Notes under the pieces: model-generated
The model's database searches: none
What the model was told of the DNA's origin: nothing
Seen by the model: only the letters and a program-made list of their open reading frames with translations
In this document: one piece after another, positions 1 to 64,000 of the stretch
Position numbering within the stretch: position 1 is the stretch's first letter
How the letters are laid out: the number at the start of each line of letters is the position of its first letter
Program-made: the position numbers and the translations under genes
Source: Ascidiella aspersa
Taxonomy: Eukaryota
Assembly: GCA_963924565.1 (NCBI GenBank)
Contig: OZ004610.1
Location: 9,114,001-9,178,000, forward strand
Reading direction: 5' to 3'
Length of the DNA stretch: 64,000 nt

Positions 1-1909
1 TTTAGACTTAATTAAATCTTAACTAATTCGTTGGTGAATTAAAGCACCCAGTCCAATAAAATACCAAGAACTGGTAGAAGAAATACTGTAAAAACAAATG
101 GAAAAAAAAAGAAAATGTACCTGTCGAAGCGGGATACTTGAACAATTAGCACTCGACATATGAACGTTTCTGGTTAAATAGAAAAAATTCCAACTTTATC
201 TATGTGGAGTACATTTTAAATGAAATGCAAAGCAGGCAATTGCAAGTTCCGAATTAAAAAATTGTGATCAACAATTTGTACTTAGCGCATTACAACTGTT
301 TGAAGAAGTAGCACAGAAAGAAGGCACATACGCAAATCGCCTTAGCGATTTAAACCACGCAAGGTCGTTGTCGGGGCAACGCTGGGAAAAAATACGCACG
401 AGGTCAAGCAAAGGTGACTAACACTACCAGATCAGTCGCATTGTTGTTATTTTTATATCAAATCTAAGATTTAGCTGTGGTTTGTACTGAACAATCAGAT
501 TGTGACGGGAGAATTTTTCCCGTTCAAAAGTGTATAGTCGTCTGACAACAAGACAGCAAATATGTATTGGTTATAAATTTATGTAAATGTACACAGTTTC
601 CCTTTGAAAAAATACTTGCTAACTTGCTGATATTGATATTTGCCTTAGTTTGTTACTGATTAAATAAATACTAACGCAGACTGTCTTAATTGTTTATAAC
701 TAAATTAGGTGAGTGGTCCTGATATTTGCCTAATTGTTTAACAACTCTCGGCTGTTGTCTGCTAAATAGATTGCGCTACAGTACTAAGTAGCGGTTGTGT
801 CTTCGATCTACATCCAGGTCGTTTCAATGTAAAATCACGCCAAACATTTACTACACTTATTTATTTTGCGCCTTTTTCGTGTTTAGGGGCTAGGGCCATT
901 AAAGGATTAAAAAAAAGCTTAACAGGCGGTTTTCATTAGCAGTTCGTTTTATTTAAAATTAAATTGTTAGAACCTAGCCGTCCTAGCGTCTCTAAATTCT
1001 TAGATCAATACCTTTTCGTCGTTGAGCTATAGTCAAGTTTGGGAAATGGCAGATTATCATGGAAACGTGGTATGTCTTGCTTTGCGAGATAATTATACGA
1101 GGTGTCTAAAACTCTTAAGTGACAACTCGGAATTTCCCGTCGAAAGGCCTTTCACAACAAACAAGGCACCGAGAGGTAGCGGATTGCGTAATTTGTGTTG
1201 ATTCTGCTAAACCGGAACCTGCACGATGTGCACTCCTTAGCCCTATACCACCTGTCCATCACTCAAACCACCCAGCGCTGTTATTTGTGTTGGCTTACGC
1301 GCAAGCGAACAGATCGCCAATAAAAGTCGTGATCGACCCGTTTAATTATGCTCCCCGCATATGTGTGCCTTTTTTTGTGCGTCGAAACGGCACTCCTAAA
1401 TCGGCCGGCGTGGTTTTGTCCAAAGGTATACAACACAGGCTAGCCCATGCTCACCGCGGGTGGCCTATCGTCTTGGCCTTTGACGTTCAACGCTAATGAG
1501 TGTCGGAAAAACGGAAGCCCTTGGTTTTCAAAACACTGACTTTTGTTTCGAGGTTGCCCATATAGCTGAACTTGTCCGATAGTGACGATAGTGTTTTTTT
1601 GTTTATTTATTTTAATCTCGATATCGGCGAGCAATTGTCAAAACAACGCTTTTCGCCAACCTTTCTAAAGTCAACTAAGTATGGTGAATTATGTGCGGCA
1701 AGGCATTACGTGATATTGGCCAATCTTTTACCGGGAAAGTTATTCGACTTCCCAGCAATTCTCCTTCGGTTTTCTTATCTCCATTGGCGTTTTTCCATGA
1801 CTTTTCATAATAGAGATAGGCATCCTTTTTAGCCAAGATTTTTATATTCTCCAATTTGTTTTTTGCAAAGGGTGATTCGATTTGGATTCAAGAAGTAGTG
1901 TAAACTGGT

Positions 1910-2213
1910 CTGTGTTGTAATCAAGTCAGCCTGAAATGACCTAAGACCCAGTCCAAGTCATTAATTGCAAAAAATAAAAAAACTATAGATCTTGTACGAC
2001 CAATATCTCAAATAACAAAAACGCTTTATGTAGCAAAAAAATTGCCTGCAAAAATGAAAATAAATAACCGGATTTTATGAAAACAATTAAGTGAAAACAC
2101 TTAATTTCAACCCAAGTTATTTGACACAATTATTGAACTCCAAGCCGAAAATTTAGGTCAAAATCAGGTCAGTTACAAAACAGTAACTTAAGCGCAAAGT
2201 CATTGCAACACTG
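1910..2213. mobile_element. Degenerate MITE related to family B
   Basis: Ends ctgtgttgtaa / ttgcaacactg, internal caagtca-like motifs, and a 3' part resembling the end of the 52090 element. Flanks aaactggt and aatctcgt match at 6/8. Confidence 0.62.
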
Positions 2214-4655
2214 AATCTCGTATTTAGCAAAGTAAAAAAAAAACTTGCAGCAGCCCGGCAGAAAAAGTCACACCAGCGTAGTAATGCGCAATAATCTGCG
2301 GGCTTTGCGCGGCCGTGCTCTCGCCGCTAGTTTACTGTACGCAGCGCGCTCGTGTGATGTGCAACTGTTTCGGCCTTTGCACTTGACTAAACAGGGATTA
2401 GTGCTCAACGCGAAATCGGTCGCGTCTATGATTAATCGATCCTTAGCCGTCGCCTTTTAGGAATCTATGTCAAGATCTGTGTCCTTGTTTATGTCACTGG
2501 AGCACCTGTGACGTGTGCGCGAAGCCAGATGATGTCTCTTTAAAGCAGCTGGCAGGCCTCTGCGGTTCAAATTAGCCTTACGATTAGCTGCTTATGTTAC
2601 CGTTGCGGCAGCCTGGCCCATCTAACCTTGGCCGCGTGTCCAATAATCTCTTCCGGAAGCTTGCGTCTTTGCGCAAACGAAATAAAACTAGCTGGCTAGT
2701 TTTTTCATTGCGGCGTTCCAACCTCGACAACAATTGTCGTGCAGGCAGAATTTTTTGCAGATAGGAATCCGGTCTGGCATGATTTCATCTCGGTTAAAGA
2801 CATGAGCGCAGTTCGTGACGTTGTAGATATGGAGTATTACATAGTAGTGTTTACAGTTCAGCCAGGTTTCCGACACTACGGTTAAAAGCGATTGATTCAA
2901 ACTGAGGTTTGATGAGTTATGATGGCGCAAGTGTTTTTAAATGTGTCAACAGCCTTTATATAAGAACGCCGCAATTGCAATTTGGAGATTGATGACCGCA
3001 GACTTTATTGTTCAGCTATTTTGCTAGACGTAAACAAAATTTTCGTTGAGCAAAGCAAGGCTTCGGCCATTACTGTTACCTTTTTTACGTAGAAACAGGC
3101 AATGTGAAAAAGGAATTGAGGGTAAGATTTTTCAGCCTAAATAGTGCGGAAAATAGACAGTTTATTTTAAGGCCCTTTACTTCGTCTTGGTGTATACCAG
3201 CCTGAAATCTACTCTTGATATGCCTTTACTGTGTTCCTGTTTCTATAGCTTAGCACAGCATAACATAAAAAACAGTACAAATATAAAACAAAAAAATGTC
3301 TCGCGGCATCCAGCGATCCAGTACAGATTCAGGCGTGCTGCTTGGCAGAGTGGCCAATTTCCGACGATTCAGGAACAAAAGATTCCAGTAAGAAATTCTT
3401 CCGATTTATGCTCTATGTTTTTCGCCGTAGCATTTATCTAATTTCTTTGTACTTCTTTCTATATCAATTCTCCTATATTGGTGTCGTTTCTAAACTTAAC
3501 TAAAAACAGTTTGAGGTCACAATGGTTTACAGCAAATTATTTCATGAAACTTATTAGTCTATTTCGATAAAATATGAAACGCTTGATATATTTTATGTCT
3601 TAGTACTTGTTACCTCGGTTTATATTGCTTTATATAAGGTACATACCTGTTGTCGGCCTTTTTAATAGTTTCTTAAATTCAAATGTAATCGTAAACAAGA
3701 ATGCAAGACTAGATTGTTTAGTGGTCTGTAATAAAAAAAATAATAATGGACTTCGCTCCCATAATTAAAATTAAATATGAGCCATCGATTGTTTTTTTAA
3801 TCGTCCTATTTTCATTTTTTTTTAACTATTTTGTTTCTTTAACCACCGCGTTCACTTGGCCAAATGACCATGCCCTTTGCAAGAAAACGAGACAAGTCGA
3901 TCAATGGATTTTCAGATTTTGCTTAGTTTCGTGAGATAATTAAAAAACGTCCGGCCGCAGGGTTTCGAAAACGTGTCCAAAGAGAGCATGAAAGCCTCTC
4001 TTGTGCTGTCAAAGCGGCGAATAGCGCAAAGACAGGCCTCGGATCGATCCCGGGCCCCGGATCGGAAAGTACATCGGCCCCGCCTCGCTTTTGGCGACTT
4101 GGAGCTGAATAATTGATGACACGTCACAGGGGGACCGCGTTCATCAAAGTTGAGCGTTAATTAGCGGCCCAAGTGTCTTGCGGTTTGCCCCTATTTTTCA
4201 CCCTTTCGCATATACAAACACGGCGTGTCTGTCGTATTCTATTCTCGGGTGTTTATCTAATGGCGTCAATTAACATTTGAATTTGTTGTAAACAATTTAA
4301 GCCCCTTTCGCCAATGCCAACTGCAAAATCATCTTATAATACATTTTTGTGTTTTCATAGCAGTAAGTCCGATGTTATTTTATACCTAAAACGGATTGTC
4401 TTGGCTATCTTTAGAATACACCGAAGATAGAATTTTATTTTTCCATGGTGACTATACACGAAGATAAAGAAATGTCATATATTTCGTGCTACTGTTTTTC
4501 TGCGCCAATAAGCTAGCCCTTTCGAACCGCTCACATAGTCAGAATTTTCAATTTGGCAAACGGCATGCAAGTATTCTTCTACATAAACGCACGTTTAGCG
4601 CATAGTTGATAAAATATCGGCCATTTTCAACATGTTCGTTCGTTTTCCTTTTCAG

Positions 4656-4781
4656 TTCGTCGAGCGACGGAGCTTCGCAGAGCAAGTGCCACGGCTGCGG
4701 CTTCGCGGTGAACACCAACAGCGAGCTGTACGTGTCGGTCAACTCCGTGCACTACCACAAGGACTGCTTCAAGTGTCGCAA
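4656..4781 (+). CDS. RAP1GAP: LIM domain exon 1 (first zinc finger plus first ligand of the second)
   Basis: Acceptor ttttccttttcag, donor AA|GTGAGT, 126 nt, phase 2/2. Translates SSSDGASQSKCHGCGFAVNTNSELYVSVNSVHYHKDCFKCR(K), matching C-x2-C-x19-H-x2-C-x2-C. Third codon positions are G/C-rich. Confidence 0.88.
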
Positions 4782-5069
4782 GTGAGTGTCCTTGTCCGTT
4801 GTTTGAAGTCGCCGTTTCCTTCCGAGTTAACTTTACATCTGGATCCGGCGCCGAATCAGAGTTCATTTTGTCGTTCTCGGTTCTTGCTCCTAAAGATTCG
4901 ACAAAAGCTCAATTAACTAGCGTTCCACATTAACTGCAAAACCACCGAAAGACTACAATTGTTTGTTAATTAACTCAAATGTCAATGCCAACTTTTAATT
5001 TAACCAAACAAGAAGTTTGCTTAAGGTTCTAAAGTAAAATCAAATTGTTTGTAAACCTATACCATGCAC

Positions 5070-5146
5070 ATAGAAATCGCTCGTCTGGTGTAAACGAAGT
5101 ATAAAGTCGGTTTATACTTCGTTTACACCAGAAGAGCGATTTCTAT
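5070..5146. repeat. Long inverted repeat (36-bp arms, 5-nt loop)
   Basis: atagaaatcgctcgtctggtgtaaacgaagtataaa-gtcgg-tttatacttcgtttacaccagaagagcgatttctat, one mismatch. Confidence 0.92.
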
Positions 5147-5407
5147 CTATTGATATGTTGCCTGGTGGAGCTAAATATATCTATACCATGCATTGTTCAT
5201 GATTTCGTATCGTTTTAATGTTTACGCAGCCATAGGACTATTTGCGTGCATGTCTAGGCCTATTGCTTGCATGTCATAAACCTAACGCGAAAACAAGAGC
5301 AAACATAAAAAATCTCCATCTTTGGACCTGAGTCGCAACGTCGAATGGGAAATTTTACCCCGGTCGGTTTGTTTTGCCTTTACACAAAACTTGGCATAAG
5401 CCGCGAG

Positions 5408-5430
5408 ATGGAGACAGAGATTGCGCGAAG
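5408..5430 (+). CDS. Candidate short alternative first coding exon (METEIAR)
   Basis: gagATGg start and a perfect AG|GTAAGT donor in phase 2. It is very short, so chance cannot be excluded. Confidence 0.45.
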
Positions 5431-7462
5431 GTAAGTGAAACGTGACGGACTTTCCGAATCCACAACCAAGACACGAGTAACATCAGCTGCGATTACCGTG
5501 GCTGTAACATTAGCGCCAACAATGGAAACCACCTTATTGTTCCGAACCTAAACACGCAAAGTGCTGGTTGTGCCGTTGTTGGGCTTTCAGTCACTTGCCT
5601 TGCACCACACACGCTACACAGCGTATATTAACGAGGCAATTTAGCGACGTGTTTGTCCGAGGCAAACAGCACATGATGGACACACTTTATGGGCGTGTTT
5701 TTCTACGTTATACACAAACAGGAAAATGGCTATGGACCTCTGTAGCACGTGATTATTCTCGTGCCTTTTACGACACTTTGCAGAATTCTGTTTTGCTGCT
5801 TTGCTGGTTGGGTCTGCAGTGCGTTGGTGGGTCAGTCATCTGGTTTGAATGTAGGTTAGGGATTAGAATTAAGAGCTAAAATAGTCAGCGGTTATTTTCG
5901 ATCGTGGTGGGAATAAAGTAAATTGAGCAGGTTAAAATCGGTTTAGTTTGAACTGGACTGAATCAGCAAAGCTTTCGTTTAAAAGCAATTTACTTTTTTT
6001 TAGATTACCATTAATTTGGAAATTGGGAAACGTAACTTTGGCATGCCAAAAGCAACTTGATTTAAAGAAAGAGCAGTTTTTACTTAAGAGTCGGTGTCTT
6101 CTCATGTTTCTAATCGAGGGGTTATACAACACTTTTCGTCGTAAAGTCTTCGGTTTTCCCGCTTACCTTTCTCCTGTGCTAAAGTTGCTTTGCTTCATCT
6201 TGTGTTTGATCGTTTGACGTACTTGCGGTGGTACGGCCTCGATAGCTAAGTTCACGGGAACAGCCAGGCCCGTTTTACTTTTATTTTGGCCAGGTTGGGT
6301 ACCTTGCTCCCCGCGAATAAGGCTGTAAAGGCCCGCTTTTGAATAGGTCGTCTACGGCCGATTTTAAAGCGGGCGTTAAATGTTTTTAAAAGTGCAGACC
6401 ACAATAACAATCCTCCTGCTTCCAAAACAAGCGATCGACCACTGATCTCAGGCGGATTACAGAACGACCGATTTGTAGCGACTTCTTTGTTGGGCGCGTA
6501 AGCGGCCGAAGAGACGTAAACCGTTTTTGCTTGCTATAATCCGAACGCAAAAACGCGCAAAGTCGATCGGTTTCGCGAAAAGTCACTTGTTGGTTTTCGC
6601 TGGAAAACGCGCCTTTTCGAGGTCGAGAGGTGGCTGCTTCGGTTTTGTGTTTGGCTCGATGAAAAAAATATTTAAAGCTTACAGTGGTGAGAAAAGGTGC
6701 TTTGCAGTCGCCGTCCGTAGTATTTACAGGCGGCTGACGCCTTACGGTTCGAGACTCCTATGTTTCTGCAACAAACAACGAATGTTGCATAATCGGATGA
6801 TCGGATCCAGCCACAATCTAAGGTGGAAGATATTTGAACTATACCGATTACACAGGGAACTTTAATATTCGCCATATCGCCACGGATTAGTTGTTTTACA
6901 CTTTACAGGGAACAAAAAGTCCATAGGGAACGTAACATTTCAGACCTTGAATGCTTTCGGGCTAAAATATTGCGTTGATTTACTGCTAATGTTGACTTGA
7001 ATTTAAAATTGCTTCGTCTGATAAAAACTGTCGCCAATATTAGAACGGCCGCCACAATGCCGGACCGCGAAAATCCTAGGCTGAACGCGGGCGGCCGCAA
7101 CATATGACATTTAAAAGGCAGCGAGCGACGCCGCAGACGCAACGAGGAGGTGAAAAGCACTTCCTTAAGCCATCCTTCTGCGCCTCTCGAGCAGGAGCAA
7201 GACGCGGTCGACCCACGTACATGCAAACCCACCCGTTCGTTTGTTCGCCAAGCACCGACAAAGGACCGCGTTCACTTTGTCACGTACGCGGCATTCGGCG
7301 CCTTGCTTTGCCGCGAGGCGGACGGAAATGCCGCCGAGATGTTTCCTCTTATGCAACTGAGAGGAACCACAGCGCGCGTCTTACGCAACGTCCAATCTTT
7401 TAGTGGAAAACGTTTCACAAAACCTTTTGTTCACCCTTTGCACCTTAATTCAACCCTTAAAC

Positions 7463-7743
7463 CAGTGGTTCTCAACCGGGGTGCCATTTATAATGCTCAA
7501 GGGTGCCGAGAGATATTTGACAATTTTAAGAATCTAATTTTTGCTCAACTCTTACAATTTTTTATTGTAATGATTAGAGTGGAATAAAAAACTCAATTAA
7601 ACTTCCTACGTTGTATAGTTAATGTGCGTTGTTCGAGTTCCGTTTATTGTGAAATTCTATAGTGAATCACCTATAGAATGATTGTCGTATAAATCTTGTA
7701 GGGGTGCCGCAATCTGTTAGCCATAAAAGGTTGAGAAACACTG
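7463..7743. mobile_element. hAT-like (Charlie-type termini) MITE, family A
   Basis: TIRs cagtggttctcaacc / ggttgagaaacactg (14/15 match) and a perfect 8-bp TSD ccttaaac at 7455-7462 and 7744-7751. No coding capacity. Confidence 0.88.
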
Positions 7744-10700
7744 CCTTAAACTATAGTACATGACTGTTTAAAAGCTTTACTCATCGTGTTTGTGTAGGCT
7801 CTGTTGCAGCACTGCTGCGGAAAACTGCCTTTAATTGCTTTTATGAATTTTTGGTTGTCAGATTTTTGGAACCAGTCATCAGTAGGGTATATAAATAATA
7901 TGGGTAGAAATATGTCTGGTAAATATTGGTGTAGTGTGTGTTCTCGCGATTTCTCTTCTGAAAATATAGCAATGGACGAGACATGGTTTTATTCAGGAGA
8001 AAGACCTTGCTAACTGGCCAGTGTGTATTATCGCTTGTTGGGAGGCGATATTTGACAGTTAAAAGGGCATCGGGTTTCGGTATACCGGTGCGTCTTGAGG
8101 TATACGAGAGAAGGCGTTAAGCTTCAAAAAACGAAATAAATTTTCTAACTGTCCATACCGTGTTTCAGTTTGCCGATAGGATTGACTTTTTCTGGTCGTA
8201 AAAACAGCTAGCATTTAAAGTTTTCGAATGTAAGCAAAAACAAATCTGATAAATATATAGACGTGCCTTGTCTTTTCGCCTCTCACCTCATTTTTCACGG
8301 GTTTTAATAACGTCAGCGAAAAGTACAACTGACATAGCTTTGTATGCTTTTACAATGCGCGATGAAAGATAAATTGGGTATCTTCGTGTCAGCGGTCTTA
8401 ATACTAAATTTCTATAAAATAATCCTAATTCCTGTGTAGTTTTTAGGGTCAGATGCCGTGCATACCGCCATACCGTGTCAAAGTGTTTCCCCTTTTCTGT
8501 TTGGCAGCGCAACATTCCAAAGCAAGCACAAGTTTCGCAAACCCGCATTTGTATGTCGTTAGTCAACACCTTAAAGCGGTGGGTGTGTTCGAAACGCCCA
8601 TAAAACGCGAATAACATGCGGCCTTGGCGTAAAACCGCATTGCTTGTTTGCTGCGCTGTTTATTTCGCAATTTGCCAATTGATTTTCCGATTGTGCGCCA
8701 TATGCCCAGAATTCAAAGCGCGCCCTCATCAACTGATACATTTTGCTAGTGCCAAGATTGAATATATTTTGTTACCTTTCCACGAAAGCCAAAACGAGAA
8801 TGATTTGCTATTTCGACCCATGTTAAGAAATTATTTCCTTTTAAACTTCGCCCAACTTAAACCTCGAAAAACAAGAACATTAGAAATATAAACTTGCATG
8901 TGTAAAATGATATAAGTTCAAGCGGGTTTGCATTGCTGGACAGCATTTGCCTTGGATCGTGTTTCTATGGTGACAACCGCATATCCAAGCGGTTAACACT
9001 ACACCGTTATTTCCTCTACAACGGCGGTTTTTGCCGCAATATTTTCGTGTGGTTTGGTTACAAAAAGCAGAACAATTCCAGAGGGCCGATGGTTTACTAC
9101 ATGAAAAGGCCATCTTGTTCTAGCTTAACCACGCTTAGAAAATTAAAAAAAAACAGCGAAAAAATGATAACCAGCGACAAGCAGACGTGTAGCGTATGTC
9201 TGTATGTTTGGGTGGCGTTCAGGGTGAGACGTAAGTGTTGTGTGTAAATTGCGTTTTGCGACCGCTAAAAATAGACGCCGGCGTGTCTGTTTGCGCACTT
9301 TAATTGAGGTGAAATTAACGTTATCGCGTATAGAAATCAAACAGCCGCCTAGCGTATTTTTTCCTGTACTGATACAGCTATATGCATATATATAGGCAAT
9401 AGGCATGCTTTACACGGACTTGGTTTGTACTCTTTAAAACAACAAGAGAGGGTTGTCAGACGTATGATAAAGCTTCGTAATTTTATTAGCTTTCGTTTTG
9501 GCAAATGCTCATGTCATCTACAGTTGCGGAAATCTAAGATTCGAAGCAAAATGACGCTAGCAATGTTATGGTGGAACATTGTTGGACCGAACAAATGACT
9601 GTAAAGTTTTATTATTTATTTGGGTCGTTCTTTTTCCACTGTACAGATATATGTAGGAAACAATATGTAAATTAATTACGGCGCAACACCAAATTTCAAT
9701 GGCGTTGTATTTTCAATTAGTTTAACTGGAGGCTACAAACCGTACAGCATAAAAAAAAAAAAAAGTCCGCCGCAGTTTCACGTTTACGGCGAAACTCTCC
9801 GGAAGACGACGCAGGTATCACGGCTTTCTTCCGTTCCAGCTGAAAACGCGCTCCGAACAAAATCGAGACGAAACGTGTAGAACCAGAATTGTACACACCG
9901 TCCGTTTGCAGAAAGAACAGAACAGAATAGCCGGTACTGCGGATATGCCTTTTGCCGTGCGGCCGTAGGAAGCGACCGCATAGAACGCTTAATAGCAACC
10001 GGTCGGGTGCCAGCAGTCGCCCATCGGCGCACTTACGCGTGTCTGCGATGGGAAACTCGGCTTCTTGTTTATACTAAAATGGTGCCCTGTGCCGGTTTGC
10101 GCTCTCAGTTGTCACTGGAGTAAGGACGGGTCCGCTGATAGACTAGTTTCGCCATTGCAGCTTATGTTTATCGCTAGTGAAGAGGCTAATCGCGACATAT
10201 ATACTTTAAAGGGGCTAATCTCGGAACTATTACAGTGCACTTTGAGAAAAAAGCAAACAAACCAGTAGTCGTGAAACTGAAAATGTAGCGGTTTGGCTTT
10301 ATCAGTAGCATTTAGACTTGAAAAAGTTTTGGGAACTTCGATTTTAGGTTAACTAAAAACTCGTTTAGATCTCAGCTCCTTAACGCTGGTTTTAATATCG
10401 CCAGCAATAAATTCCGCGTACTTCATGTTTGTTTCCTCAGCGCGATGAAACACTTCAGAACCATGTGAAGGGTTAACCCACAAACTCCGAGTAGCAATAA
10501 CGCCGCTCCAAGTATCATTTCACAGAGCAAATATTAATTTAAAGAAAACGCTTGGTGGCGCAAGGGAGCAAAAACAGAATAACCACGTGTGCCTGTGTTG
10601 CATAACTGTCTAAGAACCAAATCAAACTATACGCATTCTATTGGCCTCTGTTCTAAACTTTTGTATGCCGAACGATTTGCGCTATTGGACTCCGCTCCCT

Positions 10701-11110
10701 CGATTAAACTTTGATATCCAGGCGGCTTTGTTGAATTGTGGGAAACGTTACGAAATAAAAAGGCGAAAATATCGCCCCAAACCCCTTTTGACCCTTTTTT
10801 TGCTTCGCTCATAAAAGCGCAAGGCACTGGCCAGCAGTCAATTCTTGCTCGCTTTTAGTTTTGTGCACTTTTGTACAGCTCAGAATAACAGGAATTTCAA
10901 ACCCGACAATGCATTTTCAAACCTTAAAAACAACGCAATCGCCTCGCTCAAACATTAGTGCTTGATCCTTAAGCGCATCCTTATTTTTCTCGATTGCTAC
11001 CGGCTTGAAAACTCGCGCGACCTCACCTCTTCCCAGTGCACGTAGTCGTCAATCGCCGTCAAGCGCTTAACGCGGGACGTATCCTGCCACTTTCCAGAGA
11101 GAACCAATCG

Positions 11111-11499
11111 TCGGTGGCCTCCGTGTGAACCCGCGGTACACCGAGGTCGAACTCCCCATCGGGGCCAACGCCCCCACCGCCCGGCTAAAATTAATGTAGC
11201 AATTCCAGCCATAATTTCGTAAGTCAACTTAGCGATTTTACCTAGTGGTAAAATTATCGAAAAATGGTAGGTGACAAACTGCTGGAGGTAACTAAACTTA
11301 GTAAAAAGTAAATTGTAATTAAATACCTTACGAAAATTTTTTTCAATTTTACTTGTTTTGCTTGTGAGTCGGGGCACTTTATGTCCGAAATATCTATTAG
11401 CGCCGGAATACAGTGTCAAGAATCGGTGGCCTCCAAGTGAACCCGCGGTACACCGTGGTCGAACTCCCCGTCGGGGCCAACGCCCCCGCCGCCCGGCTA
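11111..11499 (+). repeat. 77-bp GC-rich direct repeat flanking an AT-rich dispersed repeat copy
   Basis: 11111-11187 and 11423-11499 differ at 5 positions. The enclosed 11201-11425 is similar to 12974-13227. Confidence 0.88.
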
Positions 11500-11702
11500 T
11501 CCCACCCTCTTAACCTGTGGGTCGTGCTTAGCGTACAGCCGATCTGCTGTATACCGTGCACGGCACGACCCACGCTGCCTGGCCCGCTACCTCGTCGCGC
11601 GAGGAAATGTGCCTTTCCGCGCTGCAAAGGAAGCAAGTTAGCTGATGGGGAAATTGATCGGGCCAAAAAGCGCCCGGCCGGCACGCGATTGCGCCATAGA
11701 GA

Positions 11703-11729
11703 TGTGCGTGTGCGTGTGCGTGTGCGTGT
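11703..11729 (+). repeat. (TGTGCG)n microsatellite
   Basis: tgtgcg repeated about 4.5 times. Confidence 0.8.
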
Positions 11730-12551
11730 ACTGCTTCAACAGTGAGTTTATTTCGAGGCAGATCAGTTGCGTAGTTTGTAGTGCTACTATGAGTAAGTTT
11801 TTTTAGTATATTATATAGGTATGATATATGGTAGTTTCATTTTTGTCACCCTTTTTCTTTTTTTGTGTCGTTTTTTCTTTGCGCCTTGTTGGCCATGTGT
11901 GTCATTTCCTGATGAAGCTTTCTAAATAATTAGCCCAAACGTTGGACAAACAAATAGATACCAGAGGAACTTATTTTTAGTATGCTATGCCTGGTAGCAA
12001 CAGCATATTTATATAGTAGATTTGTGCATCTTGGTTTCATAGGGCTGTGACGTATTTTCTCTTCTAGGATGCTTATTGGATAACAATCATCTATTTTCTG
12101 CTTAACTTACTTGTGCGGTTTCGGTTTGACCAGCATAAACAAAAGAGTTTTTCACGATAACGGCAGCTGTCGTTGTTTCAACTTTCGGCCGGTGATGCAG
12201 GGCACGAAAAACCCCCAACGCAAAACGGTTTCGCCGCGTTGACCATTTCACGCTGGCCAACACAAACTCGATAGTCATAGTATTAGTCATTTTTAAAGAA
12301 AGCATGCCAAAACAGCGCGTTTCGAACTCTCCATTGTACAACTAGGGATCGCACGCAAAGGGTAGGCGCTTCTAGGGATGGCGGAAGTGGGCATTTTTTT
12401 AGTTTGCTTCTTGTGTTTTGAGCCCCTCGCAGACAAGACCCCATGTCGTCTGCACGCGTCCAACATTTAGCAAAGCCGCTTTCATGTTGTTTAGAAAAGG
12501 GTAGAGGAACTCGTTTGGGGGAAAGGGGCGGGTGAAACGCTATCTAAGCTT

Positions 12552-12641
12552 GGCTGGTAAGATGTTTGCTTAGTCAAGGCTGGTAAGATGTTTTGCTTAG
12601 TCACCTTTTGAAGTTAATTGCACCTTTTTGAAAGTTAATTG
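12552..12641 (+). repeat. Two abutting short tandem duplications
   Basis: ggctggtaagatgttt(t)gcttagtca twice, followed immediately by cacctttt(t)gaa(a)gttaattg twice. Confidence 0.8.
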
Positions 12642-12973
12642 TGCTAAATTGGGCATTGAAAAGTTAAGGGTTTACAGGAAAGAAAAGGCAAATTTAGGCG
12701 ACAACCATGCCTTACTTTCAACAGTGTTTTATTTTGTTGGAGGTTGTGCGAGGATACTTCTCCATCAATACAATATAGTATGATAAAATAGGTTTTTTAA
12801 AGCTTTTACACCATTTGCCTTTATAGCCCTATTGCAGAACATACCGCGTGTGTCAATTTCGAGATGTCAAAAAATAACGGATCAAGGTTGACATCCAATA
12901 CCAAGTTGTAGTATCGATATTCGCGCGATACTAGGGTGGTATCGGTACCCATCTGATACCAAATGGATATAAA

Positions 12974-13227
12974 AATTCCGGCCATAATTTGTAAGCCAAC
13001 TTAGCGATTTTACCTAATCTTAAAATTAACAATGGTAGCTTGGATGGTCACAAACTGCTATAGCGATAACTAAACTTAGTAAGTAAATTGTGATCTAATA
13101 CCTTTTAAAAACCTCCAAATCTATATTGCTCGTTAAGTATAGTAATGTCGCTGTTTGTTATTGCGTCGGATCGGGGCTCTTCATGCCCGAAATATCTATC
13201 GGTACCGGCATAAAATGTCAAGAATCG
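12974..13227 (+). repeat. Second copy of the dispersed repeat at 11201-11425
   Basis: Shares the blocks aattcc.gccataattt, caacttagcgattttaccta, taactaaacttagtaa, ccgaaatatctat and tgtcaagaatcg in the same order. Confidence 0.8.
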
Positions 13228-16191
13228 CACAACCCTTTTATATGCAAACCGAATATTTGAAAATCTCGCCCTAATGCACGTTAGTGACGACAATGACTTC
13301 GAATGGCATCAATTCTACCACCTGGTTTACGTGTTAACATTATTTTGTATTCGTTTTTTAGCGACTGATGATGCCGTGATTGGCGAAATATATTTCTCTT
13401 TTATAAACTAGAACCTATAGTGACTGATTTTGACTGAGACAAGAAAGTCTATACTGTTTTGTTAACCCTTTCATATCTGATAAAATATCAATAAAGCAGG
13501 ACAAATTTTATCATAGATGCAAAATGTCTTGCAATCCCTTTTTAATCCCCTCGTGAGTACGCATTTCAAAAGTTGTAAAGGTCTTCAGTTGATTGACAAC
13601 CCCTTCGTTGTTTTTTTTTGTTTGACAACGCCTTACGCGACCCTAGATTTTAGCTGCTGTAGACCGACGAGCTATTTATCTTGTCATATCCCGGCTGCAT
13701 TTTACAGCAGTTCGTGATGCTGCTGCGGAACCGAGCCAGGAAAAGCTACGTAATAAACTGGCCCCGCGCGCCGTACATGACATCAAAAATTTTCACACCT
13801 AAAAGAACCGTCTTGTTCGTTCGCCAGGTTTATTTTTGTGCTAAGCCACAGCTATCTCACAACGCGTTAGACATATATCATCTCATGCTTTATGGTACCG
13901 AAATCAGAACCACATTTGATTATATTTGGGCCTTCTATATTATATACTTTAATATAAGCGTATACATTTTACAAGTTGTTATAATTAACAGGTCAATTTA
14001 AATTCGCCTATATTTCTGGTTATGTCTAGTTTCAGTACGTGCCGTGAAGACAATGGAATGCACAAGAGTTATCGCTTGTTCTCAAACTTTATAAAAACAA
14101 TGACAGTGGTGTGCTAGCTCGTTTCGTTAGCTTGATGTTTTATTAAATGACTCAAAGTGTATTTTCGTCCTGATAAAACACTCAAGTCACTTCACGAACC
14201 AAGAGTAGTTTAGCCCAGTATTTCCGGGTCCTTTAAATAATCAACTTCCAAATAGAGACATTGTACCGGCCAAAACGCTGGTCTTCGCTGTAAAATTTGT
14301 GAAATCATCGCGCTGTTTTGTATACGTTCAACATGAATTGCATCTTAACCAACCCTGGTTTTTAATTTAGCGAAGCCCGGTTAAAACTGTTACATTCTTT
14401 TGAATAAAAGCGCACTAACAAAATAAAATCAGTGGGTGTAAAACCTTTTCAATTTCGGTTTAAAGGAATTCAACTGTTGATGCGACAAAATGACAGAAAG
14501 CAACTGACTGGAAAAATGCCAGGCTAAATCGGTAGTTGTCAATCAAGACTGGCGCTAATCCCTAAACTCTCACCGTTAGCTTTAAGCGAATCTATGGATC
14601 ATTTGTCCTAAACCAGTCAAGCTTTAATTTTGCCAACCGGGCGCCTGAATTCCACGCCAGTTCCAGCGTAACAATTTGCAGGTAAAAGTTGCGGATTACA
14701 GCTTGCAGTTAATGCTAGGCCAAACACAATACCTACCGGTTATTTGGTTTACGTTAGTCGCGAAATTAGGTGGTTATGGGTTTGTTACATTGAATTATCG
14801 TTTTTTCGCAAATGACTTAGTTCTGTATATTTCGAAATGGTTCTGGGCAGTCAATATTTAATGAATAGAGTATGTTTGTAGCCGTAGAGTTATTATAACA
14901 ATGAGAAAAGTGTATAGTAGTAATTCAACATTTAATTTTCTGAAAGGTGTTTTAGGTGTCCACTATTTTGCATACCCAGGGAAGTCGAAAGCTAGGTAAA
15001 TAAACAAAAATTGCGAAACTTTACTCTGTCCGACAAATTCTCTTCTAAGCCATTTAAGCCAAATTTGTTTTGACAACTTACCCGAAAATCCCCTAAATCC
15101 CGGTTTCCTTTGGTCTTATTGGCGTCGAACCTTATAAGATCGCTCGCCGGCCTCTATTTGAAAGCGTGTCGCAACAGATCTGTTTCTTGTGTAGCGAGTC
15201 GCCGACTGACCCGCGCGACAAGCGTAACGCGACACTCGTAATTCGTTAATGGCGTTTACCTTGTCGAGGCGGGCCCCGGTTGTCTCCGTTATGATGTCTG
15301 TCTACACTTGCTCGGTCAAATCTAGTATCTTAATGTATGTTCTGGCAACACCGCCGCTTCCTGTCGATAATGTTGCTGTCTTGGAAAAGCCAATTTCGCG
15401 TTGATACAGTTTACATTGCTATTTCGCTAAGCCCCTGCTATTCTTCTGCGCTACTTTACACTTGTTATACCTGGTCAGATTTGCTTTAAAAACAGAAGGT
15501 TGAGTTTTCTTAGTTTCGTCGAAGCGAAAAGTACAGCAAAAGGATTGCGAATATGGCCGATTTCGAAACATTATGTTAGCTGGCAATAAAATGTTGATAA
15601 AATTCGATTAAAAATTGGGTTGCGGGTCGACAATCGGTTTTCGTCACCACGACGGTCGGCAACCTTTTTATGCTTTGTAAACCCTGATTGAACTTTTCCT
15701 TGCGGACGAAATGATCAACCTTAACGTTTTTACTTTCATTGCCGGCAATCGACGCCAATGGTTAAACTGTAGACAGTGTGTGTTCAATCGTTGGGTGTGT
15801 GGACTGTATCACACGACAGCAATTTAAATGTCTTCATCACCAATATATATTTGGCAAATGCCGTTATTTTGACCAAAATTATACGACTTCAAACCAAATA
15901 AAATGGCCAAATTATTTTGTTGGCTGTAGTTTTGTTTTTTTGGGTGAAATATTGTTATTGTCAATATTATTTTTTAATTTGGTTTTAATGCCTGGAAATT
16001 TATTCATACAATGTGCTATCACTTAACGGTTCAACGATTGACAGTCCATCAAGTCGTCAGTGAAATATCACACGCCTAACTCGCGTGAAATGCCTCGTGT
16101 CAATATATTTCCGCTCGTAGCTTTCTAGAAACAAATTCATTTCTGGCAAAAAAACAACAACAAATCGCCGGCCAGTAGTTCTGCAAACGTT

Positions 16192-16245
16192 CGCTGCCAA
16201 CGCTGCTAACGCTGCCAACGCTACCAACGCTACCAACGCTGCGAA
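16192..16245 (+). repeat. 9-bp tandem repeat, 6 copies
   Basis: cgctgccaa, cgctgctaa, cgctgccaa, cgctaccaa, cgctaccaa, cgctgcgaa. Confidence 0.88.
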
Positions 16246-17667
16246 CGCCACCGGTGCAATTCTCAGTAACCGCAAAAACGCTCTTATGACGCGGCGCCAG
16301 AGAAAACCGGATGCACCACAATTTACCGGAAGTGACGACCGTATTGTGTCCCTCGCTGCACATGTGACCAAAGCATTGCGCAATGCTACTCACGTGACCG
16401 TCAATCTAATTCATGGTTAATACACGTCTGTATGCACTAATCGGACAGGCTTTATTGGTATTGCCTGGCGTGTTTGTGTTTAGAGGTGTGCTGTAATTTT
16501 ATACTGAAAAGCAGTTTATAGGAAGCAGTTTATTTGAAAGAATTTTGGGTTTTGAAACCGGTAGAATGAAGTTTCAGTACGCGACGCTGAAAATAAGTAA
16601 CTTCAGTAACTATGTATTGTGTTACTTTAAGCCTTTAAGTGAAGGCTTATTTATTTATGAACATCATATGATGCCTAAGAATTGGCGTGGATAAAATCCT
16701 GCGCAGATCAGGCCCAGGCCCGGTGCCATTTGCTTGGTAAATTTAGCTCGCAAACCACTTTTAATGTATTTTTACAAAAGTTTCTCTTTTTTATCGGTTT
16801 TATATTCCATTGCTTGACTTTATTAAAACGTGCAGCTAAAGTCGTTCTTTGTTAGAAAATCTTTGTTTCTTCAATTTTATGCATTGTTAAACTTCTCTGG
16901 AGGCCTAGAATATCAGCGTTGTGACTTTCCTAGCCGCTGACATAAATGCTCGGCGAGATACTGTTTTGTTGCAGTCCACTTAATAATGTTGCAGTCCACT
17001 CGAAATCAAAAAATGGAAAACAAAAAATGAACAATTGGCCGTTAACGCCTAATTTTTAAAAAGATTTACAACAATTAGAATGATCTTCGAACAGAAATTC
17101 AAATTTTCTGCCAACGAAACTATAAAATTTGTATGGCGTTTTTATGGCCCGCTTGCCAAATCGGAAAATAGTGCATATTTGGCTTTTATTGTCAAATACA
17201 TCAAACTCTTCTATCTGTTATTGTTTGTTGATTGATTCCGTCAACTTCTAGTCAGTCTGGTTGGCAATTTCCAGTCGGTATGGAACCTTAAAAAAGCTTT
17301 GAGGTCGAATACCGCAAGGAATTACCTCTAATTCCAGCGAAACGACCAGTTTGCGCGACGCCATAAAAACCCTCATCAGGGAGACCCATTATTTTTTGGG
17401 GTCACTATTGTCGTCAGGCCTTATTGAGGCCAAACAATGCCAGCCAGAAATATTTCAGATTTTAAATTAGATTAGAAATAAAATTAAAGCTTTTAATTTT
17501 ATAAAATTTAATTAGAATTAGAATTACGGAGTTGGCGAAAATTAAAATTGAACCAAAATCCGAACAGGCTTTATTTTCTCATTAGAGTGTATTTGACAAT
17601 GTTTCGTGCTCCAATTTCTTCACTTTGATAGGTGAATAATAATTTAACTGCATGGCTCGAAACTTTT

Positions 17668-17840
17668 CAAAACTGAAAATAAAACCATATCGGACAAGGC
17701 AGCATTTTAGGTAAAATCACAAATAGATTCAAAGTTGACACACAAACATTTCACAATTTAAATTCCGACATGGTTTTATTTTTAGTTTTGGAACAAAGAT
17801 TAGATTCAAAGTTGGCACACAAGCAGTTCACAATTTAAAT
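17668..17840. repeat. Interleaved 27-bp inverted and 40-bp direct repeats
   Basis: 17668-17694 is inverted at 17764-17790 (2 mismatches). 17724-17763 is repeated directly at 17801-17840 (3 mismatches). Confidence 0.8.
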
Positions 17841-20800
17841 AAGAATTAGTACGTATCTTTCTAAGTCACCGAATTAGAATCTGGCCCCGACGGCGCCGGT
17901 ACCGAGACTCGATTTCGATTGCCGAATCGAAGAGCAGCGGCCGCGAAAAAAAGCGCCCGTCAAATTGCGAGCCGAGGGATTTCGCTCCGGTCGGCAATTG
18001 TCGAAAACGTCGTCTGCGCGTCGCCCGCCGTCTGTTATTGTTCGCCTTGTCGGTGATAACCTTTGCCGCGTCTTGACGGCACGCCAGGTTCATTGCGCTG
18101 ATTGTCGCCTGTTCCGCGTGCCATTAAAAGGGATTTTACGATGCAATCGAATGCAGAAAGGGGTTATAGTCGGAAATTCAGCGAGGCGTTAGTACACTGG
18201 TCCGTCCGCATTGACATTAAATAGTAGGTCAGTTATCTTAGACACTGCGGCCTAAACGTTATTAAGATTGGTCGTGTAGCTATTACCCAGTTGCCAAGGG
18301 TTGGAGAAAAGCACTGAAGAGTGATTAAAAACGAGAAGATAGCGCTGTTCATGGTGGTCTTGTAAACTGACCGTATATGACGCCCGCTGAGTAAGTCGTC
18401 TGCATATTTGTTCTAGAGCTTCGTGCCAAACAGTAGTTCATGTTGGCCCATTTTTTTCAGTTAGAAACGGTAAAACGCGTAAACGACGATGTTAATAATA
18501 TGTTTGACCGGTTATGCAGGCAGGTTAGAAAAAGTTTTTTTTTTGCGGCAACAATATTTACAGTTATGGCTCCGGAAGCTGCTCGAAGGGAGAATTGTAC
18601 AAACCGCGCCTCGAACCCAGCACTGTGTAGCAAAATCGCTCGAGGAGAATAGCCAGACCTAATGCTCTTTTCTTGTAAGAAACGAAGGCAAATAGTGTGG
18701 ACGCTCGCACAGGAGGCAACTGTAGCGAGCAAACACGCGGGCCTGATTCCTCGAAGTGTATACGAGCCCGCTACGATATTTTCCGGCACAGAGAGACGTA
18801 ATGTGTACCCACGGATATCCTTACGACCCTCAGTCGCCGTTTGTATGTCACACGTGTTTTTTTGCCTTGAAAATCGCGTTTCGGTTAAACGTGAATCACC
18901 CGTCCGGTCCGAACCCAAATGACGCCCTCCTTCTAAACAGGTCGCTGTTTATCTGTTTTACGTTGTGTTGCCGTTTGTTATCGCTCCCGTTCAGGTTTTT
19001 ATGGGCTTGTTGGCGAAACAGCGTTTGCTGTGTGCTAGTGTAGCCGTGGCTCCCTTCGCAGCTGTGTGCGTTGGGTGGCGTTTGGGAATTTTTCGTCTTT
19101 GTCTTGCGGTCATGGTTGCTATTTAGACACTCTATACGAGTTTACTTTTCTTTAAAGGCTTGCTATTTTCGACGTTCTACGAGTTGACTCTTTAAGCCTA
19201 CTCGAAGCGAAGTGTTTGCCCTTGTTATTGTTGCTATGCACATAAAGTAGAGCACTTCCTTTCTCTTGTTACTGCAGACATGGTTCACTTATGAGTCAAC
19301 GGCGCGTTTTACGCTCGATGCTTTGAAGCGCAAGGGATTTTGCAGTAAAACGCAAAGCAAATATCAAACCCCGTATTGACATGGGTGTTATTGCTTCACA
19401 GATTCGAATTAAGTTTAATTTATAAATTCCAACCTTTTATAGGTTTGGAAAACGTGGTTTAAGCGATTTGAAGAACCTTTATTACCTCCAACAATCCTTT
19501 TGTAAATTTTTTCCCCTGGAGTTTATTGACAGATCTCCACACTCAAAATGTGCTCGGTGCGGTTGGGCCAATGGACTTGTTTGTGGCAGCCGCTGCATCG
19601 TTTTTAATTGCAACCCATCCCAGCTTTAAAATGCGAGCCGTCCGCAATCGAATTTAATTGCAGCACTCTCTTGAAGTGCCTCGTATATCGCGTCACGAGC
19701 CAGTTTTTTTTTGTATGGTCGACTTGTTTTCGTGCTTTTCGCTTTGAACCCACGCAAGAGTTGTGGCGTTTGGCAGGACGACGAAATTTGTTCAAACAAG
19801 TTTCCGTATATAGGGCTTTCCAAGATTGTTTGGTAGTTAAGAGGGTGATTTATTGCTATTAATAACCTCAACTTGTAGAACTTAAATTCATGGTTTAGGC
19901 CTAATCGGGGTAAAGTAGAATCATTTTCTTACCGAAATGAATTGAATATTTTGAGATAACGTCACAAATTTACTTCATAACTGGATGTCTAAAACAACAA
20001 ATCGTGCGAAAGTTACCGTTCGGTGTAGTGCACAAATATGCAACTGAAATCTTAGTTTAAATACATTTAGGGAGATAGGGGAATGGCCCGATGAAAAAGG
20101 ACAATGTATCTGCTAGAATTATTTTGTTTTTATACTTGTTTAGTCATCATTGGTTTTCCTAACAGCTAGACTTGGCCAACTTTGATTAAACATTGTGTTT
20201 AAGCGGAGTATACTATTAATTACCCTTATAACACTGTTGCTAGTAACAACTGGGCCAATTTATTTTAACCTGATCATCTATATTCAATCGATTGTTCCTC
20301 CGGGCCTTCTCGGCGCTTATTCGAGGCCTGGTTACAATACAATTAAAAACAGGGACGCTTGCATATAGAATTCTCTTTGCAGCAACACTGAATTTAGTTT
20401 CACCCGCAGCACGCGAATCTCGAGCTGTCACATTACACAGGCGATAATAAGTTTGCGACCGATCCGTATAGCACGTCCTTATCGAAGTAAGAAACACGCC
20501 AATGACCAACTGTTCGCGCCCGCTGCTTGTCACAGCAGCGCTTCAGTTGACAGATTACGGGCGGCGATCAGATACGTTTGTGCCGCCTATTATTTTATCT
20601 GCGCCAGTCATCGCCCGCCGCCCAGTACACAACTACACATGTTTCGTGCGGCGGAAACGTGTTCCGTTCCGGCCGCGATGTCCTCCTTGTCACCTGGATC
20701 GCGTGACGTCACGTTGCGCTCGCGTCGCTTTTATTGTGTTTGTGACGTCGAAACGAACGCTAATGACTTTGCGTGTTGTTGGCGTGTTCGTAAAAGAGGC

Positions 20801-22706
20801 GAACATAAAACAAGTTGAGCTATACGTTTGCGCTATACAACGCTGATAACTGCCGTAATACAGGGACATATTAGCACCGTCGGCAAACCCCTGTCCGCTT
20901 TTAAAATAAAAATGAATTTGACTTTTCAATTGTAATCGTGCCAGCTTTATCCATCTGGTATTCCAACCCGTGCGATGCAGGGTGTTATTTTGAAACGCGG
21001 CTATTATCATTAAGTCGCCCACCAGAAAATAGTTTCTGACGACTGTTATTATTTATGCCAGATGATTTTGAGCCCGAACAATAAAAAGCTAAAATCATAC
21101 GCGTACCGATCGATTTCCTTTATTTCGCTGTCTATTCCGTCTCTATCGTCGAAACCCCTCCGAAGCAGCCTATCATGCCATTCTCTCCATAGCTAAGGTA
21201 TGCGTTTGATTGGCCTTAATTGCCGGTTCGGTGTATTAGCAATAGGCCGTGGGCTCGGCAGTCAAACGACCAATTGCCATTTTTTCAATGATGCGCCTCG
21301 AGTGCAGAATGATCTCTATCTGAAGAACTGCGCTATTGAATCGCTTGAGATTCCCAGTCTGACCAGCGGCGTTTGGTGAATAGCAGGAAACTGATCGCTC
21401 AGTTTAGCTTCCACATATAGCCCCTGATTGGACGCGTTTCGATTGTTGATTGCGCGGCATTTAACTGTGCCACTGCTGCGCTGAAAACTGTGGGATTCGG
21501 TGCATTTAAATCCGTCGTTTGCAATATGCTATAATCGGTGTGAATGTTTGTCTGGCCGCTATGAATAGAAGAAGCAAAAGGATCAGTGCTTTAGAAGGAA
21601 AATAACTCGGCGTTATGGCGACAGTGTAGTTTATAGGTCGCGTTTATGCCTTAATGTTTCGCTTTGATATATAGTCCTATTTTTTTAAACTGAATACATA
21701 GCGAAATTAGGTAAAAGTTTGGAGTTCAGTCGAAGGCGATAAATTGTAAGGAGTCCCGCTGAGAGGATCAAAACATTTTAAGAGGCAGTTTCAACGCGAG
21801 AATACTGCGAGGGGCGAAAGGCGCCATTCCAATTTACCGGCGAATTAACGTCTTCTGACGAAAACCGTGCCGCAACTTTTTCAGCAATTGGCCGGTTACT
21901 TGAAAAACGCGCCACATTTTAACGCCGTTGTATCAACACGACACTAAAAGTAGGCCGTTGTGACCGCTCAATAGAAAATATAACGCAGCACTTCGGGTTC
22001 GTTGGTTAACGTTTTAGGTATATTTGTCCGTTGTGTGACGTTTTAGGTTTGCGAACTCTGGAGGTGATTCAGCTCTGTCACGATTCTCTATCTTTGCCTT
22101 CCAAAAAAATCACGCGCAAAAACACGCGCGATTTAAGTCGCAATCTGACAGCCAAATAAAATCGTGACGTGTCGGTCGCCTACGTCACCTGATAACTGCA
22201 TACAATAGCGGCCATCAGGGGGAATTCTGACTTTCTTCGCGGAAGTGGCGACTCCTTGATTGCGTCCTTTCGGTCCACTCAGAGGTTGAAAACAGCCGAC
22301 AAAAGTGTCCACTTGTCGATTCGTGTGACCCGCGCGCCGCGAGCCGCCTTTAGTCTTTTTCCTTCATATTTGCCAACAACCAGCAGCGACTTGGTCAAAC
22401 CCCTTGGTCGCGCGTGCGTCGCTCGCTGCACAAAAGGTGTTGCGCGTTTGAGGACGAGAAAAAAGAGGGCGGCATATGCGACGTCATTTCACAAGAACAG
22501 CAGCAGCAGCGGCGGTAGCAGAACAGCAGTAGGGACGCAGGCGCGAACTGTGAAACCCGAGAGGTGCGAGCGAAGTTGAGAGGAAATAGGCTTCGCGGGC
22601 CAGCCGAGCCGAGGCGTCGTTTGCTCGCTGCTGAAAAATCACACTGAACACGCGGCCGACGACGACGGGACCACAATAAATACTGTAGTAGTAGTGGCGG
22701 CCACAC

Positions 22707-22813
22707 GATACCAGATATAACGCAACGCTGCTGTTAGGCTTGTTGGAAGTTCAGGGCTACGAGATACCAGATATAACGCAACGTTGCTGTTGCTGTGCTT
22801 GTTTAAGGTTCAG
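22707..22813 (+). repeat. ~56-bp tandem duplication
   Basis: gataccagatataacgcaacg(c/t)tgctgtt at 22707 and 22763, each followed by gcttgtt...gttcag. Confidence 0.8.
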
Positions 22814-25800
22814 TGTTAAGGAGCGGGTCGGAAGTTTGCAGTTTGTTTCCGTTTAGACGGAGGTTACAGGTTTATGGTCTTGGTTCAACCGAGTTTTTTG
22901 CATTGTATCAACTTTTACCTTCAAAGGGCGTCTTTACTTTCGTAGAAGTTTTGCGTCGACTGTCACGATCACGGCACGATATAACTTGTTCCTTGTTGCA
23001 TAAGTTAATGTACACGTTAGACAGCTTACTTACATTGAGCGAAACTAAAAACTGAAACTAAAATAAAATTTACTCACTGTAATGTCGATTCGTTTTTAGT
23101 CTCGTTCTTGTCATTTGGGGACTTACGATGAAAAGTATTTTTGAATCAAAAGTCATTTGCCTACAGTTTTACATTTAAATAAGAACTTTTATTAACGACC
23201 CCGGCCAGGAAAATAAAACTTTGTTCGTCTATGTAATGCATTTAAAAATAAAAAAAATCTAGGGGAAAGCAAAATATACACTTTATATTTCATGCATAGT
23301 AGATTTTCGGTCAAATGCAGTTAACAGTGAAGTCCTTGTTTGACGTTGAGGTATTTCATGTCAATCAATAGGCAATTAAGCGTGATATTGAGAACCAGGG
23401 TATTACCTATTCTGTTCCCGACGCCAAACGTCGATAGAATGATGGACTTTAATTTACTGGCTTTCATCGATCATCATGTTTCTGCCAATGCGATATCGAC
23501 CAATTCTGTCTGCGCGATGTTCCTTAATCAATGCATATAGACTTCGAGAGACGATCGCCTTAATTTTGGATGAACTCGTGTTTTGCAACAATGACTCAAT
23601 TTTCGGTCAATTTCGTGTACAGATCGGTTATTCGAGAGTAGATTTCGCTGTAATAATGCCAGAGCTGTCAAACACTATGATAAGGACGTTTTGCGTTTAA
23701 ATGCCTCGGCGCAAATATTTGAGGTTATCTTTGATGCAGCCGACCGCAGAAAAAGTACGGTTTAAGATCGCATCAGCGTAACTCGACAGTGCGTCATCGA
23801 AATAGCCTTCGTCGCGTCTCGCCAAAAACGCCCGAAAACGCGGCCAAAGCGGTAATTACTCGGCTTGCAAACCGTGACCTCGGCACAGGTATTATTGCGC
23901 ACACAGCTTAAACTTCTGGCCTTGCCGCAGCAGTAGCTGAAGATACCAGCACCAAAAATCGCTAAACAAACAACTTAGCTTAGCTTAGAGCATGCTGCAA
24001 CACTTGCTATGTTTGTGTTTCACTTTAAAACGACCAGTCGATTCTTTTTACTGCTATTCCCAGTACAGCGAAGATTTATTTTAAACAATTTGTTCTTTGA
24101 ATACGTGTTTGAATATCGTCAGTTTGCTTGTAGGTTAAGTTTTGTAGCAAGTTTGCTTACGCACGTGTTGTCACGTATATGTTCAAGTGTTTTTGGTCGG
24201 TTTATGTTCTATAGACGCGGTTTATTGGTTACACGGTTTATTGGCTGCGCTGTCTAGCCTGGTGGCCTATGCACGGGTTCAGAACGACGCCTATGTAAAT
24301 CCTTCGGAAGGGGTCGGGCGTCGATTTCAATGCGTCTATAGCAGGAAATTTAAATTGCCTAGCGAAAGCTCTGTATAGCAATGCCTAATATATACATTTC
24401 TCTGATCGCTTGCATTCAAAATTGCCATGACGTGTTTGTTGTGGTGCTTTTCCTATTAGCTGCCAGCAGGGCGCGAGATTCGCTATTGAACTAGAACGAC
24501 TTTGGCGAGTATGAAAGTGTATTTTTAAACCTAAGGCTATAAAATGCTTAAACAGCAAATTTACACAATTGGTAATCGGTAATATGGATTATTATCATCT
24601 TAGGTATATTTTTTGTCTGTTGATTAATATGTGTTGCCAGTGGACACCAGCCTCTCAAAGACTTGCAAAACAGGTTTTAACACAATTGGTTGGTGGGTTA
24701 TAGAGTTACGGGCCAGTCGCGTATCGAATTGCGATAATACAAGACAATAACGACCTCGTCGACTGGTAGCTATCTTTTTGTGATCTCTGGACACAATTGC
24801 TAGCCAACCTACGCGAGAAGCTTGATAAGCTATTATTTTGTGAACCAGAAAAAATTCCCCTCCTCCGTGTAATTTGAACTATGTGTGTGTCGACCAAACC
24901 AGGGTACGACAAAAGGCCGCGAGCAGTTGTGGGCAAAATGCTGTAGAAGTGTGGGCGGCTGAATAAAAAACAAATATTTGCTATTGTTAAAATGTTTTAA
25001 CCGCAAAATGTGTGGACACAGCACACCAAACAGACGTGACATTTGTGGTGGAACTGGTTTTGAAATAGTCGCGATATGAATAATGACAGTGTTATGCTCG
25101 CAAGGGGCTATCATTTGCGTAGTCTTATATCCTATAAAGTGCCGTATAGCAGCTTTTCCACGACACTTGATCGCCCACGAAAATGCGGTATTTTGCCTTG
25201 GAACGTTTTCGTATGAAATTGCGCACCAACTGTGGGAAAGCGTCTAACAACAGAGCCAATTCGGGCTTGTAGATAAACAGTTCCTCGCAATCGAAGCGAA
25301 TTACACGACGGCGGTCGCCCAACAACCCAAGTTTTATTGCTCGCTCGCGTAATTGCTCCGAGCGCTGGAAAGCGAAATAATCGAGCTGGTGTGCGACTGT
25401 GTGCGTTTAGAGGTGCTACAACCGCGGGGCCTTCGCGAAAACGAAACCGTTCATTACGGTCGTCATTTTGTTCCATTTTGCCGGGAGGGCTAACTTACGC
25501 TGCTAAACTCCAGCAAACTTACGTAGTCCTTAAAAACTATTTTAGTATCACATTAGTACATCTGCACTAAATGGAAACAGGGAACATTTTGTATGAAGTT
25601 TAGACTTAACAACAGGCTACAAAAATGTAAATAAATGCATGGGTTTAAACTAATATTGACTATTTTTAAATTAGCCAAATATCCATGTAAACGGACCCAG
25701 TAAGGCAATTGGGGTAAAATGCGCCGGCTGGCATCCAGGCGTTAAGGGTCGGTTAAAGTTCGCGTTACCTTGCCCCTTCCTCGCACAGTTGTCGGTTAAG

Positions 25801-27502
25801 TCAATGCTTTGACATCCGTACCCTGAGCGACGAGCGTGTGTTTTCATCGACGGCTGGCAAGTAACGCGGCGTCTGGCGGAATATTTTGCGGTTCAACTGC
25901 TAAAATATTGATGCCGCCGAAGGAAGTGGAGGCCACGCGTGCTAATGTCTCGGAAATCGACCTTAATCTTAAGCTACTTTCGTATGCCAAAGAGCTTCAC
26001 CTTGTAGGCCCGGTTTTCCCGTTGTTGCCAGTGGAGTTGCGCGTTTGCCTTTTAAAATAGGCCGTTTGTAACTGTTGCGGTCGTCATTTATCAATGTAAA
26101 TATGCCGAGAATGCCCCGACTATGTTACGCTTTTTTGCGATGTTATCTTCTGTGCGAACTTCCGAGCAATATTTGACTTTAAAAAGAGGAAGTTTGGCGG
26201 TACACAAAAGTAAATGGTCGTTAGCTGCAAGAGATCTGGGCTCAAAAGTTGAAATTTTAAAGAAGGCAGAAATTAAAAAAAATAAATATAATAATAATAC
26301 TTGACCCACCCAAACCCAAACGCCAACTCGCACCCTACCCCTAAATATTGTTAGCTATATTTTCCCCCGGGCGAAAATGTGGTAGGATTCTAGACCAGCG
26401 CCGAGATCTGTCCTATTGTAATTTGTTTTCCTTGTGCTGTTTTCGCCATAACTGATCGTTTTTGTTTCGTCGTCTTATCGTCCTATTACCTATCTTTGGG
26501 GATCGTAACATATTATTAGGTTCTTAAATATTTTGTGCAATTTCCGTTAAGTTTCGTTTTAGCGAGCACAGTTTCGTCATGGCTTTCCGCCGTGCCACAA
26601 GCACTATTACCCTATTTGGTTTTAGCAGTTTTTTGTAGTGGATTTCAACCCAATCAGCAAACAAGAGTAAATCGGGCAAATGCGTGCTGTGGCGCTGCCG
26701 CAAATGTCCCTCCACATCCTGGTCAGGCATTATGTCGTCACAGCACGGCGTGTCACGTCACAAGCGACACCATCTCGGGCTAAGCACGTTGATTTTTCTC
26801 CGAGAGCGTTCTCATTTGTCTTGTGTTAACCAGTGTGTTGTTTTCCGGTCAGCTTATTGGGCTATTGTTGAAGAGCCGTGCGCCGGTTGCCGCGTAATTT
26901 ATTGTTGTTTGGGGCAGTGTGTTGGCGCAGCTGTGTTTGACGGTAGTTTCGCCGACTTGCGTCAGTAGTTGGAGCCAGAAAGACGATTGATAGCGCTGTT
27001 TAACCGACCAGCAGTGGTCAAAGCAAAGGCGGAACTAGTGTTTTTGTTAGATGGCTAAACCGATTTTACCTCAAGTGTGTTCAACCGCTTATTACAGCAT
27101 AAGTTACCGATAGTGTTATACAACCACGGTTGCCAATTTCGTGCCCATTTATAAAATAGCATATCCATAATAAACCAACAGGACATTGAATTGACAGACA
27201 GTTATTTGCTGTACGCCTTCAGGCACATTTTAAGAAATAAATTTTGTGTATATTTTGCCTGTCAGGAAAGCAGTTTTACCAACATCTGCCAGTCATTGGC
27301 AACAGTATACTGTTAGAAACTTATTTTCTTTAATATAACAAAATGTAACGTCGACTGCTGTGTTTCCTTTTTCGAAGCTGTAAAAAATGTTAACCGAAAA
27401 CTGAAGCGTTGAGTGAGCAAAGAGCAAAAAAATCGGATTATCGCCCAAACTCAGTCTCTCCTGGATCTGGATAAAAGCGACTGAAAATCGACAGAAGAAG
27501 AT

Positions 27503-28542
27503 ATGGCATCGTCCGCGTCTTCGCTTCGCAACAACAGTTCGCTCTTCTTCGAGCCGACCAGCTCCCCTCCGCCGAAGAGAACACCCCCGGACAGTCTCTC
27601 CACCGACTCGGGCTTCGCGACAGAGCACGCGTTCACGACCTGCTACGAGAACCCGTGGACCCCTCGCTTCGCCCCAACGCGCCGACCGCGCGCTGCAACG
27701 GCCTTGTGTAACCGACCCAGGACGCCGTTCAAGGTCAGGTTGCTGGACTCTGCCGAGCACAGGGTGTACCCCATCTTCGACGACCCTCCGCCGCCTGGGA
27801 CCTCCTTGCCTGCCGAGGTAGCGAGCCTGGATTCCAACCATATACCCGTGAGCAGAAGCTTCTCGAACGACGCCAACGAGCGCAAGTCACCTGGACGCCG
27901 CCGCTCCACGCTTCGTCCACTCTCGATGATGGCTGCCACCGACGACCTGGATCTTCAACTTGAACTGGAGCGGCCTCCGAGCGCCGGTAAAACGCGCGAC
28001 TCTTCAGTGGTGATCGCGCGCAAACCATCGGCAGCTTTGGTTGAGCCAACTTTAAGCTTTGCCGGAGTGGAGCCTTCGCTTGATGAAGCAGCGGCAGACG
28101 ACGCGTCCCAATGGCTGCAGGAAATCGAGCAGACCACACCCGCCGTTGTGATGCGCGTAAAGAAAGACTCGCCCGAGCAGACTTCCGAGAAAAAGTCACG
28201 CCGCAGATCGCTTCCCTCCATGTTCGGTCTCAAGCGCAACTCGCTCTCCGGCCTGGCCCTCTTCCGGAACGTTTTCGGCGCCGCGCGTTCTCATAGCAAC
28301 GAGCTGGACGAGGACATGGCCAAGACGCCGCCGACCGAGGCGCCAGTTAAGCCGAACGATTACGCGCGTCGTCAATCTTTGCCCGACGGACGCTTCGCGG
28401 ACGCGTTGCTAGGCAAGGCCTCTTCCGGAGGACGCAAATCGCGGAAGATTTCCTCCGCCTCTTCCCTCTCATCCAACTCCTCTTCGTCTTCTTTCGGGAG
28501 CAGATGGCGTCCGACCCAGCGTCGGAAAGAGAGAAAGCAAAG
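27503..28542 (+). CDS. Large alternative first coding exon (346 aa, Ser/Pro/Arg-rich, probably disordered)
   Basis: Longest ORF in the window, with codon usage like the GAP exons. It ends at a strong AG|GTAAGG donor just before its stop, in phase 2, so it joins in frame to 40966 or 53871. Confidence 0.82.
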
Positions 28543-31500
28543 GTAAGGCTGGTTATTTGAAAGACAGCCGCATCCTGCGTATAGGTTTTCATACCGACAT
28601 GGCTTTTTTGTTGCTGCTAAAAATCAACACTTTCCACGTTGAACGTCAAAGGCGTTAAAGTTCAGGTTAAAGTAAACGTAAAACTGTTCAGGTTTTTGTA
28701 AATATAAACTGTTCAGGATAAGGTAAAGACAATTTTTTTGCAGTAAAATGTAGTTGGATTCTTAACGTGAATACCCATTTTTAACGTGAACACCCTTGAG
28801 AATGATATGTGTTGTCGCTATTCTGCTACTCGCCATTTCTACTTTTCTCCTACTTTGTCGCCTAAATATGCGCTGTTTATCACTTGAAAAGTCGTTTTCG
28901 TCAAAACTGGTGTTTTCAACTCGAAATCGCACCCCGCCGAGCAAATCACACGTGGTTTGCGAAGTGGCGATAGCTTCAATTAAAGGATTATCTTCACGGC
29001 CAGTCTGAATAGTCGCGGTTTGTTTTAATTCAGCTGTGCCATTTGGAACCTCGACACCGATCGGGTTTATTTTCGACGCCGACCGTAATTAACTGGCCTG
29101 TCACTTCACTATTTTGGTAGGTGACATCAGAAATAGTGCTGGTCGTGAAATGGCGCTTTTCCAATTGATTTCTTTAAGTGGTGCTGGAGCCGGAAGTGTG
29201 ACAAACGATTGAAAACCGATCACTCATTTGAATTTTGTGGCTGCGCGAATAACGCGTCACCACGTGTCGGACAGTTTTATTTTTGATGTCCGCCAGGTGG
29301 TGCTAGATATCACGTTTAAATTCGAAATATGAACTGGTCTACAGTTTGCGCTTTCACTGCAAAAACAAAGCGACGTTTTTAACTGGCCTTCGTATTTATA
29401 AATTTGCTAATTTTATTCAGGGTTGTTGCAATATAATTAAACGAGACGCGAAAATCCAAAATACGCAGCATTAAAAAGTGACAATTATAAATGCCAGAGA
29501 AAATAACAAGTGGGTTGGATTTGAATAGTTTTTAAAATAAATTTCAATATTAGCATTCGTTTATCCTGTCCGGCGAACTTTAACGAGAGCACAAACATCA
29601 GGCAAGCGCAATATATCCCAGTTAGCGGCAGTCAGCTGTCTTTTCATCATCGGCGAGTGACGTAGTTTGCGCTATGGCGTCGGCGCCGTCACCTCGGGGG
29701 CAGGGACTTGAAACGGCGCCGCCCGACCCGGCCCGAGTGCCCCCCGGGCGTCAATCACCGTCCCCGCTTCTTATTGGCTCGGGTGTCAAATCGGGTCGGC
29801 ACATAATCGACTGCGTCTTACTCGGACAGATGTTGTTTTAGCCGGGTCGCAAACCAACGACGGTCACCTCTCTTGTGCATATGAAGACGTTTGTTGCGCA
29901 ATTCGCCCAAAGCCGTGTTTACTTTGCACCCGGTAAGCCCCTATTTGTAGGGTTGCCGGTAAATGTGCTATGCTGGCTGGAAGGATTTCCTGACGTCGCT
30001 GGTTTCCTTGTTGCCACCTTTTGGCATAATCGCGTAATTGCGGTTATTTTTGTACACAGCCGTATAGTGCCTTGACAAACAGACTGTTTACCTAAACTAA
30101 ATTTAGCTGAAATAAAAATGATTTTCCATACATTTCATGTTTTTTTTTTATATATTGTGAGCTTTCCATTGTACTACGAGTTTTCGGTGTCATTCACCCC
30201 GACGAAGGCGACTTGCATAGGTTGCCGAAACGTTGTTTAAAAATTACAATTACCAGAGTAGCAGTTTTGATTAATATTACTATGCCTGTTAGGAACAGTG
30301 AATGTAAACGATTTGATGTAAATAATAAAAGCGCGCTGAGAAGTTACGGTGCAGTCATAAGGTGGTATGAGGTTTCCCAACGAGAGCGAAAACATTTTCT
30401 TACGTCATCGTGACGTCATGCAGTTGCTGCGGTCACTCGAATGTTTCTATTGTGCAAACTTAGATCTATCAATCTAAAATTCCCAGCGTTACGCAGCACA
30501 GCTATTTCGTGCGCAGCGAAACGCGCACTTTTGTCACGATTTAACTTGCGCTGCATAAATGTTCGATTGTTGGCTTATTGCGATAGTTTGGCACGGCTGC
30601 TTGGCGTATTGTGTTTCTAAGAGCAAACGCAATTGGCTGCTGTCAATACGACAATATACATGATTGTTTATGGTTCGACAGCTGGAATAACACGTACTTG
30701 ACGTAGTTAATTGACAGCTGATTTGCAGTTATAGGCGCTCTACAATCCATTTTATTCGCTCGTATAGGTCCGATTAATTGGGATCAGACAAAGATCGCTA
30801 AGAGAAGAAGACAAACGCTGTTCGATATACCCGAGTGCTGAGTGTAATAGTGGGCTTGCCCCTGTTCTGAAAACATTTCGTTATTGTTTGACACGATGGT
30901 AGTTAATTATAAACAATTCCAACACATGTTGTAATGCTATTTTAATGATCCCTTATCTGTCATCTTCTTGCTACTTTTTACATTTGTCTAATACCGCCAC
31001 AATCAATTTACTTTTTAATTCCGGGTAAAGTTGTATAAATTTTAAACAGTTGAATCCTATTTTTGGCGAGGAGTTCCTACTCTTAAAAAAGAAAAGCAAC
31101 AACAACAAAAACATCCTGAGACAGTTTATCTTGGGGAGCGGAAATCGAAACGCTGATTAGGCGTCCTGCCCGCGCTGGTACATTCGTTTCATCAATGTCT
31201 TGTATAAAGAGATAGATCTCCTTGCAAATCACGTTGCAAACCTTGTCGAATCGCGCGGAAATCCTGCAGGATTTACTGGATGAGACGTTTAAGCCTCTTT
31301 TGAGAATACATCAGACGTCAACCAGCGGCCTAATACACCGGACGCTATTATGCAAAAAGTACATTTGTGGTTTCACACCTTTGACAATTAACAGGATTAT
31401 GATAACTTTGGAGGCGATTCGGACAACACGAATTTCGTTTTGGTTTTAGTATGATGGTAATGTCATATTTAATACGCGGAATTGTAAAGGCTTTCACCAG

Positions 31501-34500
31501 CGAAAGCCTTCCCGTCCATTTCCCAAGACGAATAAGCGCACCTTATGTAATACTAACAATCCCGCGTACACAACAGGCGGGCGCGGTCGGCCCTAAACAC
31601 ATTACGTTTCCGGCCCTGACCCCGGCATAAGCGCCGATCAAACGCACCCGGGTCATCGGGCAACGACGCTGTCGGCTCTTGTTAAAGATAATTCGTGGCA
31701 ATATGTGCGATTTTCCGTGACACTCGATCCAATCGCTCGCCTTGAATGGCTTGAGAAACTGCGTCCACGCGAAGGGCTGTATTCGACTGTACACAACTGT
31801 ATAATGCGCGACAGAACGGATTTATTGCTTGAGTTGATTAACGATTTGTATCTGAATTGGTTTAGGAGTTATGCTAGAACCGAGTTAGGTGCTTCAGCTA
31901 CCGTACAACAGTTGCCATTTTAAGTTTGCCCTTTAATCTGATACTGTGGAAAGGTTGAAAACATGTTGGAAAATTGCTGGATTTGTGTTGTTCGAGGAAA
32001 TGGCAGGTTTTGGTGTGTGTGAGTGACTCATGCGTGAAGGCCGTTTTAAAGACGCGCAAACCGCAACTGTATATTTTTATTTCGTGCACGACAAATCCAA
32101 ATCGATCTCCCCCTATAAGCCAAAAATTGGATATCCCGAAGCTTGGGTGCAAATCGTCGCTTTATAGACGACACGATAGTTCTTGGTCGTTATTATCTTC
32201 ATTGGGTAACAAAGGAATAGGCAGAGTTTAATTAAATAGTTGGTTCAACGACCAAAGTCGACCGTGTCAAGTTATATTGCGGGATGTTTGACTCAAAATA
32301 TGCAAGTTTCGTGCACGATTGCACTGGAGATGTGTCGAAATTGTGGCGAGGGTATTTAACGTTGAACACGATCGAGGCAATCTGCCGGTTTCGGACTGGC
32401 GACCTGCACTGTCATTTGCGGAACAAGTGCCATCTAGGTTTAGGTTTAAATCGAGTCGTGAGTCGTTAGCGCTAAGTTTAGCAAACCAATTATATTATAT
32501 TTGGGCGAAGACACAACATTTAATCAGTCGCGAACTTTGGCACTGTTAATGATGCTGTCGCGTATCCAGCGTTTTGGCAATCTGCCAGAGTTCGCCATTT
32601 CACGAGATTGAGTGCGAAATGTGGTTTAAATGCAAAAAAGGTCGAAATTGCCAGTTTAAGCTTTCTGTTTGCCAGAAATTAAATTTACTTGGACAAACAA
32701 TGCCAGAATATAAACTAGATTGCAGATTGTACACAAGAAGTTAAGTTATTTCTTTAAAATTAAACAAAATAAATTAAATTAAGAATTAAATGAATTCGCT
32801 CAAAAGACACGCGTAGTCTTCCAACAGGAGTAAAAACAACGAGCGCCAAGCAAAAAGATTTCCTGTTATTACGTCACAATGGTAGCGTGTGACCAGGTGC
32901 GTGTTTTGAATCCGGAGCGCCGCTGTTTGCGCAACATTGCCAGCCGATCGGCTCCGTGTCGTCGCAGCTACACCAGTCGGGTCAGCAGGCACTTAAGGGA
33001 AACGACTAATGTCGTGATGCAACTGGCAAGGGACGATGAGTTTGCCACGTGATGTCCGTGATTTGAACTAGGGTCGTGAGAACTCGATTGCGGGGAGAAA
33101 TGCTGGAACTAGCTTGTAATATCTTGTGCAGGGCATGCTGCCTTATTTGGACAGGAATGTTGACTGGGCTAAAGGACAGGGCCTATCTGCTTTTTCGTGT
33201 TTTCGTGTTTCCTTTAACAAGCAATGTTAGTCGAACCTGTGCAAACATATATTCTATGCCGTATGCTACGTTTGTGATGTCGTACCCGGAAAGGGTTGAG
33301 CTGACTAAAAGCCAAACACATTTGTATGTTGCTACTGAATGTAGTCATAAGCGTTTAGATCATTGGTTCATTTTTAGTGGCGTTATTCCTAAAGGCAAAT
33401 TTCGTGGATTGCAATTACTCCTTTTAAAAATATGTTCAACTTGGGTTCTACAATAAGAATGACTTCAAATTTTGCCGTACGTTCAAGGATTAAAATGTTT
33501 AACATCCGATGGGCTTATACTATCTTTTGTCATTTAGCATCTGAAGATTGCATCTCATATCATTGTCAAAATGGCCTCCTACACATTGTTAAGTTCCATC
33601 TTAGAAGGCGGTTACCAAAAGGTTAAGTAAGACCGGTTTGGATCTTTGCTTTGGCTTAAAACCGCATAAATCGCTCACTCGCCGCGTTCTGATAAAAATG
33701 ACCGCGATAGTTAACTGCGCTCCCGTTGAATCGATAAGGACGTGGATTTCCTTCGACGAAAAAATTTGTTTTCAACACGTAATCGTGGAAAAACTCCTGT
33801 TTTGCTGAGATATATGCCCCACACGTCACCTTGTAATTGTCAATTGACCGAGTGGGCGACCGAATCAGACTTGCGCGTTCCACATAAAGCAACCCAAGCG
33901 ATTTGCTTTGAAAGAGGATGTTGACAATTGCTGAGGGACCGGTCGCCTCCCCAGGGTATGAGCTTCCGCACGAAAACAAAATCCAAGAATATGATTCGCT
34001 TGTAGAGCGATGTCTAAACGTTTGGAGCAGTTGTTCGAACGTTTTTGCGTTTATTTATACCGTACGCCTAGTTTCGTTTCAGCAGGTCGTTTCTTCTGTT
34101 TCATCAGCCGCTAAACCTCTTTTTGCCGACTCACCTTTGACGGGTTTCCTGGCTGATTGTTTCATGACGAAAGCTGCGCTCTTAGCGCGTCTTCAGGAAT
34201 TACGTGTTTAGAGCGGCTTCTATATCTGACTTCATAGACGGGCGACCCGCTGTCTATACAGTCTCACGGAAACGCGGCTTTTCACGTCACGTCAGTGATG
34301 TCGTCGTCACCAGTAGTCACAAGGATCGTTTGTGACGTCATAAGGGTGTCGATTGCTGACGGCGATTTGTTGTTGCAATATAAGTTTGAAAGTTTTTCAT
34401 TATTCAAGAGAGTTACAGTAGCAAACTTAGTGGTAGGGCGGGTTGCTTGCCAGTTATTTTTATTTTATTTTTAAAGTACAAGTTTTAATTCGTTTTGAGT

Positions 34501-37500
34501 CATCTTGTTTTGATCAGATTCCCTGTAGTAAACGCTACACAGCTTGACCCTTACGGCGAACTTAGTAAAGAAATATTGTGGGAAAGTAACATCGCCCGGC
34601 TTCCTGTGTTTGTCAACACCGCTTCCCCCCTACCAGTACGGTGTTGCGGTTTGATTAATACGGCCGCGAGCTTGGCTGGCGAAACAGCGCTGCTTCTGTC
34701 TTCAAGATTGATTTCCCAGGCTGTTCTGGTTTCTGTTCAAATACCAGCTTTGCCCAGCGTCTTGTCGTTGCCGGTGCGTCGCTTGTTTGACCGGGCGCTT
34801 AACATCTGTTTCCGCAAGCTTTGCGCAAATAGCAGCGCGATCCAGTATACTATACAGGGAAAGTCGGAAAGCTGCTAACTGTTTAACTTCGCGAAATGTC
34901 GTTTGTGTATCGCAGGTAGGAATTGTGGAATCGTTGTCGACCGATCTGTTTAAAAAGCCAATTTTAGTATTTTTTTGTGGAAAATCGTGTAAAACGCCCT
35001 TGGCTAATCTGAGTGCCTGGAAAAAAAGTTATATACCGTATGCGTCGTTGGTCTGTCAGATATTTGTCTTCGTACCTGGTTCTAGTGTTATTTATGAGAT
35101 TGTCATTCTCCCATTAAAGTGCGTAAATTTCATCTCTTTTTCTGCAATTTTAGAACATTGCCTAATTTGCAAAATACCGCTTGGTGTTAACTGTTAAGTG
35201 ATATGTTATTTTGCATGGAAAATCCCGCACCATATTTGCTTTAAGGAGATAATTGAAATCTAGAACCTATTTTGGAGAAATTTACTAACCCAGGGAATGA
35301 CATTATACGTTACGAAAAGCTTTTGATGTCTGTATTTGGCCTTGAGCGGAGTAACTCTTATTAAGTCCCTATGTTGTCAATTTCGCGCAAATCGCCTTCA
35401 CGTGTTCTGCTGTGACTCATGCAGTTAATCAGGCCAGCCTCATTTTCTCCATCATGTTTAACCGAATTCAATTTTTTTGACCCAAATATGATCACTTGAA
35501 AAAAAAATCGAATGGCACTCGGCAGAAATCACGCTTAATTGTTGTTTATCAGCTTCAGCTGCGCGATGGGTACTCCAAGGCTCTCGTTGTAACAGCAGAA
35601 AGTTTAGTCAAGTGCACACCTGCCTTCAGGTTGTGGTAGTACGTGGGCTGAGGAGAAAAATCAGATCTCGCTATGAGTCAGTCTCCCTCGGCTTCGCTTA
35701 ATTACGCGACGCCTACAAGCCGATTACGGTAAATAACCGTGTACCGATGCTTATCGCGTCGGCTGGAAATTTTTGCGTGCCACAAAAGTTTCACGGCGAT
35801 ATTTCTCCTTCGCTATACCTTGTCCCGAGCTAAACCGCGCTAGAGGTGAGGCAAAGTTTTCGCGGGCGCCCGTTGCTATCGCTGCAAATTTCCGACGCCC
35901 TTTCTGTCAACAGCAACCGTTTCTCAATTTAACGCTGAACAGTGTCCAGCGAGTCGAAACACCGCAGCGCTTAAGACAAAAGTTTGTTAACTTTTAAAAT
36001 GCAAAACTGCATGCAAACGGCGGCTGGTATGAGACCTTGGTTAGGACCTGAGTGTCGCCAACTAATTAGTATTGTTAACACTGTCGATTGTCTAGTCACC
36101 AATTGGCTGTTTGATCGTGGCGAAATGAGAGCAGTGTTAATCAGCAGATCACGTGCTTACCAGTTGGCCTTGCTGCCGCGATGCTCACCCATGCGTGTAA
36201 GACTGGTTTCAATTACTAAGACCGGACGGAGTGCGAATTACTTGTGGCATGCTGTCTGTCTCAGCGCCTCGCCTCGTGTTGTACTGGTTCTGGCAGCTTT
36301 TCTCGCCTTGTGTTTTATTTGGAATTCGAGTTGTTAGTTTTTAAGATGTGGTGTAGTGCGAATTAGGCTGTTGTGAAATTCGTGAGCTCGTACGAAGGCC
36401 AAGAGATTTCAAAACAAAGACGAAACCGAATTAGCTTTATATTCAAGTATACCGTAGGTACCACAACTCAATCAAGTAAGAATGTAACATCTATCATTAG
36501 AAAAAAATATTTTCGAAGACGAACTGATAGTGTTTAAATAAAGTTGGGTGATCGTATATAGTAGAGTATAGGCACTTTGATAGATTATATAAATAAAAAA
36601 AACAGCTCCTCTGGTAATTGTAATTACAAGATGAACTGTTTTTTTATTTATATTATCATGCCTGCTAGCAACAGTTTATATTTTGATAGATTGGTTCACG
36701 AACTCCGTGAAATTTGCTGCAAAGTGTTGACAAGGTTAAAAGTGCGCGTGCGAATTATATATAAGCAGTGGATAAGTCACGTTATACGTGGAGGCCGTAT
36801 AGGGCGGTTATACCGCTCTTAACGTGTTATCTGATAGTTTAAGCACCCTGAACTAATTTAGGTCGTAAAAATCGCGTAAAAGGCGTGCAGTCGATTAAGC
36901 GAGGCTTTATATGTCAAGATACATTTTATTGCTTTGCCGCTTGTTTTCCCCGAAATATATGCACACGATGCTACTTATTTATCAGGTTAGGTAACGTTTT
37001 GCTAAGTCGGTAGTGCGTTAACATGAACAGCATAATAAAAATATCGTACGCCCGAAAAGCACGGCGCCATTTGGTTTCAGACTCAGTCAACACCGTTAAT
37101 TAACGCCAGTCAGTTTTCTGGACGAAACTGTAACGCAAGCTGTCGGACTGGTAATGATTTATTCACTAAAAAGTCCAGTCGTGTCTAAGCGAAACGGCGC
37201 CCTATAGCAATCGGCCGCGTAACAAGGCGATTGATAAAAAGTCGCCGCCAGGTTTTAACATGTTTCACACCACTACGTATGCGACCAGAGGCGTGTTAAA
37301 CGATTTTTCGTATTCACCAGCAGAGCTGTCAATTTAAGCCAAGCTTGTGCTTCGTGCGTGAGTGTGCCTTTGTCAAATTAAGCCGAAATATTGACGGCGT
37401 CGTGACCGCGTGGTGAAAACAGCAATCTGTCTTCTCATAGACTCATAGAGCCATCGCTACAGCCGGTATTATTCTGTTCGTCAAATAAACAGTGGCTTCC

Positions 37501-40500
37501 TGTAGAGTAGGCCCTGTGGCATTGCGGGTTGTTTGCCCTTTCCGCTGACCGCAGCAGCGCGTATTCTGCTATCAACTCGCGTGTTTATTGTTCGTTCTTC
37601 TGCCTGGTATTTTTTCTGCTAGTCGTTCGAGCCGCAAAGACCACGGTTTTTGGAGGATTCCGGACGCCGTTTTATGCGTTTTTAATTTCGGCTTCTAGAC
37701 ATCGCGGCCATTAAGGTGGAGACGTTGATATCAATTTCGCAAAAAGAAGATATAGATTGCGTTCCTAGCATTCCTTTTTCGATGCCGTCAGCTCGTCAGA
37801 ATACCGACCGCCGAATTGTGTTGACCTGTCAAAAACGGATGTGTTCGTTAAAATTTAATTTCCACCGCTGACCACACAAGGAAAAGTGCCAAAAAGTTTA
37901 GCCTGACAGCTTCCGGTCGAGTTTTGCCGCTTTTGTGCAAAGTCGTGTGAACATAATGTTCACTAAAGAGGGGTGGAGTCTAGACTGTCGAGCTCAAATC
38001 AGCATCCGTCGAAACGTTTTGAACCTCGTCCTATTTTGGCTACTTTTGTAATGACACTGTCATGTTAAGCGTTTGGTGTGGACCGTTATCTAAGGGTAGT
38101 TTCTGTTGCTGTTATTTATAGCAGAAGTCAACCTCTGGTCATAGTAGGCGACGAAATGTTGATGACCTAACCCATTAAGGTGTACTTGGTGGTCGACAGA
38201 ATGGCGCAATCGTGGTTAGATTCAGTTTGAGAGTGTCAGCAAAACGCAATCTGTTGGTTGGCTTGTCGTCTCACGTTAACGCAGTCGAGATGCCCGGTAC
38301 GATTTACGCGGCGATGTATTATTTATGTATTCCAGGCGTTGCTTTACAGAGTATAGGGTAAATGGACAGACTAAGCAAGCGAATTTTCTGTACACATACA
38401 GTGGCCTTTCGCGGAAAGCTTTAAATACATCCTTTGCTTAGTTTTCCTATTTGAGAAACTAATCCCACTAATGATTCTGGTGTGTGTAGTTGCCATAATG
38501 TGTTTGTCTGGGTTTCGAAAGGCCTATTGCATTGTGTGTAGGAAATGTTGGAAAGTAATGCCTAGACTAGAGGTCGGGAATTTGCCATGTGGTTAGATCG
38601 AGCTCATGATTTAGGATAGAAGTCTTGAGAAACGTTTTTGCACCACTTGTGTGGAAACCCTGAATAATCCATTTGTCACGCGGTTGTACTTTGCGACACT
38701 GGAGCGAAATTTGTGTTGCGAGCTTTCACTTGTTATTGCCCTGGTCGCGTCACGAAACATGTGGCATTTGTTCCGGAAAGGCGGCGCGAATGGCACATCA
38801 CATTCAGGCAATATGCGCAAACATCGTTTTGTTCGCACGCTCGTTCCTGCAATTGGTGCAGGCACCTTGTGTCAATAGACACGCCCTCGAATCGCAAGAT
38901 AGCAAAAGTCAGCCGAGACGTCTGTAAGGTGGCTCATTAGATGTGATAATAGGCGCACAAAATATAAAACAGCCCTTTGGGTATGTTCGTTAATTAATAG
39001 GTTCGTTAATAGAGGAATGAGGTGGCACTATGTAAAGACAAATTATATTTTCGGGTGAAAACTTGTCGAGAATTCAAAACAGCTTGTCGAGAAATTCAAT
39101 ACGATGTGTCTTTACGTATAGTGTCACCTGATTCCTCTATTTAAAATGAGAAAGATACGGCCTTTTACAAAGAAAAGTTTGTTATTATTGTGTCTACAAG
39201 ACGGTAAAGGTTTTGTTGCAAATTTAACACAGCTTCAAATAAAAATGTGCGCCGTCGTGATATATTTTCTACAATGCGCCACGTCGCCATCATTTTTCGG
39301 ATTTATTGTGTTTATTGAAACGCCTCAACCACCGACGCAATATTAATGACGCATTTTCGTAAATGTGTCCCATTGGTCTTGGCTTGTGTATTTTCTCCAC
39401 ACGGTTGTTAAGTATCGCACACTTTTGTAGTGTTTTAACAACAGGATATTGCTTTAGTTCGTCGAAACCATTCAAAGTGCTGTTTTCTACTGTTTTCATG
39501 TGTTAAAAGCGTGAGTTGGGTTTATCTGATGACGCAAAATCTCTGTAAGCCGTAATGAAACACGCATTGAGATTGATCTAAATCCGACGTACGCATGTTT
39601 TGTTATATACAATAATAATGTTATGTGGTACATTTCGTTTACTGTCAGTCGATTTTATTCCAGTTTCAAGTCATTTGGGCAAACTCCCTTGCGCCGCACA
39701 GCGGATATGTTTTTTTGTATTTATAAGTCCTCTCTAGTGCAGCCAGGATTCAAAAATTTAGCGCGACTGTATAAGTATTTAAAGTGAGTAGAAATCGAAA
39801 TATCTAGATTAACCTCAAAGGGCTTAAGTCGTGATGTTTTGGTTTGTTAAAAAGACTTCCTTGCATTTTGGTCTTTCCGGCGTCTTATCATATGATTGCT
39901 GTCCAGTGCGACTTTTTGTAAACACGGCGATTCTGGAATGATATGTTCGTGTTTGTTACTCGGTTGCAAACAACACTATATTGGAAAATGTTGAGAAATT
40001 GAGCAAACTACTTACAGCAGGTGTTAAGCGCAGTAAACATTCGACGTTTGTACCCGGGCGACCTTTTCAAGCTGTGTCAAAGGGCATGATGCAATTGTCA
40101 ATTGAGATGCAATCGTTTATACCCAAACAAGGTCCAAGCAGTCGTCCCAGATTGCGCTTAAACCGGTCGATGATGAAATCACTCATCGAATGATTGGCGT
40201 CAATGCTCCTCGATCGTACCCGTCGCTACGGCAACCGTAAGCAATGCGCATGCGTGAGAGCGCGCGCGCACAATGCCGGTAAGCCGTTGCAAAAATAAAA
40301 GCTCGAAAAAAAACGGCGTTCGGGCTGAGGTAGTCGCCGGCGTGTTTTGACAGTCATTTTCTCTCCGTGCCCTAAACTCGGTGTTTTTCTTTTTTCCGTC
40401 TTGTTGTTTCGCAGCAGCGCCTGTTTATTTTCCTAAGTTGTTAGGCATTTGCACGCCTCTGTGGCTAACCTTTAATTCCCTTCATTGACGCGTTTGACGG

Positions 40501-40536
40501 ACAGCTGAATATCTTTCTCTCTTCATTCAAAGGCCT

Positions 40537-40567
40537 TATATAAAGCAACTGCTGCCGAATTTCAGTT
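40537..40567 (+). promoter_or_regulatory. Putative TATA + Initiator core promoter
   Basis: TATATAAAG at 40537 and TCAGTT at 40562-40567, about 30 nt before the ATG at 40594. Confidence 0.4.
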
Positions 40568-40593
40568 TCCGTCTATTCCTAATAAAAGAAACC

Positions 40594-40667
40594 ATGCCCG
40601 AAATGAAATGGTTTGATAATGTTCGGAGCCCGGCAGTCCTCCGACAGCGAAAAGCGCGGCCCGACAG
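40594..40667 (+). CDS. Candidate alternative first coding exon (MPEMKWFDNVRSPAVLRQRKARPD)
   Basis: accATG start, AG|GTAAGC donor in phase 2, 298 nt upstream of the LIM micro-exon acceptor, with TATA-like and Inr-like elements just upstream. Confidence 0.6.
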
Positions 40668-40965
40668 GTAAGCTTCCAAATCGGGGTAACTACAAAGTTT
40701 CCACATTTTCCATTCCACACAGACCATTGTCCGGTTTCACGTTAATTTTATCCCGCAATCGAAACGATTTACCCGGAAGGCGAAACTTCCGCAAAACTTT
40801 GCGGTTCCTATCTCGTAAGTGGGGATGAAAAAATGCCTTCCGACCAGAAAAGCCGCTCTTGTTTTCGCGTATAGGGAAAGCGCTAACGATATTATACTCG
40901 TATAAATGTTTTTTATTGATGTTAAGGCTGTGCAATTCTAACATTGTACTTGCCTTGTTTTTCAG

Positions 40966-40998
40966 ATGCGACGCACCGCTCACCCTCAAGACAGCCCG
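40966..40998 (+). CDS. RAP1GAP: LIM domain micro-exon 2 (33 nt)
   Basis: Acceptor tgccttgtttttcag, donor CG|GTAAGT, phase 2/2. Translates (K)CDAPLTLKTA(R) and supplies the sixth LIM ligand at exactly C-x2-C spacing. Confidence 0.85.
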
Positions 40999-43592
40999 GT
41001 AAGTGCCAATAAGCCTATAGCTTTTTAAATTTGTTTTGATAACCGATTTACAATCACTGTGATTTAATTGAACGGACCCTTTGCACGTACAACGCGGTTG
41101 GAGAAGCGTCACGCAAACATGTTTTCTAAAAAAACAACACAAAAAACAACAACACCTTCCACCCACATCCACTCATATTCCTCCCAAACGACGCGATTTT
41201 TTCGAGAGGGTGCACATTGATGACGTTGCCTGGTCGTCATCGATTTATCCCCCGAGAGGGCAAGTGGCGCGTGCGATAATAGCGCGCGGCCGCCCTTGCC
41301 ATTTTCTCCCTATGTATATGCGAACAAACGGCTGCATTCTCACGCAACAATAGAGCCGAGTTGTTTTTTATTCCCCGGCTAGTCATGCGCTGCTGGCCTG
41401 CTTGGCGGTTGGACAAATCTCTGTGCCGCTATGTGGGCGCTGCTGCCTATGCAGGCTAGATTTATTGCAGTTGTTCTCTTTGCTGCTTTTGTAGGACGGG
41501 GGACGAAGGTCGAGCAGAGTTTAGAGTATTTATATTGTGCAATAGAAGCACAACAAACAGAACTGAGCTGTGTGCTAAGGAAGTGGTTACTTTTGCAAAG
41601 GAAGTGGTTAATTTCAGACAAACTTAAAACAAAATTAAAAGCTGTATGTGAAAAATTATTTAAACATAATCCGAAAGGATATTTAAAAATCATTTAAATA
41701 TAATATTTGTTTCCACATTTTCTGTAGTTAGTTTAAATACAGCAGGACTTGAAAACAGGGCAAGGTTTTAGATCATTTTATTTAGCCTTGAGCGCCAAGA
41801 CGAAGTGCAGGGCGGAAACTTAATATCTCCTGTGGTAAAAGGCAGTAGACTGGAGGTCTCCCGCCGGTTTCTGACTTTTCGAAAATTTAAAAACAAGCTT
41901 CGCAGCTCTCTAGTAGGGCGGCCAACTTCTGGCCGGGCTCGCTACACATTGCGAGAGGCATTTCACAGCTCATTGGCAAGCAGCGGTGGCCTGGTTGACT
42001 AGCGAGTTCAAAGCGGTTCGATTCGCTTTCGCAGCTTTTGAAAAAAAAAACACGGAACAAAACGAACCTCGCCTCAATTCCTCGCTTTAGCTATCGCTTA
42101 GTCGGCTCAATCGACCGCGACCTTCATAAGCCAAAGTCAACACGCGCCCGTTGTCGAGGGCTGGTGGTTTTGAATTTGTGTAAAACGATCGCAATAATTC
42201 CGTCCGGTTAGTGGTTTGTATAAATAAATTAACGCCAAACGCAGCAACTACAGCTGCTTTGTTCAGCGCGACTAATGGAAAGCTTAAAAATCTCGGGCGC
42301 CTGCATTGAGCGAAAGGCGGATATCACTGTTTTATTACGTTGAACTGTTTTGGAAGCGTACTAACAGTTTCAGAGAAGGGCTTTTGACAGGCGCTTTTTA
42401 AATATCTATTTGCTTAGCTTTCAGGGTGAGGGAGAGCAAACATTTTGCGAGGTAGTAGTAGCCGGAACTGCTTCTCTTTTTCCTTTGTTCGCCCTCGAAA
42501 GACGGATGTAAATTTCGTGCGCCTGGCTCGCCTGAACTTCAAAAAAGGCGCCCAAAGCATACATGCAACTAACTAAGTGCCCGGTCAGGTTCTTTGTCAG
42601 GACTTTACCTTACCTCAGTAGTCAGCATAACGGTGCCAAGGAGCCAATGTCCGCCTTGTTTTTGCTTTATTGTGCAACTCGGTCGCATTTAGTAGCTAGT
42701 CAGCGCGATCAGTCGAAATGCAACCGTCGACGACAGTTGCAAGTGCGCGGCAATTATTTCGGTTGGTTTAGGAGTTTCTGACAACGTGACTGACCAGGGA
42801 AAACAGCTCGCGCCGCTGGACGCTGTCGTGTTTACACAGAGCCCTTTGACGCGAGCGCGCTCGAAAGTCGAGAGCGCTTCATCGCCAAGCGTTTCTGTGA
42901 TTCCAGGCGTCGTTTTCTCGTGGGACGCGCGCATTGCGGAAAGACACTCGCCCGCGAAATATTCGCCCGGGCAATAGGCGACCCGCCGAGCTTAGACCGC
43001 GGCGCCGAGGACAAGGCAGACGGAAGGCGGGCGGCTAGGTGCAACCCGATCTGACCAGCGTGCGTGAAATTACCTGGCCTCACTCGCCCCGGAGCTGCCA
43101 GGCTGCGTGTTTGTTCTTAAGTCGCGTTATTTTCGTGCGGTTGGCACCAAGCGAGCATTGCTCGTATAAGCAGGCGGCGAACCCGCGTTGCACGACGCCG
43201 TGAGTAAATGCGAAAGTGCATTATAGGTTGCAGGTATAAATCAGCGTGAGTCAACATGGGGTTGCCTATAGGCTGGTGTTAGGACAGTTTACGCCCAGCA
43301 TTCCAACTGGAAGCCAGGGCGAAGCAGGCGGACAAAATTCGCTCTAAAAACGTTGGAAGCATATCAGTTATCTTTGACAGTTAAGAACAGTGATTCGGCA
43401 GGCCCTTAGTGAGACAGCAGCAACTTATTTAACTGTGTTATATGACAGAGTATTTGCTCAAAGTTTGAGTTGGGTTATTATTTGTCTTTGTATTTTACCA
43501 GTTTAATTCTTCAACGTTGTTTGGTGGCTGCCAACCAACCAAACAGACTAGGTAATTTTGTTGTAACTCGTAAAGAACCAACAAGTCACGAA

Positions 43593-43951
43593 ATGAAATC
43601 CTTGCGTCGTCTATCGGTGCGCCATAGCGCCGATGACGTCATCGAGCAAAGCCGCCCTAAAAACCTGCCGTTGGTGGCGGAAGGCAAGCTGTCACTCAAG
43701 GCCGAACTCCGCGCCTCGTTTTCTTCCCTACCTCACGCCAAGCTCCAGCGAAAACGAGCGACCAGTGGGATTGCCAGTGAGCCCGAAAGCAGTCCCGAGG
43801 TTCGGCGACGCTGGTCGCCCTTGAGCGGGTTTCTAGCGTCACCAAACGGCTCGAGCTTCTGGCTGCCACTGTCCCCTAGGAGTCGCTACAGCGCCAAGAA
43901 GAAGCGCCAAGCGGCGACGGCAAACTCGAGAACTGGAGATTCGGATTCAAG
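43593..43951 (+). CDS. Candidate alternative first coding exon (119 aa, MKSLRRLSVRHS...)
   Basis: ATG-started, Ser/Arg-rich, coding-like stretch in an AT-rich context. It ends at AG|GTGTTT in phase 2, shortly before its stop; the donor is weaker than the others. Confidence 0.62.
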
Positions 43952-44234
43952 GTGTTTTGTGTTGTTTTAACGCTGATAAAACATGTTGCTTTGCTAGGGT
44001 TTGTTTATTTTGACGGGCCTTACTCGGAAAGTATTGAATTCTTTCCGTGTGCAATATCAAATTTACTTTATTTTTAAATATTTTGACGCAAATTTGAAAT
44101 AGTGTAAAACCTTGAATATCAAATAGAGTTATTGACGCGCGAAGTATCCAGACGAAATCGCCAGATGTCGATGTCTGTCATATAGAACAAGACCGAAAAG
44201 GTGCTTTCGCGTGGGCTGCCTGGGCCCGGCGACA

Positions 44235-44269
44235 TATATAGCAGGAGCACTTGCTGCAGAATTTCAGTC
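44235..44269 (+). promoter_or_regulatory. Putative TATA + Initiator core promoter
   Basis: TATATAG at 44235 and TCAGTC with its A at 44266 (TATA at -31), followed by ~485 nt with no ATG. Confidence 0.4.
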
Positions 44270-47165
44270 TTTTCGCAAACGCGCGGTCGGCTGCCAGGAA
44301 CAGCTTTCCAAATCAGAAAGGTGGTGAACGGGGTCGCCCTGGCGCGTTGGACGCGAGGCCTGTCCCAACAAGCGTAACCACAAGTGGCGGTGGCGGAACC
44401 ACGGGGAGGGGGGCTGGCCGGCTACGCTTGTCGCGAAGTAGCTGAGCGTTCCGCCATTACACCGGTACTCGATCGATCGAACTTCTTTCGCTTGTTTCGT
44501 TTTGCACGCGAGCAAAACCAACAGCGCGGCGGCCTACAGGAACTTCGTGTAACTTCGCAGTCGCTTGTACTTTATCGTAGAGCTCCTGCTGTATACCAGC
44601 TCGGTACTTCGCGCTAGTAAAGCACTTCCGCTTTCATATTCAGGCTAGCGTCGATTGTAGAGTTTCCAGCTTCGCGTGACGCTTAATAAGCCTTTGTTTC
44701 TTTCCTGGCGGCCTTTTGTGCAGCTGACAGCAACAGCAGTAGCAGCAGCGGATGCCGCACAGTGAATACTTGGGCATGCGTTGTCAGGTTTGAGGCTCAG
44801 CTGTAGTCCTGGTGTTTGTGTGTTGCTTCACGGCGGAGACAAAGTTCAACCGAGGTCGTCTTGTACCTGTGCTGAAATTACTGACGTCCTTCAAGCGGTT
44901 CAGTGAGCGATTTTACACCTCTAATTAGGGAACGCAGCGAAAGTAATTCAACGAACTAATTTTATTGCTTTTAGAAAATTCAAAAAGAGTTCGCACAGTA
45001 AGCAACCAAACTGTGACGTGTTTTCTTTCGCAACTGTGCAAGCTTTCAGAGACTTTACCTGGCATCAAGTTAAAATTGATTTTTCGCGTCGAAGGACGCC
45101 AGCCCCTAAAACGCCCGGCTCAACTTTTAGGGGATTGCTGTGGGATTTGCGGTTGAAAGCTTTGGAAGAAAAAAAAAACGTTGCGCTGAAAATTGCCTTT
45201 GCTTGTTTGCCCGTGCAAAACAAACGCTCGCGTGCCTTCAGTCACGGGCGTTTAAGGCAATTACCCGTGCAGGCCCGGGGGTAATAGGCATTTCGGCGCG
45301 CTTTAAATTGCACGGCTTTAATCGCCTGATTTCGTTGCGGTCTTTGTGCTTGTATTTAGCCGATCAAAGACCTGGCGTTTTGCTACCGCCGCCGCTGCTA
45401 CTGATGTAATATTTATGGGGTTTAATTTTGCCAGCTTTTGGGTCGATCAAGGACCATTCGCGCGCGGCATGTCGACATACTGATCCTCGAGTAAACGACG
45501 TAAAAGCGGTTTGCGGAACGTTCCCCTCAGGTTACTAGGGCGGGTATATAAACCGGCGGTCCAAACGCCCGAGATTGCATTAGAGTTCAGTCGCTGCATC
45601 GTATTGCCTTCGTTTGCAGTATAGTTTGTTTTATGCGCAAGTAGGAATTGTTTTGCAGAACAGGTATTAAAGCCAGAATAGGCATATTTTACTTTTCGAC
45701 TGGGATGTTTAGCCTCCTAGACCTGCACAGGAATTATACCTCTTTGAAAACGGCATTTTCAACAAAACCATAAAGTTTGTCAAATGCGCTAAAGAAACGA
45801 GCCAATTTTATTTGAAAATGCTTTTTAAAAACAGTTTATCCCGGCATCACCTTCATGCCATCGTAACTTTAAAAACGTTCGCTTAGAGTCGGTAAAACAA
45901 ATAGTTAAAGGACATTAAATGTAACGACTTGAACGCGAGATAGCCGTGAGACCAATAATTTGAATAAGACTTTTTGACTTTTTAAATATATATGATTTAA
46001 TGGTGCGCGATGATATTCATTAACTATAACTAATAAACCCACCAAACAAAACAGAATCGATGCAAACACTCAAATTGCGTTGTTATAAGGCATTGGAAAA
46101 AGTCGTTTTTAGCCTTAGAGCGCTGTAAACTGGTCGATAAAAGTGCCAATTAAGCGACATTGGATGACGTCACAGCAGTGGTTTGTACCACTTATTTTTT
46201 ACCTTCATTGCTCTATTTTGGGTTATCATTCAATGTTTTTAACTGGGCACCTTCACATAATTAGGGTTTTCAATTGGCGCGGGTTTATAAAGGGCGAATT
46301 TGTCGTCTAAAAGTAGCTATTTATATATTTTTGTAAATGAAAAGAAGTCATCGAACGCCACAATGCAAATTTGTCGCGTGCCAGCGTCATTCCAGCACTA
46401 ATTGACGCCGAACGAAATGTGACGTCATGCGCGGACACGTCACGAACGCCTCTTTGGAGGTCAAATGAAAGCGGTCGCGTAACGGCCGATCGAAAGCGGT
46501 GGCCAGCCTGCCATTTGCGTGCCCTCGGCCGGACACTGAACCCCCGTTATGCAAGCGCACAAGCCGCAATACAGTGCGTTGTTTACGGAAGACGCGGAGC
46601 ACGTAATTAGGAAGCCCCGTTGATCGTGCCGTGAAACGATTTAGATTCGTTATATAGTCGGCAATGTATCCGTCTTCTTTTCTGTATATACGGTGGTGCA
46701 GTGTACCAACTCCCCCCATCTCACTCTGTCGCTCGCTTTTGCGCATTTGATTTGATGCGCCCTTAATAATTGATGCTGCTTTGACACGGCGTCAGCTGTA
46801 CTCGGGAAGCGGGCAATTCTTGGGAGTTGCTGAACCGCGCGTTGTACATATAGACCACGGCGCCTGCTCATCTATTCTGATTTATTTTAGACGCGCGAGA
46901 GGCGTAGGTCGTCTGATAAAAGGTGGGTGCGCATCCATTAGAGCAAAATTATGCGACCGATCGTCAGCTTTTGACAGGCAGTTGGCAAGCATTTAATTTG
47001 CCTCAGTCGCCCGACGACTTTGAAAGGCGAAGTTGCAGCAAGACAGCACACCAAGCCAGTCGCATTCTGAAGTCGCAGCAAATATATTAAAGGAGAACTG
47101 TTTCAACATTTGCTGCTCGTTGCTGTTTCCTTTGCTGCATTTAAGTCGCTACAAGAAGTATCGAT

Positions 47166-47257
47166 ATGGTTTCTCGAGTCTACGTTTCTCCACTTTTCGC
47201 CGACCTTTCAGAGGACGACGACGATGACGTCATCTATTTGCCTGCGGTGACGTACAA
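47166..47257 (+). CDS. Candidate alternative first coding exon (MVSRVYVSPLFADLSEDDDDDVIYLPAVTY)
   Basis: ATG to a consensus AA|GTAAGT donor, 92 nt, phase 2. Its LSEDDDD motif recurs at the start of the 53091 exon. Confidence 0.62.
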
Positions 47258-50200
47258 GTAAGTGGCGTGACGTCACGGGGAGAGGTTGTGAATGTGAATG
47301 CGTGTGTATGTGTGAATAGAATAATAGTACTATTGTCAATTGTAATACGCTTTCAAATAAGCACATTAAAGTGTGATTCGTGCAATCAAATACAGTCAGG
47401 TTAAATATATAAAAACGGCGGAGGTTTTACATTTTTTAAAGGATTATTATACATACTTGATTCACAACGCAATTTCGACGCAGACCCAATTTTGCTCGAT
47501 TACATTTTGCCCACCCGCTATATGCGCACCATATATCCCTCTTAGAGGCCACTTGACATGAAGTGCTGTGTGCCACGAAACGTCCTTATTCCAAAGTGGC
47601 TGTAAGGTAGATTATTACCAATAACCAGTTCGCAAGCTTGTCCCGAACTTGTGGCCAACAGACAACGTCTGTTGTCTCACATCCTTGCTTTTATCGCATA
47701 AACAATAAATGGCACTTTTATTTTGAACAAGTTGTTAAATTATTTTTACAGTAGTGTTCATATAATTTTTTTGCTATTTTACCAAAAATAAGGTGCTATT
47801 GATAAAGCATGTAGCATCTACCCGTCATTTTTTTTCTTGTGCAAGCCTTAAATATAGACACCCTACGCTTCATTAAAATGATCTTCATTAAAATGTTTAT
47901 CGATTTTTTAGCTTTTTGCCGGTAGTCAATCGAGGCCCAACAATAGGCAAAGCCACTTCTATCCCTATTCGCCGATTGATAGTTGATTAACTCAAAAGCT
48001 CAGTCTTAAGAATAGCGTTGAAAATTAACGCAGGAGTGTCGCGTCACCGTTTCCCTGCAAATAAATGCGTTGGCGATTTTGTTGCTGACTGGCGTGGGCC
48101 AACTTGTTGTTGTTGTTTTTTTTACCGGCCAGTTTATTCACCGATAACGCCGCACAGTTGACAACAGGACTTGCTGACAGGATGTGAGTGTTTAAAATGT
48201 TAGTATTTACACGAAAAACGCCGCCCGAATTGAGCATTTTTAGCGTGCGAAATGTATTGCGATAAGGTTGAGTTTGTTTTAGTAGCGTGCTGATCGCCTG
48301 TTAATTACAACGTAAAGCGGAAGTGATAGTTTAATAGTGAACGTAACACAATGTTCCGGATGTAATTGCCTTCTCATTTACGTCCGCTGTATTCCAGGAA
48401 TCGTATTGATAGGTTCATAATGCAGTTTTGACACTGCGTTTTGCGCCCAGCCTACCATGATGGTTCACTGGGTGTAGGACCTAGTTTTGAGTATTGCAAA
48501 TGGATAGAGCACAAGAGCTGAACGAAAGAAATAAAGTTAGACGCGTCTTTAATGTAAAAACCAAAACCTTGCGGTTTTAGCTTGGTGGCTACAATGTAAA
48601 TTCGGCAGGTTGAGATGTGCCTTGCGCAATTTGTTTACGTTGAGTACACTTCGGTAAAGTTGGTCGGGAAGTCGCCTGGGAAGTGCATTAATTCGTCTGT
48701 CGCTTCCCGCTGCGCAACACACACCGTCGTGGACGTTTGCGTTTAATGTAAGCATTGCGCTCGCTTTCATTGAAACGCACCACACTTTGTGTTTTGCATT
48801 TCCGGGAAACGGTGTTCCTAGAAACGCTGACCCAACTGGAACAAGTAACAAATCCGTATAACGTAAAGAGACGCTTTAACAGCCTCTTGTCTGCAAAACG
48901 CGCCCTTAAAACAACAACAACAACCGCAAACCCATTGGCTTACTAATCACCATACGCAGTGAGATCAACCTGCGCCCGCTAAAAGTCGTAGCAGTAATTG
49001 CAACCGCGAAAAATAGTTTGTGTGCTGTTGATTGCCCTCTTGCGGCCGCCGGAACGCCTTTCTCCGATCCGCGTCGCGTCGTTAAAGAGCATTTCATTGC
49101 GCTCGCGGTTCGCGACATGGCGTTCGGCGTCGCCGCGGCGACCCTTGAACAGTCAAAATGTTATCGCGGCGTTTTTGATGCGACTCGGACAGGAAGACAG
49201 TCTTTTCTTACACGCGACCGATAGTTTACTTGTAATGGAAAGATGTACTAAAAGGGGCGCGTCAAGATGCGTTTTGACTGACTGTGGGCATCAGTTAATA
49301 GGTTAGCGACGCACTACGAAGAACATGTCGAGTTTAATTCGTGCGCTTGAATAAATTTTCCGTTTAAATTGCAAAACCCAAGCGTGGCGGAAACTAATTG
49401 GGTCCTGCTCACTGTATTTTTTATTATTCCTGACACACTGAGGTCAGCCACGCGCGGCGTGCGTTTTGGCTCAAGACCCGCCATTATTAAATGACCTTTT
49501 CTGCTTGGAAGCTTATTACGTGGTAATGCAAGCCCTGGCGAACGTTAATTCAAAAATTATTTAACGTCGCGTAAAAATTGCCCCTAAAGCCCCGAGGGAG
49601 CGCTGTTATTATCAAGCCTGCTTATGTGGATTGACGGGCGATAATTGACTAGTTGTAACCGGCGACTTTGAATAAAAGCCAAGCTATGCGTTTTCACCAG
49701 TCTTTTTCAACCCGTTCGCCTTAATTGCCTGCATAAGAAAGTTTCGTTTAATCGCACAGATAAAGATTTCGTTTCAATTTGCCGAGCTAATTAAAAAAAC
49801 GCGGTGAAGGGCGCTTCAAAGAAATTTCACTAAATTCCTGTAAAAATCGTCACCTCGACGTGACGCCGTTCTACAAGGATGCCGTCACGCTGACTTTCCA
49901 AATATGTCGTCCGCCGCATTGGATACCTGACTTAGGTCGAGCCGAAGATATTTCATGCTTCGGCCTCCAATGAGCTGCGGTTTGCAGTTTGTTCGAGTTG
50001 AGACGTGGCCGAGGTTGGAGTGGCGCGATATGCGCCCAGTCAAGTGCACTTGAAAGCCTTAAGTTTTTTTTGATAGTTTTGTTATCGCATCACATAAGAG
50101 CCTTAGATAGAACGCAATCAGTTTCGAAATTAACTGACTTTTTGCCGCCGGGTTTACAAGAGTAAATGAATAGAGAAGTTACAGTGGTGAGTGTTATTAG

Positions 50201-52089
50201 TCTCTGGTTTCTTTCCGAAGGTAAAACAAGGTTTGCGTTTCCCAAAAGCGTGAGTCGTAAATCCGTACAACTAAGCGGGGATCATTCGCCAGTCGTAAAT
50301 CTCGAAAGCAATCGCGTCGTTCAGCAAGATAGTCCCAGTCGCCTTATGCATGGGCGCGCCAAATTCGCTCTAGGATTTTCGATCGATTCCTAGGGACCTT
50401 TATTGCGAGGTTAATTGGACGCGAACATGGATTTTTTACCGGCTTAAAAGAGGCTCGTCATTGGATGCCGAAACTCCATTTCCCTGAACGCCATAAGCAA
50501 GACGGGCAACTTTTTTCCCGCACGTCATGTATCTAACGTGTAGGCAAACAGAGGCGCCATAGCGAGAGTGGGTAGAACAGTAGCGTCGCCTCACCAAACG
50601 GGCGTGTTTTCTTGAGAGGCAGGGCAGCTATAAAGGTCTTGCGCGCTTATGGCATTAGGTGGAAATAACTTTTCCCCGCAATTGGTCGATCATTAACCGG
50701 TCATGAGTCGTACGTGTTTACCATCCGAAGAACACAAACATCTCAACGCGTTTTGACGAATGTGTTTATCGCCGTTTTGTCAATTCGGTCCCGGGCCGCC
50801 CAACGCGACTCGTAACGCCAAGGAGAAGATAATTGAGATGCCCAGTTTACCGCCTGTTCAGGTTGTGGTAGTTGCGCCTTCAGCCTTTGCTGTCAGTCAG
50901 GATTTATCGTCGGCGCCGTTTTTTCTCTCGTTAGCGTTTTTTTGTGAACACCAAATAAAGTAGTTGTGATCAGGTAGGGCGGCGGCGATTTATTTTCTTC
51001 GAATTGATTTGATCAAGGCAGTTTAGTCGGTAGTCTTTTGCAATTTTTCCACGTGAAAACCCAGAAATTATGTATGGGAGTGGTATTTGTAGAAAGGAGT
51101 TGACAATACAATATATCATTTTCCTGTTAACGTTGGTCTGTATTTTGCGTTGCCAGTTTAGCGGTTAAGTTTACTGTGTGCCACTGTTTGTTTGGCGTTC
51201 ACCTGGCATTGAAAGTGTCAGCAAAGTTGATTTTGCCAGCTGGCCCAGAGCAAGCGCGTTAAAGCGTTTAACACTCCAGCGGTACCGACTCTGTTTGCTT
51301 TCGGTACAGGTTTAAAATCGCGGAAAAATCAATTACTGGTCGGCCCATTGTGCGCCTATTATATACTCCATTCAGCGACGGTAACAATAGTTGCTGGGCG
51401 AAGCCTCATCGGGGCAGAAAAAAGCGCTGGCCGCTAGCTGAGTTCCGTCGTTTTGCCGTGTTGTTATAAGACGCAACTTGACACGTGCGCTGCGAAGTAC
51501 AAGCGATAATTGCGCGCTTGTGCTGCATCTGGCCCGATTGTTTTTTGCCTCGGCCAGTATGATATCAGGTAACCTCCCGGTACTGTTTCGCATTGTTGTC
51601 AGACGTAGAGAGAAAAGAGTTGTATTGTAAGTCGCGGTTGGGGCCGGCAGACGGAATGTTAATTGGCTGCGAGATTACCTTTAGGACCTCATCAAAGCAC
51701 AGGCAACTTGTGCGCGATTTTAAACCGCGGGCTTTAAACCATGCTGACTAATTTTGTACTTTTTAATAAAAGGGAGGTTCCAAAATGTCGACAGGAGTTT
51801 GAGTTTCCAAAGCCAGCGTTACAGTTCAGCAAAGAGAGTTTCGAACAATTCCATTGTGCGGCGATTCGCTGGCTTTCTTAGGCGGAAATTCGTGCTGCCT
51901 ACGCTGTTTGCTTAACGCAACCCAGCCGCGTCCCCCGGCGAGGTTTTGAACGTGACGTATAGTGGGCGGAACCCTTGGTTAATGTGCAACAACGAAGCGA
52001 ACTTTTTCGAGTCGAAATCGTGTTGTTTATCACGCCGAACGCTTAAAGTGTGACGCCCGCGTTCGAAAACGTTCGCCGTCTGACTCAGG

Positions 52090-52369
52090 CAGTGTTGTAA
52101 ACAATTCATTTTGAGCTGACTTAAGTCCCAGTCAAGTCATTTGTAAAGTAACTTAAGTTCAAGTCAAGTCCCAGTCAAGTCCTTGTCATAAAAATTATAT
52201 ATTATAAAAAATTATATTATTTTAACCCAAGTCATTTTTTCTAAATACGGAAGTCAAGACAAGTCATTTGTCCAAAAGACTTAGGTTAAGTCATTTTGTC
52301 TACAAGACTTAAGTCAAGTCATTTGAAAACAGTGACTTAACTGCATTCACTTAAGTCTTTACAACACTG
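52090..52369. mobile_element. hAT-like MITE, family B (internal CAAGTC repeats)
   Basis: Perfect 12-bp TIR cagtgttgtaaa / tttacaacactg, perfect 8-bp TSD gactcagg at 52082-52089 and 52370-52377, and many subterminal (c)aagtca motifs. Confidence 0.9.
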
Positions 52370-53090
52370 GACTCAGGTGTTTTGAACCCGAAAAACGCGC
52401 GACCGAGGCATTTACCAACGTTCTTGTTTGATAAACCGACGCGAACCCGTTCGACTTACATCGATTTTAATATTCCTTTATTGTTTCTTTGCGCGCTTTC
52501 AATTTGCCGGGCAATCGGGTTAAGGCTCTGTACGGTGCTTATGTCGGACAAATATGTGCCATTAATGTCGAGTGGTCATCGATTGGTCTGAAACGGCCGA
52601 AGCACCTTCGTTGTGTAAATAACGGCACATTTCAAAGTTGGCGTTCTGTCCTTCCGAGCACGCGTTGTTTAGGGATTTTTTTTGTATTTCTGGAGAAATA
52701 TTTGCGTTGGTCTCTGTCGGATCGATGCCTTAGGTGCTGAAAAGTATACTACAATAAATGTGTATTTAAGGGAAGGACAGTTGTGTTTAAAAATACATTA
52801 CGTTTTTTGGTCCGTTGATCAGAGAATGCGCATACCACGAAATCTGCCTCGCTTTTGCCTTGTGAATCACGTATTTACGCCTTTGTGAATTTGGGGAGAA
52901 AAAACGTGTGTTTGTTAACTTGTGGTTTGTCATGACGTTCGTTTTCAAGTACCCAGCCCAACCCTAAGCTATTCAACACTAAGCGATAAAGAGTTAACTT
53001 GAGAAATTGTGTGTTTGCTGCCTGTGACGTGTGACTGAAAAAACGACCCCCCCAGTGACGTCACCCGCAATACCCCTGCTTGAATCGCAG

Positions 53091-53594
53091 CCCCGACGAG
53101 GAGGAGCTTTCGGAGGACGACGACGACCGACCGCCGTTTCCATTCGCCCAGCTAGTGCACTGGCCGGCGCTGGGCAAGTTTGCGCTCAAGTCGCCGCTTG
53201 CAAGTCGCCAGTCGAGCGCTGAGCTGCGCTTGCAAACTCAGAGCACTTCGGAAGTCGAAAGCGGCGCTTTTAATTCGAAGGAGCACTATGGCTTGCGGCG
53301 CGTGCGCAGCGTAGGTCCGTGCGACGACGCTAGCAAGCTCTCAGCGGCTCCAGTGGCGCGTCTGCGACAAAGAAGGTCGGCAGTGTCCGCCGCCGCCTCG
53401 TTTGACCAGCCCAGCTCTGATATCGGCTTTCAGGAGGAGCTGCTCGATCAGTTCGGAATGCCGCTCAAGAAGAACACGCTTCGCATCACGGCCCGCTTCA
53501 TCGGCTCACTGCAGAAGCACGCCAACCAGAAGGCGAGGGCCGAGCGGGTGGCCGCCGCCGCCGCGCTCGCCACCTATCTCAACAACCCGGGAAG
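53091..53594 (+). CDS. Symmetric phase-2/2 cassette exon (168 codons)
   Basis: Acceptor cccctgcttgaatcgcag, donor AG|GTAGTC, 504 nt, open frame PDEEELSEDDDDRPPFP...YLNNPG with coding-like codons. An in-frame stop at 53056 and no early ATG indicate entry by splicing. Confidence 0.75.
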
Positions 53595-53870
53595 GTAGTC
53601 GGATTTTTCGCGGCCGCGCGTGGGCGTGCCGGCGCCACACTCACGTTTTTCGCGTTTTCGTGTGGCGCTTTACGCGCGTTAGAACGCCCAACACACACAT
53701 ATACATAAGACACATCACGCACTCCAACCGCGTCGAGTTTATTTATCTCGGCTTTTTGTTTGCGTTTACCTCGGCATTTTGTCTGCGCTTTCCACAACTT
53801 AAACACTATAGTGTAAATAGTAATGAAACTGCCAGCTGCGCGTTCTTTAACATACTTCATTCGTTTGCAG

Positions 53871-53949
53871 CAAAGAGTCGGACGGCGGCATCTTGTGCGA
53901 CCCTTGCAATCAAGACGACGGCAACGGCGGCAAGATGTCCAACGACAAG
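53871..53949 (+). CDS. RAP1GAP: LIM domain exon 3 and linker (shared phase-2 acceptor)
   Basis: Acceptor cttcattcgtttgcag, donor AG|GTATGT, phase 2 in and 0 out. Translates (R)KESDGGILCDPCNQDDGNGGKMSNDK and supplies the final C-x2-C of the LIM. Confidence 0.88.
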
Positions 53950-54496
53950 GTATGTCAATCCCCTGCTGTGCTTTCTCGGTGCTTTGTTCGTTGACTTGTG
54001 CATTCGCGACCCGCGTTAACGTAGAAAGGTGTCGTCGGTGTGTGTACCCACCTGCTGTAACCGTGTACTGCACAGTAGCGTTTTGCCGTGATTTTAATGT
54101 GAGCCTTCGGTGCCCTGTTGTGTAGTAGAGCACGTTGTTATGTTGTAGCGGTGTCGTAGCTTGACACGCCCGTTTGTATTGTGGTGCGATACGAACTTAC
54201 CAGAGGTGAACATCAAGTAATTGTGCTCCCCGAGGAATCTCTCCAGCCATTTCACTGAAATCGACCCCTTCGCAAAAAAGGCTTTCAAGCACGCCGGAAA
54301 CGAGTTATTGATTTCTGTAGCTGTTTTTTTTCATGGTGATTTCTTTCCAAATTAGTCACGCGTTATCACAAAATTACTCACATAATTAGTTTGAACACAC
54401 ACAGAAGGCGATTTTAATTCATCGCTCATCCGTCATACAGGAATTGGTCGCACAATGCGAACTTTGCGTCATAGCCTGTGTTTTTGTCTTATTTAG

Positions 54497-54532
54497 GCCG
54501 ATGACCTGTTCGCCATGCTCGAGAAAATGCAG
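54497..54532 (+). CDS. RAP1GAP: GoLoco motif exon A
   Basis: Acceptor tttttgtcttatttag, donor AG|GTAAGC, 36 nt. ADDLFAMLEKMQ resembles human RAP1GAP NTDLFEMIEKMQ (from memory). Confidence 0.93.
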
Positions 54533-56786
54533 GTAAGCAAAGCAAAATTCAGATCGATATTCTTAAATCGGATAGCACACACTCGTATCTCCAATAAAAT
54601 GGGCCTGGAGTACATTCGGGTGCTAGATCCGCATTGGCAATGCTTAATTCTTTAATAGGTGCTGTTAATTTGCTTAATTACTTATACGGTCATGTCTGCA
54701 TTTCCGCTTAGACTGTACCGATAATAATAACGTATTGACCATGTAAATGATAGCTCTAACCTAATGCATGTTTACTAAGCTCCTAGCAGCGTAATGAGGT
54801 CCGACGTGGTGTTTGCCAATTTGCATTAGCCGTCCAATACTTTTTTACTTAAAGTTTTGTACTTTGGTGACTGGCAATTTCCCCTTCTGCATTTCACAGA
54901 ATCCCGCGCAAAGGACAGGCAACGTAGAACAGCGAACTTTCATCCTGCATTTAGCCTTTTATATGTGTTAAACACATCTTGTATTATCAGCTGTGTAGCC
55001 TTTATGTACAACCGGTCGTGAAGTGTCGTATCTATATTGTTTCGCATGCCCCAAGTTATCGTCAATCAGGGTAAAACGACAGACACAGAATGAGGTTTAT
55101 AACTGTAGAGTTGAAGAGTACGCATGTAAGTTATGCTCAAATCTGATCCAATAAAATCGGGCCAAATATGCTCTAGTGCCATTTTCACCTCAGGACAGTA
55201 CTTTGCTTTAGTTAAAAAGTGATTTAACAATATTTTAGTATATGATTCGTAGGGCAGTGTTTGTTTTTCCCCAACTGTTTATAACGCAAGGTATTTTGTC
55301 TTATAAAAAAGTATACTTTGTTTCCCCGAATTTAAACCTGCGAAGATGGGCAATAGTTGGATTTTAAAACCCACCTATAGGTTCCACCTTTGTGACCCAT
55401 ATTATTTAAAGTTGTTGCTCTAAAGCACCCGGCGAACATAAGTGACGACGCCCAACAAAAAAAAAATACAACAAAAGAGATGTGGTGCGCTGACCTCATT
55501 TTGACGTTTGTTTAAGTTCACTCTCAAGCGCCCAGCAGGCAAGGTGCGCGCGAGCACATCCATGCGCCCATTGTCCTTATAACACGACGCCGCACCTGCC
55601 TTTCAAGGGCAAAGGTACCACCGCTCCAAGCCCCAAAACTGCGTCAAGGCGTACGTCCATCAATAGGTTCGGAAAAGAAGAACTTGCGCCAAGCGTTGGG
55701 CGCAGATCACGTGAACACTTGAGACGCCTAGGTGCTCGCCCGCAGAGCACTTCCTCGACGAGCGGAAGCGGCTTATTATGTCCCCTGCCTCTCTCTCGCC
55801 AGCCTGCGTGATAGCTGCTCGCAGTAAAGCACTTCTTCTTGACAAGGAACGCGCTGCGTAGCGCTAGGAAGGCGACAGCGCGAGATGTGCAAGCAACTGA
55901 CAGTCGCAAACGAGAGCCAGAACCGGACGCGTCGTTGTCAGCGGCTAATGCGTGGATTACATATGCTTGTTCACGTTTGAGTTGTAAATCACTCTAACAT
56001 CGCTGTATTTCATGAGTGTAGCAGCTTGTCACGCTAATACTTTTAATTCAGTCTTGAGTCGAAAGTTCGAATTAGAGTGCGTGAGTTATAACTATATTGG
56101 CGTTTTTGCAGTCGACAGAAGGGACATCGGCCTCTACGATTTCAGTCGAATCGTAAAGGGCGAGGCAGCGGAAAGGTTGCGTCGAAATATAGGCACTGGG
56201 CAGCAAGGGCCTTGCGTGACAACGCTCCGTGCACTGACTGACCTTTTCGCGCAGGGCTATTTACGTTCAACTAAAAAGAGTCAGTTATTTTCCGCGATCC
56301 GCGCTTCGGTGTAACAGCTTGCTCAGCTTAGATTTTTTTATTCAAGTTATATTTATCGCGTGCACGTTTTCTGACCCAGTCGAATCGTGCACTCAGGAAA
56401 AGTGCTAGGATTTTTAAACAAGCAAAAACGTTAGAGCTATATCTAATGTTTGCCGTAGAATGAGAAAGGAAGGCAGCAAAAATGAAATGCAGAGGGTACG
56501 GAAATACTCGAGAAGCTTTCGATCTGCCATCAAGTACTCGGTACGGCCTTGGCTTTTTGTTTATATTTTATTTATATAACTTAATTACGGCTACCGCCTA
56601 ACAAATTCTCCCACGGTTCAATTTCAAGACAATGTCAGTTGCCAATGACATACATGTCGATTCCCAATTTTAACCACAAAATCTAAATTTGGTTGTGATA
56701 ACGGTCGAACTCTTACCCCTGCAAACCAACAAAAGTAAAAATAACTTGGGAGCAGGCTTGAAACTTGTGTTTGATTTATTTTCAAG

Positions 56787-56855
56787 GCGACCCGTATGGA
56801 CGAACAGCGGTGTTCCTTCCGCCTTCCAAATGCATCCGAGGCGGACAGTTTTCAG
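56787..56855 (+). CDS. RAP1GAP: GoLoco motif exon B
   Basis: Acceptor tttattttcaag, donor AG|GTCTGT, phase 0/0. ATRMDEQRCSFRLPNASEADSFQ carries the GoLoco EQR triad (cf. human GSRMDEQRCSF). Confidence 0.9.
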
Positions 56856-57483
56856 GTCTGTTTCAAGCCTTTAACCATATATTACATGTCCCGACCCTGA
56901 TTGCCAGTCTAAAGACTGCGCATCCTACATTGCTAGTTATGCCTGAAAGTGTAGGTTCCTGTATCTTTATATATAGGAATATTTATCGCGCCTGCGAATT
57001 CTTCTGTTGGCATGAGGCATCCCTAGTTATTAGCGAATGAAACCTTGCTCATTTGTCGCTACTCTTTAATCTTTTTTAAGTTTCCTCAGTTGTGAGTATT
57101 TACTACGACAGAAATCTCACAAGGTTCTAGGCTACATTTTTTAATTTAAAGGTCACATCTGTTCCTGTATTGATTTGTGTAATCGAAATAACCAAAAAAA
57201 GCTTGCCGGGGTTTTCTATCTCTTGATTTACTGATTTACAGTTAAATAACCCGTCATTTCAAACGATCCGCGTTATGTGGTGTGTTGAAGTGACTTTTGC
57301 ATGCTCGTACTTACACGTTGTTGTAGCATTTGTAGCGTGTCGCGTGTGAGCGCTGCGCGCGGATTGTTTTGTGTTGATGCGACCGTCTATCTATATTATA
57401 CTTTACCTAACACGTTACTAATAGAATGACCATTATGCCGGTGATACTTGAATCCTTAGTTATATTTTCTTAAATATTTACGC

Positions 57484-57794
57484 CAGTGTTTCGCAACCTT
57501 TTTCGGCTTGCGGCCTACAGAAATTATAATTTGTTCGAGGCACCCTTGCTCGTGTTTTTCCTGAGTGGTTAACTGTAACGTTACACAATAAACGAGATTG
57601 AAACAGCACATTAACTGTGCAACAAGGTTAACATATCATTTTTTGGTCCTTTCATCGTACACAAAAAATGTATTAAGAAGCTCACCAGTAGAGCAGAAAT
57701 TGGAATCCTAAAATAATTGAAATAGCTCTCGGCATCCATTGAGCATCAATAATGGCACACTAGAGTGCCGCGGCACTCCGGTTGAGAACCACTG
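57484..57794. mobile_element. hAT-like MITE with family A termini, opposite orientation
   Basis: TIRs cagtgtttcgcaacc / ggttgagaaccactg. Flanks atttacgc and ccttacgc match at 6/8, a decayed TSD. Confidence 0.78.
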
Positions 57795-57900
57795 CCTTAC
57801 GCTATTACATTTCCCGTTCAATAAATTGATCAATGCCGATACGCAAGTATCGTATAAAATCAAATTCAAATATTTGAACGAATCGACGTCAACTTTCTAG

Positions 57901-58137
57901 AACGACACACCGATTCCCCTGTACCCCTCCATACACGAGGTACTCCGTCGCGGTGCTCCCTACGCCCAGGTGATTCCCCCTCCGCACGGGGGCTACTGGG
58001 CCAAGGGATTTCACCCGGACTCCAGTCAGCTGCAGGTTCAAACCGACGACCTCAAGTCTGTGGTGCAGCCCTCCTACGAAAGCAGCATCCACAAAGACGA
58101 AGTTACAACCGCTTACAGGGAGCATTTTCTCGGAAAG
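57901..58137 (+). CDS. RAP1GAP: Rap1GAP exon (YPSIHEVL...GGYW...YREHFLGK)
   Basis: Acceptor aactttctag, donor AG|GTAAGC, 237 nt, phase 0/0. NDTPIPLYPSIHEVLRRGAPYAQVIPPPHGGYWAKG...YREHFLGK matches the conserved Rap1GAP region upstream of the catalytic core. Confidence 0.95.
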
Positions 58138-58968
58138 GTAAGCAGCGACTGTTGTTGTGGCGTGATGATACTGATATGATGATGTCATCGTGAGAATTAA
58201 TCTTTCTGGACAGCGGCGACCCGCCAGCTGAAAGGTCGCAGCATTAAGGATCGGCAGTTTTGTGCCAACGCGGCCGGATGTTTATTCGACTAGTCCCCCG
58301 TGCGCTTATAGGAAGGGAGTGTGAAAAAAGTCTTGTTCAATTTTTTAAATAAAATCGCAAAAATAGACGTTAGTATTTTGGTACGACTGTGATTTTGGTA
58401 CGACTGTTGTCATTTTTTGCAAAAGTAGTGTAGAAATTAAAAAAACAGGGGATAAACGCGGCCTTACATTGGTAACCACCTGGTTTAAACTCCTACCCAA
58501 CGTTGTATCGCGTCGACAAACGTCACCGACGTCACCGTGAGAAAGTCGACTTCGTGTTGCTTATTGACCGTGACGCGCCAGATTCTTGTTTACCTTCGAA
58601 TTTCCTTTGCTTTCTTGCGACCAGCGCGGAAACGCGTCAGCGAAATGCAAACGAGCCCGTTCGGCCGAAAGAAGAAGTGCCTGTGAGGTGTCGTTAATAG
58701 CACTGGTGGCAAATTAAGGGTTTCTACTGTCCAGCCGATGCGGAGGGGGCTGCGGCTGTCCAGCTAATTGCTGACACTCGTAGCACCTTTCGTTATTACT
58801 GTGCGCTATAACCATTAACCAATACTGGTTGCAAGTTAAAAATCAAAACATCGCAAGTGCGCTCATGTTACTTCATTTCGAACACTAACGGCCTTCGAAA
58901 CGCACAAGCGCCACAAGTGTTTCGCCCTTGGATTATTTTTTGTGTAATTTGAGTAAAAGTGCGACTAA

Positions 58969-59477
58969 GCAGGTTTAAACCCTTGGCAATCCGCATAAGT
59001 GTTGTTCATGCGTGTTATATTCACTGTTTAAATAGCCTAGGTTAACATAATTAAGTTGAAGATGTTGTCATAGTTATGAAAATGCCAAGTTATTTTCTCT
59101 TTTTTTAAATTAATAAACTATATTAAGTGCTATACCCAATACAAGGCTTTCACACTTTTTTTGTTCGTAGATTGTTTATCGCGTATAACGATTAACGACG
59201 CAGGGTTTAAAACCTCGGCAATCCGCAAAAGTGCTTTTCATGCGTGTTACATTAACTGTTTAAATAAGCCTAGTTTGTCATGATTTGACTGTAAGTTGTT
59301 CTCATAGTTATAGAAAGTTATTTCCTCGTATTTAAATTAATAAACTACATTAAGTCAGGTTTACTGCTACTGTTTGCTATAATAACCAATACAAGGCGTC
59401 CACAAATTTTTTGTTCGTAGATTGTTTATCGCGTAATACGAGTAAAGACGCAGGGTTTAAACCCGCGGCAATCCGCA
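58969..59477 (+). repeat. ~230-250-bp tandem repeat, about 2.1 copies
   Basis: Unit start gcagg(g)tttaaa...ggcaatccgca at about 58969, 59200 and 59450. Internal blocks such as ttcatgcgtgtta, ccaatacaaggc and ttgttcgtagattgtttatcgcgta occur twice. Confidence 0.85.
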
Positions 59478-60669
59478 CATCCGACGAATCCGTTTCTCCC
59501 TGCCTTTAACCCCGCGTTTCCGCCCGCCGGAGAGGTCCCGTCTTGTTTACTATACTGGTGTCCGAGCGGCGGCGATGCGCTTATCGCCCCTGACAGCACC
59601 TTCAATAATTTATGCTTGCTGGAATGCGCAGTGCAGCGAAAAGAGAGAGCGCGGTCTCGGCTTCCTTCTACGGTCGATCAAGCGCCCGTCGGCCCGTCAT
59701 CGCTTATCGGATCGATGCCTTGTTTTTTAAACGTCGACACACATCCGCCCCCCGACCCCACACGAAATTAATATATCCCGAATCCATTGCACTCGCCAGT
59801 TTATTGATTAGGGTGCGATGGCTTCGCTGTGTATAGCCGCTTTCTCTTTTTAAACATGATTCCCCCTCGTAAACATTTGCTTTAATTAAAAACGAAATAT
59901 TTTGCTCGCTATGCATTTTAGTTTCCTCATAACGATGATGCGTCATTAAATTTGAGTATATGGCTGCGGTTTTTTCTTTAAATATTCCGACATAAATAGA
60001 TTGCAAGTTCTAAAATTAGGTCGTCCCAGCTTTGGTATTGACATCGCACCATACTTTGGTTTCGATTCTATCCGCTGAAACATATCATTCCCGGCGTCAA
60101 AACCCTTTTCTTTACCCAGAAGTGGACAAATTGCGTCACTAAACCCCTAGGTCAGCATATCACGGCTGTCGTCACTTTGAATGTGGTCATCTCGTTTCCG
60201 CCTTGATCGGCATTCAGTCTTATGCTAAACCAGCTAAGGAAGTTGCGACGTACGTCTGTCATTTATTGCGTCGTTGCAATGTCCACGTGAAAGGCAACTG
60301 AAGTTGCGCAACAAAAGGTCGTGACTAACATCACGGTGTGCGATTGTGTGTTTTTACCCACACAGTAGCGTTAGGACACAAACAATGGGCCGGTTTCTGG
60401 CTTTTTTACTTTTTGTCTAAAATTATCTAAAATTAACAATTAGCAATAAATGACGTTTGCGGTTACCAAGTCACACAAATGCGTTACATTAGTCCACTTA
60501 AATTGCGAGCAAGGATACCTAATGGGGAAACAAAGTGCATTAGTAAAATCGTAACGCAGGTCTTTCACTGTGACTTTAGTTTATCTCCTCATGAATGAAC
60601 AATTTATTTTTAGCGACGTCCACATTTTCTTAGTTTCTGAAAGCTAAATGCGCCCCTGTGCTTTCGCAG

Positions 60670-60791
60670 GAGCACGTAAACGTATACGCAACCGACGAAA
60701 CCAATGACACGATCGGATCGGTGGTTATGTCGATCAAGTACGAAAGCACCAGTGACAAGGGAAGCCTCGGACAACACCGCGTCATACTCAG
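60670..60791 (+). CDS. RAP1GAP: Rap1GAP exon (EHVNVYATD...HRVILR)
   Basis: Acceptor ctttcgcag, donor AG|GTTAGT, phase 0/2. Translates EHVNVYATDETNDTIGSVVMSIKYESTSDKGSLGQHRVIL(R). Confidence 0.93.
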
Positions 60792-60968
60792 GTTAGTTGA
60801 CTAATAGTGCAACGCCCTTTATCGTTCAACTAGAGTTGGAAAACTTGGAATCCTCGCTGAATGACATTCGCCAAATGACGAATTTCAAAGCTATTCGATA
60901 GATCATGACAAAAAATGACGACTTTCGGTGCTATTCGATTGACCGTGACACAAAATGTCGTCTTTCAG

Positions 60969-61070
60969 GTGTCGGAGCGCCTCTTGGACCCGGTGCTTCC
61001 CCGTCACCCCGGAGAGCGGTGGCCCCCTCCAGTGGGCGAAAAGCATGTGTGAAGACATCAACATCGACCG
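60969..61070 (+). CDS. RAP1GAP: Rap1GAP exon (CRSASWTR...AKSMCEDINIDR)
   Basis: Acceptor tctttcag, donor CG|GTAAGC, phase 2/2. Ends WAKSMCEDINIDR (cf. human MAKLVCEDVNVDR). Confidence 0.93.
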
Positions 61071-61162
61071 GTAAGCGACTTGACACGGATTTGATCGATT
61101 AAGTTGGCAAGTCGTTTCGACATTTCGGATTCGGATATATAGTTTTAACAGCATTTACTTAG

Positions 61163-61506
61163 AATTTTAAACGACACCAGCCTCTGTTAAGTCACAAACT
61201 GCCCGTCCATTTAAGTTGTTCGGGAGCGCCTGTTATGCTTTCAATCCGATTTAACCTATTAAAGCCGACTCTCTATCAAATTTCAAACGATAGCATCCAC
61301 TGTTACGTCACAGTAACCTCCTTTTCGCGTTACTCCAACTTATAATTTTAAACGACACCAGCCTCTGTTAATTCACAAACTGCTCGTCAATCTGATTTGT
61401 TCGGGAGCGCCTGTTATGTTTTCAATTCGTTTTAACATATCTAAGCTCACTCGGTATTGTATTTCAAACGATAAGATCCACTGTTACATCACAATACGCC
61501 TCCTTT
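61163..61506 (+). repeat. ~180-bp tandem duplication filling most of one intron
   Basis: aattttaaacgacaccagcctctgttaa...ttgttcgggagcgcctgttatg...atccactgttac.tcaca at 61163 and 61344. Confidence 0.88.
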
Positions 61507-61515
61507 GCATTGCAG

Positions 61516-61714
61516 GTTCCTGCCGGTGGTGTGCCCGACCGTGTGGCAGAACGTACTGCAGTTCGACGAGCATTCCATCAACGCCACGCACAAGTTCGGC
61601 CTGGTGTACCAGCGTCCTAAACAGGCGCGAGAAGAAGAGGTATTCGGCAACTGCCAGGAGTCGCCTGCTTTCCAGGAGTTCCTCAGCTTCCTCGGCGACA
61701 ACGTCAACCTCCAG
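61516..61714 (+). CDS. RAP1GAP: RapGAP domain exon (FLPVVCP...FDEH...KFGLVYQ...FQEFLSFLG)
   Basis: Acceptor cctttgcattgcag, donor AG|GTACGC, phase 2/0. Contains the conserved FDEH, KFG and EEEVFGN motifs. Confidence 0.96.
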
Positions 61715-62062
61715 GTACGCTTCGGGTGTATTCGATGTCTAACTGTCGTGAGGGTTGCGTCTAAGTATACAGCATCTTTTTGGTATTTTGGTACGGCTCG
61801 ACTGGTTAGTGCAGGGAAAATTAATGTATGGCCACTCGGGAGTTAAGTGCTTTATTTAGGTCGTATTTTTCGCTTTTAACGTCACTGAGAACAACAAGCA
61901 CACGTCAGAAATACTTTTTGTTCGGTTTCAAGTTAATGGAAATGATACACAAATAGTCGCACTTCGAATGATAAGCTAAGCGTGTATTAACTATTTAAAA
62001 TTACATGCGGTCATTTCTCATGTCAAAATTGTGTGCTGCTTCATAAGTCGGATAGTTTTTGT

Positions 62063-62095
62063 CGACAACGTCAACCTCCAGGTTCGCTTCGGGTG
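62063..62095 (+). repeat. Intronic copy of an exon end and splice donor
   Basis: cgacaacgtcaacctccaggttcgcttcgggtg matches 61696-61728 at 32/33. Confidence 0.88.
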
Positions 62096-62520
62096 CCGTT
62101 TATTTTTGCTTTTTTATATAGCCAGTGACGGTTATAACTCGGTTAAGGTCGTTAGTATGTTTGTGGCGTTGTGAGGTGCTGGGCATTTTGGCACTGATTT
62201 GAACAAGGAAGGGCTTCTAACTGTGGTGACTGTGATGGTTAATATGTTTTAATTCGCTTTTTCGGTGATTAAAATTCTTTCAGTCATTTTTATAATACCT
62301 TACATAATTATCAGTCATATTACTTGTTACTTTAGATACAGCATTGTGCTACCCTACATGTATACTTATAGTAAGCAAATCTGTCGCACTAAGCTCCGTC
62401 ATATTGATATAGGATACACTGTTTCCTGATAAAATGACCGAAGCTAATTTTCCTCACATTTGAACGCAGAACCTCTACCTCTCCCGTATACATGCCTCTA
62501 AACTGTTGTTCTCGATTCAG

Positions 62521-62661
62521 GGCTTCCAGGGTTTCCGCGGCGGTCTGGACGTGAACCACGGGCACACTGGCGAGAGCTCGGTACACACTGTGTTCGAAGA
62601 CCGCGAGATAATGTTCCACGTCTCAACCAAGCTGCCATACGTCGAGGGCGACCGACAACAG
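62521..62661 (+). CDS. RAP1GAP: RapGAP domain exon ([10 protein letters not shown]...[12 protein letters not shown]...QQ)
   Basis: Acceptor ttctcgattcag, donor AG|GTGGGT, 141 nt, phase 0/0. Contains the hallmark FRGGLD and [11 protein letters not shown] motifs. Confidence 0.97.
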
Positions 62662-63253
62662 GTGGGTTGCTATTCGCCTGCACGATGTATTTCGCGTTGT
62701 ATTCGGTGTGCATCTGATTTTTATCCGTGTTGACCACAGGTTCATTTTGTGCTGTTTACTTATTGTTTTCTGGATAATTTTTTTTTTGCGAAGGGAGAAA
62801 ATTTTGCGTTGGATGGCAAATCATGGCTGATGTATATAAATAGATATGATACCATTCCTAGTATCAGGCGCGATATTTCAATTGGCAACGTTATGGCCCC
62901 GATCCCATATTATCGGACATACATACTGATAATAATGGTTGCTCGGCAATACAATCCAAACTCCTCCCCAACTAACATGCCTAAAATGTATAAATGATAT
63001 GCCATTATCCCGATGAAGGCGTATTGTATAGGACGTCGAAACGACGATTAATAATAATAAAACTGCTGGATGAGCAACACTCGGTTATATATTATGCCTG
63101 GAAGCAATAGCTTATTTCATGCTTAAAATGTTTTTTTAATTTTTATAGTTTTGACATGTATCCAAAACGGGCTAAGTCCCCGTAAACATAAATTGTCTCT
63201 TTTAAAAAATAACTTATTATACAGTGCTATAAATTCATATTTCTACTTTGCAG

Positions 63254-63409
63254 CTCCAGCGCAAACGTCACATCGGCAACGACATCGTGGCCATCGTGTT
63301 CCAGGACGAAGCGACGCCCTTCGTGCCTAACATGATAACCTCACATTTCCTGCACGCCTACATCGTCATACAGCCCCTGGATCCGTGCACTGACAAGTGC
63401 AGATACAAG
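63254..63409 (+). CDS. RAP1GAP: RapGAP catalytic exon ([17 protein letters not shown])
   Basis: Acceptor ttctactttgcag, donor AG|GTGAAG, 156 nt, phase 0/0. RKRHIGND holds the catalytic asparagine (Asn thumb) of the Rap1GAP family. Confidence 0.97.
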
Positions 63410-63729
63410 GTGAAGAGAGCATTAGCGTTTATCCTGCCTCAAGATTCGATTTTAAATGGAAAGGAAACGTATTATAACACTGAGTTGAATATTATTAGTA
63501 AAGCTTTAATCGAAGAGAAAGAACTATAGAGCAATTATTATTAACACAGCGTAGTTATCCATTCTATTTTCTAAACATCCCCAAACAAACAAATCTTGAT
63601 TTAAACGGTCACTTTCTCTGCCTTCTTTATTGTTGTTTTACCACACATCCATCAGTATAAATTCGCTTCACCACCACACCCCGCCCCTTTTTTGCAAGTT
63701 ACGTAACGAGCCACTGTAACGTCACACAG

Positions 63730-63899
63730 GTGTCGGTCACGTGCCGCGAGGACGTGCCCGAGTTCGAGCCGCCTCTTCCAGAACCTTCGGTGTTCGAGCG
63801 CAACGAGCAGTTCCGCGACTGGCTCTACTGCAAGCTGATCAACGCCGAGACGGCCTGCTGCAAGTCGGAGCAGTTCGCCAAGCTACAGTACAGGACCAG
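63730..63899 (+). CDS. RAP1GAP: RapGAP domain exon ([12 protein letters not shown]...KLINAE...FAKLQYRTR)
   Basis: Acceptor gtcacacag, donor AG|GTACTG, phase 0/2. Conserved C-terminal part of the RapGAP domain; the gene continues beyond the window. Confidence 0.95.
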
Positions 63900-64000
63900 G
63901 TACTGAGTTTGTATTATACTCTTGAACTGCCTATTCAAGTTGCTATTAACCTGTGGGTGTAATTACTTGCAAAGTGCCGAGGGAATTACTTTTGACAAAA

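Follow-up and report, generated by a model that had tools for sequence, protein, structure and literature searches.

Does a gene of the ascidian Ascidiella aspersa join a LIM domain to Rap1GAP? The question is raised by a stretch of 64,000 nucleotides (contig OZ004610.1 of assembly GCA_963924565.1, positions 9,114,001 to 9,178,000; hereafter the window), in which three short exons that together resemble a LIM domain lie upstream of GoLoco and Rap_GAP exons (Table 1). Rap1, a regulator of adhesion through integrins and cadherins, is turned off mainly by Rap1GAP; single LIM domains are generic modules for binding proteins. The reading favored here, with a probability of about 0.75, is an ascidian Rap1GAP gene in which the most distal transcription unit contributes an isoform-specific LIM domain. 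The underlying exon anatomy and domain identities are plain from the sequence and are conserved across ascidians. The tuberin encoded in this genome also marks it as ascidian, with identities of 63% to Phallusia, 49% to Clavelina, 47% to Ciona and 34-38% to fishes; on these values an insect origin, at which base composition had hinted, was rejected.

Table 1. Exons of the Rap1GAP locus and candidate alternative 5' exons. Positions refer to the window unless marked as contig positions.
Feature	Position	Strand	Length, borders, phase	Content and remarks
Exon A	contig 9109584-9109702	+		Contains ATG; 4.4 kb before the window; located via H2XLV4
Exon B	contig 9110338-9110457	+		About 3.5 kb before the window; located via H2XLV4
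LIM exon 1 (LIM1)	4656-4781	+	126 nt; acceptor cag, donor gtgagt; 1 nt + 41 codons + 2 nt	First zinc finger (C, C, H, C) and first Cys of second finger
Candidate 5' coding exon	27503-28542	+	About 347 codons; ends ag/gtaagg, phase 2	Contains ATG
LIM exon 2 (LIM2), micro-exon	40966-40998	+	33 nt; acceptor cag, donor gtaagt; 1 nt + 10 codons + 2 nt	Sixth ligand (Cys) and beginning of second-finger loop; phase fits LIM1 and LIM3
Candidate 5' coding exon	43590-43951	+	Ends ag/gtgttt, phase 2	Fits LIM3 acceptor
Candidate 5' coding exon	53458-53594	+	Ends ag/gtagtc, phase 2	Fits LIM3 acceptor 277 nt downstream
LIM exon 3 (LIM3)	53871-53949	+	79 nt; acceptor cag, donor gtatgt; 1 nt + 26 codons + 0	End of second finger (C-DP-C) and acidic/Gly linker; phase 0 at 3' border
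GoLoco exon 1	54497-54532	+	12 codons; phase 0-0; good AG and gtaagc sites	N-terminal helix of motif
GoLoco exon 2	56787-56855	+	23 codons; phase 0-0	M-D-E-Q-R part with arginine finger
First exon after GoLoco	57901-58137	+	79 codons; phase 0-0	P-L-Y-P-S ... G-G-Y-W stretch
Rap-GAP dimerisation domain exon	60661-60831	+		PF21022 positions 10-60 of 106, 27.4 bits
Dimerisation end and Rap_GAP start	61514-61714 (approximate; Pfam match limits)	+		PF21022 positions 83-105; PF02145 positions 2-27
Rap_GAP exon	62512-62664	+		PF02145 positions 25-75, 53 bits
Rap_GAP exon with catalytic Asn	63248-63415	+		PF02145 positions 73-130, 65.5 bits; R-H-I-G-N-D
Rap_GAP exon, last within window	63721-63900	+		PF02145 positions 126-184, 39 bits

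Direct reading of the sequence bore out the coordinates, lengths and splice sites that the initial annotation had proposed for LIM1-LIM3, and also its claim that exons of 126, 33 and 79 nt combine into a full eight-ligand LIM consensus. With AG/GT borders and matching phases, the three exons spell C-HG-C, 19 residues, H-KD-C-FK-C-RK-C, 18 residues and C-DP-C. All eight zinc ligands are thus present, and the spacings of 19 and 18 (read by eye) fall within the LIM pattern C-x2-C-x16-23-H-x2-C-x2-C-x2-C-x16-21-C-x2-C/H/D (PF00412); an aromatic residue precedes the His, and the C-F-K-C signature is found as well. Introns of 36,184 nt (LIM1-LIM2) and 12,872 nt (LIM2-LIM3) spread the domain over 49 kb.

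A Cys/His pattern may arise by chance in non-coding DNA or persist in decayed pseudo-exons, and the profile searches, which were run exon by exon or with a Ciona protein as proxy, contain two results that would suit such an origin. LIM1 alone matches positions 1-29 of the 58 positions of the Pfam LIM profile, i.e. half of it, with 19.5 bits (E 0.0012) against a curated cut-off of 22.9 bits, and a genome-wide LIM scan did not pick up the LIM1-LIM3 locus. However, the five-ligand pattern of LIM1 is the sole match in the six frames of the window and was obtained zero times in 30 shuffles, and all eight ligands as well as five consecutive phase matches are intact. Moreover, three other sequences show conservation of the protein, with borders kept and changes at third codon positions. 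This already refutes a chance or pseudo-exon origin, which deserves practically no credence. The orthologous LIM1 exon of another species, on a JGI contig, has identical AG/GT borders, and among its 33 codons 10 carry synonymous differences only and 7 a residue change. The differences are distributed 5/6/16 over the three codon positions and thus mostly affect the third, and the flanks of the exon are 18-33% identical. The shared borders and the third-position bias indicate that LIM1 is under purifying selection. An ORF from Logan (P0014), representing a third species, ends at the same exon border. The JGI contigs cover 2.5-10 kb of flanking sequence and hold LIM1 only; they yielded no match to exon A, exon B, LIM2 or LIM3. 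Judged from the sequence, LIM1-LIM3 are real coding exons predicted to encode one complete LIM domain.

The whole domain was tested on the orthologue from Ciona intestinalis (UniProt H2XLV4, UniRef100_H2XLV4), a fragment of 174 amino acids in which the three LIM pieces are contiguous and joined at the same residues (76-113 correspond to LIM1, 113-124 to LIM2, and 125-148 to LIM3). Identity to the window is 10 of 12 residues in LIM2 and about 60% in LIM3. H2XLV4 exceeds the Pfam LIM cut-off with 33 bits (E 7.5e-8, positions 1-56 of 58) and aligns, with every ligand retained, to LIM structures from FHL3 and CRP2 (E 8e-6). The likeness to the gene in A. aspersa extends beyond the LIM domain and its exon joins to a start of the form M..N-Q..F-V-R-N-F-L-R-K, a basic F-S-P-R-R-S-L stretch and, following the LIM domain, a P-L-Y-P-S-I..R-R-G stretch. 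Consistently, tblastn with H2XLV4 gave ordered matches to exon A, exon B, LIM1, LIM2, LIM3 and positions 57904-57972, and exons A and B are coding with phases compatible with those of the LIM exons. The C-terminal end of H2XLV4 is 70% identical to the first 23 residues of exon 57901-58137 (positions 57901-57972). This join supports the claim of the initial annotation that the LIM exons belong to the Rap1GAP gene. H2XLV4 differs from the gene in the window in that it lacks GoLoco and ends inside the exon following it. Because it stops before the Rap_GAP domain, the link between the LIM and the catalytic domain is drawn from gene order, strand and phase.

The identity of the downstream exons is clear. 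Three of them exceed the Pfam cut-off for Rap_GAP (PF02145) and cover profile positions 25-184, and the dimerisation domain (PF21022) lies N-terminal to the catalytic domain. Exon 63248-63415 aligns to the human Rap1GAP chains 3BRW/1SRQ at positions 207-260 (E 6e-19), with R-H-I-G-N-D matching residue for residue at positions 213-217; the aligned Asn presumably is Asn290, the 'Asn thumb' of human Rap1GAP, if the construct starts at residue 75 as we assume. Searches of the ESM Atlas with a catalytic exon gave short Rap_GAP fragment clusters. Between the GoLoco exons and the Rap-GAP_dimer/Rap_GAP exons lies exon 57901-58137, which had no Pfam or PDB match and no hits in a homologue search among proteins of 0.55-1.75 times the query length. 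Judged by its position and the vertebrate sequence, it is probably part of the N-terminal region of Rap1GAP.

Exons A, B, and LIM1-LIM3 might alternatively form a separate small LIM-only gene upstream of, and overlapping with, Rap1GAP, the join in Ciona being a prediction artefact. No full-length protein with both LIM and Rap_GAP surfaced in the protein searches, as would be expected in that case, and on read-through a stop follows about 20 codons past the LIM3 donor, so that a LIM-only product could result from intron retention. Yet this donor is strong and its phase 0 matches every downstream exon, and H2XLV4 ends in the middle of an exon rather than at a border, which would be more typical of a model derived from an incomplete cDNA than of a chimeric prediction. 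Furthermore, three other putative 5' exons share the LIM2/LIM3 phase, which would make LIM3 an internal Rap1GAP exon used in common. A LIM-only gene is therefore rather improbable.

More weight is due to the possibility that the gene and its LIM isoform exist as proposed, but that the GoLoco cassette is skipped in LIM transcripts. Such a LIM-Rap1GAP would lack G-alpha coupling, with GoLoco supplied only in transcripts from other 5' exons. The motif itself is evident: the two GoLoco exons jointly spell the 22 residues including the D-E-Q-R arginine finger, and read across both exons they contain the N-terminal helix and the D/E-Q-R triad by which GoLoco motifs (PF02188; about 19-22 residues) are recognized. 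GoLoco exon 2 alone matches positions 13-22 of 22 of the Pfam profile with 21.8 bits (E 1.3e-4), which is under the cut-off of 25.1 because the motif is split over two exons, and was also recovered by a scan of the same genome. All joins among LIM3, GoLoco exons 1 and 2, and exon 57901-58137 are in phase 0; therefore, inclusion, half-inclusion and skipping of GoLoco would all maintain the reading frame. The assertion that LIM reads directly into the GoLoco exons is compatible with the phases in the window, but departs from the Ciona model, which passes from the LIM3-like stretch straight to the one matching 57904-57972. Mammalian Rap1GAP1a and 1b, too, differ exactly in the GoLoco region, at the place where the motif is split (PMC12329598). 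On the other hand, the two GoLoco exons are flanked by good splice sites and follow LIM3 ahead of exon 57901-58137, so that one would by default expect them to be included, and the Ciona model may simply have missed two small exons. Skipping of GoLoco in the LIM isoform is a serious possibility, although we lean against it.

The LIM introns contain three open-frame exons that, by ORF and phase, may serve as alternative 5' coding exons. The donor of the first (27503-28542) fits the acceptor of LIM2 or LIM3, but not that of GoLoco exon 1, and its predicted product is disordered, rich in Ser, Pro, and Arg, and without Pfam match. As all three fit the phase of LIM2 or LIM3, a complete LIM domain is probably confined to transcripts from the most distal start. 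The exon at 53458-53594 may be part of a longer open exon that begins at about 53090. Nested genes in the large introns were considered and rejected; the long ORFs there, on either strand, have no Pfam match.

In the gene model preferred here, Rap1GAP would span about 75 kb on the plus strand, with most of the gene inside the window. The distal transcription unit would begin at exon A with the ATG, continue with exon B and run through LIM1, LIM2, and LIM3, which would yield one complete N-terminal LIM domain. In frame, this domain would be followed by the two optional GoLoco exons, the conserved N-terminal exon, the dimerisation domain and the Rap_GAP domain with its Asn. LIM would thus be an isoform-specific add-on that is turned on by promoter choice, and isoforms starting from the three open exons in the LIM introns would retain a mere stump of the second finger. 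We infer such splicing in A. aspersa, the inclusion of GoLoco and any localisation of the product. The LIM domain might act as a zinc-dependent protein-binding module that recruits the domain which hydrolyses Rap1-GTP to a given binding partner or location, and the GoLoco cassette, if included, could couple Rap1GAP to G-alpha-i/o. Adhesion or cytoskeletal sites, as envisaged by the initial annotation, would be a speculative example of such a location. More speculatively, ascidian and perhaps other invertebrate Rap1GAP genes may possess an array of promoters of which only the most distal adds a complete LIM domain before an intact GoLoco motif. If so, a LIM-mediated address, an input from G-alpha-i/o and the inactivation of Rap1 would be united in one enzyme, an architecture not known to have been described for any RapGAP.

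With vertebrate RAP1GAP/RAP1GAP2 and Drosophila Rapgap1, the ascidian gene shares an N-terminal GoLoco motif divided between two exons, the dimerisation domain and a Rap_GAP domain with the R-H-I-G-N-D Asn. In contrast to these, the proposed isoform has about 80 residues and a full LIM domain before the GoLoco position; we know of no LIM domain described for any of the three. N-terminal isoforms of mammalian Rap1GAP determine to which form of G-alpha-o the protein responds and where it is located. Rap1GAP1a and 1b arise through alternative 5' exons (PMC12329598), a mode of N-terminal variation that the ascidian gene would share if the candidate exons are used. Two further groups of GAPs offer parallels. 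In SIPA1L/SPAR-type RapGAPs, an adaptor domain likewise places catalysis at a cellular site, but this adaptor is a PDZ domain, GoLoco is lacking and the proteins belong to another RapGAP subfamily. Fungal LIM-RhoGAPs of the Lrg1 type also have N-terminal LIM fused to a GAP domain for small GTPases. They differ by several LIM domains and by the RhoGAP fold, which is unrelated to Rap_GAP, and represent an independent fusion.

The novelty that the initial annotation had suggested is upheld in part. The literature search turned up no publication that describes a RapGAP with a LIM domain (the one occurrence of 'LIM' in PMC3141262 refers to an author, not to the domain), and when 1.84 billion cluster representatives were scanned with HMMER, no long protein with the LIM1 exon emerged. 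The homologue search with H2XLV4 (0.55-1.75 times the query length) returned only the query itself, and the ESM Atlas gave generic LIM clusters; these outcomes are uninformative on longer proteins. In the genome-wide scan, no LIM exon was detected near a second Rap1GAP-like gene (C6:12.29 Mb). However, UniProt already contains the LIM N-terminus for Ciona, where H2XLV4 is listed as 'LIM zinc-binding domain-containing protein', a name that gives no hint of Rap1GAP. LIM modules often take part in domain shuffling, the evidence for LIM-Rap1GAP comes from ascidians, and any proposed function is conjectural. If the choice of promoter does decide on the presence of LIM, Rap1GAP would nevertheless be addressed in a new way. 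This could readily be tested in Ciona embryos, where electroporation of GFP fusions and assays of notochord and epidermal morphogenesis are routine. The locus is also a warning for genome annotation: a domain split into 126, 33 and 79 nt over 49 kb escapes genome-wide domain scans, and in Ciona it became an orphan 'LIM protein' fragment.

The initial annotation placed the parts of a LIM domain in three exons of the window, and these (LIM1, LIM2 and LIM3; see the table) do lie there, with the lengths and splice sites claimed. Read exon by exon and in order, they give C-HG-C, 19 residues, H-KD-C-FK-C-RK-C, 18 residues, and C-DP-C. This is the ligand spacing of a full eight-ligand LIM domain in which all ligands are present. 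The aromatic-His and C-F-x-C signature typical of LIM domains is there as well, and the split consensus was recovered as described. The window sequence contains no N. The five-ligand pattern of LIM1 is the sole match in the six frames of the window and appeared in 0 of 30 shuffles, and LIM1 alone matches the Pfam LIM profile (positions 1-29 of 58, E 0.0012). Thus, the LIM pattern is not a product of chance.

Features of the LIM-Rap1GAP gene and candidate alternative first exons (positions in the window unless a locus is named)
Feature	Position	Strand	Remarks
Exon A, with ATG	L007:5584-5702 (start of G000:C4:9109584-9110457)		4.4 kb upstream of the window; tblastn with H2XLV4
Exon B	L007:6338-6457		3.6 kb upstream of the window; tblastn with H2XLV4
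LIM1	4656-4781	+	126 nt; borders cag / gtgagt; 1 nt + 41 codons + 2 nt
Candidate alternative first exon	27503-28542	+	ATG; ends ag/gt; 2 bases left over; inside LIM introns
LIM2	40966-40998	+	33 nt; borders cag / gtaagt; 1 nt + 10 codons + 2 nt
Candidate alternative first exon	43590-43951	+	ATG; ends ag/gt; 2 bases left over; inside LIM introns
Candidate alternative first exon	53458-53594	+	ATG; ends ag/gt; 2 bases left over; inside LIM introns
LIM3	53871-53949	+	79 nt; borders cag / gtatgt; 1 nt + 26 codons + 0 nt
GoLoco exon 1	54497-54532	+	downstream of LIM3
GoLoco exon 2	56787-56855	+	Pfam GoLoco positions 13-22, E 1.3e-4
First exon after GoLoco	57901-58137	+	read in the window; H2XLV4 tblastn match inside
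Rap-GAP_dimer exon	60661-60831	+	profile match
Rap_GAP exons	downstream of the Rap-GAP_dimer exon	+	together cover profile positions 2-184
Rap_GAP exon with catalytic Asn	63248-63415	+	aligned to human Rap1GAP (3BRW/1SRQ), E 6e-19

When LIM1 was run by HMMER against 1.84 billion cluster representatives, 16 hits came back; three of them resemble orthologues, and the others are ordinary multi-LIM proteins. UniRef100_H2XLV4 (P0002), a 174 aa sequence from Ciona intestinalis named 'LIM zinc-binding domain-containing protein', contains the three LIM pieces contiguously, joined at the residues proposed for the window exons. Its LIM domain scores above the Pfam LIM cut-off (33 bits vs 22.9; profile positions 1-56) and can be aligned to LIM domains of known structure, those of FHL3 and CRP2. 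Another sequence, P0001, is a prokaryote-style ORF call on a JGI metagenome contig, and three contigs of its species were compared with LIM1. The acceptor and donor positions of LIM1 are identical in this species. Of the 33 codons that align without gaps, 16 match exactly, 10 carry synonymous changes only and 7 encode a different residue; counted by codon position (1/2/3), there are 5/6/16 differences. The 60-nt flanks share 18-33% identity. The third-position bias, the shared borders and the diverged flanks argue that LIM1 is a coding exon under purifying selection. In P0014, from a Logan contig, the LIM1 exon end is the same. The LIM N-terminus is older than the split of the A. aspersa lineage from Ciona.

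Searching with H2XLV4 by tblastn gave ordered matches to exons A and B upstream of the window, to LIM1, LIM2 and LIM3, and then to 57904-57972 (70% identity). The proposal that the LIM exons belong to the Rap1GAP gene is supported by this run of the Ciona sequence from the LIM pieces into the stretch matching 57904-57972. H2XLV4 stops inside the exon following GoLoco and, because this stop falls mid-exon, looks like a model from a partial cDNA. Two bases are left over at the end of exon A. Exon B comprises 1 nt, 39 codons and 2 nt, and the last two bases of exon B form an Arg codon with the first base of LIM1, so that five consecutive phases match from exon A through LIM3. The M..N-Q-F-V-R-N-F-L-R-K-S start and the F-S-P-R-R-S-L stretch of exons A/B are conserved with Ciona. 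On this evidence, exons A and B are assigned as the first two coding exons of the LIM isoform. An AG located 20 nt 5' of the exon A ATG could be a trans-splice acceptor; trans-splicing is common in ascidians. Farther upstream (L007:1937-2779, + strand, ~7-8 kb 5' of the window) lies a 281-codon open frame of coiled-coil appearance, which has no Pfam match and no counterpart in the Ciona N-terminus.

The LIM domain, the GoLoco motif including the arginine finger, and the Rap_GAP domain, whose R-H-I-G-N-D stretch retains the catalytic Asn, are all intact and share one strand and one reading frame. Exon order, strand and phase, together with the Ciona fragment, form the basis for linking LIM to the catalytic domain. 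The intron immediately 5' of the exon in which the dimerisation domain ends contains a tandem repeat (61157-61506; 181-nt unit x1.9, 84% match), and a 40-nt unit is repeated x2.5 at 60873-60971. A SURF6 domain exon of the next gene (L004:7734-8486, + strand, Pfam E 1.6e-30) is situated ~7.7 kb beyond the window end, and therefore the Rap1GAP gene ends before that point. Putative open frames beyond SURF6 resemble PEX5 and, in two single-exon cases, amino-acid transporters.

Three long, open and GC-richer stretches inside the LIM introns, none with a Pfam domain, probably serve the Rap1GAP gene as alternative first exons. Their end phase fits the acceptors of LIM2 and LIM3 and is unfit for GoLoco exon 1 or the next exon; the chance of all three fitting is ~1 in 27. 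Because of this fit, LIM2 and LIM3 may be shared exons. All eight LIM ligands would then occur only in transcripts from exon A, and transcripts from the nested first exons would retain two or three second-finger ligands as a linker. The LIM domain is thus probably isoform-specific. In each nested exon, and in exon B, there is a basic motif of the R-R-x-S type (R-R-R-S-L-P-S, R-R-L-S-V, P-R-R-S-L), possibly a kinase or 14-3-3 site.

A second choice may concern GoLoco. In H2XLV4 the LIM3-like stretch joins directly to the exon after GoLoco. All joins between LIM3, both GoLoco exons and 57901-58137 are in phase 0, and therefore a full GoLoco, skipping of the first GoLoco exon or skipping of both would all stay in frame. 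The motif in the window is split at the same place where mammalian Rap1GAP1a and Rap1GAP1b differ; Rap1GAP1a has a truncated GoLoco and binds G-alpha-o-GTP, and Rap1GAP1b has the full motif and binds G-alpha-o-GDP (PMC12329598). The LIM domain might direct the GAP to its site by binding a partner protein, its presence being set by promoter choice, and coupling to G-alpha-i/o might be set by GoLoco inclusion. We do not follow the initial annotation in its more specific suggestion of targeting to adhesion or actin sites, because recognition of strained actin requires several tandem LIM domains and single LIM domains bind varied partners.

The closest relatives, vertebrate RAP1GAP and RAP1GAP2, have GoLoco, dimerisation and catalytic domains and N-terminal isoforms in common with the ascidian gene, but to our knowledge no LIM domain. 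The literature searches turned up no LIM-bearing RapGAP, and no full-length LIM+Rap_GAP protein surfaced in length-limited searches of clustered protein databases, which such a protein may have escaped. For Ciona, the LIM N-terminus already has a UniProt entry, one not recognised as belonging to Rap1GAP. The gene would represent a lineage-level fusion of a LIM domain to Rap1GAP, with a lesson for annotation.

The genome contains four Rap_GAP loci, namely tuberin, the window gene, a second Rap1GAP-like gene on contig C6 and another on C1. The C6 gene (G000:C6:12286379-12293681, - strand) has Rap-GAP_dimer and Rap_GAP exons, and genome-wide scans gave no GoLoco or LIM match nearby. Tuberin (TSC2; L013:3615-7409, - strand, G000:C1:25.85 Mb) is a single uninterrupted open frame of 1265 codons spanning DUF3384, Tuberin and Rap_GAP, with unusually few introns for a gene of such size. 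The tuberin frame places the genome among the ascidians: no hit is near-identical, and identity is 63% with Phallusia mammillata, 49% with Clavelina, 47% with Ciona and 34-38% with fishes.

Follow-up and report, generated by a model that had tools for sequence, protein, structure and literature searches.

The question raised by this locus, the 64,000-nucleotide window of Ascidiella aspersa contig OZ004610.1 (positions 9,114,001 to 9,178,000, forward strand), is how many N-termini are placed in front of one GoLoco-GAP body. The original prediction held that five ATG-initiated segments in the introns of a split LIM domain (heads 1 to 5, Table 1) form an array of alternative first exons, and that promoter choice works as a LIM-on/LIM-off switch.

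A probable Rap1GAP gene with a split LIM domain

The stretch is likely to represent the 5' half of an ascidian Rap1GAP gene whose N-terminal LIM domain is carried by three exons over 49 kb, a judgment that we make jointly with the account of the heads given below. LIM-A alone gave a partial match to the Pfam LIM profile (profile positions 1-29 of 58, E = 0.0011, 19.6 bits for a cut-off of 22.9), and the eight-ligand spacing of LIM (PF00412), C-x2-C-x17-H-x2-C-x2-C-x2-C-x18-C-x2-C, read one exon at a time rather than searched in the joined peptide, was satisfied across LIM-A, LIM-B and LIM-C. Direct reading of these exons also bore out the predicted ligand counts, namely, three of eight and two of eight kept by the heads.

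Three sequences from other species were informative. Two are Phallusia mammillata proteins named "Rap1 GTPase-activating protein 1," here P0001 (432 aa) and P0002 (CAB3265434.1). The third, L006, is a contig of metagenomic origin that represents a third ascidian-like species. It was obtained together with L007 in a single metagenome scan and ends 1.2 kb upstream of a head 5 homologue, short of LIM-B and heads 1 to 4. The LIM-B peptide is identical in P0001, which also contains the LIM-B to LIM-C junction, and the first 12 codons of LIM-C differ from L006 by five synonymous changes and one nonsynonymous change. LIM-A was contained in none of the transcripts or proteins found, and the junction from LIM-A to LIM-B was likewise unseen among them; we infer from the genomic sequence that a full-LIM isoform with this junction would exist.

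Farther downstream, PF02145 matched four exons at profile positions 2-184 with E values from 1e-3 to 1e-16, three of the four exceeding the 27-bit cut-off. The GoLoco reading, ADDLFAMLEKMQ/ATRMDEQRCSF, was likened by eye to the human motif, and a Pfam search with the 26-aa exon alone gave no match. L006 is collinear with the window over the 53091 exon, LIM-C, both GoLoco exons and the first Rap1GAP exon. This collinearity, together with the phase 0 end of LIM-C, the phase 0 GoLoco exons and the exon-wise confirmation of Rap_GAP, indicates a single gene from the 53091 exon to Rap_GAP.

Table 1. Exons and candidate exons in the window (a slash marks an exon boundary)
Feature	Positions	Strand	Description
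LIM-A exon	4656-4781	+	Zinc ligands 1-5 (CHGC...H..C..C; C, C, H, C, C); both ends phase 2; GC3 = 0.93
Head 1, candidate, METEIAR (7 aa)	5408-5430	+	Perfect AG/GTAAGT donor; unsupported
Head 2, alternative first coding exon (346 aa)	27503-28542	+	Joined to LIM-B in Phallusia orthologue
Head 3, candidate (24 aa)	40594-40667	+	TATATAAAG box 57 nt 5' of ATG; unsupported
LIM-B micro-exon	40966-40998	+	xCDAPLTLKTA-R; 33 nt; ligand 6 (one C); both ends phase 2
Head 4, candidate (119 aa)	43593-43951	+	Weak donor AAG/GTGTTT; unsupported
Head 5, alternative first coding exon (30 aa)	47166-47257	+	..EDDDDDVIYLPAVTY; joined to exon 53091 in Phallusia orthologue
Conserved 168-codon exon (53091 exon)	53091-53594	+	RLRxRRxAVS ... 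MPxKKNTxxITARFIGSLQKH ... AERxAAAAALATYL; both ends phase 2
LIM-C exon	53871-53949	+	KESDGGILCDPC...NDK; ligands 7-8 (CxxC); entry phase 2, exit phase 0
GoLoco first-half exon (GoLoco-1)	54497-54532	+	ADDLFAMLEKMQ; both ends phase 0; in frame with LIM-C; conserved and collinear in L006
ATG mini-exon	56487-56540	+	MQRVRKYSRSFRSAIKYS; GT donor, phase 0; between the two GoLoco exons; absent from the original prediction
GoLoco second-half exon	56787-56855	+	ATRMDEQRCSF...; both ends phase 0
Rap_GAP domain exons (constant body)	61550-63900	+	PF02145 exon by exon; extends past window end

Heads 2 and 5 are spliced to LIM-proximal exons in Phallusia

Direct reading and a script both showed that the five predicted segments are present, begin with ATG, are open and are followed by GT. 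Their lengths (23, 1040, 74, 359 and 92 nt for heads 1 to 5) are all of the form 3n+2, and the predicted phase match holds, as each head leaves 2 nt and the acceptors at 40966, 53091 and 53871 take 1 nt each. In-frame stops lie 5' of the ATGs at 5306, 27482, 40495, 43443 and 47142, respectively, and the donor contexts are GCGAAG/gtaagt, GCAAAG/gtaagg, CGACAG/gtaagc, TTCAAG/gtgttt and GTACAA/gtaagt. In line with the proposal that the head peptides are unrelated, no cross-hits were obtained among them; paralogues of the heads were not found elsewhere in the genome, and Pfam returned nothing for the heads.

Head 2 was matched by P0001 with 43% identity over 98% of its length (E = 2.5e-52). The order in P0001 is ...GKKR/CDAPLTLKTAR/KESDGGVLCDPC, that is, head 2 followed by LIM-B and LIM-C. 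In addition, head 2 displays a coding composition (GC3 = 0.71, codon-position chi-square P = 3e-6). In the orthologue, splicing connects this exon to LIM-B and LIM-C, and P0001 runs into both peptides; we therefore rejected the reading of the 27503 open reading frame as an independent nested gene.

P0002 begins with MMSYRDPSYLAASLSSDEDDDDVIYLPALT, corresponding to head 5, and continues into a homologue of the 53091 exon and then LIM-C, while the 53091 exon is missing from the head 2 protein P0001. The head 5 homologue in L006 (positions 1178-1277) keeps the ATG, the AA/GTAAG donor and phase 2, with the homologue of the 53091 exon 8.8 kb downstream, and its differences from the window fall 7, 5 and 16 times on codon positions 1, 2 and 3. 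At the level of sequence, the Phallusia orthologue thus establishes the splice paths of heads 2 and 5, and L006 shows that head 5 has been conserved, phase included, in a third species; the same junctions are presumably used in A. aspersa.

On the basis of these data, we consider it likely that the locus harbors real but ordinary alternative promoters giving LIM-less N-termini, with heads 2 and 5 used and heads 1, 3 and 4 arising by chance. At least two internal promoters, each with its own first coding exon, would lie inside the LIM introns. One path would lead from head 2 to LIM-B and LIM-C, and the other from head 5 through the 53091 exon to LIM-C. In both, the LIM domain would be reduced to a remnant and replaced by disordered, Arg/Ser-rich N-termini with kinase/14-3-3-like motifs. 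Conserved motifs of this predicted basophilic-kinase and 14-3-3-like type are RRRSLP and RRQSLP in head 2 and RLRxRRxAVS in the 53091 exon.

Heads 1, 3 and 4 resemble chance segments

Coding periodicity, driven by GC3, was found in all confirmed exons (codon-position chi-square P between 1e-2 and 1e-6) and in head 5 and was missing from heads 1, 3 and 4. Head 1, for which a second in-frame ATG is present at 5345, showed no periodicity and is single copy in the genome; by our estimate from base composition, 49 kb should contain about one perfect donor like its own by chance. Head 3 likewise lacked periodicity (P = 0.76) and is single copy. For head 4, there was no protein match among candidates of 66 to 208 aa, no usable ESM Atlas match and no paralogue in the genome. 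The independent coding-like support claimed for this 119-aa exon did not survive, its codon positions being flat (GC1/2/3 = 0.56/0.57/0.66, chi-square P = 0.8).

The codon-usage score of head 4 exceeded those of all 53 null open reading frames of at least 100 codons. We discounted it, since scoring off frame or on the reverse strand gave almost equal values, indicating that the score reflects G+C content.

Donor-like sites matching at least seven of eight positions of AGGTAAGT numbered 10 on the plus strand and 10 on the minus strand, where a Markov model expects 13 ± 3.5. With donors matching at least six of eight positions, 27 ATG-open candidates were in phase 2, compared with 18 and 17 for the two remaining phases (chi-square P of about 0.2). 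Since the CpG observed/expected ratio is above 1 everywhere in the window, it provides no CpG-island promoter signal.

Two extreme readings were weighed against these numbers. That all five heads are chance ATG-to-GT segments in introns would fit the counts of donor-like sites and phase 2 candidates, both within chance, but is ruled out for heads 2 and 5 by their orthologues P0001 and P0002 and by conservation in L006, leaving it hardly any probability. That, conversely, all five are used first exons with their own promoters, an array switching LIM on or off on one GoLoco-GAP core, is in our view very unlikely. Such an array would agree with the phase compatibility of all five heads, with donors matching at least seven of eight consensus positions in four of them, with the validation of two, and with a canonical TATA box, found among the five at head 3 only; moreover, four of the seven nonvalidated strong plus-strand donors are ATG-open in phase 2, where about 25% would be expected (binomial P of about 0.1). 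It is at odds, however, with the missing homologues and periodicity of heads 1, 3 and 4, with a minus strand equally rich in strong donor-like sites and with the weak donor of head 4, and heads 3 and 4 received none of the six reads described below.

The predicted array was thus upheld for heads 2 and 5, which have Phallusia proteins, and not for heads 1, 3 and 4, which have neither a homologue nor a coding signature. The 7-aa and 24-aa heads do not exceed the chance expectation. Heads 1, 3 and 4 are most likely chance ATG-to-GT segments; despite their lack of periodicity and homologues, they may be young or nonconserved first exons. As three of the five heads look like chance, we regard the locus as an ordinary multipromoter gene rather than a special five-exon array.

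Two sequencing runs were consulted. About 6% of one RNA run (X5) was mapped, to positions 40000-45999 only, and six reads were placed there; no joints appeared among them, and LIM-B, head 3 and head 4 were all left uncovered. At six reads over 6 kb, the run says nothing either way. In all six RNA reads the first mate lay on the minus strand, which would fit plus-strand pre-mRNA. A DNA run labeled "Organism B" (X4) was about 99% identical to the window and therefore carries no signal of deep conservation; within head 4 it differs at one site, by the synonymous change 43928 G>A.

A probable link between the heads and the GAP body

P0001 and P0002 both continue past the donor that follows ...NDK, into intron sequence (VSYI...), and stop there. 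Because both proteins enter the intron after LIM-C, no transcript ties a head to the GAP domain, and a search for further Phallusia isoforms with the retained-intron tail of P0001 matched only P0001 itself. Heads 2 and 5 might accordingly belong to short transcripts polyadenylated in this intron, yielding head-only proteins from a nested or overlapping unit that shares LIM-B and LIM-C. This is what the ends of both proteins would suggest, but the tail is not conserved (window VCQSPAVLSRCFVR*, L006 VCFIYL...), the LIM-C donor AAG/GTATGT is good and conserved and shares its frame with GoLoco-1, 547 nt downstream, and the exon order is kept in L006.

The origin of the proteins also bears on this point. 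In the de novo embryonic transcriptome of Phallusia mammillata, peptide models took their names from the best BLAST hit in Ciona robusta (PMC7237864), and the assembly retained one peptide model per C-terminus (PMC7237864). P0001 and P0002 appear to derive from this data set; if so, keeping one model per C-terminus would mean that retained-intron forms are those in which alternative heads are displayed. Taken together, we judge a head-only unit unlikely and favor ordinary alternative promoters, with heads 2 and 5 presumably continuing into the GoLoco-GAP body in frame and collinearly.

A further candidate entry between the GoLoco exons

The mini-exon at 56487-56540 differs from its L006 counterpart at 12 positions, 8 of them third positions, amounting to six synonymous and three nonsynonymous codon changes, and both its ATG and its donor are kept in L006. 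By its sequence, it is probably a further alternative first exon.

A broader scheme can be envisaged in which the N-terminus is a conserved multipromoter switchboard with at least four entries (the upstream full-LIM start, head 2, head 5 with the 53091 exon, and the 56487 mini-exon), two modules being toggled independently, each entry having its own set of kinase/14-3-3-type motifs and inclusion of the 53091 exon being tied to promoter choice. Such coupling is suggested by the absence of this exon from P0001, which starts with head 2, and its presence after head 5 in P0002. If the scheme were true, starts at head 2 or farther downstream would lack LIM, and the 56487 start would also lack the first half of GoLoco. 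We regard it as speculative and rather doubtful.

Relation to known systems and significance

The closest parallel lies within the family itself. Vertebrate RAP1GAP and RAP1GAP2 share the GoLoco and Rap_GAP composition and have several short, basic, Ser-rich heads from different first exons. Schultess et al. 2005, cited in PMC13025221, are reported to have described splice variants of Rap1GAP2. The start of the 56487 mini-exon, MQRVRKYSRSF, resembles what we take to be a vertebrate N-terminus of the MFGRKRSVSF type. To our knowledge, no LIM domain occurs in vertebrate Rap1GAPs. Unlike in the vertebrate genes, two heads of the ascidian gene lie inside LIM-domain introns. Ser7 of Rap1GAP2 is phosphorylated by PKA (PMC13025221).

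As in plectin, first exons that are unrelated to one another and bring their own ATG share one phase, in which they are joined to downstream exons, but plectin has about a dozen heads, compared to two or three supported in the ascidian gene, which are known here from sequence. Internal promoters give rise to forms with fewer or partial LIM domains in LIMK2 (2a, 2b and tLIMK2) and ABLIM1 (long, medium and short). There, as proposed here, promoter choice strips all or part of the LIM region, the body is kept and half-LIM remnants remain, whereas the ascidian body is a GAP rather than a kinase or an actin binder and the ascidian isoforms are predicted. The original comparison with UGT1A and clustered protocadherins captures the layout, in which a constant 3' body is preceded by variable 5' exons. 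It nevertheless fails: the variable exons of those loci are paralogues encoding a whole domain and use one constant acceptor, while the heads described here are unrelated, no cross-hits being obtained among them, and would be joined to two different acceptors (40966 for head 2 and 53091 for head 5).

No new principle is involved, since loss of N-terminal domains through alternative promoters is common and has precedents both in the Rap1GAP family and among LIM proteins. What the analysis provides is a checked exon map covering the 5' half of this ascidian LIM-GoLoco-Rap1GAP gene, where a gene predictor would probably split off the 346-aa exon as a gene of its own and overlook the exons of 33 and 92 nt. 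The predicted LIM-less N-terminal isoforms would be conserved across phlebobranch ascidians, and the locus could serve as a test case for domain removal by promoter choice in a regulator of Rap.

Exon structure of the Rap1GAP locus

The window (G000:C4:9114001-9178000 of a 308.6-Mb genome, 0 N) carries the 5' half of a Rap1GAP gene on its + strand. The Rap_GAP exons matched Pfam PF02145 exon by exon, over profile positions 2-184. The LIM domain is split over three exons, which together show the ligand spacing C-x2-C-x17-H-x2-C-x2-C-x2-C-x18-C-x2-C; LIM-A alone matched the Pfam LIM profile in part (E = 0.0011). Since the three exons fit exactly, and since the LIM-B and LIM-C peptides are near-identical across species while the heads are just 43% identical, a full-LIM isoform would be formed from LIM-A, LIM-B and LIM-C.

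Features of the Rap1GAP locus in window positions, with the likelihood that each proposed head is a real first exon
Feature	Position	Strand	Motif or peptide	As real first exon
LIM-A	4656-4781	+	CHGC-x17-H-x2-C-x2-C	
LIM-B	40966-40998	+	xCDAPLTLKTA-R	
LIM-C	53871-53949	+	KESDGGILCDPC...	
GoLoco-like motif, first exon	54497-54532	+	ADDLFAMLEKMQ	
GoLoco-like motif, second exon	56787-56855	+	ATRMDEQRCSF...	
Head 1	5408-5430			improbable, the least likely of the five
Head 2	27503-28542			nearly certain
Head 3	40594-40667			doubtful
Head 4	43593-43951			unlikely
Head 5	47166-47257		MVSRVYVSPLFADLSEDDDDDVIYLPAVTY	very probable
ATG mini-exon, phase-0 GT donor	56487-56540; L006:14577-14630	+	MQRVRKYSRSFRSAIKYS	

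Five proposed heads as a set

The original prediction placed five ATG-initiated first exons (heads 1 to 5) in the two LIM introns. As it stated, all five begin with ATG, stay open and run into GT, with an in-frame stop upstream of each; their lengths (23, 1040, 74, 359 and 92 nt) are all 3n+2, and the acceptors at 40966, 53091 and 53871 (the starts of LIM-B, a conserved 168-codon exon and LIM-C) each supply one base of the split codon. Taken together, the five heads are not beyond chance. Matches of at least 7/8 to AGGTAAGT in the two introns numbered 10 on the + strand and 10 on the - strand, the expectation under a first-order Markov model being 13 ± 3.5, and the excess of ATG-open candidates with a donor match of at least 6/8 in phase 2 (27, versus 18 and 17 in the two others) fell short of significance. 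Besides the five heads, 9196-9230 and 14901-14995 are phase-2 candidates whose donors are just as good; they showed no coding signal. When about 6% of X5, an RNA run of this species, was read on 40000-45999, 6 reads were placed, with 0 on exons (including the orthologue-validated LIM-B) and 0 joints, too few to weigh for or against any head.

Heads 2 and 5 are conserved

The 346-aa head 2 was said to have independent coding-like support, and this held: its coding signature resembles that of the rest of the gene (GC3 = 0.71, chi2 p = 3e-6), and it has a homologue. As a query its translation found one protein, P0001 (Phallusia mammillata 'Rap1 GTPase-activating protein 1', 432 aa), which aligned with 98% of it at 43% identity (E = 2.5e-52). 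P0001 begins at the methionine equivalent to the head 2 start, has in common with it the blocks LSTDSGF..FTTCYENPWTPRF, KKSRRRSLP.FGLKRNSLSGL, RRQSLP and a Ser-rich tail, and continues past the head as ...GKKR-CDAPLTLKTAR-KESDGGVLCDPC..NDK, that is, LIM-B and then directly LIM-C. The orthologue therefore uses junctions equivalent to 28542>40966 and 40998>53871, and these junctions rule out that the 27503 ORF is an independent nested gene.

Head 5, one of the short exons that the original prediction conceded could be fortuitous, is supported by P0002 and by L006, a metagenome contig of a third ascidian-like species. P0002 (A0A6F9DPR6 / CAB3265434.1), which bears the same Phallusia name as P0001 and was retrieved when exon 53091-53594 served as query in an exhaustive HMMER search, reads MMSYRDPSYLAASLSSDEDDDDVIYLPALT, the 53091-exon homologue and KESDGGVLCDPC..NDK, in that order. 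The head 5 homologue at L006:1178-1277 has the ATG and an AA/GTAAG donor in phase 2, and lies 8.8 kb upstream of the 53091-exon homologue (acceptor tttttag/C), which LIM-C follows. Aligned with its L006 homologue, head 5 of the window has 7, 5 and 16 differing sites at codon positions 1, 2 and 3; over the first 12 codons of LIM-C, 5 changes are synonymous and 1 is non-synonymous.

Exon 53091-53594 (+) encodes a conserved module (RLRxRRxAVS ... MPxKKNTxxITARFIGSLQKH ... AERxAAAAALATYL) that comes after head 5 in P0002 and that the head 2 protein P0001 lacks. It matched no Pfam family and gave no usable Atlas match; it also occurs in short ORF calls of other assemblies (P0004-P0013), which begin at a Met of their own just before it. 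Conservation of the module extends well beyond ascidians (RLRxRRxAVS ... MPxKKNTFKITARFIGSLQKH ... KAERAAAAAALATYLTDP).

In both P0001 and P0002, ...NDK is followed by translated intron sequence (VSYI...) beyond the LIM-C donor. Because LIM-C has a conserved phase-0 donor (AAG/GTATGT), GoLoco-1, 547 nt downstream, has both ends in phase 0, L006 is collinear with the window (53091 exon, LIM-C, both GoLoco exons and first Rap1GAP exon) and the read-through tail after LIM-C is not conserved, we infer from this exon arrangement that heads 2 and 5 and the GoLoco-GAP body form one gene. For an embryonic de novo transcriptome of P. mammillata, peptide models were grouped by C-terminus and given the name of their best BLAST hit in Ciona robusta (PMC7237864). 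P0001 and P0002 appear to derive from this set; if so, these N-terminal parts are included in the Ciona Rap1GAP model, and such an origin would explain why the alternative heads appear only in retained-intron forms.

Heads 1, 3 and 4 are not supported

What stood of the five-head array is heads 2 and 5, as conserved alternative first exons; heads 1, 3 and 4 are not supported as first exons. Coding-like support had been claimed for head 4 (119 aa) too, yet its codon-position composition is flat (GC1/2/3 = 0.56/0.57/0.66, chi2 p = 0.8); in all confirmed exons, including those of 26-66 codons, GC3 lies at 0.71-0.93 and p at 1e-2 to 1e-6. Its codon-usage score, higher than that of all 53 null ORFs, was dismissed since the off-frame score is almost identical and the score therefore reflects G+C content. 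The donor is weak (AAG/GTGTTT), the 174-codon open frame is not unusual beside other unexplained + strand frames of 161 and 159 codons, and we found no protein match, no usable Atlas match and no paralogue in the genome. Heads 1 and 3, each single copy in the genome, showed no periodicity (p about 0.75). Estimated from base composition, roughly one perfect donor such as that of head 1 would arise by chance per 49 kb. In favour of head 3 counts a canonical TATATAAAG that precedes its ATG by 57 nt; this sequence occurs once per 2.6 kb on the + strand, and was looked for upstream of the validated heads 2 and 5 and is absent from both.

Other features of the locus

Just downstream of head 4, positions 43968 and 45745 are connected in one DNA contig from run X1, with 34 other letters between them; an indel polymorphism of 1.8 kb or a variant of the assembly may be the cause. 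Upstream of the window by 7.2 kb, L004:1937-2779 (G000:C4:9105937-9106779) holds an open frame of 281 codons whose periodicity is coding-like and which gave no Pfam match at E <= 0.01; the LIM-A acceptor at 4656, to which it might join, is also phase 2. Two neighbouring open frames in the first LIM intron that are similar to each other, 11071-11196 and 11401-11742 (+; IVGGLRVNPRYTEVELPIGANAPTAR and IGGLQVNPRYTVVELPVGANAPAARL), look like a local repeat or mobile-element remnant. CpG observed/expected exceeds 1 (median 1.27) over the whole 64 kb, introns and exons alike, so there is no CpG depletion at the Rap1GAP locus.

A probable third first exon and the overall layout

Comparison of L006 with the window by blastn revealed a conserved 52-nt block, 56479-56530, between the two GoLoco exons. 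The mini-exon found here reads E-M-QRVRKYSRSFRSAIKYS/GTACGG in the window and E-M-RRVRKYSRSFRSAIRHS/GTGAGC in L006, ATG and phase-0 donor being kept in both; 8/12 differences fall at third positions, with 6 synonymous and 3 non-synonymous codon changes. Its upstream flank in the window is purine-rich and contains no acceptor. Its likely role is that of another alternative first exon, one that would join the phase-0 acceptor at 56787. We take its RK.S.SF motif to recall the vertebrate Rap1GAP2 N-terminus. Ser7 of Rap1GAP2 is a PKA phosphorylation site (PMC13025221).

The likeness to UGT1A and protocadherin arrays fails on both defining features: the variable exons of those arrays are paralogues and share a single constant acceptor, whereas the heads here are not paralogues and do not share one. 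The layout is ordinary alternative-promoter use, similar to the N-terminal isoforms of vertebrate RAP1GAP and RAP1GAP2 and to LIMK2 and ABLIM1, LIM genes in which internal promoters trim LIM modules. The original prediction is partly confirmed: LIM-less Rap1GAP N-termini are supplied by two conserved alternative first exons and, in the mini-exon, a probable third, whose route to 56787 would lose the GoLoco motif's first half.
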